A stretch of DNA of 64,000 bases from Owenia fusiformis (taxonomy: Eukaryota). The notes under the pieces were generated by a model that saw only the letters and a list, made by a program, of their open reading frames with translations, was not told where the DNA came from and searched no databases. The translations under genes were made by a program, and so were the position numbers. This document shows, piece by piece, positions 1-64,000 of the stretch. Every line of letters starts with the position of its first letter. Within the stretch, counting starts at the first letter, position 1. The stretch is from positions 6,138,001 through 6,202,000 of the forward strand of contig CAIIXF020000001.1 in the NCBI GenBank assembly GCA_903813345.2, in the 5' to 3' direction.

Positions 1-165
1 CACCAGAACCCCCCTTGGCTACGGGCCTGTTCTTTGTGATTGTTAGGTTTTCATTATTACCTATTCACAATGCGAAAACATTTGCATATTCAAGGAAACG
101 ATACATGCATTTCGTTTTCAAGATCATGTTATGGATAACTGAAAATAGAAATAAAAGTTGCTTAC

Positions 166-3100
166 TTGGACATTCGTCTGTGTTGCAGTCATCACTTTCT
201 GTTTCACTTAACTGACGAGTTTCCCCATCAGCAGCCAAACAAGCATCTCCACCATGATCAGGTGCTGGATTGTCACATAACCTAGAACGTGTCTTTGTAC
301 CTCCACCACACGTGTTAGTGCAAGAGCCAAATGCTGACCAGTCACTCCATGCTCCATCGACTGTTTTGAAAACAAACATCATAAATGAATGGCATTGATA
401 ATATTTTGTTATATAAATTATATTTACAAAAATGCTGAACAATCAACCGATCCTTTGTTGACTGTTTTGGAAAGAAACTTCAGAAATGAATAGAGTAAAT
501 CATCTTTTTAATTGCTTCGTTCTATTATTTAATCTATTTAAAACTATTCGAGGGGTGATCAATAAGTAATGGACGTTTTTTACACATATACTTCTATAGA
601 CCAATCCCTTTGATTTTCCTACCAGTGATACATTATTCAATTATCTATCAATTACTCAGATGCGAGTATGTAGTTACCAGTTTCGCCACCAGGTGGCTGA
701 TTCGGGGGAATTAACATAGCAGGGTATTACAAAAGTCCCTTAAACTTGAATATGCATCAGTTTTAGTGGTTCACTTTTCATATTACCATTATGTATCTAA
801 TAGTTATACAAATTAAAGAAAATATTATCTGCTCTACATAAGAAAAAATAGTTCACTTTTTGTGGTTTTACAACATGGGGTCTATGGGGAATCTCCCCGA
901 CCTAGAAGTCACATTTTCAAAGAAAATTAAATTTTCAGAGTTGATTAGCTCTTTTCAAAACCACATTTCTAAATGTAATTTTACATGTACATTCCAAATA
1001 TGACATCAGTTTGACTGAATTGTGAATTTTTATGACGTAAATCAAGATTATTTCTACTCGCATCTGGGACATTCTGAAATTTTGAAGACAAAATATATAA
1101 TACATGTTGATATATCCTTATTTCCGTGAAGGAGGTACAGGTACCCCGGGGCCGACATTTACGTCACATATTCAGATTTTAGCCAGTTTGGTAAATTTCA
1201 GTTAGATTTGAACTTTTTATATGCAACAAGTGTTGTGTTGTTTGAATTTTTTTGCTGACTGGTAACACATAAACAGAAAGTATTGTGATGTCAGAGTGTT
1301 GTATGGAAGGGGTTTGCAGGTCAATTTGAGAAAGCATTTTGGAAGAAAGGGGTGGTGAGAAAAGGAAACACTCTACTCCATATGGACAATGCACCTGCCC
1401 ACAGATCTCAAAATGTTCAGAAAACAATATCCCTGGACCTCAAAATTGAGCCCTTGGCCAATGCACCATATTGTCCATATCTGCTCACATGTGACTTGTT
1501 TATTTCTATACTACTTATTTCTATAGAGAAAGGACGCAGGTTTATTGCTATTGATGAAATAAAACAACCTGTGCAACTGCATCTTGCTACCATGTCAGAG
1601 AATGGCTTCAGCCTTGTCTCACAATCTTGAGTTAAGAGGATGAGGAATTGTGTACATGTAGCACTTGATGGAACCTATTTAGAGGGCCCTGTGAAATGAA
1701 TGTGGCATGAATACCACATAGTGATGATAAAATATTCAAAATCAACTATGGCATAACAAAATGGGGTAATTCATGACCATAATGGTTTGTTTTGTTCAGC
1801 CTGTATTCAACTGCATTGCATGTTAAACAAAAAACGGAGACCATAACAATATGTCACCACTTTTGGTGGTGACATAATAAGCTAAAATAGCTTCAGAATA
1901 TGTGACGTAAATGTCGGTCCCGGGGTACCAGTACCTCCTTCACGGAAATAAGGATATATCAACATGTATTATATATTTTGTTTCCAAATCTTCAGAGTTG
2001 ATAGATAATTGAATGATGTATCACTGGTAAGAAAATCTAAGGGATTGGTCTATTAAAAGCATATGAGTAAAAAAGTGTCCATTACTTATTGATCACCCCT
2101 CGTACATTGACATATTTAAGGAAACGATACATACATTTCGCTTTTGAAAACCTCTTCTGGATAATTTTGAATATTTGTTAATTAAAATCGCTTACTCGGA
2201 CATTCATCTGTGTTGCAGTCATCACTTTCTGTTTCACTTAACTGACGAGTTTCTCCATCAGCAGCCAAACAAGTATCTCCACCATGATCAGGGGCTGGAT
2301 TGTCACATGACCTAGAACGTGTCTTTGTACCTCCACCGCACGTGTTAGAGCAGGAACCGAATTCTGACCATTCACTCCATCCTCCACTGACTGTTTTGAA
2401 AACAAACATGATAAATGAATAGTATTGATACCTATTCACAATGCGAAAACATTTGCATATTCAAGGAAACGATACATGCATTTCGTTTTCAAGATCATGT
2501 TATGGATAACTAAAAATAGAAATAAAAGTTGCTTACTTGGACATTCGTCTGTGTTGCAGTCATCACTTTCTGTTTCACTTAACTGACGAGTTTCCCCATC
2601 AGCAGCCAAACAAGCATCTCCACCATGATCAGGTGCTGGATTGTCACATAACCTAGAACGTGTCTTTGTACCTCCACCACACGTGTTAGTGCAAGAGCCA
2701 AATGCTGACCAGTCACTCCATGCTCCATCGACTGTTTTGAAAACAAACATCATAAATGAATGGCATTGATAATATTTTGTTATATAAATAAATTTACAAA
2801 AATGCTGAGCAATCACTCGATCCTTCGTTGACTGTTTTGGAAAGAAACATCAGAAATTAATAGAGTGAATCATCATTTTAATTGATTCGTTCTATTATTT
2901 AATCTATTTAAAACTATACATTGACATATTTGAGGAAACGATACATACATTTCCCTTTTGAAAACCTCTTATGGATACTTTTGAATATATGTTTATCAAA
3001 ATCGCTTACTTGGACATTCATCTGTGTTGCAGTCATCACTTTCTGTTTCACTTAACTGACGAGTTTCTCCATCAGCAGCCAAACAAGCATCTCCACCATA

Positions 3101-6100
3101 TTCAGGTGCTGGATTGTCACATGACCTAGAACGTGTCTTTGTACCTCCACCGCACGTGCTAGAGCAGGAACCAAATTCTGACCATTCACTCCATCCTCCA
3201 TTGACTGTTTTGAAAACAAACATGATAATTGAATAGTATTGATAATATTTTTAATCATATAAATTATATTTACAAAAATGCTGAGCAATCACTCGATCCT
3301 TTGTTGACTGTTTTGGAAAGAAACATCAGCAATTAATAGAGTGAATCATCTTTTTGATTGCTTCGTTCTATTATTTAATCTATTTAAAACTATACATTGA
3401 CATATTTGAGGAAACGTTACATACATTTCCCTTTTGAAAACCTCTTATGGATACTTTTGAATATATGTTTATCAAAATCGCTTACTTGGACATTCATCTG
3501 TGTTGCAGTCATCACTTTCTGTTTCACTTAACTGACGAGTTTCCCCATCAGCAGCCAAACAAGCATCTCCACCATATTCAGGTGCTGGACTGTCACATGA
3601 CCTAGAACGTGTCTTTGTACCTCCACCGCACGTGTTAGTGCAAGAACCGAATTCTGACCATTCACTCCATCCTCCACTGACTGTTTTGAAAACAAACATG
3701 ATAAATGAATAGTATTGATAATATTCTTGATTATATAAATTATGTTTAGAAAAATGCTGAGCAATCACCCCAACCACCGTAAATTGGGCATATCATCCAG
3801 TTATGTTGATGGTTTATCAATATATGAAATAAATATTCAGTATCAATGATTTGCGATCATCCAATTACTTTTTAAATTCATCGTTTTTAAATCAAAACGT
3901 AAAACATGTTCTATCAAGGCTTGGTAATTGTAGAAGTTATCTTACTTTCGGAAAGCCTCAAACAACATCCTTATCCATCCAACATCCTACGATATTTGTA
4001 CAGATTATACCACAATTTCGACAGTTAATCAATACAGAACTTTAATTAAACAAATTCGCACGGATATACACTCCCCTCCATAAGTTTGGCAACCTTTTCC
4101 CCCCATTGAACTACGTGTTAAAGCCTCTTTACGTTTGAATTTTTATTTACTTAACCGGCGATGAAATAACTTATAATATTGATGGAAACGTAACTTGACT
4201 TTATTTCCAATACCTCCAAATTTTCTCAATTTTTTCCCTCAATTACAATAGGTCGAAAATTGATGATAAATTTGATGAATTTTTGAAAATCGTCATTCCC
4301 ATGTAATCCAATGGGAAATGAAGGGTTCGGAGCAAATCAGAAATCAGGATATCTTTTCAGTAAAAGATTCAGCAAAAAATATTTTTATATAGAAAATTGA
4401 ATTGTCTAACTTTTTTGAACACTAAGTGTTTAGTTTATTTGATGAATATTAAAGTTACAGCGCTTCAAAGTCATTTTTGAAAACAATTTTTCGCCTCCTG
4501 TGTTATTTCAATGGGAGAGGTTTTTTGAAAAACAATTTTGACTTTAAAGCCCTATAACTTTGTTGAACCTGAAGAAACATATCAATTTTTTGTTAAATAA
4601 AGTTAGCAAATTCAATTGCCTGCCTAACTCGTATTTTTTTGCAAGGACTCGGATGGATGGATATTCTGTCATATGACTTGCGGCAAACCTACCATTTCCC
4701 ATTGGTTAACATTGGAATGTCGATTTTCAAAAATTCATCAAATTTATCATCAATTGTCGACCTATTGTAATTGAGGAAAAATATTGAGAAAACTTGGAGG
4801 TATTGGAATTAAAGTCAAATTACGTTTCCACCAATAGTATAAGTATTTTCATCGCCTGTTAGGTAAATAAAAATTCAAAGGTGAAGAGGCTTTAACACGC
4901 AGTTCAATGGGGGAAAAAGGTTGCCAAACTTATGGAGGGGAGTGTATATCATATACCACTCTGGAGCAATTTGTACAACCACCACAAAGACATTAACCCA
5001 TTGATATTCACATTCCCCTTCTCCCTTGCATACAGTGTTTGAATAGACCAATGGAAAGCCGTGATATCTTACCCCCGGGATCTTACCTGGGGGTCATTCA
5101 AGCCACATTGTAACGTTTTTTTCATTTCTCATTTATTCCATATATAATATATAAAATACAATACAACATTATTGCCTACGTTTTTCAATTGTAACATCAT
5201 AATGTTGATGCCAAATATTGACTCTATCGATTTAATATCTTAAAGATATTTTAAAAAGGACAATTGTACTGTACAATATACCACTGTTTCTTATGTTAAG
5301 TATTATACATACTTGGGCACGCGTTAGTATTACAGGACTGATCTGAGAATGAATCTCCCGTGCATGTCGCGCCTGTGCCACTTGGAGGTGGATTGTCACA
5401 TGTTCGTGTTTTTCTCATTGTTCCTCCACCACACGTCACGGAGCAATCACCAAAGCTACTCCAATCACTCCAAACTCCATTCACTAAAATAAGTCGATTA
5501 ACAAAGTAGGCTCAGGTATTACATTTTGCTGCAAAATAAATAATAAATATTATTTATATTGCCTCTGATTTTTCAAAATTCAATAACTCATTGACAGCAA
5601 TTCTGAATTTCTCTGCATATTTATCCTTTTTTAAAGTAAACCCACGTCGAATAATGAAATACTTAGATATTCAATTATGTTTATTTATTTTATTCCAGCA
5701 TTCATAAAAATGAATAAAACAAGCGAGCATCAAAATCTCTCTGGAATTATTTTTGATGACTTCATGGTTAAATAACAAAGAAAATTGTGCAAAAAACTTC
5801 TCATTTACCATTTCCTAACATGGATATGTAAGGGAAGGGTAAATTGGAGTTGAATTTCAAAAAGCCATATTTTCCACCCTATTGTATAATATTTTAAAAT
5901 ACTTTTAAGAATTCGGAACTGAATTTCCCAGAATATGTTCAGTATAATACAAAATGTTGTTTTGATAATATACTTTGCACAGAAGAACATGTAAACATGG
6001 AAAAGGGTTGACAAACGATGTGTTAGGGTGTACAGTGTACCTTCAATCGCTAAAGGTTCTACATAATATGGTGAGTTTTCCACCCAGCAATCACAAGTAA

Positions 6101-8599
6101 ACGTTGTCACTGTTCCACTTTGACGGTCAGTCACCTGAGCCTACAATTAAAGATATCAAATCGAAATGTTTTTGCCGATTCAAATGAATTTCGCTAATTA
6201 GATTCATATTTTCACCATATTACAATACTTGGCAAAACCTACCATTGCAAACTTCCAACCCGCACTATTGCCAGCGTTATCATGTCCTATGCGTATTTTA
6301 GTTATGACACCATAATCAACACCCGTGTCCATCGAGTAGGCTCCAACACTGAAATAAGGATGCACTTTGACCACGTCAGTACTTCTGTATTGTCATAACA
6401 GGTGAGAAATGACCCGGAAGTTTTTTAACACTAGAAAACTGAGTAGCAAATACAACCGAACAAAACATATTTTGATAATGTGGCCATCTTGAAAATTTCT
6501 TCTTGAACAGAGCATATCAGGATATAAAATCTGAACCGAATTCCCCTACTAATATAGTATTTGAGTTGACAAAGATTATATTTTTCCGAAAAATGGTGAC
6601 CATTTTCAAATTTACCTGACATTTTTGTCCCTCGGAATCAGCATAACATTTGAACTGAACCCGTCAACTGGTTTTTGAGTTATCAAAGATTATATTTTTG
6701 TCCACAAAATGGCGGCCTTCCTGAGCAGGGCTCATTTGTCCCTATGTAGCAGCATATAGAATTTGAACCAAATCCGTCAACTAGTATTTGATAGTTATCC
6801 AGAGGGGGAGACACACCAGGGTTCAAAGATGACATACGCTTATAATGTAAATCTGTATTGAGATGACACGGTCGCTGATTGGTCAAAAGTCGACAAACAA
6901 ATGACGTCATCAATGGCGGTTTCAAAATTTTCGAAATACGCTTCGAATAATATTATGTTCATTTCTGGCGTGTTAACCAATATCATAGCTTCTCATTTCA
7001 CATCAAGATAAAGAAAGGTATACGGAATATGCCTATATCAATTATAACATCCCATCGAAGTGTAGTATTTGATAACTAGCCGATGAAAATTCGAACGAAC
7101 GAAGGTGGTAAGCAAGAGAGGTAATTATGTCTGTCATCTTGAAACTCTGGGGCTTTCCCTCCTCTTATAGTTATCTGAGTTATCGCCCGGATACACGGAC
7201 GGATATATCCCTCTCGAACTTCGTTTGGTGGGATGATAAGAGAGTATGGTAAACATATTTTTACAGGGTGGTTCAAAAATGAGTATAGCCTTCTTTCAGC
7301 ACTCTCTTAATATTACTCTTAGTATTGCTCAATATGATTATCCCTCTGGAATTTTTTTTAATTTCTGATAAAATGGTGCATTACAAACCACAAATAAATC
7401 ACAATCTGTCTATTCAGCATAGATTGTACCACAGGTAAACATTTAAGTTGGTGTGATTTATTCAAAATGCAAGAATATGAACAAGTACACATCATTCATT
7501 CCTACTATCATTGTTTTAGCTGAGACAGAATCATTTTATTGGAAACTGAATTGAATCCATCCAGTAGTTTATGTCATAGACGACCAAAACTCCGAGGATT
7601 GTAAAAACTTTAATATAAAGATGTATTACTCTCTTTGGACCACCCTGTATCATTGAGTAAAATTGAACCTTATTTAAAGGATTTTGAAAAAACTGTAACA
7701 AATTTAAATTACACTTATTTCAATGCTAGAAACATTCTCATTACCTCCCCCTTTCAAAGTCATTAATAGGCGAGTCCAATATCAAGCTACCCGAAGTGCC
7801 CGTATGTCCATAAAGAATAACGAAGACATTGGCATCGGTACCAGCCCACCAGACATCGCTCGTCCACACCCAAACTTCATAGCCAACTTTGATGAAATTA
7901 AATAATACATGCAATTACGACACTTTTGATAGCAGGAGTGCAAAGGTGGTGGGAACTGTAGGTTGAAATAAAATAAAGCCTTGAACAGACCGCTTATGGT
8001 GTGGTAAGCATTTTAGAGCACCTGTAGGCAAGAACATTTGAGAAAAGATAAATGGTTGTAAATTCAAATATTTACAATTGCACATCGTGCTATAAAATTG
8101 TATTGTGTGCTGATTTTATTTCAATTTAATTACAAATTCATATGAAGCTGCGTGTTCATACATAACATAAAATGCATCAATTATTTAGTATAATAAAAAG
8201 ATAGATTGTTAATGTCAAACATTTCTGACAAACACATTAACATACCAGTTGCAGATGAGCCCCGCACAAATATGGCAATACACAAAGCCAGAGCTGTAAC
8301 AAGAACTTTTGGAAACCTAGCAAAAAAGGAATATACAATGTATGTTCAATGTATAAATGATGGTAAACATCTCGTTGATTCCTTACTTGCGAAAAGTGGA
8401 TACATTTAAAAATCGACATGCTCTTATTATCGTACATCATGATCAATTCAGCAGTATTTTCACAAAGTATATTACAAAAGTATTACAAAAGTTTAATTTT
8501 CAATAAATTATTCATACATAACAACAGTTCAATTATTTATGTTATTTGTGTTCAAAGCATCAACGTACGAAATAAAAAGGTGAAAAGATGTACTTACAT
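166..8599 (-). CDS. Secreted PLAT/LH2 + tandem TSP1-repeat protein (3'-partial, continues off the window start)
   Basis: Phase-consistent GT-AG exons on the minus strand: 8598-8599 (AT), 8246-8316 (signal peptide [24 protein letters not shown]), 7745-7886 ([47 protein letters not shown]), 6243-6348 (..[19 protein letters not shown]), 6041-6140 ([19 protein letters not shown]..). The last three together match the PLAT/LH2 pattern. They are followed by phase-1 TSP1 exons 5313-5483, 3486-3680, 3010-3204, 2537-2731, 2196-2390 and 166-360 (WSxWSxFGxCxxTCGGGT..R.R.CDNP). Confidence 0.9.
657..1066 (+). mobile_element. ~410-bp non-autonomous element (CAGATGCGAGTA..TACTCGCATCTG) nested in the mariner left TIR
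   Basis: Short inverted termini. Reverse-orientation copy at 28665-29087 and a partial copy at ~18455-18597. Confidence 0.8.
1352..1630 (+). pseudogene. Mariner transposase C-terminal remnant
   Basis: DNAPAH and a degenerate YSPDLAPCDF motif. No intact upstream ORF. Confidence 0.8.
4069..4944. mobile_element. Tc1/mariner-type MITE (CACTCCCCTCCATAAGTTTGGCAACC TIR, TA TSD), copy 1
   Basis: Long inverted repeats flanked by TA on both sides. Near-identical copy at 54688-55561. Confidence 0.9.
7264..7647. mobile_element. Tc1/mariner-type MITE (CAGGGTGG termini, TA TSD)
   Basis: TA-CAGGGTGGTTCAAAAATGAGTA ... TACTCTCTTTGGACCACCCTG-TA. Confidence 0.7.
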
Positions 8600-8720
8600 C
8601 AGGATATACAGTTATTCTTTATAGAACGATCTACTGGAAGAAAACTATCAGAAACAATTAACAACTGCTCCATACGCGCCTTGCTGTCCTCCATGAACCC
8701 ATCTTTCGCACATTACATTG

Positions 8721-8727
8721 ATATATA
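8721..8727 (-). promoter_or_regulatory. Candidate TATA box of the PLAT-TSP1 gene
   Basis: Minus-strand TATATAT ~120 nt upstream of the split ATG. Position is plausible but untested. Confidence 0.3.
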
Positions 8728-10098
8728 ACAATTCCTTCTACGCACAAAGGTGCCCAAAAGTGGTCTATGAATAATCACTTCCGAAATAAATAATACACAC
8801 ATAATGCCATTGCAAAATAGAAATGTTTTTAGTTTGTATTAGAAGTACATTCAAATCTATAGTCATTGATCTTGGTCAAATACTGGAGATTATCTTATTA
8901 TACAAAATCCTACTCTGTAAATGACTGGATAAATAGAAACTATTGAGAAGTTAACGAAATAGGATTATCAGCCGATTGTTTGTCAGAGAATGTGACTCAG
9001 TATTTTGAGTTATTCCAAATTTCCAAACCAAAGCTGGAAAATTCAAAATGCGGTGCTGTAGAATGATTATATGACGGGTTTTATATATATTGTGTACACT
9101 TTCCAAAGTTTTTATATTAATTCATTTTCATATTCACAAAACAGAGGCTTAACTTTCCAGTTTCTTTCATGTGTGTCTATATTGACCTCATGACACCCAT
9201 GAGAGAAACTGGAAATCTCTAAAACCAAAATATTATGACTGTATTTTTGTATGCCCGCGGTGCTAGTGAATTGCGTCACATTTTAATAAGGTTTTCCCCA
9301 GTTATCACTAAAAGAACAATAAGTCATGCAGTGCAAATTAGATCGATGCTCATGTGTTTTCAAGAGAAATAGCTCAGCCAAGCGCACCTACACTTACATA
9401 ATTCTTTTGAAAGATACCACGGTGTATTGCAGTGGATCTCCTGCGTTGCACTAGGAACGAACAGACGCGGTTGGCACACGCGAGCAGCCGACAGCGTAAT
9501 AAGTTGTTTTAAGTGCACTTGGATGAACTGCTTTTGTTGAAAACGTGTGAGCATATTATTTGCAACGTATGGTCTCATTTTTCTTTTTTGTGCGGGTAGT
9601 CCAAAAAACGCAACCCTGATATTTATTGTTTTTGTTGTTTTTTGGTTCCATAGCAACGGCGATTCTAGATCAAGACTCGTAAATGGGTAATCCTAGACAG
9701 TCAGGTTGGTATTTAAGTTATTTTGGGTGGTTCATAGCCGCTGCTTATACTTATCAATTTAAAAATATCGGACACTTCTCAAAAATCAGACTTTTCTATT
9801 TTTATAGTGTCGTTAATCTTCGAATATTAGAAAAACAGTCCATAGTTAGACTAGTTAATAATTGGTATAAATATATCGGTGTGGCTTTGACGCAACCAAT
9901 TACAAGCTGCTATGTGACGACGAATCGCCGATGCCATTAATCATCAGAAATAGATGCGAATTATCTATTCGAGTTCACTATACACTTATTAATATGAAGT
10001 TGATTCGATTTATTTGAGCAAAGTTCGTAAATCGATCTAAAATACTTTGCCCTGGGTTCACTAGTTTTATTGTAGGCAGATCGGAGGCAGAAAGCATC

Positions 10099-13000
10099 AT
10101 GTCTATTACTATTGAGGTAAAAAAACGTTTTCATCTGTTCGTTTGGTTTTTAAATTAATGTTATTTAATAAGATCTGGTGGATAAATGAGCTTTTAAAAC
10201 ATAGCATAGATTTTAAGATGATTCTTGGAACCTCACCATACGAATCCAACGTCCAATACTACTTTTCAAAAGGCCTACCGGGGAAGAGAGGGGTGGTAAA
10301 ATCTCGACAATCGCATTTGATACGGCGACTGTGCGATCTATTATTTCTACGGCCAATAGCAATTCTACGTCTGCCTAAAACATTATACGGTCAAATACTT
10401 TAACAGTTACATTTACTACGGTACCAGCCGTATGGAGCATTTTGATTTTGTGGAGACTACAGTTACCTGTTAAATGACGACCCACGGTCGCCATATTATT
10501 AAAATGTCTCTCTTTGTTTTTTCAAGGCAGCAGCTCCAAAGGTGCCGGAACTTAGGAAGGCGTTCACTTACAAGTATTCTAGTAAGTTTTTCGCTAGCTT
10601 ATAGACAATTCGATGTTAGAGTGACGATGCAAACCAATTAAAATTCGTAATTAGATCCATTTCAATTACGTTTATGGACAATCAAAAGGAATCACAATGA
10701 ATCTCAATAACATTTCGAAGATAAGCACAATTTTAGAATAAAACATTAATCCCATACACTTTAATAAAGGGTGCCAAAATAACTAGTAATGCATGTTATG
10801 TTCTTTCTATAATGTTAAGTAGTAAGTCGTGACCTGTCATAATGCACAAATAATTAGACATCTTTCTGTAAGTGACAAGTTATTTCCTATCATATAATAA
10901 TACTGTAATGCACAAAGAATCTGTCAGTCATGATCTTACCAAGGGCGTTACAATACCCGGGAATTTATCGGTTCGTCCAGTACTTGTTTGTGATAGCGCC
11001 CTCTGTAGGTCACTGTGCTTATAGCCTACAGTAATACGGGGTAGGATATCGGGAATTCGGTCAGTTTCTATCCGTCGATTTCGCTATGAATTGAAGCAAG
11101 TGTGACCACTTTATCCACTTAAACAATTTGATAATTGATTAAATCTTTAAACAAAATCGATAAACACGTTATACACTTCCTATCTCCTTAGAAATTAGCA
11201 TGTATTTATGGATTGTGTTTTCGAACAAGGCTCGACCCACCCCAATAGGGAAATCCTTATGCTAATTAGTATGACGTCATATTTTCCTGGGGAATCCTAG
11301 ATTTCAAAGCCTCAGTCTGTTATTGTGTCAAATGTAAACGCTCTTGGGACGCTCTTTTGCAGACAGAAAATTGACAGATTAGCTTTTAACTTTCAGCTTT
11401 GATGTTAAAATATTCTGTATTTCTACCGGACTTCTTGCTGAATATCATATAATGTTATAACTTGATTTGGACCATTGCCTGATTGATCATTCTGAAATTT
11501 TGATTGTGATTCATGATTGATTGGCAAGAAAAAAGAATTCCTATTGTTTTCCAGCGAAGTCAAAATGTTACAGCATGAGTTATAATGTCGAGTTTGCATC
11601 ATGTTAAATTCTGCTAGTGATTAGAAGTCCATGCACAAGCATACACATAAGAGACAAACACACCCAGGCTCCAGGCCGTGGATGGAAATATAAAACTATT
11701 TAAGGCACAAACTGGTATTAATAGACCGATATGTAGTGTCTGCCATGTATTGAAGGTAAACCAATCTGTATTATTAATGTTTCTTCTATCAATACATGGA
11801 TTGTGCAATAGAAAAGCAATGGCACAATCAAAAATGTGCATATCAATCGTGAATATCTCTCGGTTCAAAGCTTATTTCCAACAGAATCGTGTCAAAATAT
11901 GTGTCTGAGTAACAGTTATACATTATAAGATCGCAAACTCTTACCAATTATCAGCCGAATGGCTCATTTTCAACGAAATGTCCTTAAGACAACAGCCCTG
12001 GGTCGCGCCTGAGACCAAAAACTACTTCAAATAGCCCTCCCCTAATTATATTGGATAATCACATTTATGCGTGCGCGCGCAGCTCATCCAATGAACGAAA
12101 CGCCACTTCCCGCTGAAATCACCGGGTATTGATCTTTCCCTTGATCTTACAGTAATGCACAAATAAACAGTCATGATCTTTCTGTAATGCACAAATAAAC
12201 AGTCTTGATCTTACTGTAATGCACAAATAAACAGTCATGATCTTACTGAAATGCACAAATAAACAGTCATGATCTTACTTTAATGTACAAATAATCTGTC
12301 AGTCATGATCTTACAGTAATGCACATATAATCAGTCTTGATCTTAGTGTAACGCAGATACACTGGTGATCCGCTCGATTACGCTGGTTACAGAAACGAAA
12401 CGCATGAAACAAGGAAAGAGAAAAATCGTACCTTCGACGTTCCAACATTTTGTTACCAAAACGAACCGTGTCGGTAACCGGCGAAATCGAGCGGATCACC
12501 AGTGACATAGTTAGTTGTGATTTTACTGTAACCAACCGTATGCAAGTGACAACACAATCCATGCAACATGCAACGAAATGTATGAATCAACCAATTTCCT
12601 TTTTTCTCTTGTAGACAATATCAAGACTGGCGTGTACGACCCACGTGATGTTAACAGGATAGAGACTGATGATGCTTATTGCCGATGTTTCCTCCGCACC
12701 CTAACGTCAAAAGGTGACGTTGAAAAAGCACTTCCGGTCATGGACGAGTGTCTTAAGTTCAGAAAAGAGTGGGAAATTAACGGTGAACAGATTTATTATA
12801 TTAAAGTTTAATTCTAGATTAAAAAATTACTTTGCGATTTGCAAGGAAATGATTTAAGTTTTATACCCAAATTATATGAAAAGCGATCTGCGAAACTTTA
12901 CTGGTTATCGCTTTCTCGATTTCATATCAAATTACATTCATGAAAAATGTTTGCGTTTTAGATCTGAATGAAAACTCGTTCCCAGCAGAAATCTGGGAGA

Positions 13001-15384
13001 GGAATGCTGTGTATTACAAGGGACACACGAAAGATGGGAATAAAATTCGTAAGACTAAAACCTTTTATCCCATGAAGATATCAATATACATATTTACAAT
13101 GCTTGAACCAACGTTAACTCTAAAAACAATTATTAAATTTTCATTGTATGATTTAGTAATTTAGTAAAACATCTGACTTGCTAAGGGGATTTAATGTTTC
13201 AGTTTACATCAACCTTAAAGAGAACGATAAGAAAGATGACGAAGCTAGAAAGATGATCCAAAAATTCATAGCTTATCATTTTAACTTACATCACAGAGAG
13301 ACACCAGAGAAAATGGCCGTAGTGCTCATAGATATGGAGGGAGCCAGTACAGGAAACATGGTATATTACCCCTTTACATGGTATACATTTATAGTTGTCA
13401 CGAGGGTGGGTATATGAGTGGTACATCAGTGGGGATTTAAGTGACAAGTGAAACGTGTCAGATTGAAAAGGGACCTCGTGGGACCTTTTGGGATTTTGCC
13501 ATGGGACTCCGTGGGATTTTGCCCCATCTTGCCCCATCGAGTCCCACGAGGTCCCATGAGGTCCCATGAAGTCCCACGTGGGACTCGGTGGGACTCGATG
13601 GGGCAAGATGGGGCAAAATCCCACGAAGTCCCATGGAGTCCCATCGAGAATGAACATGTTCATTCTTTCCATGGGGCATCGTGGGATTTTCGATCATATG
13701 ACGTGTTGTGTGAAGCCCGGCATACACCAATGGGGCACGGTGGGATTTGATGGGACTCCATGGGGCTTGGTGGGACTCCATGGGGCACGATGGGGCAAAG
13801 TCATCAAGGTCCCATGGGACTTCGTGGGATTCGATGGGGCAAATTGGGATTCGATGGGGCAAGATGGGACTCGATGGGGCAAGTGGGATTTTGCCCCATT
13901 GGTGTATACCGGGCTTAACAGAACAACCTGAATAGCGTAATATCTAACGAGTACAAAATGGATATCCTTATTCGAAAATCGAAATATTCCTAATGAAATA
14001 TATGTCATGTTATTCCAGGATATGAACAGTGTGAAGTTCATCATAACGTGTTTTAAGATTTACTTCCCTGCATACTTAGGTAACTATAAATGATCGTTCA
14101 ATAAATAATAGACTATAAAGGAACGAGTCAAAATGTTAAATAGGTCACGGGCATAATTAAGTGTTCATATTAATGTATAACATGAAATATTGCCGTGGAT
14201 ATAAAGTTGCCGATTGCCGAATGTAAAACAGAAACGGCAACATAAAATTCGGAAATATAATTAAGTAATTGAAGATCGATCTTTGTGGGCGATAATATGG
14301 TAGTTGTCTAACATGTCTCAACTTACTGTAATAAGGTAATTTTCTGACGAGTATCAACTTACTATACTTTTGAATGAAATCATAAATAAAATACGATAAA
14401 ATCAAAGCTTTATTCCCCAGCATAAAATTACAATAAAAAGTCATGTTAAAAAGTTAAAATGTCAGAAGATCTAATTGTATCCAAGTGCTTTGGAAATCCC
14501 AGTATTAAAAGTTTTTAATCCCGATATTAAAAGTTTTTAATCCCGATATTAGAAGTTTTTAATCCTGTTATTAATTGTCCTGGGTCTATCGACTGGGGTA
14601 ATCACTCAAATTGTCACTCATAATGTCAGGATGTCAGGTTTTCTGAGTCAGTAAAATGAAGGTGATTAAAATTCAGTTGTAAATCAAAATTATATTAGAG
14701 GTGTCAGCTTAGCAATATCTTATTTGGCTTTGCATTTAGGAGTGTCAGGTCAGAAAACTTTTATTCGGCAATAACAATTTTAATCCAATTCGGAAAATAA
14801 AGCACCCGGATTTAATACATGTTATACAGTATACACAGGAGCATCTTGTTAAATATCTCCAATATCATTTATTTCGATCAAGAGTCCATCTTCATCATTC
14901 GTATTAATACATTGTATACCACTTGCAGTTATATCTCCCATTTGTAATATCACGTTTCTTCCTTTCATTTCAGACTACATGTTGCAGTACGACATGCCAT
15001 TCATTCTAACAGGTGAGAAGATTCATTCAAAAAGTTGAAATAATCTAAAGGTGCCCGGCAAAATTATATTCTTGCCTTGAAACAGAACGGAGAGTAAAAT
15101 TACTTAGGGATGGGAAAGGGTAAACGGGGCGATGTAAACACTTAAACGTTTGTAAAAGCATTTTTAAACCTGTATATGAAATATTTTTGACACTCAAATC
15201 ATACTTGGGCTAAGTATGTATGTATGTATGTATGTATGTATGTATATTTTTTCTAGCTGCATGGAAAGTGATCAGTGCTCTCTTGAACAAGGAACAAGCA
15301 GCCAAGATTCGCATGATAAAGAAGGGTGAAATGAAGAATTATCTCGATGATGATAACCTAAAACATTGGCCACACATGCAGTGA
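10099..15384 (+). CDS. MOSPD2-like CRAL-TRIO (Sec14-like) lipid-binding protein, ~237 aa, lacking MSP and TM domains
   Basis: Exons 10099-10116, 10527-10581, 12615-12782, 12962-13048, 13203-13360, 14019-14079, 14974-15012 and 15257-15384 splice in frame (714 nt). Peptides YDPRDVNRIETDD, KFRKEWEINDLNENSFP, GHTKDGNKI, DMNSVKFIITCFKIYFPAYL, YDMPFILTAAWKVI and WPHM parallel the N-terminal CRAL-TRIO region of MOSPD2. Ends CAG TGA TAA. Confidence 0.85.
10940..12143. mobile_element. Non-autonomous TIR element with 7-bp TSD (P-element-like)
   Basis: Termini CAAGGG..CAATACCCGG / CCGGGTATTG..CCCTTG, flanked by duplicated ATCTTAC (10933-10939 and 12144-12150). Confidence 0.7.
12143..12347. repeat. 32-bp minisatellite (GATCTTACTGTAATGCACAAATAAACAGTCAT)n
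   Basis: About 6 tandem units, with further diverged units at ~10835-10939 on the other side of the inserted element. Confidence 0.85.
13470..13916. repeat. GC-rich ~10-bp-periodic (GTGGGACTC/GATGGGGCAA) foldback repeat with terminal inverted repeat
   Basis: Short units occur in both orientations. 13713-13916 is bounded by AAGCCCGGCATACACCAATGGGGCA / TGCCCCATTGGTGTATACCGGGCTT. Confidence 0.75.
15214..15245. repeat. (GTAT)n microsatellite just upstream of the last CRAL-TRIO exon acceptor
   Basis: 8 GTAT units read directly. Confidence 0.9.
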
Positions 15385-16183
15385 TAAAACGTATAACTTG
15401 GATCAAATTTTTGCAGAATCTGGTAACTATTAATTCTCAGAAATATCTGATTCTATTTATTTTAAAGTGAAAACTCAAATAGTACAAATTTTATATAATA
15501 TATCCGATTTACTAAAATCATCGGATCCCCAGGCTCAAATACAAAATCTGGTAATAAATAGTGAAATCTATCAGAGAAAATCATCATAGAATTACAAAAT
15601 TCTTGACTTTTTTATTTCTAAAATAGCAAGTCCCATATGAGCATTGGCAGTACAGTTGATGACAAATAAGATTGTGATAGAAAATCTGTAAATGTAACGT
15701 TTCTTTTTCAGTCTTTCCTAGCTTTGCAGTTAAAGTCCAGGTACAATTTGGGATACGTCCTCACAACTTACAGCTTTAAAGCTTGAACCCTTATTGGGAT
15801 ATCTCTTGTCAGGATATATCCAGTGAAGCGATGCAAACAATGCAAATATCAAACTACAAAGTATATCTCTTTTTTAGAAAAACTATTTGGTCTGTCCGTG
15901 GCTACATGCAAAGCCAAATACCTGTATAAATAGAATTCGAAATAGCCAGTTAGAATTACAAATGACTTTCATATAAGATAGATATCAGACTACTTACTAT
16001 ACTATTAATTATGTTTTGGATCATTTTGCTTATATACATGCAGCTTATTGCTTCAATGTGCAGTTTTCCTCATATGTTGTTCAGATGTATTATTTGGAGC
16101 AATACAGATTAGTTGACCAATCAAAGATATGTTTTGTTCAAAATAAATATGCGAGGAATTGAAGTTGAAATTTTAATTTAAAG

Positions 16184-16351
16184 CTTGTATTTGCGAATGC
16201 AAATAACGGCTGTTGGCTACCGGATTAACCTTCTTTTTTTCTGGAAAAATCATTCAAATTTGAATGGGATAGTGGCGTTTAAATGAGTTGGTCATAAAAT
16301 AGTAGGTTAATCCGGAAGCAGACAGCCGAAAGTTGCATTGGCGCATACAAG
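16184..16351. mobile_element. Small palindromic MITE (CTTGTAT..GCTACCGGATTAAC / GGTTAATCCG..ATACAAG)
   Basis: Inverted arms; related copy at 21206-21332. Confidence 0.6.
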
Positions 16352-17755
16352 GTAAGTCTCATCCTTCGCCTCCCCTCTTCATATACAAGGTACGGGGTTC
16401 AGAAAAGAAGACCAGCATATAATCATATTAAGTATGTCTATATGAGACACTGAAGTAGTCTTTTTTACATTTTAAAACCTCAAAATGTAAGTGATTATTG
16501 ATAACTTTAAATATTGATTATGAAATAAAACTTAGTTGAACTAAATTATAATTTTGGACTTTTGAACAACTAGATGTTTTAAATGATCTACGCTTATATA
16601 CTGTATATCATGCAGGGAGATAACGCAGACTTTGGGCTCATACTTTTGATGATAATGTCTACATTATCTTATCTTTATGAAGAAGATAATAATACTTTGA
16701 ATTACTTTCTAGTTCGTCAATGATACACGGGACACCTTCCAAGGTCTCTCGTGCATGGTCACAAGAACTGAACGTAGTGTCCTTTGTTAATTGTTATCAT
16801 TACATTTTATTTTATAATTAAACTATGATTTAACTATTATCAGAAAAATGGGCCTTAAATTTTGGGCCCACTTTTAGGTTTTGGGGGCCAAATTATTTTT
16901 TGAGACGTCAAATATCCCCCCGTTGGTCCCTGGCTCCGCTTATGCATGTCTAACTGTTAGGCTATCGATGACGGGGTAGAATGAGCCCCGGGGATGAACC
17001 CAAGGTTTTCCTTTTACAAATATTGTTAAAATGTCTTGTTTAAAAACTATTTGAACATTCTTAGTAAAACGATGGAGCAAGTAATTGATCTGATTTTAGA
17101 AAGAAATCGAAGATGTATGTATTTGAAATTAATGTTTTAATCAGTATTGTCTCTGATACTTAAAATATTCGTGTATGCAGGTATGCAGTGATATTTGTTC
17201 TTTCGAATTGTCAGACGTCTGTGACGTTTCAATAACTTTGTAATGATTAAAGTTGTACTAAAATCTCAGAATCTCTTATTATCTTGCATTTAGCACAAAT
17301 GACACCCCTTTTGTTATTTTGACTACAAAGCTTGTGATATTTCCCCACAAAACACGATTTATTAAGACAAGACTGTCAACCTCTGAAATGTTGTTATTTT
17401 TGCGCAGTCACCTGACTATGACAGTTTTGACGTACCATGTGCCAAGTTATTCTATTCTGGCGCTAAATCGAAAAGTTGTTGTTCCGAACTACTACGAAGG
17501 CTGAACCAAAGTATATTTATATATTAGTTTCACATTTTTTAATTGATTGAACTTCACAAAAAGAAACTTGTGGAAAGAGCAAGTGGTAATATTATTCACT
17601 ACAAGGAATTGATCAAAATGAATTTGTTAGACCGTATATCGATAACTGGAAATGTTAACCCAGTAATTATATTTTGGCCTTACAGTATTACATTCAGGTT
17701 AAAAAGTTGTAATCCCCAAACACTGGCAATTTTGCTGTTATACTTGTATAACTAA

Positions 17756-17895
17756 TGCCTGGGTCACATATGCTCCGATCCATCGGCCGGCGCCCGGCCG
17801 ATTGAGTGTTTTGTTCAATATTGAATTCAATTTTGAACAAAATACTCAATCGGCCGGGCGCCGTAGTGAAAATCGGAGCCTATGTGACCAAGGCA
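17756..17895. mobile_element. 140-bp palindromic MITE flanked by TAA (PIF/Harbinger Tourist-like)
   Basis: TAA-TGCCTGGGTCACATATGCTCCGAT ... ATCGGAGCCTATGTGACCAAGGCA-TAA. Reverse copy at 31086-31225. Confidence 0.75.
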
Positions 17896-18856
17896 TAACA
17901 TGCGTTCAATAGCGTTTCAGCTCGATTGATTCCACACTCAATTGCAAGTGATATTAGTAAAGTGTGGTCTTCATACGGTAAGATAGCATAAATATATCTA
18001 TCGAATAAAATGGTTTGGGTAACTTTAACAAATGCATTCCAACAAAATTCCTGCAGATAAATGATTTTATTGATTTACGTGGTCTCATTTGTCTTAGATA
18101 AATCAGGTTGGGTGAAATCGGGTTGAAATGTCCTGCATGTTATCAAAAGGCGTTCGGTTGTTTTAATATGTTATACATGTATATTAGGCATTTACACACA
18201 GAGTAGAGTGACCTCTTTTAATGAGATGAGGATTTTACCATTTACTTCTGAGTAAATGAGGATTTCAGCAAGGATGCCGTTGACTTATGGGGATAAAATT
18301 GACTTCAATCCTGCTGAATGCAATAGTTTAGATCCGACGAGGAGAAATAATTTGATTTATTTCATTAAAAGTTCAGCCAAAGTGCAGGTCAAAGTGATAT
18401 CATATTTGAAATCTGCGTGTTATTTCATCTAGGTTTTAATCAATTTATTTTCTTTGAAATGAGACTTCTAGGTCGGAGAGATTCCCCACAGACCCCATGT
18501 TATAAAATCACAAAAATTGAAATATCTTCTATTGTATTGGACAGATATTAGCCACCTGGTGATGAAGCTGGTAACTACCAACTACCTACTCGCATCTTGG
18601 TTATTCATTCTTCATACAACTCGCGGTCTTTGGTATGTTTATGCATCATTACATCCTCGAATATATATGCAAAATCGAGAAAGATTGGCTAAAACTGTAA
18701 ATATTTGAGACCTACTGTCATTTCTTGATGAAGACCCTGTAGGTATAAATTCGTAAAAAGTACCAACAAATGTTGGAGGTTATTGAGTATTGGAGCAGCC
18801 ATAGACTTAATATTAATTATGGAGCATGTTTCCACTTGGTGGCCATGGAACAGGCC

Positions 18857-19150
18857 CACTGGTGGATCCAGAAGCTAACAAGGGGGGAGTCTGGAAAAAT
18901 CATGGGCCCCAAAAATTGGGCCCAAATTTTGTAATACAAGGATAATTTGACAAAAAGGTCTAAAAGGCCAAATTATGCCCAAAAATGCCCATTTTTTGAG
19001 GCCCAGCAACATTTTTGGCCCCAAAACTTTTTAGGGCCCTAATTTTTTTCCTGGGCCCACAAAAAAGAAGAATGGCCAAAATCACTCGAAAAGTCCTCAT
19101 TTTTTTTGGCCAGGTGGGGGAAGGGTTTGCTTGAGCATCTGACCACCCTG
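18857..19150. mobile_element. GC-rich CACTGG(C/T)GGAT-family MITE, degenerate copy
   Basis: Begins CACTGGTGGATCC and has the same GGGCCC/AAAA body as 35292-35610. Confidence 0.55.
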
Positions 19151-19921
19151 GTTTGTATTTAATTAAAATTACTTAGTTTGTCCATGGGCTTTCAACAGAA
19201 ATCCCATGGTTTGTCAATAGAATAACACAATGGACTTTTCAACAAATTTTTATTATGGCGAGGAAAATGCATGATTCATATTTCTCTTTTGACATGTTTA
19301 GGAGTTTGAGCATCGCGTGTTCTACAAACTTTTACATGGTTATATTGTGTTCTCCAATTCAACGTACCCAAACGCCTGTACTGACTGATTGTATATTTAC
19401 AACTGAACAAGGCGATCTATATTAGAGCGAGGTACTTTATTTGCATTTACCAGTACTACATCTCTGTTAAGATTTAAATTCAATACAAAGGTGAAGAGGT
19501 GTTTGAGATATCAGGTGACATGGTATAAGATAGGTGAATATATTACGGAGAGTTTGTTGTAATGAAGGCATTTCAATAGACTTTGTTCTTCATTTATGTC
19601 CTTCATACAGTCTAGAAATCAATTTACATTCAAACATTTAACAACCTGTCTTAGTTGGATTACAAAGGTTGGTTTACCTGTTTTGCTGCAATCAGAGGAT
19701 CTATACTGCTGCATTACACTGAAGAGTTGAGAAAGGTAAACTCATTATTTAGAATATTGCATTTTGATTTATTAGGAACTAACACATTCAGTTAATATTT
19801 GTAGTTTGTACTTTGCATTTAGTATATTTGACACCTTCATAAATGTGAATAACAAACTGTAATATTAGATGTCTGTGAGAGATACATATCATTTTTACTT
19901 ATTAGCATTTGTTGTTTAGCA

Positions 19922-22900
19922 ATGGAAAACAACGGTTATGTGTCGGATGAAAAGGGCGTATCAGACTCCAAAATTGTCATTGATGACGCACCTTCTCCAG
20001 AGAAGATCAACGACCAAGAGAAGTATGAACTGGCCAAGGCAGAGCTTGCTTCAAGACCGTATGCTGGAATGCCCAAAGACGACCTACTCAGATTTTCCCA
20101 GACCCCATTTTGGAAGCGTTTTAGAATTGCCTGTTTGGTGATATTTTGGTTGATCTGGCTGGGTCTCCTGGCTGCAGTAGTTGCACTCACCATTGTTTGG
20201 CCCAGGTGCAACAGTGCTCCAAGCCAGGATTGGTGGCAGACCAGCGCTATGTATCAAGTCTACCCAAAGAGCTTCCAAGATTCTAATGGAGATGAATATG
20301 GAGATCTGAAAGGTTGGTTCCTTACTTGTTCATTCACACAATGTGATGTAAAGATAATTGTGCAAAAATATCAATACTTACCATATTCTTTACATTCTTT
20401 GACTTCTGTACCTTATGGTCGTTACTTCATTTAGTTTTAAATAGAAATATTACCACATAGAGCGCTGCAGTAGCATTTTAGTATTTGTATCTGAGAAGAG
20501 AACTAACAAAATGACATCATTTCTACTTTTCTTTCTACTTTGTACCACTAGGAGTTGAGTCTAGACTAAAATATCTGAAGGAACTGAAGACTGAAGCAGT
20601 TATACTGAGTTCAGTGTACAAGACCAATGGCGTGGACCACGGCTATGATGTTACGAATCATACCCTCATTGATCCCATCTTCGGCACCATGAATGATTTT
20701 GATGCCCTGCTCAAGAAAACTCACGAAGAAAGTAATAACTCAAGTTTTCAAGTAAAAATCACTCTGAAAATATCAAATGTAGTAACTACTGCTATTTACT
20801 TTCTAACATTTGGTGATGTATATTCGTTCTATTGAGTAATTATAAATTAAAGATGTCTATATATTATATCGTTAGATTGTTGAAGTCGTGTTCTTTGGCA
20901 GCTCCACCATGCAACACTTTTCACTTTCACTTTTCAGGCATGTACCTCGTCGTGGATTTCATTCCAAACCATAGCAGTGATCAGCATCCTTGGTTTATTG
21001 AAAGTAAGAAGGCCACATCCAACTCTTACAGAAACTATTATGTTTGGGCTGACTGTACGCCAACCGATATGCCTAACAACTGGGTAATTAGCATGCTCAT
21101 TATATGTTAATTTAGAATTGCTTGACTGTTGACACTTACGAAATGTTTCACAGTAATTTTTTAGCTCAATATGATTTACTTGTTTTGATGGTTTCTCAAG
21201 CTAAACTTGTATTCGCAAATGCAATTAGCGGCTACCGGATTAACGTATTAATTTTAACAGGTTAATTTATGAAAATTAATCGGTTAATCCGAATCCAGTA
21301 GCCGACAGTCAAAGGTTGCATTCTCGAATACATACTTAGACTTATAATATAAATGCTAATTTTAGCATAATTTGTCTCCACGAGAGTCAGTCATATAGTA
21401 GTAACTGAATGCGTTACACATATATATGCTATTACTTTATGGCTTTATGTTGTAGAGGAGCGTGTATGGTGGGTCTGCTTGGACATATGATTCAGACAGA
21501 CAGCAGTGTTATCTGCATCAATTCCTGACGCAACAGCCAGAGCTCAACCTTAGAAGCGCTCAAGTTAGAGAAGAACTAGAGGTGAAGCCATGAACTCTGC
21601 ATGTCCAATCAGATTAGCCACGAGAGCAATAATATTCTTTAGTAGATATATCCAAAATAGGCATACGTTGTCGGTTCGTAGGGTTTAGACTACAACAAAG
21701 ATTTGGAAATAATATCTTCGTGGAATGGTTCAGCACACAATGCACCAACGCTTAAATCCTCAAACCACCAATGAAATAACCATTTATGATAATGAATAAT
21801 GCAGAAAATGGAACCACAGATTCTGCTGAAAAAGTTCATAATTCAAATATTTTTGCACACGTAATAATTTAACTTATTCTATTTTAGGCTATTATGCGTT
21901 TCTGGTTGGACAAGGGTGTCGATGGGTTCAGAGTTAACTCAGTGGATTATCTGTTTGAGGACTATGACCTTAGAGACGAGCCTTCTTCTAGTACCTCAAA
22001 TGTCACGGTAAGTCTTCTTAATTTACATAAACTAGAAAGGGAACGTACTTCGTGCTCAATTCCCGTCTTAATTTATTCCCTTAAACATAAGATAAACGAA
22101 TTCTATGTTCTCATTGGAGTTGTAAACATAAAACAGTGTATTTCGTTCTCAACTATTAGATTATAACAATGACACAAACAATGTTGTCGTGGCACATAGT
22201 GATATCGCCAAGTTGCACCTCTACATTGGTGTGTTCCACCAACTGCCTGCGTTCAGTGATTAACCTCTAAATAGTTATGGAGTTTATGTATTTACAATTT
22301 ACTCCCATTTGGATTTTATGTATGATGCATATGATGACTGTGTAAAGTGTTGCATGGATTGTGTTCAAGCTGAGAAGTTTGTTTCAGAACGCATATGATT
22401 CTCTGGACCATATCTACACCAAATCACAACCAGAAATTCACGATATTATCGCAAGATGGAGGGCAATTATTGACGAGTATTCAAAACTTCGCAACGGCAG
22501 AAAGCGGTGAGTCTATATACGTAATTTACATCTATCATGATCTATAAAATTAACAGCACAAACTGGATACGTTTAGTCCATAAATTAATTTTTTAAATCT
22601 TCAATGTTCTTGAATTTCAGAGTTTTACTGACCGATGCCGATGTTGAGGTCTCTGAGAGCATGAATTACTACAAGTATCTGGGGCGTCAAGGGGCACATC
22701 TTCCTCAAAACTTCCTTCTCTCTAAAGTCTCACCGGGCTGTGGTGGTTATTGCGTAGAGAAACAGGTTATGGACTGGACCAGAGGGATGCCTAGTGGATC
22801 CACTGCTACTTGGCTAGTAAGATATTTTATTTTTGTAACTACGTTTGATTTTTCTTCGTGACACGTTTCTTAAGTTCATAGTTATTTCCTAAGATAGGAT

Positions 22901-24638
22901 AGATATAACTGACATTGTCATGGTTAAATCTGATACCAATCATTTCTTAGGTAACCAAACCTTTATGAACCAGTAATCTATACTCCTTATATTATATCAA
23001 CGTCATTTTTATAGCTTGGAAGTCAAAACCAAGGACGAATTGCAAACCAGCTTGTTGACTACACACGTGTGGCTTCTATGCTTCAACTCCTCCTCCCTGG
23101 TACACCGATGGTCTATTACGGAGAAGATATAGGAATGCACAACGCTAATCTCACGACTAGTAAGGATCCTGGATACACAGACCCAGTAAGTCAAACACAT
23201 GGCCATAGGAAATCAATCTAAATAATGTATGGCTTTGTATGGTTGGTTCTTGGTTATTAAAAACAATACTGTAGTTCCTAGTTTTCTTACTGAAAATACC
23301 CATTGATCTCGGACAAAACGTCTTAAAAAGGCTCACCCGAAGCCATCTACAATTTTATTATCCTTATTTCCATAGAAACAATCTAGAGACAGGGCTAGGA
23401 CACCCATGCAATGGATGAACGGAACAAATGCTGGTTTTTCTAATGGTACAGTCGCTCCATGGTTACCTGTCAACCCGAGTTCAGTTTACAGAAATGTCAT
23501 GGTAAGATTTAATCCCATATACACGGCCAAGATCGGTGAGAACGAGTGGAGGGGGCATGTTGCGATTTCTTCAAAAAATTCAATTCTATATCTGAAATAT
23601 TCATTTTTTTATGAGAAAGTTTACTGTTCGCTGTATGAATAGCTAGGTGCATGGTACAGAGAAATCGGCCAGGTCTTCTGTGGTTATTTTGAACTGATCT
23701 GCTGATAGGAGATCTATTTTAAAGACGCAATGCCACCAGCGTCCAAAAGTTAATCGTTTTGCTATGAATCAAACAGTGAAGGTTAACACGACCTGCAATG
23801 AATGTGTATAGATATCGTAATTATCACGGGGGGGGGGGTTACATTAAGCTACAACCCCCCCCCTTTCCACTCATTGTATTATTTGATTATTTTTGAAAAT
23901 GTTTTGCCGTGATATAAACTGATGAGGCAGTTATGAAAAGTATATAAAGTTCTGTCATACGTGCACAATTGCACATCCATCCACATTACACAATGTAGGT
24001 CTCATTATATGTCGTAACTTTGGAGAAAACTATTTAGCACACTTTCATTGTAGACTTACTTAAATTTTAGGTAGAGAATGAGGACGGGAACTCCATGTTA
24101 GGATTGTACAAGGCTCTGCTCACATTGAGAAGAGAGAATTCTTTCAAGTACGGCACTGCTGCCCATGTCGCAGTGGTCAACGACGACGTCTTCTCATTTG
24201 TCAGGGAATTTGACGGTCAAGAGAGGTAATAAAATTAGCATTTTCACATCACAACCGAACAATCTGCCAAGCCATCGCTCATTTTCTTCAGCAATAAAGA
24301 TAGTAGGCCTAATAAGGACATAATCCACGACCCTTGATCAATATTATGTTTGATCTATACTACATGTATATAGCGTTTCTGAGAAATATACGTTAACTGA
24401 TTACGAATTATGAAGATTCATCGCATTATTTATTGACAGGTACCTGGTTGCTGTCAATTTCGGAAACAAGGACTCTACTGTGAATTACTACACTGACCAC
24501 CATTTGGTCCCAGAGCAGGGTGAGGTCGTCGAAACAACAAGGAACAATGTGGGCCTTAGTGGGACCCGCTCTCTCAATGGAGTTAAGCTCAGTCCGGGTC
24601 AGGGAGTTGTGTTCAAGTGGGACGCCCCTCCAAGATAA
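19922..24638 (+). CDS. SLC3A1: SLC3-family amino-acid transporter heavy chain (rBAT-like; TM helix + GH13-like ectodomain), ~642 aa
   Basis: 11 in-frame exons: 19922-20312, 20552-20731, 20938-21083, 21456-21581, 21888-22007, 22388-22506, 22621-22816, 23015-23185, 23376-23501, 24071-24225 and 24440-24638. Motifs: [16 protein letters not shown] helix followed by PRC (light-chain disulfide Cys), [61 protein letters not shown] and RTPMQW. Orthology to SLC3A1 rather than SLC3A2 is inferred from the retained domain B. Confidence 0.92.
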
Positions 24639-24883
24639 ACTCGTCTGAAGCATTGATTACTAGTTGACATTTGACTTTATTACGTTATAAATGATTGACG
24701 ATGTAATTCATCATGGTAGTTCAAAAAGTATTAACACTATTCTACGTCTTGATTATAAAAGTGAATATTTCGATCTTCGTAAGCGTAACTGTTGCAGAGA
24801 TGCTGTTTTTAGGAGTTGTATCAAGGGTCTTAAAAGCATATTCATATTTCAATGATTGAAACTAATCGTGATATCCATGGAGA

Positions 24884-24889
24884 AATAAA
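24884..24889 (+). terminator. Candidate polyadenylation signal of the SLC3 gene
   Basis: AATAAA ~245 nt after the stop codon. Confidence 0.5.
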
Positions 24890-24940
24890 ATTTAACATTT
24901 CAAACAATTCTGCGGTTGTCCCCGTTTATAATGTCTACAA

Positions 24941-27022
24941 CTAGGCATGTTCAGTGATAATTTCAAGGTCATTTGGTCTGTTTTGATCGATGTCCTTTTT
25001 CGACTGCACGTCTATGTCTCCATCTACATCGAAATCCATAGAGAACGAAACACGTCTCCCCATCATTCCTTTGTTGTTTGTAATTATTGTTTTGGAAGAA
25101 TCACTGTTTTCCCCATCATCATCGTTTTTTGTATCATCGTTTTCTTCCCCGTCCCACTGCGTAGACTCATTGTATGCTACAATGCTTCTCCTTGCAGCAT
25201 CATTGTATGCTACAATGCTCCTCCTTACAGCATCATTGTATGCCCCACTTCCCCATGCAGCAAGCATATCGTCCGTACTATAGACCCGATTCTACAAATC
25301 AAATCATGAGACTCATCTGAATATGTCAAATACTTGACATGATACAGAAAATGCATATTTTTGTGTACATCTCGATTCGCTGATAAATAGTATAGTTTCC
25401 ATATAGCTTTTGAAATCTCGCTAAATCTCGTTTTTCGTGAGATTTTAAGATACTTGCATATTAGACCTCTAATGACTTACATTACCTACTTTTAAATGGC
25501 ATTTTTGAATTCAGTGAAATGTTTTCTCCTATAATAGGTTTGATTTACACAGTTACGTATGTAATTTGAATAATTTTCTATGACAATTTTTAAAAAAAAC
25601 TTGGGCCAAGTCTCCATAGATGCAATGCTAAAATTCTTTAAAACCTTGGATTATTTGTATGCCAATCAACATTTCGATGTTTAATCACAACATGTACATA
25701 AACAGGGTCATCATGTGGTATATCATTCAAGTTTTATACAGATTCAACTAGCACACTTTCAAATTATGAAATTAAGCCATTTTTCCAAGATTTTAGCATG
25801 TAAGTGAACGGAACTCTAGCCCAAATTAAAAGTTGAATAAAAGATGGCAGCACTAGATTTCATTGATTTTTCTGCTATTTAGAAACTATCCTATTGAACA
25901 ACACCGAATAGTCGTTTCCCATAAACCCTGTCATTGCATTTGCTACATCAAGGAATTTTTTATATTGGCCAGATTCATGATATCATATTTTGTAGATAAC
26001 CCAGTTTCTAAGTAAAACTATTCCTAAAAAACCATTGTTTGGTTACCTACAATTTATGTCATCGTCATTCCGGCCAATATAGCTTATTGAGTGTACCAAA
26101 GTGGTTTATGGTACACCACAGGTGAAGTGGTTTATTGTAACACTATACAATAGATGATTAGATATGTTTGATTAAAATTGATGACGCTAAACGAATTTGC
26201 CTTTAATACTGAATTCAGAGGCTTATATCAGCACTAGCATTTGGTGTCATCTAGCCAGCGGCAGCAATGGTACAAAATGTTTTTCTAAAATGTTAGTTCA
26301 AATGTCAAAATGATACCATGGCACCAGAATGAGTATGATCAAATATTAGACAAAACTTTCATTAACTAATTATAACAATAAAAGATAGTTATAAACTAAT
26401 TAAAGTGGATTACCAGGAATGTGTTAGAATCTGATTGAGTAGTTCCGATGCTAGACAATGAAGCGATGTGCTTCAGTTTAGCCCCCTCACTGAGGCACCA
26501 GAGACACCAGCCACGTGCCAAGAAATGCTTCTTCAAAATTCCGAGGAAGCAAAGAAATATAATGAACACTATGGACAGGATAAGCAACTCCAACGCTAGA
26601 ATATTTTGTTCTCTCAGAAATTCCGGATCAACTGGAACAATCAATTTAATTTTGTATCAATAATATTCAAAAACAACATTGTTCTTTTGAATGGGATAGC
26701 ATGATAGAGGCCAAATAAAAAATAAAAAATATAGTTTATGAATTCATTATCTAAATTGGCAACATAACGTTGGAAGAAATCATTTAAATAAACATACAAA
26801 TATGCCCACTACCATCAAAAATTAATTCATTAATCTGAATAAATGTATAATTTGATATTTGTAAGATTTGGATTTTGAAGAGAAACGTTTGGCTGCCAAG
26901 ATACCTTTATAGTCTCTGCCTGAGGCTTCGGAATTGTCAATAACGGAACCGTCTGTGTCCTCTTGGATATTATTAGGCTCCTTTCCAACAACCGCTTCGC
27001 TATCATCAACCAGATGGGACAT
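24941..27022 (-). CDS. Uncharacterised single-pass membrane protein, ~228 aa
   Basis: Exons 26905-27022, 26414-26631 and 24941-25291 join in frame through GT-AG junctions (phase 1, then phase 0). Acidic N-terminus, hydrophobic segment ILALELLILSIVFIIFLCFLGIL followed by KKH and a WCLWC motif, then an acidic tail with an 11-aa repeat AYNDA(V/A)RRSIV. The 5' end is less certain. Confidence 0.7.
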
Positions 27023-27823
27023 TGTTGGACACTCCTTTAGATCTGTTTAATTTGTCTTTCAAATATCGCTTTGGTGTATATTTGTTTTAAACAATTTGGT
27101 AATGACCCAGATGAAGACTCGGTGTTTTGTAGAATTATCTTTCCAAATTGTAGGTATTGTGTCTAGGTAGTGTTTTTCAAAGATGTTAACCTTCTTGTAT
27201 TGAAAATGCAATCTTATGTCTCAATATGCAACGAATTCTATTCAACATGCCTTACTACTCAGATACCAAGGGTATATATAAAATTGTATTATTGTAATGT
27301 AAAAAACAAATGGCAGGAGAGAAGTGCAGGTTCAAGAGGAAATAAAATACATTGTACCTAGTTTGACGTTGTACGAAATTCACTGTCAAGAAAAACCCTT
27401 TTGTCGAGAGACAATAAAAACAAGCAATAAAATCGGTATTAAAATTATTTCAACACTATAGGATCGGGGCTGATCGAGTGCAAATGATTTCAATAATTAA
27501 ATCTTTAACTAAGGGCATTTCAGACCATATATACAACCGTTTATTTTTACTAATGCATTCAAGGTGTAACGTTTGATTTCAATTGTTGAGATTGAGATAA
27601 TATGTGGACTTATCAACGGTGATTCTCTCTTTATGTAAAACTATGCCTTCCAACTAATTATATTTGATTAAATTAATTTATAACAATGATCAATTATTAT
27701 CTTTCTCCATAGGGATTCTCTGGATTTTTGATATTCGACGATGGGCGGCATCATTATAAGCCACATGCAAATATACTGACTCACACGACCTAGCCAACAG
27801 TATATAGATATAATAAATAACGA

Positions 27824-27829
27824 TTTATT
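27824..27829 (-). terminator. Candidate polyadenylation signal of the micro-exon gene
   Basis: Minus-strand AATAAA ~420 nt after the stop at 28248. Another lies at 28122-28127. Confidence 0.4.
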
Positions 27830-28247
27830 TCACATAAATTACATAAAAACACAGTCTTAAAAGTATGTTAATGGAAATATATACAAGGAATGAAGATGAA
27901 AAGTACATACAAAATTGTGATGATGACTTATCACCAGTACATGGTAACAGTTATTAACAAAATTCACAGTGTCTAGAACTAATATTTTCTACACATCTGC
28001 ACATCTGCATGTTGAATGGGTTAATGTTGCACTTTGTTATTCATTCGAATCGAAAGCAATTCACATTGTATTTTAACAGTACTTATAGAGATTTGTACCG
28101 ACATGTAGGATTCACATCCGTTTTATTGTCATATACACAGATCGCCAATTGAAATAAAGTAAATTGCATGTTTTTTTTGGGATTGATGAGTAATTATATA
28201 GATACAGTGATGTACATGTACTGTAGTCCGTATCTTGTGATTTGTCG

Positions 28248-31200
28248 TTAACCCCAAGGATCCTCGTCGTCGGAATCCTCCTGAAAAACAATAAACAAAT
28301 AACAAAATTTATGTTTATAAAATTACCCATTGTTATATAATGATTAACTTAGATACATTATGCATGATGGAACCTAATATGATGTGAGTTTTCAATGAAA
28401 ACATTAAAACATGAGCTCGAATTCCCAATTGGACATTAGGACAATGTGCGTTTGATAAGGATCTCTTAGACACTTTGGTATTGCATCCACTATGTAAACT
28501 AACAAAGATGATAACAATTAATTATGTATCCTCACCCAAGCCTTTTTCCTTCTAAAGGTAGCCCTTTCTTCCACCTTCTTTACTGGTTCAGGCTAAAACG
28601 AAAAAATCAAGTGTATATGTGAGCACTAGAAAAAGGATTGTTTCAATGTTGAGCTTTAATAGACTAGATGCGAGTAGAAATAATCTTGATTTACGTCATC
28701 AAAAATTCAAACTTCAGTCAAACTGATGTCATATTTGGAATCTACATGTAGAATTACATCTAGAAGTGTGGTTTTGAAGAGTTTATCAACTTTGAAAATT
28801 TAATTGTCTTGGAAAATGGGACTTCTAGGTCGGGGGATTCCCCATAGAGCCCATGTTGTAAAATCACAAAAAGTGAAATATCTTTTCTAGTGTTGGGCAG
28901 ATAATATTTTCTTTTACTGGGCATATTTTAATTTGTATAACTATCAGATACAAAAGAGTAATATGAAAAGTGAACCACTAAAACTGATGAATATTCAAGT
29001 TTAAGGGGATTTTGTAATACCATGCCATGTTATTTCCCCCGACTCAGCCTCCTGGTGGCGAAACTGGTAACTACCTACTCGCATCTGAGTAATTAAACAT
29101 GTTTAACACGTTGCAACAAGTAGTTTACTGACCGTTTTCTCTTTAGGTGGTGGCGTCGGTTCTTTCGGTGGAGGTGTTGGCTCTTTAGGTGGTGGCGTCG
29201 GTTCTTTCGATGGAGGTGTTGGCTCTTTAGGTGGTGGAGTTGGCTCCTTTACTGTCTCTGGTTCTTTCGTTTCCTCGTCGTCACTATCCTCCTATGTATA
29301 TACGATGTTATCAAAATATGATGCCAAGACAACAGTACATAGTTGATGTGGTAAAATATAACAGCCCATACGAAATGATCAATTCTGACAATATGAAAAC
29401 ATTTTTCATATTTTGATGAACATGGATAGTATATATACAGGGTGGTCCAAAACAAAAACGCTCCAAAAATGAAATAATTTCTTTTATGCATATATAATCA
29501 GCTTCATTTTTCATGTACAGAAACTACAATCTATGGTTGACAATGTGAGATCAAATTCATAACACAACATTCAATATCCTTCTTGTTGTGGTCAATTAAA
29601 AAATATGCCGACTTTTGAAAGAAAAGAAAATGTAAAATTTTCGTGTCAACCAAGTGGTCAACATCGTTTGTTTAAACCCATCACATTCTTTTGGCTTCTT
29701 GTTAAGCTGCATTTTGTCAGTATAGAGGTTGAGATCTTTAATGAGGAAGTGTCCCAGCAACCTTTAAGCCATCTTTAGGCATGGCTGCACCTTCTGAGTG
29801 ATATTTTGGACACATTCTAAGATCATCAATGATATCACGATCACAAATAATCAATTTTGTGTAACAGACTTGATATCATATTATCATCCATATATTTTAG
29901 TTTATGCACATAACAAATTGGGTTGATAGGATGGGTATTTAAGAATATTACACTTTGAAAGGGTTTTGTCTTTTAGGGTCACCGTGTAGATGGTTATAGC
30001 TATAATATCAAGAGCGAAATTGGCTCGGAAGGAATATTCCTTTAACGCAATATCAAATAGAAACTGAATAAACCATATGCAAAACATTACATGGATATCC
30101 TATTTATATTGTCCAATGATCATCGCAATGGTCTCTTTGTGACATTATATATATTTTAATCAGACATATTTTCATGAATTAGTTATCACTGAAATAGAAG
30201 TAGAAGCAAAATAAGACAATGCATAAGCATGAAAAGATGTCACCTCCTTGTAAGTTGTTGCAAATGGTTAAAATGTTAAGTCCACTTATTTGTTGCCATG
30301 GTAACATTTCACGTCAATGAGATTGCATTTGTCAGTTACAGAATACAGATATATGAGAAGTGCTTTAAGAAAAATAATCTGTTTTCATGGTAATATATAT
30401 TCATTGCCATGGTATCTGAACCGGTCAAAAACGTCAAAAATATGTTAAAAGTCGTAACATATCTAAATGTGTTGACAATAAAAGATTCCATGTGAACACT
30501 ACTTCTTAAAAATAAATTATTGCAAATGGTTACATAATGTTACAGGTCTACTGATATGTTGACATGGTAACGTGCATTGGCAGAGATGTATCATGTATTG
30601 GAATACATGAATCGTTTATAAATGTTCACAGTAAAACCTTGAGGTCAGTCTAAACAGTACTTGTTACTCTACTTCTTAAATCATTGCAAATGGTTACTAA
30701 ATGTTACACGTTCACTTCTTTGTAACAATTGTAATATATATTGGACAGAAATGTGTTGGAACTTATAACATGTTTATATGCGTTCACAGTAGACAATTTG
30801 AAGTCAATCTAAATTGTGCTTGTTTAGTTATTGGAAGAATTTGTTACAGACGAACGCTAACCATCGTCCACAAAAAGTTGCAAACTATAACAATATGACA
30901 CCACTTCTGATGATGACATAAAAATGAGAAGAAGCCTTCCCGAAATCTACACGTTAGTATTTCTTATATTTCTTGTGATAAGTAACATAAAGTTTTAGCA
31001 GCGAAATGCAAATTATATATATAACCTGTAACTTATAATTGATTATACGAGGGCCATCCAACATGTTCTGTTTGTTAGTACCTTATGCTTTGGTCACATT
31101 TGCTCCGATTTTCACTACGGAGCCCGGCCGATTGAGTATTTTGTCCAAAACTGAATAGAATTTTGAGCAAAATACTCAATCGGCCGGGCGCCGGCCGATG

Positions 31201-34200
31201 GATCGGAGCAAGTGTGACCAAGGCATTTAAGGGTAACCCATATCACTGTGTAATGACCTCTGCCTGTTTATGTGCCACATGTATAATATAGATCGTCACG
31301 GATTTATCAAAGGGAGATTTTTCTATTGACAAATCAATTTCACATTTTATTGGAGGTGAAGTTTCAGAATCTTCTTTTTGTGTTAAATGGGAAAAATTGA
31401 TCTGTAGATTTATTAGCACAACACATTAGCACAACACATGGCATTATGAAATGTACTGTAAATGCAACAAGGTCGTTTGGATTTATATTGCACGAGGATT
31501 TATATTGGCTGATGCTTATGCACCCTTTGGATAATCCACTCTCTCAAAGTTTATTGTAAACTTTCTGACGACTTGTTTTATCTTCAAGACGACTTCCATA
31601 AACTGGAATTTACAGAACTCCCCTAATTTCTTCAAAATAGACTGATCCATTACACTAACCTTGAGCTGCCATATTCTTTTTATACGGGAAGCTTATCGTA
31701 ACCCTAAGTCTACACATTTTCCTACATATCATGAAATACGGTAGAGGTCAAAACACTAACCATTACATCATTGTAAATTAAGTTACCGTTTCGTTTAATT
31801 GACAATTCGTCCAACGTTTTGAAACTTTCAGTAATTATTCTCTTTTTGAATAGTGTGGCGATCTGTATTAACATTTTTTTTAAATTCCAGACACCAAAGG
31901 CTAAAACATATTTTGAACGGCCATCGTATTGAAAAGTTAAAGCTCTATTATTAGATATTTGGATAATATTAGTAGATACACATTCTTTGGGACGTTTGTG
32001 ATTAGATATATCTAAAGCAATTAAATTACAACTAATTAAATAATTTGTATTTTGATGTTACTTTGTTATATTTATCTTACCCATGGTTTCTTCTTTCTAA
32101 ACGTGACCTAAAACGTTATAGTTTGAACAAATCATCATTAGATATTATATTAAGTAAATCAGAGAGTCGAATCAATTATTTTCAATAATACATTTCCTAT
32201 TTCCTTTCTAAGAAGTGCTGATATTATTAGGTACCTTTTCTTCTTCCTTCTTTTCTTCTTTGGGCTCTTCTTTTACATCTTCCTCCTCATCAGAATCGTC
32301 CTATATGAGAAAAGGATTAATATAATGATTTCAGCTATAGAGCTGGTTAATATGATATCTGACCGAGATTACATGTAAATCACTTTTATTCCAAAGAGTG
32401 ACACACGAGGATAACTCCAACTAGCGCATACCATTTTTCTCTATACCATTCCCCTTTTCACATTTTTAGACCTATCATAAATAAATATTTGTTTGAAGTT
32501 TTAAGGTACAACAAACATACTACATTTCCATAAATATATGGGGAACCTACTCGACAGTTTACTGTTATGGTAAGTACAAGGGTTGTTCAAAAGGTTTTAC
32601 ACAAATATATATTATATCTCACCCAGGGATTCTTCTTTTTAAATGCAACCTTTTCTGGTTCCTTATCCTACAAAAAATGACAAAGGTCAGAACTAGAAAT
32701 TCTATTGGCGTTTCAATCCTGTGATATCAGACAACATGAATGCAATTTCATTTTATGGAATTAATAATACCACATGTCTTCACATACTTCTTTGGCATCG
32801 TCCTTAGTTTCTTCATCCCGTGGTTCCTTGTCTTTAGTTTCATCTTCCTCATCGGAATCATCCTGCATTGTATTGACAAGCTATGATTATAATACATGGT
32901 GCTGATTAGGGTATTCACAAAAAGCTAGATATATTTCATCTTCTGGCCAATCGATATGCAAAATAGTTAACCTATCATTAAAGAAGCACGGGTGATTAAA
33001 TTCACTCGATTTCTGTATACTGATTTCTGTGTTGTCCGTTACCTAAATGCATTGGTTCAAAGACTGTGAACAAAATCAATGGTCAGTGCATTAAATCTCA
33101 AAGCATTAGGTCTATATCCTTGAACATAGTTGGTTAGTTAGTTACAAACAGGAAAATCATATTGAAGTTAAACAAATTTGAGATTTTTCTGTGCAATCTA
33201 TTATCTTCTCGTTTAGAAAAAATACCAAAACGGGTTACCCATGGTTGCTTCCTCTTTTTGAATATAGTCTTTTCGGGTTCCTAAATCAAAATAAAGAACA
33301 CATGCAGGTGAGTACAATCCCAAACACTCTCATGCTTATGGCTATATGCTGAATTCCAGAGAAGAATTATGTGGAAATAATACCCAAGTCATATTGCACA
33401 TAGAGTGCATTTTATTGTAAATACTCTTTTTGCTGCATATTTGGCAACTATGCAACAGTATGGGTATTTACACTACCCTTCATAGGTTTGGCAACCTTAC
33501 CTCCCCATTGAACTACGTGTTAAAGCCTCGTTACGTTTGAATTTTTATTTACTTGCGATGAAATAACTTATAATGTTGATGGAAACCTAACTTGACTTTA
33601 TTTCCAATACCTCCAAATTTTCCCATTTTTCCTCGATTACAATAAGTCGAAAATTGATGATGGGAAATTATGGGTTCGGGCAAATGGGAAATCAGGATAT
33701 CTATTCAGTAAAAGATTCAGCAAAAAATATTTTTATATAGAACTATCTAACTTTTTTTAACTTTGTTGATCCTGAAGAAAGGTATCATTTTTTTTGTTAA
33801 ATAAATTTAGCAAATTCAATTGCCTACGTATAACTTGTTTTTTTTGCAAGGACTCAGAGTGATGGATATTCTGTCATATGACTTGCGGTAAACCTACCAT
33901 TTCCCATTGGTTAACATGGGAATGTCGTTTTTCAAAAATTTATCAAAATCATAATGTTCGACCTATTGTAATTGAGAAAATTTGGAGGTATTGACAATAA
34001 AGTCAAATTACGTTTCCATCAATAGTATAAGTACTCTCATTGCAGGTTAAGTAAATAAAAATTCAAAGGTAAAGAGGCTTTAACATGTAGTTCAATGGGG
34101 GAGCTAAGGTTGCCAAACTTATGGAGGGGAGTGCATATTTTTACTCTGTATTGCTGGTGGTATCGGGAGAAACAGCACACATATTTTTTTAATAAACCAT

Positions 34201-37200
34201 GGCACACACACATCACATTTTAGAAATTGTACTCAGAAACAGAATTCCATGACTCATATATATATATATATGCGTTGTCTAAAACATAATATGCGTTATA
34301 TAAAATCCATACATCGACATAGTGTGCAACGTAATCTTAGAAATAATTTCCCATATACTGAATCTCTTTTGCCCCCACCCATAGATGTGAGCTTTCAAGA
34401 TTGATAATATTGGTAGAGATGCAGTTCATATGATCTAACACTCGATAAAGGATTGGTATCGATATGGTGAGGAACACACGTTTCTATTAAACCAGTCATT
34501 AAAAAAATGTTTACACATCGTCAATTTAGTGGTCATGTTTTGAATGGTAACAATATAATTTGAAATATTTTTTCTCAATATTGTTTTAGAAAACACATCG
34601 GTCACTTCTTTTGTTCCTGGTATCATATGCTGCAACTGCACTAAAAACAAAAAATGTTAACAAAAACAGTTATATAAAATATATACAAATAATTTTCGCA
34701 TTAAATTGTCGTCAATCAGTCAACATTAAACAAAGGACCGTGTTTTGTAACAGAATGTTTTCAATAATTGGTTTAAGAGAAAAATATTGCTGAATACAAT
34801 TCACCATACCGATACCAATCCTTTGTCATTAACCTACACATGACTACAAATACTTCAATAGACGACCGTGTGATTTGTTCATTTACACATTAAATTGAGG
34901 AGAAACACAAAGCAGGTGATAAAACAAAGACAAGTCATACATTTTGCATATATTTTAGATTATGCAAAATGATGGCTCAGAACTACAAAACAATACACCA
35001 ACGTTAGATTCCTATATACTCGCTACTTTGATTTTTACGAAGATAAAAATCACATCATTCATGCCAAAAAAAAGAATAAAAAAGAGATGCTAAAACGTTT
35101 TTAAAGACTATCGACTATATACCAGGTATATGTTAAGATGAAACGAATGGTGGACATGTAACAATTGCAATTGACAAGAGAAACTAGTGAATATTAGCAG
35201 GAATATGATAAAGGACATTTATTTTAAAATGGAGTGAGGACAGAAACTACGCCAGTATAATGGGTAAATTCGTATAAGTGTTGTAATATAACAGGGGCGG
35301 ATCTGGGAACCAACAAGGGGGGGAGGCCCAAATTTCAGGTCAGAGAAAAAATCGTCCGCGAAATTTTGGGCCCTTAAAACCCAAAAGTGGGCCCAAATTT
35401 TGAAATTTTGAGGCCCATTTTCTTCAAAATTTGGCCTGAAATTAAAAAATAAGGCCTGAAAGGCCCAGTAATGACCAAAGAGGCCCACTTTTTGGGGCCT
35501 GAAGGCCTTTTTTGGCCCCAAATTTTTTTAGGGCCCAATTGTTTTTTTCTGGGCCCACCCAAGGGGGGGGGGGGGGGCCGGGCCCCCAGGCCCCCCCTAA
35601 TCCGCCAGTGTATAAACTGACTAGAGAAGTTCGTAGTTTCCATGAAGTAACCTACTAAAGGAGATACTGCTTCGTATTGGTTGTCTACATACCTTTTTAG
35701 ATTCCCCCTGCTGCTCTCCCTTTACCTCTTCTTTTGGTAGGTCATCTTTGGTCTCTTCATCATCCGAATCGTCCTGCAATAAATGAACACACCGTTAAAT
35801 ATCTGAATATACGATGAACACTGGATTATGATTCTGCAAACGGTTCAGCTCGTTAGACGCTATATAAATAAGTAATTTCTTATCAATTTTAATAAATCAG
35901 CGTCTCGATGAATATACTTGTTTTTCTTCTTTTATATAAATAAGTATATATACTGTTTACATAGAATATAGCTCACTTTAGTTTGTAACTCAAATGTTGA
36001 CATCCAAATACAATGACCAATATATTTTTAAAGTACGGATCTACAATAAAACAATTACCCAGGGTTCTTTCTTCTTTTTGAACATGGTTTTTTCTGGTTC
36101 CTACAGTAAAATTTACGTCAATAAGGCAGAGGTAAAGCAGCTAAACAAACTGACATTATATGCCTATACCACCAAATGTGATTTCTAGTAAATTGTACAT
36201 TTTATAGTAATCAATTTGGTGAAATAGATATAATATACATGGTAGGAAGGTTGGCATAATGTAAATGTATAAACATTTTAAGAATATAATTTACATGTAT
36301 ACCCAAAGCAAGTTACAAATCATGATCAATTGATTGAATTCACACACGATTTTAATGTAAGGCAATTAATTATACTTCTAAGCTATTTTATTGAAAATGC
36401 AAATGGTTAAACGTTATGATACCGATTGATTTCAAAAATCTTTGTTCATAGCAATCTATTTGCCTTTTTTGGTTCCTCTTTCGGCTCATCCTTAATTTTT
36501 TCACTCGGTTCCTCATTTGACTCCTCTGCTTTTGATTCATCCTCTTTCTCCACATCTTCTTTTGCATCTTCTTCATCAGAATCTTCCTGTTTTTGCACCA
36601 ATGTAATACATTTTACAAAGTGATTATGATTACTCTCGAGTGCAGTATATATAACCAAAGCATGGAATAATGTTTATAAAATATCAAACATATTAGACTA
36701 GAATTTGCATGTAGAAAAATCAGAAATCATCTAGCGAGCATCCAAAACGGTGATTACTGATTACTGAGTTAATGTATATCTGAATGGGTGTTGAGATATA
36801 CCAAGTAAATAGATGTCAAAATACGATTTTTGGTCAAATAAAATATTGGAAGTATTAAAGATTTGAAAATTAATTCCATGTGTTTTCCATTTTATCTTTT
36901 GCTTATTAATTTAAATGGGTTTATAAGAGTTCATCAACTCTTTTGGTGAGCTCTGTGATATGTGGGGGTCAAACGTTGTTTATCTGGAATAAGGCCAAGA
37001 TGTTTGTAATGATCGACTCTATGGAAAACATTATTTCCAATTTTAAAGTTATGAATTTAGAATTCACATTTTCCTGGGTTTGAGAATATTATGTTTTTAC
37101 TTTTAGAAGCCTTGGAATTCATTGTCCATGTCTCAGACCATTGTAAAATTTTGTTATTTTTTGTTTAAATCAGAATATAGTTGGTATAGAGATACATCAT

Positions 37201-40200
37201 CCGCATACATATTGCATTTGCTTGACAACGTTTCAAGGGATCAGTTATATATATCGGGAAAAGTAGAGGTCCAAGAGCAGAGCCTTGTGGAACACCAGCA
37301 TTTATATAAACGTCCTCACTTAAGACAGACTCTTGACCAGCATTGATAAATTTTGTTCGTCTCATAGAAAGATATGACTCTAAAAGCGATAGAATGCTTG
37401 GGTCAATTCCATAAGTAGTAGTAATGAATGAGGTTAGGTGTCAAACGCAGCAAAAATATCTAAATACATTTCCCTTTGGGGAAAGTATCATTTAATTTAT
37501 TATGAAGTAAATAATGTTTAATAATTGAGACTGGGTACTATGCCCTGGGTAAAAAAATTAAGAGTTCACCAAATAAGTCTGTGATCGACTTAAAAAAACA
37601 GGTCGGGATAAAAATGGTGATGATGATGCAGATATTCAGGGCCAGTATTGTTGGTAAACCAAAATATTCCCCAAAGTGATTTAGCAATACCAGAAATAGT
37701 GATCTGTATACATCCATATATAAACGAAAGTACTCATAAACGATCAGACGAAAGTGATATATGTAAATCATTGTCAATATGATTTCTTCACCTAATCCCC
37801 ACTTACTATTTTTAATATTAACATGGTGGTCCACAATGCATGTTATCATAAAACAACTAGTTAAAAGATGACGAATATTTAAATCAATTATTAAATAAGT
37901 GTCTTTCGACAACATTGACCTTGGTATATCTCGTAAATCGTTTATCATTATAACAGGAGTATTTCGACCACTGCTTCCTCTGCTCGTTAGATGATACAAT
38001 GTTTTTGCCTTTATGGTTTTCCTTTTAGTAGAATAATCTTTATACAATATTGAGGTACAATAAAAATTTTACCCAAGTTTCTTTCTTCTTTTTAAACATA
38101 ACTCTTTCTGGTTCCTAAAGCAAAATGAATAACATTAAGGCAGGAGTAAGCGAGTAAGCGATCAAACGACATATGCCTATATTACCAAATGTTATGCCTG
38201 TACTTATAGATGCCTTGTACTTATAGATGTATAAACTTTTTAGGAATATAATTACACTTCTAAGCTATTTTATTGAAAATGGAAATGGCTAAGCATTGTG
38301 CTACTGATTGATTATCTATTTGCCTTTTTTGGTTCCTCTTTCGGCTCATCATTTATTTTTTCATTTGGTTCTTCCTTGGGTGTCTCTGCTGCTGGTTCAT
38401 TTTCTAAGTTCACATCTTCTTCATCAGAATCGTCCTGTTTTTTGCACCAAAGTATATGATAAATTCACTTTACAATTTACAACATTTTCCTCTACATATA
38501 CATACATCGTGTTTGAATAAGTTTTACAAAGTGATTATGAAAGAGTTTTTATTTGTATTATGAAAGCCGAAGTTCATATCAAACGTTAGCAAATTTACGA
38601 GGGTAGGATCGTATCATAAGCCATGAAACTATTCTATTATTTTATAGAAATATCACTAATTTACTGTTGTGATTTCTCTCCATGAATTATGTGGTAGAAA
38701 TAATTTGATAATAGCTAGAAAGGCTTTACCCATGGCTGCTTCTTCTTTTTGAATGTAGTTTTCTCAGGTTCCTAAAGGAAGGGCAGAACAAAAACAGGTA
38801 TTAAACAAACGGGTGTGCAAGGATGGAAGGTAGACTACCTCAAAAGTCTTACTGAAATACGATAATATTCATACTGAATCGTAGTTTATAGTCTATTATA
38901 CATGGTTCATAAATTAAGTAGATTAAACAGAGGAATTTTGAATACTTTTTTAACTTCCTCTTCAACTTCTATTTTCTCTTCTTCTTTAGTTTCCTCTTTT
39001 GCCTCTTCTTTCGTTTCTTCTTTTACTTCTTCTTCCTCATCGTCAGATTCATCCTATAATGGCGTGTTGATATACAGTGCATTAGTTCCTGCATATGTAA
39101 GTTTCGAGTATCTCTCCTAGTTCATATGCCTAACACTAATATCAAGTGTATATAATACATATATTCGTTGGTGTAGTTTTAGTTGGCCAAAACTGGTGCT
39201 AACGCATTGAATTATTAATGCATGTTTATGGAGTTTATATATTGTTATGGATATGTATTGAAGACATGTGGTTGAGTAGAATTAAGATTGATATGAATAT
39301 TATAAGACTAGTTATGAAGCAAACATTATAGGAAGGATAATAGAAATATCACTAATTTAGTGTTGTGATTTCCCTCCAAGGATTATGTGGTAGAACTAAT
39401 TTGATGATAGCTAGAAAGGCTTTACCCATGGCTGCTTCTTCTTTTTGAATGTAGTTTTCTCAGGTTCCTAAAGGAAAGGCAGAACAAAAACAGGTATTAA
39501 ACAAACGGGTGTGCAAGGATGGAAGGTAGACTACCTCAAAAGTCTTACTGAAATGCGATAATATTCATACTGAATCGTAGTTTATAGTCTATTATACATG
39601 GTCCATAAATGAAATAGATTAAACAGACGAATTTTGAATACTTTTTTAACTTCCTCTTCAACTTCTATTTTCTCGTCCTCTTTAGTTTCCTCTTTTGCCT
39701 CTTCTTTCGTTTCTTCTTTTACTTCTTCTTCCTCATCGTCAGATTCATCCTATAATGGCGTGTGGTTATACAGTGCATTAGTTACTGCATATGTAACAGT
39801 TTCGAGTATCTCTCCTAGTTCATATACCTAACACTAATATCAATTGTATATAATGCATATATTCGTTGGTGTAGTTTTAGTTGGCCAAAACTGGTGCTAA
39901 AGCATTGAATTAATACATGTTTATGGAGTTTATATATTTTTATGGATATGTATTGAAGATTGAGTAGAATGAAGATGGATATGAATATTATTGGACTAGT
40001 TATGAAGCAAACATTATAGGAAGGATTATGACTAACTGTAGTTTAAATATGTAGAACATTAAAATATGACAGCACATTTACTTATCACGAATGACTAGTG
40101 TGTTAATAATGATCTTACCCATGGCTGCTTTTTCTTCTTAAATGTTGTCTTTTCTGGTTCCTGAATACGAAGTAAGGTATAATCATGCTTTGTAAGTTGG

Positions 40201-43200
40201 GAATTGTGGTGCTTATCATGTATTACAAATACTTTTTATTACGTAAATAAACCGTTTTGTAAGTACATAATACAACACACTTGTAACACAAATAAATCAT
40301 TTGACAGGGTATACATCCTTGTCAAATAAAACGGGTCGATGCAAGGTGAAATAAATTCAAATCAAGTCTTAATTAATTCTCAATTTGAATTTATTAATTT
40401 CATTCCCAGGTCTATTGGATAGTTGTCAACGTCTTTACTTTTTCTTTGAAAATGATAGTGTCTTATGACTTTGGTCTCACCTTTTTCACTTCGTCTTCAA
40501 CTTTTTCTTTAACCTTTTCTTCTACAGTTTCCCCTTCTTCATCGGAATCGTCCTAAAATGTATTATAATTAGGATAGAACGTTAATTCAATCGGAAGTAT
40601 ATATAGAATTGGTCAGTCAATCTTAGATTAAAACTCTGATTCATTCATTCAGCAGAGCAATTAAAATATTTATTTCATGATTTATATATATACGAAATAG
40701 AAAACAAAGACAATATGCAGACAAATTCACATCATACCCACGGCTGCTTTTTCTTCTTGAATGTTACTTTTTCAGGTTCCTAAAATATTAACACATGCTG
40801 GTGAGAGGGGTTATCACATCAAAAGTTCTTCAATTATAATATCACTCATTGTTATACTGACACCTTGGTTAGTTTGATGCTATTTAATTTGGCGAATTGA
40901 ATTTTGACACTTGTCAGCTACTTACGTCGTCGGATACAGTCTATGATCAATTCATGCATTTCTAAAACAGTTAAGCTCCACCATCAATCTTATTTTCTAA
41001 ATGGCAGATTAGGGTCTGTACTATGGTCTTAGAATTTTAGTAAAAATGTAAATTGACTTTAATTACAAAACTCGCCAAAATAAAGCATATGGCAAATTAA
41101 CGCAAGTAGCAGTATATAATCCTATGGTGCAACAATATGATTTCAAGATGATATAATACAAGTATTATATATATTGCTCTAAATTATACTCTGTTTTTTT
41201 TGCATACATGTAATACTTTGCATTGAAAGCATGAAGTATGAATGGTGAATACACTGGGGGGAAATGGTATAATTGTACATCTAAGTTATATCCAATTATA
41301 ACTTGAACAATCGATATCCTCTTGGTATTACGACAAAAGATGGTTGAAAAGTCATGAAATTATAAAATCTAGAATATGGTCAAACCAGGCAAACACAACG
41401 CAGTCAGACTAATAATAAACAAAAACAACAGGCAAACACAACTTGATAATACACTTGAGCAATACATATTGTATGGCAATACAGATAATTGCAAAGTTAT
41501 AAGAGCAAAACGATACATACCTTCTTCCTCTCTGACTCTTCCTTCTTTTCTTCTTCGTCAGAATCCTCCTAAATAATACACAAACACCTGGATATATCAA
41601 TTGCTAAATTTACAAAACCATTTTTTATTCCAAGCAATATCTAACTGAGATACATACAAATTTCACGTTGTGGGATAATTCCATCCAATGGTATTTATTT
41701 GGTTTACTTTTTTTCTTAATAACAGATGGTTAATTAAATTGACAGACATGTTATTGTACTGATGGACTTTGTTTAATTGTTGTTTTCTGTATGCGTATGT
41801 ATCACCAAAGCATATCGTCATACCCACGGTTGTCTTTTCTTCTTGAATACAACTTTTTCAGGTTCCTATAAGAATATAAACATGCAGGTGAGAACGGGTG
41901 CTAAAACAAACCACTTCAAAAAATCACACTTTAAATATATGATATCTACAGTGTGGGCCAAAACATCGATAATTTTGTTTTGCTATAAATATCAACAATG
42001 GTCTCTTGGAATCTTATTCTCATTAAAATGAATAGAGCAGTATTTAAATGACAATAAGAGTCCTAACCTTGTTGATCTTCCTTGCCACAAAATAGATCTC
42101 GAAGACTAGTTTTCAAGTGGCCAACATGCAGAATTCCCCTTACCACATTTTGAATTGAAACTTTCAATTCCCTTTTTGTCTGGAATATGTTAATCACCTC
42201 AACCAATGTGTCCCTCTGACAGATTGTGTACGAATTTAATATCAAACGATTATTTGAGGCATGTCCAATATCAATTGCAAGCTGCAATGTCAGCTTAAAA
42301 TTTATTGCTGCTTTGAATAAATTAACCTGACAAATATTTGATTTTAGACCTATACCGTTTGTTAACCAATCTCTAAATATTTAAAGAACAATTGCATCTA
42401 GTATGAGAGTGAATGTTTATCCGTCTGGAAATGTGCATATTGAAGTATTAGGTTCAACTAACACGGACATATTTGGAAAACTTACTTAAAATATTTCGTC
42501 CTACATCCATCACGCCTAACCATCGCGTAGGTAGGCGTCACTGTACAGCGTCAAAAAATAGCGGAGTACAGTTTTCTGTACGGTGACGCAAATTAACTGC
42601 TTTGAAGTTAAAACTATGACATGGGTTTAAAAAAGATTAATTTGATGAAAACTAATACGATTTCATGTGAAATAAAAACAGCATTCTCTTAGGAATGGTT
42701 TTAACTTTGTAATTATGATAAATGTTTTACGAGCACTGTTCGGATTTTTTCTGAGTGAATCGGCCCACATAATCGACCAGAGTGAAAAAATGTGTTTTTT
42801 CACATTTTGTTTGGTTATTATTTTCCCTGCCGTCTGAGAGTATGGATTATTTTTATGAGAATATGTATTTGCCGACTAAACATTTTAGAACGGGCGGAGA
42901 TTCAACAAACAACCATTCATTATGTATATTTAAAAAATATAAAATCTGTACGGTGACGCATCAGCTGTACATTGACGATTCATTATAATTTGTGAGAAGT
43001 AATATAAAGAATTCATTATTTATTACTTCAAATCGCATAAGTTTTGGTGTGGAAGTTCAAATGTTGATCCAATCAAGTATCCCTCGTATACATGTTGTCA
43101 AAATGATCAGTGAAAGTTACTGCAGTCACTTTTGCATTTAAGATGGCGGACAGGAAGTGTCGATCTCGATATTTTTAGTTTTCATCGAATTCTTTATAGT

Positions 43201-46200
43201 TGGCGTCATGCTTTGATGAACTAAATGAGACTAGGCTTTTATGAAATGGAAATCATTTGTTTATATATAGTGCATGGACGCTACAATTCAACGATATCTT
43301 CCATCACTTAATGGAAGGTTACTGGAAATGTGTGATACGGTAGGGGTCATGAAACCAAAAACTCAGTATATTTGTTGCTATGTTATTATTGTTTTAAAAC
43401 AAGGGATGTCACAAGTAAATCTCATCTTGCACGTGTGACTTTTAGGATGAAAGATGCAATATCTTGCATGGGGTAAAGATGGCCATGTAGGCTATCTTTG
43501 TTAGTCATATGAGAAAAGCCTGGTCTGTATTTCAAATGATATCAAAGCATTGCGTCAACTTTCAAATAGTTAATTCCATGAAAACTAAAAATATCGAAAT
43601 TAATACTTCCTGTCCGACATCTTAAATGCCAAGGTGACGGCTGTAAGCTTCGCTTGATACTTACCAGTGATAATGTATATCTGACGCTTCTTTACCTCTT
43701 GTTCGAACAGTAAGCTTAGAGTTGAATGTGTTTCAGTATTTAATCCTTGTTATCAGACATAAGAATTGATCTTTTCAATGTTGAATGGGATACAACATTT
43801 GAACTTATGGAATCTTAAGTTAATACTGAGGTCATGTATTACACTTCATGAAATCTAAGGAATCGTCACCGTACAGCAGATGCGTCACCGTACATCTTTT
43901 TTAAAAAAATGCACTGAATGATTATTTGCCGAATATTCATCTGTTCTAAAATATGTAGATAACAAATACATATTCTCATAAAAATAATCCATACTCTCAG
44001 ACGACAGGGAAAATAATAACCAAAAGAAAAGTGAAAAAACAACATTTTTCTCTCGAGTCGATTGTGTGGGCCGATCCAGTAAGAAAAAATCCGAGCAGTG
44101 CTCGAAAAACTTTTATCATAATTAGAAAGTTAAAACCATTCCTAAGAGAATAAGAGTGTTTTTATTACACTTGAAATCGTATTTATTTTCATCTAATTAT
44201 TTTTTTAAAACACCCATTATAGTTTTTGCTTCAACTCAGTTAATTTTCGTCACCGTACAGAAAACTGTACTACTGTATTTTTTGACGCTGTACGGTGACG
44301 CCTGCTTACGCGATGGTTAGGCGTGTCCATAGGACTTCTTCAGTTTCTGTTGCGGGGAATTTGAAAATTTAGAGGGGCGTCACAAAAGGTGGTATGTGGG
44401 GTACATTCCTCTGTCTCTGTTAGAAATGGCCTCTTTGATTTGTCTTTTATGAAAATTGTCCTCATTGTAAGTTTTTCAAATATGTCAGTGTTAGATGAAA
44501 CTGTAATACTTCAATTGCAGAAGTGATCTCTATATTTCCATGATTTCGTTTTTAAAAATCGATATATTATAAAGACTTATTGCCAAATGCAAAATGTCGA
44601 CATTTTTGGCTCAACCTGTGCATTCGAATGGAGCTACAATATATTCCCAAGATGATCTGATAAAACTTCTACACCATATAGTTACGACTAATCAAAACTA
44701 AAAGTGTATATAGATACTTGGCACATATTGTACGCATTGTATGCATTTCAGATATTCAGATATGAATGTCTATTGTCATCATGCACGAATTCTAAAATTA
44801 TGTCACACCATTTGCAATGTCAATTCACAATTTGCAGGAGAAACTCACGAAGAGGTATTTGCAAAAGATTCATACCAAAAATAAACACAAACCAAAAGAC
44901 AAACCAAAACTACGTAAATATCATAACATATTGTACACGATTAGAAAACAATGACGAACATACCTTCTTTTCTGGTTCTTCCGTCTTTTCTTCGTCGTCC
45001 GAATCATCCTAGTTAAAATCAACATATGAATTAATCAATGAAAAACATATTTATCAATGTCGACCGGGTTTTACAAAGATTTTGTTTTTTCCTTTCTACA
45101 ACAAGCTCACCTTTAGCAATATTCATTTAAGATTCAATTTTCATATTCCATGACGTACTTTGTTCTAGTGATGCTGAGATATTCAGTATTTAGCTTTGAT
45201 TTATCTTTACCACATGGTATGTACAGTTAACTGAATTTGTTTTTTCAATATTGGTAAGAATTTAGCTTATAATACAAGTAAATATGTGATATATAACGTC
45301 ATACCCATGGTTGTCTCTTCTTCTTGAATGTAGCTTTTTCAGGTTCCTAAAATATATGTAAACATGCAGGTGAGGTGAGGTGAGGTGCAAACAGAATATT
45401 TGTTCCTTCAGATGAAATATTTCTGTATGGTTCTATGATACTATATTCAAGCAGGATCTGACTATTCAAGACTATGTTGCGTAAATAACAAACTATACGA
45501 GGGTGTACATGATTGTTGATAGGCAGGAGTGTCACAACAAAATTGATTCATAATTAAACTATACACTACACTATTACACTTCACTTCACTATACTATACT
45601 ACACTACACCACACTAGACTACACTACGCTCTGCTATACCATGCTATACTATACTAGTAATACTATACTTTACTCACTATGTCATATCACACTACACTAT
45701 ACTACACTACGCTCTGCTATACTATACTATACTATACTCACGGACTATTCTATAGTTTACTGTACTCCCGGACTATACACTTTTATACTATATTATACTA
45801 ACTTTACTATAGTAACTTTACTATATTTACTAATTTGATAACAAGAATTAAGTCTTGATCAGTCATCAAGACTTAATTCTTGTTGTCGTATCATGTGCGC
45901 AAAATGATGAACTCTACACTCTTAAAAATTATTACTTGGATTTCCTTATATTGAGAAATTGTACTACCCATTTTAAGTCAAAAATTACTTAAATAATCTT
46001 TTAAGTAATTTTTAAGTAATTCATTTATGGTGAATTTACTAATGCAAGGAGAGAAATTGAAATACTTACTGTAGTAATTGTAATACTCATTTACATAATT
46101 AAGCAATTAAAAAACTCAAAATGACAATATAAGTTAAACCTAAGTAAAATGAAGTAAAACTAAGTATTTAACTTTAAGTAATTTTTGTACTTGGGAAATA

Positions 46201-49200
46201 CTTGGGAAATACTCAAGTAATTCATTTTTAAGAGTGTACTATGTGCACAACATTTGAATCAAAAACGAGATGTTGAAATCGGAAATACTGAAATGGGGAA
46301 CACACGGACAGATACAATTTCATAATGAACTTGTAATATGTACATTGTACCAGATAATAATACATACCACTGCACAGAATAAGGAAAACAATCATGAACA
46401 TACCTTCTTTTTCTCTGGTTCCTCTGTCTTTTCTTCTTCATCTTCGGAATCCTCCTGGAAAGACAAAGGTTAATCTATTTTGATGATTCAACGCATAATA
46501 TCCATTTGAGAGTTTGAAGTTTTTATATTCAATTTATCACTATTACATGCCTATGAACGTATTTGATGTACTTTGATGAGAAATCATTGAAGTGATAACG
46601 AAGTTACAAACATAGCTAGTATGCTTGTATCAATTAACCATAACATCATACCCACGGCTGTCTTTTCTTCTTGAACGTAACTTTTTCGGGTTCCTAAAAC
46701 ATATGTAAACATGCAAGTGAGGAGAGGTGCCAAAACAAAACAACTTCATATAAAATATCACACCTAATAATACATGGAGCGAAAGCCACAAAGCTATCAA
46801 CTAATAATAAAGGGTTGTCTCAAAAATGTACCAAAAAGCTCAGATATATACCAATTGATAATTTCAGACATTTTGCATGGTTTTCTCCCCAACACACAGT
46901 TTTTAGTTCAGTCTCGCTTTTTTGATGCTTTGACCCTTGAAACACGACATGAGACGACCAGGGAAAATATCACGGGGCGTCAAATCTGGAGAAAGGGGAG
47001 GCCCTCACAGTGTCTTTATTTTGTATACAAAGAGATCACTGACGTTCTGAAAGATGCATTGATAGAAATTCTTGCATGGCCCTTGCGTTGTGTGATGGGG
47101 CTTGTGTGATGGGGCAAAATGATCTTATTTGGATATCAATCGGTCTCCAAGCTAACCTGGAAGGTAGAATTACCGAACCATTTTACGATAATTGACCTGG
47201 TTCTCCTGCCGTCGTCATACCCGAACTTCTTTCACTGGGGTTATTTGAAAGAGCAATTTAACGCTTAGCAAAAAATAGTACAACTAAAGCCCATATATTT
47301 GAAGAGAAATCCATAGCATTCGACCGGAAACATCATCAAATGTGATGAACAACGCAACAGGATTGTCATCTAATTGTGAGAAGGTTACATAGACCATGTG
47401 GTGTAAAAAGTAAAGGGTTAAAAAGAGTTAAAAACTGTATATAGGTGAGAAAACGTACATGCTTTGGCTAGATGACATTGCAAAAAGTAAAAATATTGAT
47501 TGTTTTATTTGTTATAATTTTGAGAAATTACCAAACGATTATACAGTATTGTGACTTGTACTAAATACTTAGTATGTGAAGTATTAAAATATGTTCATGT
47601 ACGTACATGTAAGCTTTTTGTAAATGGAGCTTCAAATTTCCTAAGTTCATACACGTTTTCAAATGGAATCAACAATAGGTTATATAAAGGAAATTTACAT
47701 GAAGTCAAATAGGTATTCTATGTTTATAATTATACCTCTATGCTTATGATTTTAAGAACTTCATGAGAAAATGTGAGATGATTTGCATATACAGGGTGAT
47801 CACTAAGTTCTTGGAATTTCATTATTTTTTAACCAATTTACTTGAAATTGTCAACATAAATGTGAAATGTAATTATGATTTGAATAAAACAATCTCAATG
47901 TAATATGATTTCACAATGGATAATTATTGTTACTAAAGCAACATGACATGGCGTCGTGGGTCAAACAAAAATTGGATTCTTTTTTATTTTACTTGATCCA
48001 AAAGTATGGTTGATAAATACCTATTTGGTAGACATAGTTCTGTGATTTTGTATTCTTTCAAATATTTTTAACTACAGTGTCTATAGAAACATCTGTATTA
48101 CAGTGATATAACAGTGTACTTTGCTCTATTTTCTTATCTTTCATCAGACTCTCCGAGTCACAACCAATGGCTCAAAAGAGCGGGGAATTATCTTCCATTG
48201 TAACAATGCTCCTTCGTACAACTCAAACTGCCCACACTAATCTTGAAGAACTAGGTTTCACACAGCTTGCTCATGCCTCATATTCCCCAGGATGAAGTAT
48301 CATTAAGCTCCACTACATTTGGGATGTTGAAACATCATATGAGAGGTCATCAGTTTGATTCCAATAAGGGGCTGATTTCAACAACTTTAGCCAATCTTTG
48401 AGAAATAACAAATGGAGGGCTGGAAAGCGCCTCTATGGACTAGGTTTGTCAACAACGCATGTGCATTCAAGCTTATGGAAACTATTATAAATGAAAATAT
48501 CCTTTCTACATTGAATAATACTTCTAAATCAATGACTAAAAAATGACTGTGCTGCTCGTCGTGCAAGTAGCTAGTTTGAAGTCACCATGAAGGCAAGATG
48601 GATGTTAAGCAGGAAATGTTCGTATTATCAGTCTTAATTTGCTGACTTGCGGACAGCTTTTACTAGTTTTATAATCACAACCAAATAAATTGTAGAAGTG
48701 ATATGTACACGAAAGATTGTGTGTCAATTCAAATTTACACACTATACAATTTCAACTTAATTGGTTGAAAAATATTGAAATAACAGATCGATTCCCAGAA
48801 CTTAATGCTCACCCTGTACATTATTTGAAATCAAATGCTAGTGTAAAAGATGCACAGATAAATGATGACATTAATTCAGAGTAATACAGTCGTTCATTAG
48901 ATCCCACTAACGTTTTATGAGAATTTGAAGTCATGGCTAATAAGAAATATCGCGTCTGAGGGCAGAGGCGCAAGGCATACTCGTACTTAGTACTTGGTAT
49001 TGGCACAAACAGTGTACTTACAATTGTCTACTTACTAGCTAGTGGGGCGGGGATAAAGCAAAACTCCAAAAGGAATAACTCCCCTAACACCAATAGATTT
49101 GTATGGTGCAACGATATTTCAAATTCTAATATAAGTGTCTAGACAGTATCATTTTACACATATAATATACTTTGACTTGAGCAAACAATGGGAACTATCT

Positions 49201-52200
49201 ACCTTCACAACATGAATTAGACATGCATGAACATTATTGAAACGGCGAGAACATTGTGACATTAAGTATGAAAACAAGTACCACAAACAGATATTACATT
49301 ACACATCGAAATTGATAAAGACAAGTCACGAACAATGCAGTGAATAGATCGTTTACATACTTTTTTTTCCTCTGGTTCTTCTTTCTTTTCTTCTTCGTCA
49401 CCAGAATCCTCCTAGATTATACACACATACAATTAACTAGTTGGGTAAAATCTTATTTGTATAAAGTATTAATTTGAAATACAAATGTATGCCTTTGTTA
49501 ACTTGATAAAATTACCGGCAAAGCAGAACATAAAAATATTATACAGGAATTTACACTATACAAAAATACCGTAGTATATTCAGTCTGTTGGTATTTAATA
49601 TTAGAATTTTTCGTTTCCTTTGATATTGTTCCGTGAAGATGCGTTTGACCTAATAGATATATATCGAAGTAAGTTAAGTGGTCTGCTTTAATAATATTAC
49701 AACAAACTCACCCAGTCTTGTTTCTTCTTTTTGAATACTGCTACTTCTGGTTCCTTGAAAAGAAAGACTTAGTGTAACATTTAACTTTTACACCATATCA
49801 GACCTTTACAACATAATTTCTAATTACCAGGCACCTGAAATTGAGTTTATTAAAACAAGTGTTACTACTTTATCATGTATCTATTAGATGAAATGAAAAG
49901 TGGCCAAAGAAACATAAACAGGGAGAGCCAATAAAATTGGAACATTTTGTAGAGTGACAGGGCAAGACCTCTACATGTTATTCTAGAATGCGTATTATAA
50001 CATTGCTATATCAAAACCCTCACCTTAACTTCTTCCTTTTTCTCATCTGCCTGAAATCACAAATGTATATTGGTTATTATGGTCAATACAAATTTCATCA
50101 AAGATCAGTAATATCGTTGTATAATAAGCTTCAAGACCTCCCTCTGGTTTACGATATCTGTTTATCCCAAGTAAGCGGATTTTTGTCCATAAAGCAACTA
50201 TACCTATACAAAACAAAAAGTAGAATGTCTCTAACACCTTGAATCAAGAAGATTAGCATAATGATATGTCGCAATGTCGGATAGGATAATGATATTAGGG
50301 GAAATCTTGAAATTATGGATAAATTGATAGGAAAAAATATATGACATACCTCTTCTTTTTTGGCACTGCTCCCCTGGAGATGTATTATGAAAGGAAGAGT
50401 AGATTATAGACAAAGAAAGGCTTAAAATGAATATGATATGCGCGACACACATATACTGAAGCTTGTAAATAGAAGTATGTGTGCCAAGAGATAAGAAAAG
50501 GGATAAGTAAAAGTCATGGTATTATGAAAAAGGAACGATTTGCATAGAAAATATGTAATAATATTAATAATTTCTGTTTTTTTAATGTTTTTCATGTATG
50601 GTAGACCATCAGGCCATCAGGGTGTCTTCCAAATGATGTATACTAATATATAAGATTCCGTACTTAGGATTTTACTTCATAATTATAACATAACATTAAA
50701 ATTGAATCCAATCATCCAACTTCCAAACTCACCCATGGGTCATCATCTTCGTCGCTCTCCTCCTGTGTAATAAGAAGAAGAGCTCGATGAGAATATGGAA
50801 AAGGTATTGCTTCAGTTGCTACTGACCAGGTTTGAGAGAAAATAGTTATGAATATTTGAAACGATGTAAAATCGTATTCGAGTTGTGAACTATTGGACAG
50901 GTAAAGTACAAGAGTAGATGAAAAGCAAGTAAGTAAGAGAAGATGAAAAGTAAGTAAGAGCGAATATAGAGGGATATATAGAAGAATATAATGTACAAGC
51001 AAGTGCCTTACCCAGTCTTTTTTCCTTCTGAACAAAGGCTTTGGTGGTTCTTTCTAAAAGTCAATAATATCATACTGTATATGAAGACCATATTAATTCA
51101 CACAACTAACTTTACGTAGGATGCAGTTAGAAACTCATGAATAGTATTACATTGCGAATACACATTGAAATACGTTCATACCTTTTCTTCCTCAACTTCT
51201 TTCTTTTCTTCCTTAACTTCGTCTTCATCCTACCAATGAACAATTTGACGTGAAACAGACAACTGCAAATTAGCACCTTATTGACATAACCCTTCATAAA
51301 TCTAAATATCTTGTTAAGTGTCATATGATTAAGAACTGGTATACTTCGAGTTTTATCATAGTACTCTGCATTATAATTATAATGACTATCTTTCCAGGCA
51401 AACAACTTGTACATAACACACGCCATGAAGTAAAAATGAACACATCATCAATACACCATACCAATACAGTACCAGATAACATATGGAATCACTATACAGC
51501 AACTAACAATATAACACGTTGCAGCACTGGACATGGACATGCACTATTATTCCATTAATACATTGCATTACTATGCAGACAATGATAAAAGCTAATTTTT
51601 TAATCAATCCAAAAGTTTAGATTTTTGTCCTAAAACTACAAATGTATCCAAAAACTATAAAATGGTATTAATCAGTAAAAACATCGTAAACTCATTGTTA
51701 TACTTCAATCATACAAAACAACCATTATAACGTCAAGCTAACATGCTAACCTTCGTTTCACTTGCCGGTATATCCTCGTCATCACTGTCTTCCTAAATAA
51801 TCAGCAGTGGAAATCTTGTTTTAGAAATGAATTTGACACACCGTGCTCAAAATTTAGCCTGTTTTGTGCTTTTTAACGCATGTATTTTGCTATTTCTTTT
51901 AATTCTAATGAGTCTTATAATACTTTCATTTTGAGCTGATATTTTGATGATATTGCAACTTTAATGTAACTATTGTGATTATGACCTACAGGGATTTACC
52001 ATTTACGATCTACAGGGATTTACTATATACTGAAAATCCCAATTAGAGCATTTCTATAATATTTTTCATATTAGTAAATCTTACCCAATCGGCTTTCTTC
52101 TTCTTGAAGACAACCTTCTCAGGTTCTGTCTGTAAAATTGTGCAATAAAATGATGAATCCACTTACCCTTCCAATCTATAAAATGCACTAATAGTCATGA

Positions 52201-55200
52201 TCATGCATTCGATGCAAACTACTAGCGAACCACTTCAACTAAGAAATGGAAATATGATTCAAGGTGCAAAAAACTTTTTATCATCTAAGTGTCACAATCA
52301 CAGATACAGAAGCAAAACTCGAATTTAGCAATGAATGTTCAATTGATCCAATATGTAAAATTTCATTTTCTAATTTATAACGATCATCTTACCTTTTGCT
52401 CCTCTTCTTCCTGAAAAAAGAAGTAAATAAGTGAGAACAATAGTCAAAATGTTCGAAGATAAATACACAACAAGCACAGCAAGAAAAGGAAAACAAAGAC
52501 ATGGAAAATAAAATAACATTATCCCAATCTATGATCGATCCAATGCACAATTAAGATTTCCTATTGAAATGAGGTTACTATTAGTATTATCACCACATCT
52601 TGAAAACTAAATAATAGTCACTCGCCCTAGGCCTGGACCAGGATAATGACCATCATGGGCTGCCAATGTTGCCCTCAAGTCAATAAAGTATAGTGAGAAT
52701 AGTCATGATAATAAGGTGGTGATAATGGCTGACAATCCCCCTAACCAACCAATCAGGAATCATAAGTACAACACAAAACCGTAGTTATAACAAAACAAGT
52801 TAAAAATCAAATTAAAAATATATTTCGCCAGAACTCTTGACATTTAAAATGAAAACTCACAAATTTCAAACTTTACAATATGTGATGTTATGGTATGGTA
52901 GATATTATTATTCAATATCATGTAGTTTTATTTGGAGTGTAATGAGTGAAGCTTATCCGCCATGATTTATGCATGCCAACACAAAACCGTAGTTATAACA
53001 ATACAAGTTGAAAATCAAATTTAAAATATATGTCGCCAAAATTCTTGACATTTAAAATGAAAAACTGTGCTTTCAAAATTTTTACTCATAACTTTCAAAT
53101 TTTACAATAAGCGATGCTATGGTATTGTAGGTATCACTCTTGAAAATACATTATGTAATGAGTGAAGCTTATCCGCCATGATTTATGCATGCCTAAAATT
53201 GAATGCTAATTCAAAATCAATGTTAATCATATCAGGTAAGATACGCAAGGCAATACTGAAGCATTTACATGTTATTAGAGAATAGACTAGAACGATCAAC
53301 TTGGTTTTCAAGGTTTTGTTATTCATAACATTGTGATTTTGTCCGTTTATAATGGAATTCATCCATAATAACTGACACAATGTAACAAATAAACCATAAC
53401 ATTTCTTGAATGTTGAACGATTAATCGCAAGCTTTAAATTTAAGATAATTTGCAGCTTAGAGTTAGCCAATGTTTCAGCAAGTATTATTTTTTCTACATT
53501 GTTTCACATTTCATCCACAGACCAAAGGTAGTTCATGTTATCCGTTGTCATTCCATGTAATAAGAATGTCGATAAATAAAACCTAGTTCCTAATTTTCAT
53601 TCGGAAGATTATTGTTAGAGGGAGTGAAATTTGAAAAATAATATGAAAAGCACAAGGTACAAAGTTCCATTCCCAATTCTTATTGTTATATTATAATGCC
53701 GTGTTTTCATATCTAAAGCTGTGATGAAGTAAAATATGTTAAAGCGAAACGACGTTTAGGCAATCCGTGCTTAGATGTAGAAATAGTTACAGGTGGGTAT
53801 CCGCCCCAGAACTTGAACTAAAATTAAATAAACACAAACGATCATACTAAGATGACAGTTTATTCATAAAACATTGTGTAAATTTGCAGTATATTTTAAT
53901 CTAACATATTATATATGCGTGTATATTAGCTATGTTTTATAAATCACTGTCTTACCCATCCAGCTTTCTCGCGGGCTTCCTTTTCCTAAAAGGAGAGAAA
54001 TATTGCATTGATCCCTTCACATGGAAATTGGACCAGACAATGCAGAAATTATATAAGACTTACTGCAGACATTGACAAAAGATTATAAACAAGAATAAAC
54101 AACTACATTCCACACTACGTTAACATAAAAGACTGAGTAGCAACAATGAATGTTGAAACTTGAAAAACATATTTTCACATGATTAAAAAGTATGTACGAC
54201 TCCAAATATCCAACAACCCCATTCAAATAGTATTAGTATAACAACTACATGTAATTAATGAAGAAGGGTGAATACTCTAACCATCTGCTTACCTTTTCTG
54301 TCTCTTCCTTGTTTTCCTGGAAGATTAAATCAGTGTTTACACATATTAAATTTATATAATGGATGTAATGTCGCAGTTGTTGCAAACAAGGACAATAATG
54401 TTACACATTTTTGCATTTTATAGGTAGGTGTAGGTCGTGTGCATATTGCATTTTTAGGTTATACAAGAATCCATTTTAGAATACATTGACATTAGAAACA
54501 TTATCAATCACGCTGACATACACTCTTCTCCAACGTGAACCCCCCCCCCCCCCCCCCATTGCATTAGTTAAAACCTAATTATATTTAGACTCCAGATTGA
54601 AAATCTGGAGTCTATTGCTTTTGCCAGTTTTCTTATTCTTTCTTTCTTTCTTTCTGAACACTTTTTCTCAGCAACTAGAAGAACTTACACTCCCCTCCAT
54701 AAGTTTGGCAACCTTTTTTCTCCATTGAACTACGTGTTAAAGCCTCTTTACGTTTGAATTTTTATTTACTTAACCGGCGATGAAATAACTTATAATATTA
54801 ATGAAGACGTAACTTGACTTTATTTCCAATACCTCCAAATTTTCTCAATTTTTTTCCTCAATTACAATAGGTCGAAAATTGATGATAAATTTGATGAATT
54901 TTTGAAAATCGTCATTCCCATGTAATCCAATGGGAAATGGAGGGTTCGGGGCAAATCAGAAATCAGAATATCTTTTCAGTAAAAGATTCAGCAAAAAATA
55001 TTTTCATATAGAAAATTGAATTGTCTAACTTTTTTGAACACTAAGTGTTTAGTTTATTTGATGAATATTAAAGTTACAGCGCTCAAAGTCATTTTTGAAA
55101 AGAATTTTTCGCCTCCTGTGTTATTTCAATGGGAGAGGTTTTTTGAAAAACAATTTTGACTTTAAAGCCCTATAACTTTGTTGAACCTGAAGAAACATAT

Positions 55201-58200
55201 CAATTTTTTGTTAAATAAAGTTAGCAAATTCAATTACCTGCCTGACTCGTATTTTTTGCAAGGACTCGAATGGATGGATATTCTGTCATATGACTTGCGG
55301 CAAACCTACCATTTCCCATTGGTTAACATGGAAATGTCGATTTTCAAAAATTCATCAAATTCATCATCAATTTTCGACCTACTGTAATTGATGAAAAAAA
55401 TTGAGAAAATTTGGAGGTATTGGAATTAAAGTCAAATTACGTTTCCATCAATAGTATAAGTATTTTCATCGCAGGTTAAGTAAATAAAAATTCAAAGGTA
55501 AAGAGGCTTTAACACGTAGTTCAATGGGGAAAAAAGGTTGCCAAACTTATGGAGGGGAGTGTACTTTAACCTACTTACATGGCTAGCATAACCCATCAAC
55601 CTAGTTTCTGGGAAATTAGGTCAAATTTGTATCTAGGTCAAAGGTCAAGAACTAGCTCAAATTTAGGTCAAATCAACATTCTGTCAATTATCTTCGTTGT
55701 TGTTTGTCGTTACTCCTTCATCTTTATTTCATAAGCTATATGACTCTTTAGTCCAGCCTATACTAAACTATGGTTCATCTATATTTGGCCTCAACCAACA
55801 TCAATGCCTGAACAATGTTCAAAATAAAGCTGGCAAGTTCTTTCTAGGTGTAAACAAACGCACTAGTAATGAGGCTGTTAGAGGAGATCTCGGATGGGAC
55901 ACTCCACATTTAAAACAAAAGGTGGAATGTGCTAGGTTGTTCATTAAACTGAAGTCCATGAATCAGAATAGGCTGAATTTTAAAATACATGAATGGTCCA
56001 TTAAACGGAAAAGCAGTTGGGACTTTAAAGTTAATTCAATGTTAAATACATGTAATATAAATTTCACTGGTCATACCAAGGACATTTTAAAACAGTTTAC
56101 TAACTCTCTTCGTAATTCTGATAAATTTATCCATAACATATGGGATGATAGAAATAATGAGATTAATGGCAATAAATTGAGGCAATATAGACTGTACAAA
56201 TATGGTGTTTGCAAGTAAGGGTATTTGGCCCTACCAAAGCATCACCGTAGGTCACTTGCGAGATTCAGAACTGGTACTTTGGCCTTAGCAATTGAAGCAG
56301 GGCGCTACACAGGTATACCATTACACGAAAGGAAATGCTTATTGTGTGACATGGATTGTGTAGAAGATGAAAAGCATTTCTTATTAGAATGTAGCCATTA
56401 TGATGATCTAAGATGTGATTTTTATGAAAATGTTAAACAGAAATTGCCTTATTTAGATGTAACATCAGTCAATTCTACACTTCTTTTTGTCTCCATAATG
56501 AATTGTACTTCACTCCACAATTTGTTTCCCTTGACATCAGTGTATAAAATTTGCACCAGACACAAAGATCACTTTTTTATAAAGAAAAATTGTAAGAAAT
56601 TCAGCCATCTTGAATCTCTTCTTGAGTTAAGCCCATTTGTCCCCTAGCAACAACATATAAAATTTGAATCAAATCTGTCAACTAGCATTTGACAATGGCG
56701 GTCATTTTGAATTGAGAAGCCATATGGAAAATTCTTGCTCGAGCAGAGGTCCTTTATCCAAAAGGCATAAGCCTATTAACTCAGTCAACGACAATTGAGT
56801 TATCGACTAGACAGTTAGCACAAATGTATTTTTGTTCTGACCCATTTATATCAATGGCAACCACCTGTCATTTGTTACAGTCACCGATCGCCAAATACCA
56901 CCCACAAACGTTTGGAGACTGCAACAACATGTTACCACTTGTGGTGGTGACATAAAAAATGTCAAACCTTTTTCGAATGAGAATGTATAACGGTTCAGTA
57001 CGTTTAAGACATAACATTCGAGGGGGATGAGTGCATGTCACAGGCTGTAATGATTTGATGTGAATATTGGAGAGAAGGAGCAAAGTTTATAAATGTAATA
57101 ATTGCGAGAGAAAAGTATATCTAATGAATTGTGATCATCATATTCCTTACCTCTTTGTCTTCTTTCTTATCCTCGCTGGATCCCTACAAAATATAAATCA
57201 GACGGCTCTCGATAAGGAATTTTACATCATTTGCAAAGGACCGGGTATACAATGGCAAATGATTTTGGACAGTCATATATTTCACCATGAGTACTTTCCG
57301 GCCATAACACAGTGGTTTTTATTAAAACAATATGTTTTCTTTCAAGTGAAGTCCACGTGATAATAAAAGAGAGAGTACTCATGGTGAAAGATATGACCGA
57401 CGTCTAAAATCACTTGCCATATACCTGAACCACTAAATTAATATTGCTATTTTCCTAAATTGTAAAATGATCTTTAATCTTTCAAGTTTTATATTACTGC
57501 ATTAGGAGTCTTTCTATGGATTGATAATATATCGCATATGTGCTCTGTTTGTATTGTATTACATTGACCACAACAATGTACAATGTATTATGAATAATTT
57601 GTAAATAACATGGAGAACAATCTAAATAGAATGAACTGAGAATACTAGATGAAGAGAATTATGAGAAGAAGACGTCTGTCACATAATATAGATAATTAAT
57701 CAACAGATACAAGAATATCAGTATAATATAATCAGTGATACATTAAGACAGAAATTATATCATAAAGACTAATTAAAGAAGCGTTACATGAAATGAAGGC
57801 CAAAAGAAAACATAACAGAAGACAATATATGACACTGTATAAACTAATCACAGCTAATATAATCGTAATATCATAAAGTATACTCTAGTTGTGTTAGACA
57901 ACGTTAGACATGTAAACAAACATGTCCCATTAAGTTACATTATCATGTTAAGGCATGCCAATAATATGTTTGTCACGTGACGTTCACACGTTGACTTACC
58001 CATGGATCTTCGTCGTCTGAATCTTCCTACAAAGGTCAAACTTAAAATTAAATTATCTCCTACTGGAAAATAAGAATTGAGTTAATGATCAATTATATTT
58101 CACTTTGAGATGTGATTTGACAGGATTTGTATAATCTATCGGAGCATGCGATAAGCACAAAAATGTAAATACAAAGCAGTAATCACTTCATTTTATATGA

Positions 58201-61200
58201 ATTCATGATTAAGTAAGGAAAACAAAACTAGAGGTTTTACCCATTCAGCTTTCTTCTTTTTGAATACTGCCTTTTCAGGTTCCTTTGGCTGAAACAAAAT
58301 CAGTTGCGAGAAGATAGAAAATGGATCACTGGTGTGATAAATACTGATGGCAATGATATATGTTAGAATGATGCCCGTTTCAGTATTATCAAATCATATA
58401 ATATACAATAAATGGTTATGTATGATTACAGTCATCATATCCTTATATTACCTTTTCTTCCTCTTTTTCTTCTTCATCAGATTCCTCCTGTAAACGAAAT
58501 ACACAACGAGGTTAAATCGACTCGGAGACTGGGGGTTGTTTTGTTTTATTTCATGTGCATCTTATTTCTGATATATTTTCCGAATTGAAATATAATTGAA
58601 TTGTTTCGTCTATTATACGTATTTAAATACATGTATTATTTCTTAGTTTCTAGCTTACCCAATCAGCTTTCTTCTTTTTAAAAACTGCCTTTTCAGGTTC
58701 CTTTGGCTGAAATAAAGTCAACGTTTCTTTTGAAATTATGTAATTTGCATATGAAATTTTCTCAGGAAGATTTTAAGATATATATGTTTTAAGAGTTTAC
58801 AATCAATTGTATATATTTATAAAACATATAATTCACTCTCTTCAATAGATTTTCAAATTAATACCTTTTCTTCCTTCTGTTCTTCATCAGAATCCTCCTG
58901 CAAGGCCAAAATTGATAATAAATTAGTTTGTGTTTTTTAAACAATTTATCAACAGATTTTATTTTCATTAATAAACATAAGTACGTGATGGATCCGGTTA
59001 CCAGTTGTATTATTATGTGTCATTTAGCCAATGTTCTTGTATGACATTTGTGTGTAGGCTTTGTGTTAAATTTTTTCATACACATAACATCTAGGGTAAA
59101 TGTGCTTGTTAACGAATTGCATGTCATGATAGGAGAATATTGCATTTGACCAATTTGCTTTGAACTAATATTCAAAATCAAATCCAAATGAGAGCAAATT
59201 ACATGGAACTTATAATTGATAAAATGCATTAGTTATATAAGCGATCTGCCCGACCAGTTGACTATAAGAAAAAAATAGTACATACCCATTCCTTTTTACG
59301 GCGAAATGTAGGCTTGGGTGGTTCCTGGGGAAGATGATAGAAAGACAGGGTAATGTAATGATTGCAGGAGATTTGAATTCTTTTTCTTTCACAAGTTCAT
59401 TCTTTTGGCAGATAAAAGTATGAAATGTGAAAGTGAATCCAAATACATGGTGAACAAACACTACAAGTACTGTAACACTGGCGGATCCCATGCCACCCCC
59501 CCCCCCCCCCTCTACAAATTCTTAAGGCCCCAAAATATTTTGTAGAGCCTCAAAAATGGGCCTTTTTGGCATAACTTGGCCTTTTTCAAAAATGGACCTT
59601 AAATTTTCAAAATTAATCTATTTTTCAAGATTTGATGTGTCCCCCCTCCTTCCTAGTTTCTGGACTCGCCGGTGTGTAAGGTATAATTACTATTGATGAT
59701 TAGCTAAGCATACATGGTCAGGGAATGAGAAGCCAGCAAAGAATTTTTTCTAAGGATATTTTCAAAAGAACTTAATGGCAACTAAGATATTCGTATTTTG
59801 TCAAGGTTTTGAATCCTGGTAGGATATATACCTTCTTTTCCTCCACTTCCTCCTTCTTCTCATCCTTCACTTCTTCTTTTCCCTGCGTATAAATATTATA
59901 TAATTTCAAGTGATGGTAATAAACAAGGTTCAGTATATGCAGAGATCCATATGGATTCCTCTGTACAGGATCGGCGGGGACATGATTTTAGTTGTGGCTA
60001 TATTTTCCATGTTAAATTATTTCAAACGTTTTTACATTTCTGTTTCAGCCTTGGCTTTGTTTTATAATGGGGTTAGATGTTCAAATGACTGTTTATTATT
60101 TCGCTTTGGATTATTCATTTCATATTCTTATACATAGGTATATATAAAACGCAACCTTTTAAAAATTGGTTTGACTTTTTAAATTTTTGATCCAAAATCA
60201 TAATTTGCATACCAAAATAAAAGTTTAATCTACGGTATAAAATTGCTAGCCCTGCCCTATGAATTGTACACTTTTACTTGAATAAAATATGTTACCAGAG
60301 TCTCACCTTAACATGTGTTGTGCCATGAACAAATAAACATAATATGCATAGTGCAGCTGAACGGATAAGGCCTGATGAGCACCCAGCTAATTAATAGTCC
60401 TGGTGCAAACCCCAGTGATTATAGGATATGGAAAGGTCTCCAAGAGATGGTATAAAGGCACACAATCTCAAAGATTGCTGAAGCTGGCAATCTTAATTGC
60501 TAAAGCTGGCAATTAAGACAAGTTGGATGAAACTAGTCAAGATTTCACAGATACTGCCATATTAGCGTGGCGCGACTAAGGCTATCATCAAAGAAGTTGG
60601 AGGGCCAATTTAACTCCCTTTTGAGGACGATTACAATCCAAGTTGAAGGACATGTTATATTATTTTATTACCAAGGGCCTATAAACACTTTATATTGTTT
60701 TTTTAAAGTAGCGTTTTTCTGGCCCACCCTGTAGTTAATGTGTTTGAAGTATTCTAGTATTGCCCTTTACCTCCTCTGTTTCCTTCTTTGCCTCCTCTTC
60801 ATCTACCTCTTCCTTTTCTTCCTGCAAAAGTAGGTCATTTCCATTTTGCAGTATCTTCATTTAATAAGAGCATTGGCCGTGGAAGTTGAATGCCATTCTA
60901 TTAGCATCATTTTTGCAAAGAACAGTGAACATTAAGTTCAAACTGGCCAACTCCAAAATGACCTAAATCTTTTAAGTGTATGGTCTAGAACCTGGCAATT
61001 GAAATTTAAAGCATCTAGCTAAAAGTGTTCATTTAGTTTTTCGCTCAAACCGACAAAAAAATATTCAAATGTCTCGGCTTTACTTTGATGGCGAAATGAT
61101 CCCCCAAAAGCAATCACACAAGCACCTGGGTTTCATCTTAGATGAGAATTTGACTTTTAATGACCATATAAACTATCTGTCTAATAAAGTTCAAAAACTG

Positions 61201-63189
61201 TTAAATCCTTTGAAACTCATATCAAACAAAATACAGTCGCACCATCTTGAAATAATGTATAATTCATATTTGGAGTCTCATTTTGACTATTGTAGCTCCA
61301 TTTACGGATCGTCATCCTTGGCGGCCTTATCAAAGCTTGATAAAATCCACTTCCAAGCTGCTGTTATATGTACTGGGGTACTGCATGGCTCTAACACCTC
61401 AAAAACTTTAAAATGTTTACAGTGGAAACCGCTTACTGACAAAAGACACGAAAAAATCTAAGACTGATGTTCAAAATTGTAAGAAAGGAAGTGCCTTATT
61501 ATGTCCATAGTCTTTTTGACCAACATCGCAACCAAGCAACTAGAATTTTAAGACACTCCTTACCCTTTTCCTGCCCAAGAAATATTTCAATGAGACTCTC
61601 CAAACCACCAGTTTTAAAACTTATAAATGCTTCGAACCAGCTAAGCCAGACTTTTCGTGAAATTCAAACCATTTCTAGATTCAAAAGCTCTATTAAATAG
61701 ATATTTATCCCTATTTCAAACTTCATACCAACTACAAAACTAAATTAAGTAGAACCAACGAAAAACTGCTAAATAGGCTTCGAGTTGATTTTGCCCTTAA
61801 AGAGCATTTCTTTATTCATAATTTTACTGGAATAATTGACAACAAATGCCTCTGTGGCTCTACTGAAGACACAAAGCATTTCATTCTAATCTGCCCTCGC
61901 CATACCTATGAACGTAGACTAAATGATGACTGCACTTCGTGAACAAAATGTATTGTTTGATACTGAACTTATTTCTAGTAAGACAGAACAGGTCAAATAC
62001 TTAATTTATGAAAATGAACTCACTATTGATTCTCAGAAAATCCTGATAGATATAGTGATGCAATTTGTACAGCCCTGTTATAAGTTTCCAACAAATTAAT
62101 GTTATTATCATTTGTATCTTGTGACAACCCCCCTCCCTCCCAACCTCTCACATTACCAATAACCATCTATGATTACTGTAATTAATCCTCTATTGTAATT
62201 TAAACTACCTAGAATGCCTATGGCGATTGGTAGTAGATATTTTGTGTATTTTCTGATTATGAAATAAATAAATAATATGTTTAAAAAACTTTAAGTACAA
62301 GTAGATGCAAGGTATTAAAGTATTCTAGATCTTGAGACCCTGTGACAGAGGGTACGTTTTAAGAAGACATACGACTAGTAGCATGCAAAAGCCATCGAAA
62401 CCTTTTAATTATAAAAGCAAATTGGCTTAATCTCTATCATAATATTACTTCATGTTCGATGATCATGTCTAACGTTATCTTTATGCTCCAGCGATAGTCT
62501 AACTGTCCTTACCTTTTCCTCATCCTCTTTTTCTTCTCCATCAACTGCGTCCTGTAACAACAAGACAAAAATGTACTTTAATGTACAGTATGACCAGCTA
62601 AAGATGTCATTCAATGAATGCTTCCTCGTACAAACTTAGTTAACACAAAATGAAAGTCCACTTGTCCACGTGATATACGAATACGTATGAGATTCATTTT
62701 CCATGAGTATTTAAGTCATATGTTATATCTAATTCAGTACTGTTCATCATTATTGAAATTTGAAAGTATCAGAATGTTTATAATTATCTTTCTAACAACT
62801 CAAAGCCAAAAATAGTCTTCCACATATCCTATACAGGTACAGATTTTAAGACTTTTGGGCAGTTAATTATGTAATGATCGAGACTCTAATCTAAACAGCT
62901 AAGGAGACAAGACACATACAACACTGACGGATCAAGCCCCTCCCCTTGGTGGGCCCAAAAAATGTTAGGGCCCCAGAAATATTTGGGACCAAATAAAATT
63001 GTAGGGCCTCAAAAAAGGGCCTTTTTGGTCATCATTTTTTCCTGACTCAAAATCTGTCCCCCCCCCTCCCCTCCCTCTTGTTGGCTTTTTGGATCCGCCA
63101 GTGTATTGCAAAAACAGCAATTGAAATACATGCATCACACAATTATCTTCTACCTTTTCCTCCCCATCTTCTTCCTTTTCCTCCTTTGC
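28248..63189 (-). CDS. Giant micro-exon gene encoding a Glu/Lys-rich repeat protein with 19 F-K/R-rich-W|[DE][DE]S modules (5'-partial, ~830 aa in window)
   Basis: 49 phase-0, stop-free exons, each a multiple of 3, in transcript order: 63154-63189, 62513-62551, 60771-60821, 59832-59882, 59286-59324, 58865-58897, 58659-58706, 58452-58487, 58241-58288, 58000-58026, 57151-57183, 54293-54316, 53956-53985, 52393-52410, 52085-52129, 51751-51792, 51182-51229, 51012-51053, 50733-50762, 50350-50373, 50024-50050, 49712-49753, 49361-49411, 46652-46693, 46404-46454, 45305-45346, 44964-45008, 41824-41865, 41521-41568, 40738-40779, 40481-40552, 40119-40160, 39642-39749, 39426-39467, 38946-39053, 38730-38771, 38324-38434, 38073-38114, 36464-36586, 36059-36100, 35693-35773, 33239-33280, 32788-32862, 32623-32667, 32235-32300, 32081-32107, 29133-29291, 28536-28592 and 28248-28280 (EDSDDEDPWG*). 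All have AG acceptors. Donors are GT except two GC. Confidence 0.88.
28665..29087 (-). mobile_element. Copy of the 657-1066 element in reverse orientation
   Basis: Reverse-complement similarity over its length, with ends TAGATGCGAGTAG / CTACTCGCATCTG. Confidence 0.8.
29139..29249 (-). repeat. Coding 21-nt repeat (KEPTPPP)x5 within exon 29133-29291
   Basis: Translation KEPTPPPKEPTPPSKEPTPPPKEPTPPPKEPTPPPKE. Confidence 0.85.
31086..31225. mobile_element. Second copy of the 140-bp palindromic MITE
   Basis: Reverse complement of 17756-17895. Confidence 0.75.
33471..34133. mobile_element. Internally deleted, diverged copy of the CACTCCCC MITE
   Basis: Same TIRs and body as 4069-4944, with deletions. 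Confidence 0.85.
35292..35610. mobile_element. GC-rich MITE with CAGGGGCGGAT/ATCCGCCAGTG termini and 5-bp TSD
   Basis: TATAA on both flanks (35287-35291 and 35611-35615). Confidence 0.75.
36800..38040 (-). mobile_element. Decayed CR1/L2-type LINE reverse-transcriptase fragment
   Basis: ORF 37165-37365 contains INAGVPQGSALGPLLFPIYITD (GVPQGSxLGPLLF RT motif) and a frameshifted YADD. Boundaries are approximate. Confidence 0.7.
38644..40027. repeat. Recent ~696-bp tandem duplication carrying one basic-W exon and one acidic exon per unit
   Basis: Exon pairs 38730/39426 and 38946/39642 are both offset by exactly 696 bp, and the intron sequence is nearly identical. Confidence 0.92.
42511..44325. 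mobile_element. 1.8-kb non-autonomous foldback element with CAC termini and 5-bp TSD (Transib-like)
   Basis: TCCAT-CACGCCTAACCATCGCGTA ... TACGCGATGGTTAGGCGTG-TCCAT. TIRs ~470 bp, plus an inner inverted repeat at ~43115-43240 / ~43510-43650. Confidence 0.8.
45557..45830. repeat. Degenerate (ACTAT/ACTAC)n pentanucleotide microsatellite
   Basis: Read directly from the sequence. Confidence 0.85.
45917..46236. mobile_element. AT-rich MITE (CACTCTTAAAAAT TIR, TA TSD)
   Basis: TA-CACTCTTAAAAATTATTACTTG ... CAAGTAATTCATTTTTAAGAGTG-TA. Confidence 0.75.
46808..47560 (+). mobile_element. Heavily decayed Tc1/mariner-superfamily transposase remnant
   Basis: 47196-47253 reads like a degenerate WP.RSPDL.P.DFF.WGYLKE (CCGAACTTCTTTCACTGGGGTTATTTGAAAGAG). 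Boundaries are approximate. Confidence 0.45.
47792..48816 (+). mobile_element. Decayed mariner-derived element (CAGGGTGA TIR, TA TSD)
   Basis: TA-CAGGGTGATCACTAAGTTC ... GAACTTAATGCTCACCCTG-TA, with internal remnants FHCNNAPSY and LAHASYSP. Confidence 0.75.
52769..53192. repeat. ~210-bp imperfect tandem duplication in an intron
   Basis: AACACAAAACCGTAGTTATAACAA ... GAAGCTTATCCGCCATGATTTATGCATGCC occurs twice. Confidence 0.8.
54688..55561. mobile_element. CACTCCCC MITE, full-length copy
   Basis: TA-flanked and near-identical to 4069-4944. Confidence 0.9.
55697..56600 (+). mobile_element. 3' fragment of a non-LTR retrotransposon ORF2 (RT C-terminus + CCHC zinc knuckle)
   Basis: LYDSLVQPILNYGSSIFG..KFFLGV..TSNEAVRGDLGW, then RFRTGTLALAIEAGRY..ERKCLLCDMDCVEDEKHFLLEC. 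The reading frame is broken between the two ORFs. Confidence 0.8.
57244..57425. mobile_element. Small palindromic MITE-like insertion
   Basis: ATGGCAAATGATTTTGGAC..TTTCACCATGAGTACT is mirrored by AGTACTCATGGTGAAA..CTAAAATCACTTGCCAT. Confidence 0.6.
59476..59674. mobile_element. GC-rich CACTGGCGGAT MITE with 5-bp TSD
   Basis: TGTAA on both flanks (59471-59475 and 59675-59679). Confidence 0.7.
60900..62280 (+). mobile_element. 5'-truncated CR1-like LINE 3' end
   Basis: ORFs 61069-61700 (HKHLGFILDENLTFNDHI, MYNSYLESHFDYCSSIY, LQWKPLTDKR), then C.CG..EDTKHFILICP, ending in an (AAAT)n/A-rich tail at ~62262-62289. Confidence 0.8.
62922..63103. mobile_element. GC-rich CACTG(A/G)CGGAT MITE copy
   Basis: Termini CACTGACGGATC / GGATCCGCCAGTG. 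No clean TSD. Confidence 0.65.
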
Positions 63190-64000
63190 CTTAAACACAA
63201 TTTGTATTATATAAATAACGTTTGACAAAATGATTATGCATAACAAGCGTAATATTAATTAGTTTCTTTTTTCTGTCATCCATGTAAATAAGATATGATG
63301 ACAAGTATGGTTATGTCGCATTGACATTGGCACTGATTGCTGGGGGCAATTTACATACTGTATAATTGCAAATTGCCATTTACCAGTTTAAATAAACATT
63401 TTCTTGATAGTTGCATCAGCTGGTGGGTGAATTGTTAGTGTCTATTACCTGCTCGTGAGTTGATTTCTGAATTAGCCCCGAATCATGATATTATTCCTAT
63501 AGTCACTTTCGATGATACAATTAATGCGTATGGTTATATCACGAGAAGGTCAACAAAATATATTCATTTACCTATTCGTTCATAGTCAACATTAGTCTTG
63601 AAAAAGCTTGATGGGAATTTCTAGTAATTGGAGCTTGTTAATCCCAAGCAAAGAAGTATTTTTTCAAGTTTTGACACTTGGGGGAAGGTTGGCACCAAAG
63701 TTTATTGATGGGTCAAGTTATATTTCTTAATGCTATATAGGGCCAGGATTACAGAGAAAGACTTTTTAATCACTGTTCCACAGCAGGAGGACTCTAACAG
63801 CAGTTAGCGTCATTCAAGATGGTTGCCGAAATTCTTTTAGTTTTCGATAAACCTCCGACTTCAGTTAAACCAAGCTGAATCTGGATTCCAAAAGTTTCGC
63901 CATGCAAACTACTAAAGTTATGATTTTAAACAATCACAAATAAAGGCTCAAACACCCGCAATATTGGAGAATTTTAAAGAATGACTCTAACTGAAATTGG

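Follow-up and report, generated by a model that had tools for sequence, protein, structure and literature searches.

Intrinsically disordered proteins encoded by short symmetric exons form a described class, in which tandem duplication and repetition of linear motifs accompany the disorder (PMC3632108, in the part of the text available). In the disordered N-terminal tail of eIF2-beta, lysine runs with conserved hydrophobic and acidic flanks (K-boxes) are repeated docking sites for the W2 HEAT domains of eIF5, eIF2B-epsilon and 5MP, and CK2 strengthens binding at these sites (PMC12439599, in extract). In titin, the interplay of PPAK and poly-E modules alters flexibility (PMC9100103, in extract). 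The W-acidic motifs of SKIP and calsyntenin-1 follow the consensus L/M-D/E-W-D/E and are bound by a positively charged TPR groove of kinesin light chain (bioRxiv 10.1101/2020.06.17.157255 and PMC6214655, both as excerpted).

The array described here lies on the minus strand of a 64,000-nucleotide stretch of Owenia fusiformis DNA (the window). Positions 28248-59324 hold the 3' part of a transcribed gene of that strand; the gene probably reaches upstream past 63189 and probably starts beyond position 64000. The product of the gene next to it has 100% identity to a protein attributed to the annelid Owenia fusiformis. A six-frame scan for F[KR]3-4.{0,2}W directly before GT found 19 minus-strand matches, all within 28536-59324, whereas 100 first-order Markov simulations of the window produced such exon ends at a mean of 0.02 per window and a maximum of 1. 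All 19 basic mini-exons have a pyrimidine tract and AG acceptor, and all end in F-[KR]4-x1-2-W with TGG followed by gt[ag]. The acidic partner is in each case the next open frame starting with [DE][DE]S behind an AG, 171-2789 nt downstream of the basic exon, and across the 19 units it begins [DE][DE]-S-[D17/G1/E1]-[DE]-[E18/D1]. F, W and S are not replaced in any unit. The distance from F to W is 7 in 14 units and 6 in five, the residue before W is P in 11 of the 19 and acidic in six, and positions -3 to -6 relative to W are K or R throughout. The motif Ser stands with acidic neighbours in the context S-x-x-[DE], the CK2 consensus, in every unit. The initial annotation had proposed a basic exon joined to an acidic one in 19 of 19 units, the latter always opening with [DE][DE]S[DEG][DE], together with invariant F, W and S and a CK2-type serine; the scan, the splice signals and the RNA joints described below uphold the junction, and the sequence agrees with the remainder in all 19. 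Its end coordinates were exact, since basic exon 1 starts at 59324 and the stop codon ends at 28248. The core of its motif stands, but its extent was drawn too short, as the conserved unit runs for about 21 residues from an EPEK prefix to the acidic tail: E-P-E-K-[VAT]-[TVM]-F-[KR]4-x1-2-W, then, across the junction, [DE][DE]-S-D-[DE]-E-[DE].

Units 1-6 (49.7-59.3 kb), like the spacer and upstream exons, were called from sequence alone. Four E/K-rich mini-exons are predicted upstream (63154-63189, 62513-62551, 60771-60821 and 59832-59882). Basic exon 1 (EPPKPTFRRKKEW then gt, 59286..59324) precedes acidic exon 1 (EDSDEEQKEEK, 58865..58897); basic exon 2 (PKEPEKAVFKKKKADW, 58659..58706) precedes acidic exon 2 (EESDEEEKEEEK, 58452..58487); and basic exon 3 (PKEPEKAVFKKKKAEW, 58241..58288) precedes acidic exon 3 (EDSDDEDPW then gtaagt, 58000..58026), the first exon to end in DPW. 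Four more E/K-rich mini-exons are predicted between units 3 and 4 (57151-57183, 54293-54316, 53956-53985 and 52393-52410), of which that at 53956-53985, EKEAREKAGW then gt, is a degenerate W-ending exon. Unit 4 consists of TEPEKVVFKKKKADW (52085..52129) and EDSDDEDIPASETK (51751..51792), and unit 5 of KEPPKPLFRRKKDW (51012..51053) and the second DPW-ending exon, EESDEDDDPW then gtgagt (50733..50762). A predicted spacer exon, ADEKKEEVK (50024..50050), separates it from basic exon 6 (EPEVAVFKKKKQDW, 49712..49753) and acidic exon 6 (EDSGDEEEKKEEPEEKK, 49361..49411).

The 47 modelled exons, all of phase 0, encode 806 residues, of which 30% are E and 23% K, with a net charge of -124; P, E, V and K together make up 66%, or 69% if A is included. 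F and W are the only aromatics, and Y, C and H are absent. All 19 F and all 23 W occupy motif or exon-end positions, 19 of the 23 W lying within the motif, and 19 of the 28 Ser are the motif Ser. After the first seven conserved residues of the acidic exon comes a spacer of about 3 to 46 residues, and the four exonic differences between RNA and reference among those listed all fall in spacers and all change a residue. The encoded protein is a PEVK-like polyampholyte, very acidic and almost certainly disordered, and its C-terminus is itself a motif unit (EDSDDEDPWG and stop). The N-terminal part, beyond the window, may hold a folded domain, a membrane anchor or a signal peptide that would alter this reading.

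The 19-fold split of the motif goes back to a single ancestral intron, carried along each time a two-exon cassette duplicated in tandem. The '19 of 19' of the initial annotation is thus a single inherited intron position and not 19 separate events of assembly. The introns have diverged. Ungapped identity of the intron flanks has a median of 0.36 and reaches at least 0.5 in only 3 of 171 unit pairs, and the one long intragenic duplicate is 38644-39338 versus 39340-40026 (94% identity). Where two units share a residue, they write it with different codons in 43.1% of 2054 comparisons, and random codon choice would give 47.6%, so that synonymous codons are about 90% randomised. The motif Ser uses all six codons of both families (TCT 9, TCC 4, TCG 2, TCA 1, AGT 2, AGC 1), and the motif F is TTT in 7 units and TTC in 12. 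By contrast, 3177 comparisons between units over the core show the same residue in 70%, the Nei-Gojobori medians are 0.14 for pN and 0.75 for pS, and of the 77 unsaturated pairs 76 have a dN/dS below 1. All these values compare paralogous units within one gene of a single species. As F, W and S are invariant despite this randomisation, selection has acted at the protein level, and the earlier suggestion of purifying selection, with the dN/dS check that went with it, is borne out by pN far below pS and by the switches of Ser codon family. Nor can the motif W be due to the needs of splicing alone, because the acidic exons that end in AAG fit the donor better and suit the composition, and W has changed to K or Q in none of the 19 units. 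That there is no selected motif, the units of a low-complexity gene being alike because they duplicated recently or underwent gene conversion, is disfavoured and scarcely credible: the recent tandem duplicate and three unit pairs with similar intron flanks would fit it, but conversion would have homogenised introns and synonymous sites, and it would not produce a Ser that moves between TCN and AGY codons.

The reading we prefer, at a probability of roughly 0.5, is of a PEVK-like disordered polyampholyte that would carry a multivalent, CK2-type, splice-tunable docking array, in which the 19-fold motif is probably a repeated docking site. The gene has grown by tandem duplication of a phase-0 cassette comprising a basic exon of 9-19 codons (E-P-E-K-phi-phi-F-[KR]4-x1-2-W) and an acidic exon ([DE][DE]-S-D-[DE]-E-[DE], then an E/K/P spacer of variable length). 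Since each duplication took along the ancestral intron that separates W from the acidic run, splicing rebuilds the same composite motif of about 21 residues 19 times. Each unit is then a candidate short linear docking site, with two aromatic anchors flanking a +4/+5 lysine run, a -6/-7 acidic run next to it, and in that run an invariant Ser, a putative CK2-type phosphosite that would tune the charge. An array of such sites could give high avidity for a partner, the E/K/P spacers would keep the chain extended and soluble, and in-frame skipping of basic half-exons may tune the number of sites. Our best guess at the partner, by analogy with the W2 HEAT domains that bind the eIF2-beta K-boxes, would be a domain with acidic/aromatic and basic surfaces. 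The likeness to eIF2-beta, a repeated lysine run with hydrophobic and acidic flanks in which each repeat is an extended docking site (as each unit here may be) and CK2 modulates the electrostatics, does not imply homology. eIF2-beta has three copies and a folded C-terminal part, whereas this array has 19 and runs to the C-terminus; the CK2 sites described in the available text lie on the acidic/aromatic box of the partner (PMC12439599), whereas here the candidate Ser is within the unit. With the symmetric-exon class, as partly seen in PMC3632108, the gene shares short phase 0-0 exons (47 of 47), tandem duplication, predicted disorder, a repeated motif and alternative splicing, but its motif matches no family tested and becomes whole only when two exons, each skippable by itself, are spliced together. 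The docking array is favoured by a sticker-like layout, in which all F and most W and Ser lie in the motif. It is weakened by the F-to-W distance of 6 or 7, which a rigid pair of pockets would tolerate poorly, and by the net charge of -124, which also fits a bulk physical role.

Such a role is possible but rather unlikely. The chain would be a self-interacting sticker-and-spacer polyampholyte that works as an entropic spring, or as a scaffold for condensates, much like titin PEVK, and needs no external partner: basic-aromatic blocks would pair with acidic ones in the same chain or in another, splicing would determine how long the chain is and how its charges balance, and either phosphorylation of Ser or Ca2+ would tune stiffness or coacervation. 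The P, E, V and K content, with or without A, exceeds the 0.54 cut-off for calling titin PEVK exons (PMC6469411, in extract), small exons that are in frame and alternatively spliced carry positive modules in turn with negative ones, as in titin, the chain is almost certainly disordered, and acidic exon 18 has PPxK-like repeats. The 41-residue acidic exon 14 was unmatched among database proteins of 73-2000 residues, the Owenia fusiformis proteome included, which fits a giant protein and equally an unannotated gene. On the other hand, a mechanism of bulk charge or cation-pi contacts should tolerate exchanges among F, Y and W and shifts of position, of which there are none in 19 old units, and a single invariant Ser at W+3 resembles a specific site. 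The array also lacks the 28-residue PPAK module, and its invariant F, W and S have no PEVK counterpart; a Pfam search with two exons (including acidic exon 18, cut-off E<=0.01) returned no family, PPAK included, no Ig or Fn3 context is visible in the modelled part of the gene, and a motif unit forms the C-terminus. Less likely again is a CK2 phosphoprotein of the nucleus or nucleolus, akin to Nopp140 and treacle, or an acidic protein that chaperones basic ones, in which the acidic runs would be the working surface and the lysine runs, which we take to resemble monopartite localisation signals, would direct the protein to the nucleus. Acidic clusters alternating with basic stretches, and CK2-type sites repeated exon by exon, are found in treacle (TCOF1, 11 central repeats) and Nopp140 (PMC9133508, in extract). 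However, in treacle one exon holds a whole repeat, whereas here it is split over two; the acidic clusters of these proteins are Ser-rich, against one Ser per unit; a motif unit takes the place of their conserved C-terminal domain; and the invariant F and W, aromatic anchors found in the array only, would be left unexplained.

Two further readings we regard as very improbable. An array of kinesin-light-chain W-acidic motifs, recruiting many kinesin-1 motors, would account for the W followed by [DE][DE]S in all 19 units, the C-terminal half of SKIP TNLEWDDSAI (PMC6214655, as excerpted), in a disordered acidic context; multiple copies per protein also occur among W-acidic proteins, and serial motifs are reported to enhance transport (bioRxiv 10.1101/2020.06.17.157255, in extract). 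The initial annotation had called this match partial, but it is weaker than that, as the defining features fail and only the WDDS/WEDS half is like SKIP LEWDDS. L or M at -2 occurs in none of the 19 units, -1 is mostly Pro and acidic only in the six noted above, and the array adds an EPEK prefix and a conserved Phe 6-7 residues upstream of W; the TPR surface is positive and its binding has an electrostatic component (PMC6214655, as excerpted), whereas four K/R stand directly upstream of W in every unit. Equally hard to credit is a reading that places the function in the three DPW-ending exons (58000-58026, 50733-50762 and the C-terminal DPWG), taken as DP[FW] motifs for the AP-2 alpha-appendage or as acidic-tryptophan motifs like that of WASP, and that reduces the 19-fold motif to a spacer. 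DP[FW] is a defined low-affinity alpha-appendage ligand, usually in multiple copies (PMC5694535, in extract), and in all three exons W follows an acidic run, once at the C-terminus; but there are only three copies, conservation is far stronger in the 19-fold motif, and the 806-residue model has no WH2 or connector element.

RNA comparison covered 28100-48099, or 13 of the 19 units, with 15 of 106 joints listed, seven of them basic-to-acidic, three acidic-to-basic and two skipping. It used read sets X12, X13 and X14 and the X1 contigs, which do not serve as a DNA control. The stranded reads have their first mate on the plus strand only over exon bins. The seven basic-to-acidic joints have ends CT..AC on the forward strand, that is GT..AG on the minus strand, and join seven of the 13 pairs, and X1 loose ends spell the partner exon for three more; joints for the pairs 28536/28280, 39426/39053 and 41824/41568 are absent among the 15 of 106 listed. 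As all exons are of phase 0, either half-exon can be dropped in frame, as had also been claimed, and basic half-exons are indeed skipped at two units. Basic exon 10 (40738..40779) is skipped by 17 reads (6, 11, 0), from the donor of acidic exon 9 at 41521 to the acceptor of acidic exon 10 at 40552, and included by 37 (25, 9, 3); basic exon 16 (33239..33280) is skipped by five (2, 2, 1), from the donor of acidic exon 15 at 35693 to the acceptor of acidic exon 16 at 32862, and included by 37 (27, 9, 1).

In unit 7, basic exon 46652..46693 and acidic exon EDSEDEEEKTEEPEKKK (46404..46454) are linked by joint 46652/46454, with 33 X12 and 14 X13 reads having the first mate on plus, and 1 X12 and 4 X14 reads on minus. 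Unit 8 (45305..45346; DDSDDEEKTEEPEKK, 44964..45008) is linked at 45305/45008 by X1, two contigs having a loose end at 45009 that is the end of basic exon 8 with one differing letter. The pairing in unit 9 (41824..41865; EDSDEEEKKEESERKK, 41521..41568) was called from sequence, and the donor of its acidic exon is the one joined to acidic exon 10 in the skipping form. Acidic exon 10 (DDSDEEGETVEEKVKEKVEDEVKK, 40481..40552) is joined to its basic exon (40738/40552) and to basic exon 11 (40481/40160; 21, 17 and 6 reads). Basic exon 11 (40119..40160) has an X1 loose end at 40118 spelling DESDDE, for pair 40119/39749, and acidic exon 11 (36 residues, 39642..39749) is joined to basic exon 12 (39426..39467) by 39642/39467 (24, 20 and 5 reads). 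Acidic exon 12 (36 residues, 38946..39053) is a recent duplicate of acidic exon 11. Basic exons 13 (38730..38771), 14 (EPERVMFKKKKETW, 38073..38114) and 15 (36059..36100) are joined to acidic exons 13 (37 residues, GC donor aag/gcaaat, 38324..38434), 14 (GC donor, 36464..36586) and 15 (27 residues, 35693..35773) by 38730/38434 (22, 25 and 1 reads), 38073/36586 (31, 38 and 1) and 36059/35773 (32, 28 and 6), and an X1 loose end at 38116 joins the 3' end of acidic exon 13 to basic exon 14. Basic exon 16 is joined by 33239/32862 to acidic exon 16 (25 residues, 32788..32862). Joint 32787/32664, with two other letters between (31, 24 and 0 reads), is read as the junction of 32788 with 32667 plus one changed letter, and leads to basic exon 17 (DKEPEKVAFKKKNPW, 32623..32667), which X1 loose ends at 32622 and 32301 connect to acidic exon 17 (22 residues, 32235..32300; pair 32623/32300). 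Basic exon 18, VTFRKKKPW (32081..32107), is the shortest and is joined by 32081/29291 (two X14 reads and two X1 contigs) to acidic exon 18 (53 residues, five KEPTPPP-type repeats, 29133..29291). Basic exon 19 (PEPVKKVEERATFRRKKAW, 28536..28592) and the terminal coding exon (28248..28280), both called from sequence, complete the array, and an AATAAA lies about 120 nt downstream of the latter, near 28125.

Nineteen matches to F-[KR]n-x-W that lie directly before GT were found in a six-frame scan of the window, all on the minus strand between 28536 and 59324. A pyrimidine tract and AG precede each of these basic exons, which invariably end in TGG|gt[ag], and 3' of every one, across an intron of 171-2789 nt, stands an acidic exon that starts ag|[DE][DE]-S-[DGE]-[DE]. 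In 100 first-order Markov simulations of the window, which is AT-rich eukaryotic DNA (GC 31-41%), the basic-exon pattern arose 0.02 times on average and at most once. The scan and the splice signals confirm the basic-to-acidic pattern that the initial annotation had reported for 19 of 19 pairs, and its coordinates proved exact, 59324 being the first base of basic exon 1 and 28248 the last base of the stop codon. The RNA data described below add to this confirmation.

The motif described at the outset is real, but the conserved unit is longer than had been stated, at ~21 residues including an EPEK prefix. Upstream of the Phe the prefix positions are occupied by E in 17, P in 17, E in 16 and K/R in 17 of the 19 units, followed by one of V, A, T or P, then one of T, V, M, L, I or A, and then by F in all 19. 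K/R fills the four positions after F in 19, 19, 19 and 18 units, and one or two variable residues separate the run from W, with Pro immediately before W in 11 units; the distance from F to W is 7 in 14 units and 6 in the other 5. The Trp, at the splice junction, is invariant (19/19) and is followed by E/D (19), D/E (19), S (19), D (17), D/E (19), E/D (19) and E/D (17). Protein kinase CK2 favours Ser/Thr in acidic surroundings with Asp/Glu at +3. The Ser at W+3 is followed by D/G/E, D/E and E/D in 19/19 units, so the S-x-x-[DE] consensus proposed initially is matched in every unit, as a putative site read from sequence. At 53956-53985 on the minus strand, a predicted exon EKEAREKAGW|gt is followed by a predicted exon EEEEQK; the pair looks like a degenerate 20th unit that has kept the exon-final W and the acidic start and lost F and S.

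Chaining the 19 basic and 19 acidic exons with nine E/K-rich mini-exons, chosen by splice signal and composition, gives a model of 47 exons, all of phase 0-0, that encodes 806 residues. The modelled protein (E 29.5%, K 22.8%, D 10.7%, P 9.2%) has a net charge of -124, the basic exons summing to +54 and the acidic exons to -150. It is devoid of Y, C and H, and L (3), I (6) and M (2) are few. Every one of its 19 F is a motif F, and 19 of its 28 Ser are the motif Ser. Each of its 23 W is either exon-final or second-last before the stop: 19 belong to the motif, three stand in the DPW that closes an acidic exon and one is the last residue of the degenerate exon EKEAREKAGW. The last 29 residues are themselves a motif unit (...FRRKKAW-EDSDDEDPWG-stop), and AATAAA lies ~120 nt beyond the stop. 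GC donors (aag|gcaaat) occur at the 3' ends of two paralogous acidic exons, 13 (38324) and 14 (36464), defining GC-AG introns, one of which is backed by a contig end joining the acidic exon to the next basic exon. Because E/K-rich exons run on to at least 63189, the 5' end of the gene is probably beyond the window.

Three raw-read RNA-seq runs bearing the same species label (X12, X13 and X14; 6-12% of each run used) were mapped to 28100-48099. Thirteen of the 19 units fall in this stretch, and the other six, at 49.7-59.3 kb, lie outside it. In pure exon bins first mates fall on the plus strand only (e.g. 12.4 versus 0 at 38105-38771), and therefore, assuming the usual stranded library, the RNA is from the minus strand. 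Among the 15 joints listed, from a total of 106, seven link a basic to an acidic exon at the exact predicted bases, with GT..AG on the minus strand. Six of them are seen in the raw reads of X12, X13 and X14, respectively, as follows: 33239/32862 (27, 9 and 1 reads), 36059/35773 (32, 28 and 6), 38073/36586 (31, 38 and 1), 38730/38434 (22, 25 and 1), 40738/40552 (25, 9 and 3) and 46652/46454 (33, 14 and 0, plus 1 X12 and 4 X14 reads of opposite mate orientation). The seventh, 32081/29291, is carried by 2 X14 reads and 2 contigs of X1, a contig set from the same comparison which carries spliced joints and so does not serve as a DNA control. At a further three minus-strand units (32623/32300, 40119/39749 and 45305/45008) the partner exon can be read in loose ends of X1 contigs; 28536/28280, 39426/39053 and 41824/41568 are not among the 15 of 106 joints listed. 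Within the 13 units covered, the predicted joining is thus seen in RNA at seven and supported by contig ends at three more. RNA joints also connect acidic exons to the next basic exon on the minus strand, at 39642/39467, 40481/40160 and ~32788/32667.

Two of the same 15 listed joints link an acidic exon straight to the next acidic exon, omitting the basic exon between them. The joint from 41521 to 40552 omits exon 40738-40779 and has 6, 11 and 0 reads in X12, X13 and X14 against 25, 9 and 3 for inclusion, or 17 of 54 reads at the acceptor; that from 35693 to 32862 omits exon 33239-33280 and has 2, 2 and 1 against 27, 9 and 1 (5 of 42 reads). Skipping of an acidic exon is seen in none of the 15 joints listed out of 106. 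The suggestion that either half-site could be removed in frame is therefore borne out for the basic half, in two units, but for the acidic half by none of the listed joints. Exon depth is ~10-fold lower in X14 than in X12 and X13 (0.85 versus 12.4 and 12.3 at 38105-38771), so expression of the gene differs between samples. RNA reads fall on both strands, with many loose ends, over several dispersed repeats inside the introns. Such repeats occur at 28666-29094, 33466-34138, 35292-35455, 54686-55563 and 4067-4946, share 83-96% identity with one another or with copies at 650-1065, and are probably transposable elements expressed elsewhere. Long plus-strand ORFs at 55667-56647 and 61003-61942, also in introns of the gene, look like retroelement remnants; Pfam gave no match to the two pieces of them searched.

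The units form a tandem series in which exon phases and intron position are common to all, most simply explained by repeated duplication of a single two-exon cassette. The coincidence of motif and junction is therefore one ancestral feature inherited 19 times: the 19/19 split is real, but it does not show independently that the split is needed. The informative points are instead that every intron has been retained and that exon skipping makes use of the split. Nor is the motif W owed to the needs of the donor site, since AAG closes the acidic exons, whereas none of the motif TGG codons has changed to AAG or CAG. An exon end of AAG pairs better with U1, and AAG ends, as on the acidic exons, would suit the lysine-rich composition.

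All six Ser codons (TCT, TCC, TCG, TCA, AGT and AGC) are used at the motif Ser, and because a switch between TCN and AGY needs two nucleotide changes, it is the Ser residue itself that is held. Over the unit core residue identity is 70%, and codons for the same residue differ between units in 43.1% of 2054 comparisons, against 47.6% for random draws from the pooled codon usage. A Nei-Gojobori comparison among units, one of the checks proposed initially, gives a median pN of 0.14 and pS of 0.75; it points the same way, but it overstates pS at two-fold codons, and we rely for this reason on the codon-identity test. The intron flanks have diverged to a median ungapped identity of 0.36 over 40 nt, only 3 of 171 pairs reaching 0.5, and the sole long intragenic duplicate remaining is 38644-39338 versus 39340-40026 (94%). 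Since gene conversion would also homogenise silent sites and introns, purifying selection on the protein is the better explanation of the likeness of the units. Such selection on the motif had been claimed initially, and the invariance of F, W and S despite the divergence of codons and introns backs it. Four exonic differences between RNA and reference, a small sample from 40 listed difference rows with 304 more beyond, all lie in spacers and all replace a residue (S to P, D to E, N to K and G to E).

The best reading of the gene is that it would encode a selected, splice-tunable, multivalent array of motifs with CK2-type sites, to which we assign a probability of about 0.5. To this extent the initial interpretation is supported, but its link to kinesin light chain (KLC) is not. 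In the excerpts available, the KLC consensus is L/M-D/E-W-D/E (bioRxiv 10.1101/2020.06.17.157255) and the W-acidic motif is defined by a Trp with Asp/Glu on both sides, e.g. EWD (PMC6214655); the Leu of a bound peptide occupies a pocket, and binding, which is sensitive to salt, places the peptide against a TPR surface of positive charge (PMC6214655, bioRxiv 10.1101/2020.06.17.157255). The units agree with this only in their WDDS/WEDS half, position +1 being D/E in 19/19. At -1 they have D/E in 6, P in 11, T in 1 and A in 1, and so are not acidic on both sides; at -2 they have Q (9), K (4), A (3), E (2) or N (1) and never the L/M of the second pocket (0/19); and from -3 to -6 all 19 have K/R, where a peptide suited to the positively charged groove would be acidic or neutral. 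Because of these three departures the unit is not classed as a W-acidic motif, and an array of KLC-binding sites seems very improbable from the sequence.

The main rival to the motif array is a self-interacting spring or condensate scaffold of PEVK type, which we consider unlikely, though far less so than KLC binding. In the parts of the papers available, titin PEVK alternates positive and negative modules on small spliced exons, whose interplay changes flexibility (PMC9100103), and PEVK exons are called at a cut-off of ~0.54 for P+E+V+K(+A) (PMC6469411). The present gene also alternates oppositely charged modules on small spliced exons, and over its 806 modelled residues P+E+V+K amounts to 0.66, or 0.69 with A, above that cut-off. 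It differs from titin in that no Pfam-A profile recognised PPAK or poly-E modules in the two exons scanned. No Ig/Fn3 domain is seen at its 3' end, the 5' part probably lying beyond the window. The acidic clusters of treacle and Nopp140 are Ser-rich, whereas the 806 residues here contain 28 Ser, 19 of them single motif Ser. Because the last 29 residues are a motif unit, no family-specific treacle/Nopp140 C-terminal domain is possible. The likeness to these proteins is that their central repeats, as described in the accessible text of PMC9133508, alternate acidic and basic units with CK2 sites, as the present units do with their CK2-type sites.

Closest to the unit in local logic are, by analogy, the sites in eIF2-beta. 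Its disordered tail carries three K-box sites, lysine runs with conserved hydrophobic and acidic flanks, that serve as extended docking sites for W2 HEAT domains with an affinity raised by CK2 (PMC12439599, in part). The lysine run of the unit likewise has conserved hydrophobic and acidic flanks. The gene product ends in a motif unit and has no folded C-terminal part, unlike eIF2-beta, in which that part is reportedly a zinc-binding domain. As a tandem series of symmetric exons with a repeated linear motif, the gene also resembles a class of disordered proteins that arose from tandemly duplicated symmetric exons with such motifs, as far as the available portion of PMC3632108 describes it. In all four cases the evidence amounts to resemblance and not to homology.

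The sequence was also read against other known motifs. The WASP-family acidic region has a Trp embedded in an acidic patch beside connector and WH2 segments, with PICK1 showing that context matters (PMC4454178, in the excerpt available); the 19 motif W stand at a basic/acidic boundary, and the model has no WH2-like or connector-like hydrophobic segment. AP-2 alpha-appendage ligands carry DPF/DPW tripeptides, DP[FW], usually several (PMC5694535, as excerpted). The three DPW of the model, each ending an acidic exon, formally fit that pattern, DP precedes W in none of the 19 main units, and these endings are a side feature of the gene. A reading of K-V-x-F as the PP1-docking RVxF pattern founders on V at F-2 with K/R at F-3 in only 6/19 units, and calmodulin-type 1-8 spacing of F and W on the Pro before W in 11/19 and on the variable spacing. 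MARCKS-style basic-aromatic membrane binding is unlikely given the net charge of -124. A role in tube cement was also set aside: the protein is without Tyr and has one Ser per unit, and known worm cement proteins differ from it in Tyr and Ser content. A literature search on Owenia tube adhesives, at the level of listings, returned nothing bearing on the gene.

No relative of the gene was found in the profile, exon, PDB, Pfam and literature searches run. The profile combined the 19 basic exons with a 51-aa ORF from the window as first row, giving 41 positions of which ~14 are real motif, and is less sensitive because this padding row was added to meet a length minimum. A word-indexed search with it gave 0 matches at E<=0.01 among 7969 candidates and a search of PDB sequences 0 at E<=10; an exhaustive search of 1.84 billion representatives gave four weak matches at E<=0.001, which on reading were judged unrelated repeat proteins, one of them apparently Sel1-like. 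A 41-aa acidic exon had 0 matches among proteins of 73-2000 aa. As a control, an ORF of the neighbouring gene recovered a 642-aa 'unnamed protein product [Owenia fusiformis]' at 100% identity; the database therefore includes the proteome of the species, and the lack of a match for the acidic exon means that the gene has no annotation, is mis-annotated or is annotated with this exon left out, or that its product exceeds 2000 aa. Pfam-A gave no family at E<=0.01 for the acidic exons 29133-29291 and 36464-36586, the scan being limited to these two of the 47 modelled exons as the others are too short singly. Motif strings searched in the literature collection covered led to no paper. The gene appears to be a new variant of an architecture already known, with a motif that we could not match to anything described, and it stands as a highly expressed annelid gene that automatic protein-library searches missed.

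It is possible, although on balance doubtful, that the ~21-residue EPEK-phi-phi-F-K4-x1-2-W-[DE]2-S-D-[DE]-E-[DE] constitutes a new class of bipartite linear motif. Its basic-aromatic half and its acidic phospho-Ser half would lie on separate, singly skippable symmetric mini-exons, so that splicing would set the valency of a 19-site scaffold and CK2 its affinity. The partner would belong to a conserved machine and be recognised in a new way, candidates being a domain of HEAT/W2 or TPR type or a cytoskeletal polymer. If the array reading holds, the gene would provide an unusually clean natural multivalent array, with 19 near-identical sites, no other aromatics, one phosphosite per unit and half-sites removable in frame by splicing. 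It would allow tests of how the avidity of disordered scaffolds depends on valency, charge patterning and phosphorylation, of whether a motif completed only at an exon junction acts as a splicing-controlled switch, and of the identity of the reader domain for a lysine run with Phe on one side and Trp on the other.

The window holds further features. Downstream of the array gene, at 65-5511 on the minus strand, is a separate gene made of a run of near-identical exons, each a thrombospondin type-1 repeat, with tandem copies 87-98% identical (Pfam TSP_1 at 2436-2849, E 3e-9). On the plus strand, ORFs at 12521-13417 match CRAL/TRIO weakly (E 0.004, short of the Pfam cut-off) and are possibly exons of a lipid-transfer-domain gene. 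At 13286-14059 long open frames occur in several frames of both strands, their translations rich in W, G, P and H and repeat-like in the ORF listing. The plus-strand gene at 19853-24640 encodes an SLC3A2_N and alpha-amylase-domain protein of the heavy-chain amino-acid transporter type, and it is the first ORF of this gene that is identical to the 642-aa database protein.

Follow-up and report, generated by a model that had tools for sequence, protein, structure and literature searches.

The PEVK regions of titin and of insect sallimus are rich in proline, glutamate, valine and lysine, and are encoded in many small symmetric exons whose skipping sets the length of the product; a PEVK region of the titin type sits among the Ig/Fn3 domain exons of a giant muscle protein. 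ER/K single alpha-helix (SAH) spacers, built largely of glutamate and lysine (or arginine), form stable isolated helices. Among short linear motifs, WDDS is carried by calsyntenin and SKIP, and DPW is linked to AP-2. The tryptophan-acidic (W-acidic) motif is described as a central tryptophan between aspartates or glutamates, often with leucine or methionine at W-2 (PMC5450233). Schistosome micro-exon genes (MEGs) are described as flatworm genes for secreted proteins, with exons of 3–81 bp and introns of up to 5 kbp (PMC10526429; 10.1101/2023.06.21.545858). Treacle, in the account of PMC9133508, carries 11 central repeats in exons 6A–16, some of them alternative, in which acidic CK2 units are parted by basic stretches.

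Here we describe a gene on the minus strand of a 64,000-nucleotide window (the whole stretch of DNA that was analysed) that shares features with each of these systems. Its coding sequence, like that of the MEGs, lies mostly in very short symmetric exons between much longer introns, and in both cases such exons make in-frame skipping possible; 44 of its 49 exons fall within the MEG limit of 81 nt, and all are phase 0. It differs from the MEGs in its regular two-exon repeat, in a product of at least 830 aa, in five exons longer than 81 nt, and in its host, which is an annelid rather than a flatworm: the neighbouring gene matches a protein of Owenia fusiformis at 100%. We read the locus as an annelid coding gene, grown by cassette duplication, for a disordered polyampholyte that carries many copies of one motif, and give this reading as a whole a probability of roughly three in four.

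Results

Architecture of the locus

The chain of 49 exons was rebuilt from sequence on the minus strand at 28248–63189. Every exon has an AG acceptor, is phase 0 and stop-free, and is a multiple of three in length; 46 of the 48 donors are GT and two are GC (exons 38324–38434 and 36464–36586). Donors follow the consensus GT(A)(A/T)(G), and G is the first base of 44 of the 49 exons. The exons measure 18–159 nt (median 42 nt, with 39 of the 49 no longer than 51 nt) and the introns 120–3098 nt. The coding sum of 2493 nt, corresponding to 830 aa and a stop codon, occupies 7.1% of the 34,942-bp span. This reconstruction reproduces the 49 minus-strand phase-0 micro-exons, the ~830 aa and the EDSDDEDPWG* terminus of a preliminary description of the locus; the epithet 'giant' used there suits the 35-kb locus, but not the 830 aa seen.

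As a control for chance, the same filter was applied to both strands, inside and outside the region, and to 20 shuffles of the region. The minus strand gave 49 candidate clusters inside the region and 1 outside, the plus strand 4 inside and 2 outside, and the shuffles 0–7. Clusters at 54625–54666, 42198–42215 and 33611–33631 were discarded as chance, as were one at 29129–29161, which is in the wrong frame, and five small candidates below 28000. A scan of the long introns for additional exons gave no convincing candidate. Neither a start codon nor a first exon was seen in 63190–64000, and the chain remains open where the window ends on its 5′ side; the gene extends upstream, and the 830 codons are a minimum that represents its 3′ part.

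Three larger modules make up the chain. Within the window it opens with E/K spacer exons at 63154–63189 (AKEEKEEDGEEK, with the weakest splice sites of the chain), 62513–62551 (39 nt), 60771–60821 (51 nt) and 59832–59882 (51 nt), after which the first pairs of the two exon types described below, B and A, appear: a B exon of the FRRKK variant (EPPKPTFRRKKEW, 59286–59324), the A exon EDSDEEQKEEK (58865–58897), a B exon (PKEPEKAVFKKKKADW, 58659–58706), an A exon (EESDEEEKEEEK, 58452–58487) and another B exon (PKEPEKAVFKKKKAEW, 58241–58288). A terminator-type exon, EDSDDEDPW (58000–58026), closes module 1, and the following exon, which starts module 2, opens with G (GSSEDKKEDKE, 57151–57183). Module 2 continues with a 24-nt E/K spacer (54293–54316), a degenerate B-like exon, EKEAREKAGW (53956–53985), the smallest exon of all (18 nt, EEEEQK, 52393–52410), a B exon (TEPEKVVFKKKKADW, 52085–52129), an A exon (EDSDDEDIPASETK, 51751–51792, at its predicted donor; with an alternative GC donor, also in frame, its end would lie at 51766), a 48-nt E/K spacer (51182–51229) and a B exon of the FRRKK variant (KEPPKPLFRRKKDW, 51012–51053), and is closed by the terminator-type EESDEDDDPW (50733–50762). 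Module 3 starts with GSSAKKEE (50350–50373), followed by a 27-nt E/K spacer (50024–50050), the B exon EPEVAVFKKKKQDW (49712–49753) and a 51-nt A exon (49361–49411), and then by the exons for which RNA data are available.

Transcription and splicing

Stranded raw-read RNA-seq runs (X13–X15) and a contig run (X1) were analysed over 28051–48050; the 23 exons above 48050 and both GC donors are predictions from sequence. First mates map to the plus strand, as expected for minus-strand RNA. Among the joints listed (15 of ~250, written here as the two positions joined), 13 have CT..AC ends on the plus strand (GT..AG as read on the minus strand) and coincide precisely with predicted exon borders, which bears out these splice sites of the preliminary description; the remaining two are non-canonical (GT..GA and TA..TA) and intron-internal. 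At least one border is confirmed by RNA in 19 of the 26 predicted exons within 28051–48050. The locus is a real, spliced and expressed gene composed only of symmetric phase-0 micro-exons. Its expression appears to be regulated: in X15 the gene-specific bins fall to about a tenth of their level in X13 and X14, with the repeat-rich bins equal.

Proceeding downstream, the B exon EPEKVTFKKKRQPW (46652–46693) is spliced from its donor to the acceptor of a 51-nt A exon at 46404–46454 (46454^46652), and the B exon EPEKATFKKKRQPW (45305–45346) likewise to a 45-nt A exon at 44964–45008 (45008^45305), the acceptor of which is seen in raw reads and the donor of which is joined to 41568 only in X1 contigs. 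That X1 joint, 41568^44964, skips the B exon EPEKVVFKKKRQPW (41824–41865), for which the listed joints show no inclusion. The A exons at 41521–41568 (48 nt) and 40481–40552 (72 nt) each have their two borders represented in RNA joints, and the B exon between them (EPEKVTFKKKKQPW, 40738–40779) is a cassette: it is bypassed in the joint 40552^41521 (X13, 6 reads; X14, 11 reads), and the depth of its bin suggests, as an estimate, that it is also included. The acceptor of the B exon EPEKTTFKKKKQPW (40119–40160) is given by 40160^40481. For the 108-nt A exon at 39642–39749, X1 contigs have loose ends at 39641 and 39750 that continue into the ends of B exons.

The next two exons, called from their sequence, are recent duplicates: the B exon at 39426–39467 of the one at 38730–38771, and the 108-nt A exon at 38946–39053 of the one at 39642–39749. 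The B exon at 38730–38771, which again reads EPEKTTFKKKKQPW, is joined at its donor (38434^38730) to a 111-nt A exon at 38324–38434, in which position 38351 is covered by all 52 reads of X13 and all 50 of X14; the predicted GC donor of this A exon is the sole donor in frame. The B exon EPERVMFKKKKETW (38073–38114) is joined by 36586^38073 to a 123-nt A exon at 36464–36586, for which a GC donor is again predicted. The B exon EPEKTMFKKKKEPW (36059–36100) is joined by 35773^36059 to an 81-nt A exon at 35693–35773, and both borders of the latter are seen in RNA, as are both borders of the B exon EPEKTIFKKRKQPW (33239–33280) and the acceptor of a 75-nt A exon at 32788–32862. For the B exon DKEPEKVAFKKKNPW (32623–32667), the sequence is accompanied only by an approximate X1 joint, 32664>32787.

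The donor of the 66-nt A exon at 32235–32300 is joined directly to 29291, and this joint, 29291^32235, is the best supported of all (34 reads in X13, 24 in X14). It skips a 27-nt B-like exon, VTFRKKKPW (32081–32107), which has AG and GT borders and may be a cassette, a decayed exon or simply dead. The largest exon (159 nt, 29133–29291) encodes EDSDDEE and then (K)EPTPPPK five times over, and contains a 21/42-nt tandem repeat; both its borders are seen in RNA, as are those of the last B exon, of the FRRKK variant (PEPVKKVEERATFRRKKAW, 28536–28592). The joint 28280^28536 leads to the terminal coding exon (28248–28280), which encodes EDSDDEDPWG and ends in TAA. An AATAAA at 28122–28127, ~120 nt past the stop codon, is the likely poly(A) signal.

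Among the listed joints, three thus omit a basic exon (29291^32235, 40552^41521 and 41568^44964). The proposal that in-frame skipping tunes the product, advanced in the preliminary description from exon symmetry, hereby receives its first evidence, and such tuning is probable.

An alternating two-exon repeat

Glutamate (29.8%), lysine (22.9%), aspartate (10.6%) and proline (8.9%) predominate among the 830 residues, and tyrosine, cysteine and histidine are lacking altogether. Charged residues make up a fraction of 0.65, with a net charge of -0.16 per residue, and the charges are segregated (z = 6.1 against shuffles). The sequence had been described as almost purely E/K/D/P, which does not hold, as 23 tryptophans and 19 phenylalanines occupy fixed positions; overlooked as well were a strict alternation of two exon types and a conserved motif that spans their junctions. 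One type, B, is of the form EPEKxxFKKKKQPW (42 nt); the other, A, is of the form DDSDEE...KK (27–159 nt) and carries (D/E)2-S-(D/E)3 and, after it, an E/K-rich tail with KK at its end. A degenerate B pattern has 11 matches in the window and none in 100 shuffles.

The introns, all in phase 0, lie just after the tryptophan codon and just after the terminal lysine codon. The bipartite motif F-(K/R)4-x2-W + (D/E)2-S-(D/E)3 is assembled over 19 exon junctions and, because its halves sit on alternating B and A exons, is only present after splicing. Phenylalanine is followed by at least three lysines or arginines in 19 of 19 cases and tryptophan by (D/E)(D/E)S in 19 of 23, and 19 of the 30 serines lie within the acidic hexamer. 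DPW occurs three times, each time as DPWG, and closes the three larger modules. Since this short linear motif straddles an exon junction, alternative splicing deletes half-motifs rather than whole motifs.

The longer A exons may be helical instead of disordered. AlphaFold2, run on a single sequence, draws the 36-aa product of the A exon at 39642–39749 as a single helix over residues 3–35 (mean pLDDT 86.7); this is weak evidence, because the program tends to predict a helix wherever a peptide is rich in E and K. Single alpha-helices, broken by the proline-flanked motif blocks, may form in the longer E/K tails. In their E/K-rich stretches, and in the one 36-residue exon predicted as an uninterrupted helix, they resemble ER/K SAH spacers, from which they differ in being 10–36 aa long and interrupted in each repeat by a proline-containing motif block.

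Duplication history and coding constraint

The gene grew as a symmetric two-exon B+A cassette was duplicated in tandem time after time. A recent event is visible at 38644–40026, where the cassette and its introns are repeated with a 696-bp period at 94.4% identity; older units are 77–80% identical. The reading frame has been kept through the old duplications, the introns of which are now 77–80% identical or no longer alignable. In a comparison of 14 B exons, phenylalanine and tryptophan are invariant and glutamate, proline and lysine nearly so, and their codons drift synonymously (CCT, CCA or CCC for proline, TTC or TTT for phenylalanine, AAA or AAG for lysine). The locus is an unusually clean natural case of repeat-protein growth via duplication of a symmetric two-exon cassette.

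Reads differ from the reference at four exonic positions, and each difference changes the encoded residue (S>P, D>E, N>K, G>E), which fits loose constraint on all but composition. The same variants, with the low complexity of the sequence and the one B-like exon that seems unused, are what could be expected if there were no functional gene here at all, only open frames that arose by chance within purine-rich repeats, or a locus that is transcribed but decaying or without coding function. We consider this extremely improbable: 49 consecutive stop-free, in-frame exons with consensus splice sites compare with 0–7 by chance, splicing is precise and strand-specific, and residues are conserved amid synonymous drift in a frame that survived the old duplications.

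Apparent absence from protein databases

An Owenia fusiformis protein matches the exon of the neighbouring gene at 100% identity along 100% of the exon, which places the proteome of the species in the database. A profile of B exons (A2, with its first row lengthened to 40 aa) gave only two hits among 1.84 billion representatives, both unrelated repeat proteins; the joined product of the gene would score 253.6 bits (E 3.7e-72) against this profile. A word-index search with the profile gave no hits at E ≤0.1 among 7999 candidates of 71–2000 aa. With the 53-aa exon as query, the same kind of search gave 20 hits among 8000 scored candidates (proteins of 94–2000 aa), none of which is the full-query, 100% identity hit expected of the gene's own product; the hits P0001, P0003, P0010 and P0012 match solely through the low-complexity repeat PTPPPKE. 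The gene is apparently missing from the public protein set of its species, though its neighbour is present, and a model of the locus may exist among the gene models or supplements of the Owenia genome paper (PMC9977687).

Searches further afield agree with the earlier failure to recognise a family. The PDB held no match to the B-exon profile at E up to 10, Pfam assigned no family to five A exons, and the ESM Atlas gave no usable match to a 41-aa exon; 'no relatives' in libraries that are mostly genomes and metagenomes, with few animal transcriptomes, may partly reflect missing annotation elsewhere. Degenerate B-exon and spliced B|A DNA patterns each had zero matches among metagenome contigs, which is weak evidence given a collection poor in animal DNA. 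A literature search brought up no such gene described in annelids, and the matches listed were on the genome of a tapeworm, on fish infected by myxozoans and on the phylogeny of flatworms.

The case shows how a clearly expressed gene with 49 exons spread across 35 kb can apparently escape the protein set of a reference genome at chromosome scale: just 7% of the locus is coding, and most exons are no longer than 51 nt. Similar genes have probably been overlooked in other spiralian genomes.

Discussion

A possible spring, scaffold or adaptor

Proline, glutamate, valine and lysine make up ~66% of the residues, and with its small symmetric exons, some of them skipped, the gene resembles the PEVK regions of titin and sallimus. 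The repeats could accordingly be an entropic spring or spacer that forms no more than the disordered C-terminus of some larger protein from a known family, either cytoskeletal or motor-associated or like the titin PEVK and sallimus springs, with folded domains upstream of 64000. The chain does stay open at its 5′ edge, with neither start codon nor first exon in 63190–64000, and the predicted helix of the E/K tail would make for a rod-like spacer. We regard this alternative as possible but tentative. The repeat unit is a different one, with phenylalanine, tryptophan and serine fixed, and a pure spring needs no such residues held at 19 repeats despite synonymous codon drift; a stop codon and AATAAA follow the repeats directly, without Ig, Fn3 or kinase exons downstream; and the B motifs occur in no annotated library protein, so that no existing gene model reaches the region.

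In the reading that we favour, the protein would act as a multivalent scaffold or adaptor, in which the repeated Trp-acidic/basic motif would be the working unit. A rival reading has the motifs recruit kinesin-1 by way of the kinesin light chain TPR domain, as do the WDDS motifs of calsyntenin and SKIP, and a variant of the same idea has the DPW copies bind the AP-2 appendage; the protein would then be a multivalent transport or trafficking adaptor. The central tryptophan is indeed followed by a run of aspartates and glutamates, with a W-D-D-S core like that of calsyntenin and SKIP, and the pattern (D/E)(D/E)S(D/E)(D/E)E follows 19 of the 23 tryptophans; for the AP-2 variant speak the three DPW copies, each a DPWG. 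In other respects the motif departs from the W-acidic type. It is present in at least 19 copies, not one or two, and its acidic flank is C-terminal (19 of 23), whereas W-2 is leucine or methionine in 0 of 23 and W-1 is aspartate or glutamate in only 6 of 23, proline being commonest there. On the N-terminal side stand four lysines or arginines, and mutual repulsion would be expected between these and the basic groove that PMC5450233 describes for the TPR domain. An adaptor of this kind is improbable.

A polyampholyte with predicted phosphorylation sites

For the multivalent scaffold that we favour, treacle (TCOF1) and Nopp140 (NOLC1) are the nearest analogues, as they also alternate low-complexity acidic clusters of CK2 sites with Lys-rich basic stretches. 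Here (D/E)2-S-(D/E)3 and F(K/R)3-4 take turns along the chain, with 19 copies of each, and the one invariant serine of each acidic block is a predicted CK2-type phosphorylation site. The differences are several. Each repeat is divided between two micro-exons; the acidic block holds a single invariant serine, not a serine run; and phenylalanine and tryptophan are invariant, while the repeats of treacle and Nopp140 are not known to carry them. The protein ends in FRRKKAW EDSDDEDPWG* and has neither the C-terminal domain of Nopp140 nor the Lys-rich nucleolar-signal C-terminus of treacle. A profile search of representatives and Pfam on five A exons found no sequence relationship to either. By analogy with these proteins, a nuclear or nucleolar location is our leading guess, though a tentative one. 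Treacle and Nopp140 also have a LisH domain at the N-terminus, the part that in the present protein is encoded upstream of the window; folded domains, a transmembrane segment or a signal peptide there could alter this picture.

Opposite-charge blocks within a single chain would also suit a secreted or luminal polyampholyte, such as a coacervating tube-cement or matrix protein or a low-affinity calcium buffer, with serines phosphorylated by a secretory-pathway kinase. Golgi casein kinase acts on S-x-E sites, and some copies of the motif read S-D-E. Annelid cements, however, typically have Cys, Tyr, Gly-rich or His-rich features, which are lacking here, and the KKKK runs are more like nuclear-import signals. 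The likely source animal does build tubes, and the ancestral annelid has been described as tube-dwelling (PMC6417257). Expression, too, varies between samples. On balance, secretion seems to us a poor explanation.

Splicing could add a layer of control to the scaffold, as skipping of B exons would alter both motif number and net charge. An ambitious version of this reading, which we think doubtful, is that the gene founds a lineage-restricted new family and is the first gene of MEG-like architecture to be described from an annelid, in which exon skipping and CK2-type phosphorylation of a splice-made motif would set the motif number, charge and self-association or binding of a condensate scaffold by stage or tissue. 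If the motif is a phospho-regulated unit of binding or self-association, the gene would offer a route to study how splicing controls motif number in disordered proteins. The purine content of the coding sequence is 76%, against 49% in the introns, and the purine-rich coding sequence probably serves as a splicing enhancer that would enable the recognition of such small exons.

Forty-nine short exons on the minus strand

The stretch is AT-rich animal DNA, with a GC content of 0.31–0.41 across bins. Reading the minus strand of 28000-34000 and scanning for AG...GT/GC segments open in phase 0, we recovered the chain of 49 minus-strand exons at 28248-63189 that a preliminary description had proposed from sequence alone. 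Its particulars held: all 49 exons have an AG acceptor, the donors are 46 GT and the two GC anticipated, and the joined product runs to 830 residues plus a stop, ending EDSDDEDPWG. The exons measure 18–159 nt (median 42; 39 of 49 are ≤51 nt) and the introns 120–3098 nt (median 314). The coding total of 2493 nt is 7.1% of the 34,942 bp span, and an AATAAA lies ~120 nt downstream of the stop codon. Glutamate (29.8%), lysine (22.9%), aspartate (10.6%) and proline (8.9%) dominate the chain, which has no Y, C or H.

Under a filter fixed throughout (charged residues ≥45%, a polypyrimidine tract, and a donor match), the minus strand yields 49 candidate clusters inside the region and 1 outside, the plus strand 4 and 2, and 20 shuffles of the region 0–7. 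A degenerate basic-exon pattern matches 11 times in the window vs 0 in 100 shuffles. That the micro-exon chain is a non-coding artefact is very unlikely.

Two exon types alternate, and a motif spans their junction

The exons alternate between two types, an order that the preliminary description had missed. Type B exons, mostly 42 nt, encode a basic block, EPEKxxF(K/R)4xxW; type A exons start with an acidic-serine block, (D/E)2-S-(D/E)3, and continue in an E/K-rich tail, which varies in length and closes in KK. The phase-0 introns fall directly after a Trp codon (TGG ends 22 exons) or a Lys codon (AAG ends 18), and 44 of the 49 exons have G as their first base. Introns so placed mean that the conserved unit, F-(K/R)3-4-x1-3-W-(D/E)2-S-(D/E)3, straddles the exon junction. 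It occurs 19 times, with at least three K/R after the Phe in all 19; (D/E)(D/E)S follows the Trp in 19 of 23 cases, and Ser stands within the acidic hexamer in 19 of 30. Three acidic exons ending in DPW with G next (58000-58026, 50733-50762, and the terminal exon) partition the chain into three larger modules, of which the last two open with GSS. The 249-nt intron between B exon 51012-51053 and DPW exon 50733-50762 (minus) is itself open in frame, so that its retention keeps the reading frame intact; the continuous frame spanning it (50715-51053, minus) is 113 codons long.

When 14 B exons are aligned, F and W never vary and E, P, and K hardly do, while their codons drift synonymously (CCT/CCA/CCC for P, TTC/TTT for F, AAA/AAG for K), which argues for selection on the protein. 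Counting against tight constraint are four exonic differences between RNA reads and reference (29210, 32815, 38351, and 40533), carried by nearly all reads (e.g., 47/48, 52/52) of two RNA-seq runs, X13 and X14. All four are non-synonymous yet composition-preserving (S>P, D>E, N>K, G>E), and the S>P change turns a PTPPSK unit into a match for the neighbouring PTPPPK units.

Self-comparison revealed that one entire B+A cassette, introns included, was recently duplicated in tandem (38644-39338 vs 39340-40026, 94.4% identity, 696-bp period). An older pair (36042-36605 vs 38056-38454) and further copies at 40729, 41789, and 46619 fall at 77–80% identity, and the other introns no longer align. This gradation indicates that cassette duplication built up the array over a long time.

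RNA evidence confirms many exon borders in 28051-48050 and shows exon skipping

Three stranded raw-read RNA-seq runs under the same species label (X13–X15) and a contig run (X1) were compared with 28051-48050, and 15 joints of ~250 were listed. Thirteen of the 15 read CT..AC on plus, that is GT..AG on minus, and fall exactly on predicted borders after a ‘cut +1’ adjustment. The minus-strand introns thus defined are 28281-28535, 28593-29132, 29292-32234, 32863-33238, 33281-35692, 35774-36058, 36587-38072, 38435-38729, 40161-40480, 40553-41520, 41569-44963 (X1 only), 45009-45304, and 46455-46651. Support per joint is typically 21–36 reads in X13 and 9–38 in X14, with the first mate on + for nearly all, as minus-strand RNA requires. 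Of the 26 exons predicted in 28051-48050, at least 19 have one or more borders among the joints listed. Loose ends of X1 contigs at 39641 and 39750, on either side of the 36-aa A exon (39642-39749), run into the start and end of B-exon sequence. The two other joints are intronic, 28716>28781 (GT..GA) and 30664>30831 (TA..TA), and resemble indel or repeat differences.

Each of three joints skips a basic exon. Joint 29291^32235 omits the 27-nt exon found by reading the minus strand at 32081-32107 (34 reads in X13, 24 in X14), 40552^41521 omits basic exon 40738-40779 (6 and 11 reads), and 41568^44964, seen in X1 contigs only, omits basic exon 41824-41865. A rough estimate from bin depth suggests that exon 40738-40779 is also included in transcripts. 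X15 has ~10x less depth than X13 and X14 in gene-specific bins but the same depth in repeat-rich intron bins; expression therefore differs between samples.

Several introns hold repeats. The intron segment 28658-29094 has ~200–300x read depth on both strands, and loose ends number in the hundreds at 28658, 28666, and 29094; it is a repeat that is abundant and that other loci express, outside the mRNA of the micro-exon gene. A dispersed repeat lies in two separate introns (33468-34133 and 54685-55561, 87–88% identity); reads on both strands over the 33387-34720 bins (18–68x) indicate that copies of it are transcribed somewhere. A near-perfect palindrome at ~31120-31235 (GGTCACA...CGGCCGG...TGTGACC), within a 2.8-kb intron, resembles a MITE or foldback element, and X1 contig joint 31120>31174 falls there.

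No relative is detectable in the collections searched

The family had not been recognised from sequence, and searches agree: a profile of 18 B exons gave no match in a word-index protein search and, against 1.84 billion representatives, just two, both unrelated repeat proteins. The joined product scores 253.6 bits against the same profile (E 3.7e-72 at the 1.84-billion library size, 21 domains), so a gene model with even a few of the repeats would have surfaced. Among the matches listed for the 53-aa exon (29133-29291) vs proteins of 94–2000 aa were only unrelated PTPPPKE repeats and no self match. Nor did PDB, Pfam, or the ESM Atlas give a match, and metagenome contigs scanned with two patterns gave none.

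The species' public protein set is in the searched database, since the whole of exon 19922-20314 (plus) of the neighbouring gene matches, at 100% identity, a 642-aa ‘unnamed protein product [Owenia fusiformis]’ (P0023), which carries SLC3A2_N and alpha-amylase domains. Further matches, another annelid among them, share 40–66%, and the window thus comes from O. fusiformis or a very close relative. The neighbouring gene, whose exons lie at 19853-22861 (plus), encodes an SLC3A1/rBAT-like heavy-chain amino-acid transporter. We conclude that the micro-exon gene is absent from the protein sets searched, collections poor in animal transcriptomes; the gene models and supplements of the Owenia genome paper (PMC9977687) may bear on this. 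We likewise conclude that this is a micro-exon gene without a detectable relative in these collections, where animal transcriptomes are thinly represented.

Symmetric micro-exons with in-frame skipping are also the architecture of PEVK. Schistosome MEGs are built in this way too (PMC10526429, 10.1101/2023.06.21.545858). New here are two exon types in strict alternation, the motif across the exon junction, the lack of a detectable relative in the collections searched, and, for the architecture, an annelid host phylum. A literature search found no annelid micro-exon gene among the matches listed, which concerned a tapeworm genome, myxozoan fish infections, and flatworm phylogeny.

A putative multivalent scaffold

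The charged fraction is 0.65, the net charge per residue −0.16, and charge segregation lies well above shuffles (z = 6.1). For the 36-aa A exon one helix is predicted (pLDDT 86.7), a single-sequence prediction and weak evidence. The basic-Trp-acidic unit may act as a short linear motif, displayed in many copies along a chain that is flexible or of rod-and-hinge form; the protein would then be a multivalent scaffold. The CK2 consensus is S-x-x-D/E, and the single Ser of each acidic block is best read as a putative CK2-type phospho-acceptor, because Ser is kept in every acidic block where D/E would suffice. Skipping of a B exon would remove the F-K4-W half and leave the acidic half, shifting both charge and motif number. 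Purines make up 76% of exons vs 49% of introns; GAR-rich sequence in exons classically enhances splicing, and such coding sequence would account for the recognition of 18–51 nt exons.

As a working analogy, the central domain of treacle and Nopp140 comes closest: acidic CK2 units there have basic stretches between them, and the repeats lie in exons 6A-16 (PMC9133508). The acidic/basic CK2-repeat alternation is common to these proteins and the Owenia gene, where phosphorylation is presumed; on this analogy our guess is a nuclear or nucleolar location, at less than even odds. W-acidic kinesin light chain motifs, described in PMC5450233 as W with D/E flanks and often L/M at W-2, agree with the C-terminal flank of the Trp, but L/M at W-2 is never found, W-1 holds D/E in just 6 of 23 cases, and KKKK forms the N-terminal flank, leaving this identity a low probability. 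As the gene's 5' end lies beyond the window, the repeats may form the tail of some larger protein, a PEVK-like spring included, although a spring alone would leave the fixed F, W, and S without explanation. A secreted coacervate or cement protein, its N-terminus outside the window, is possible too.

Other features of the window

Four minus-strand open frames at 65-3792 each encode one thrombospondin type 1 repeat (WSxWS...CSxTCGGG; Pfam TSP_1, E 3.3e-9 for frame 65-442). Two near-identical pairs (65-442 with 2436-2849, 2182-2460 with 3472-3792) indicate recent tandem duplication of TSP1 exons. Plus-strand frame 1289-1630, with a weak DDE_3 transposase match below Pfam's cut-off (E 0.0076), is probably a Tc1/mariner-type remnant. 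By eye, 12521-12811 (plus) resembles a CRAL-TRIO N-terminus, with no Pfam match at E ≤0.01. Long open frames on both strands of 13286-14059 are packed with PWDS(M/V)G / SHGVPW-like repeat units; this block, raised in GC (0.41 for bin 12001-14000), probably represents a tandem repeat rather than a gene.
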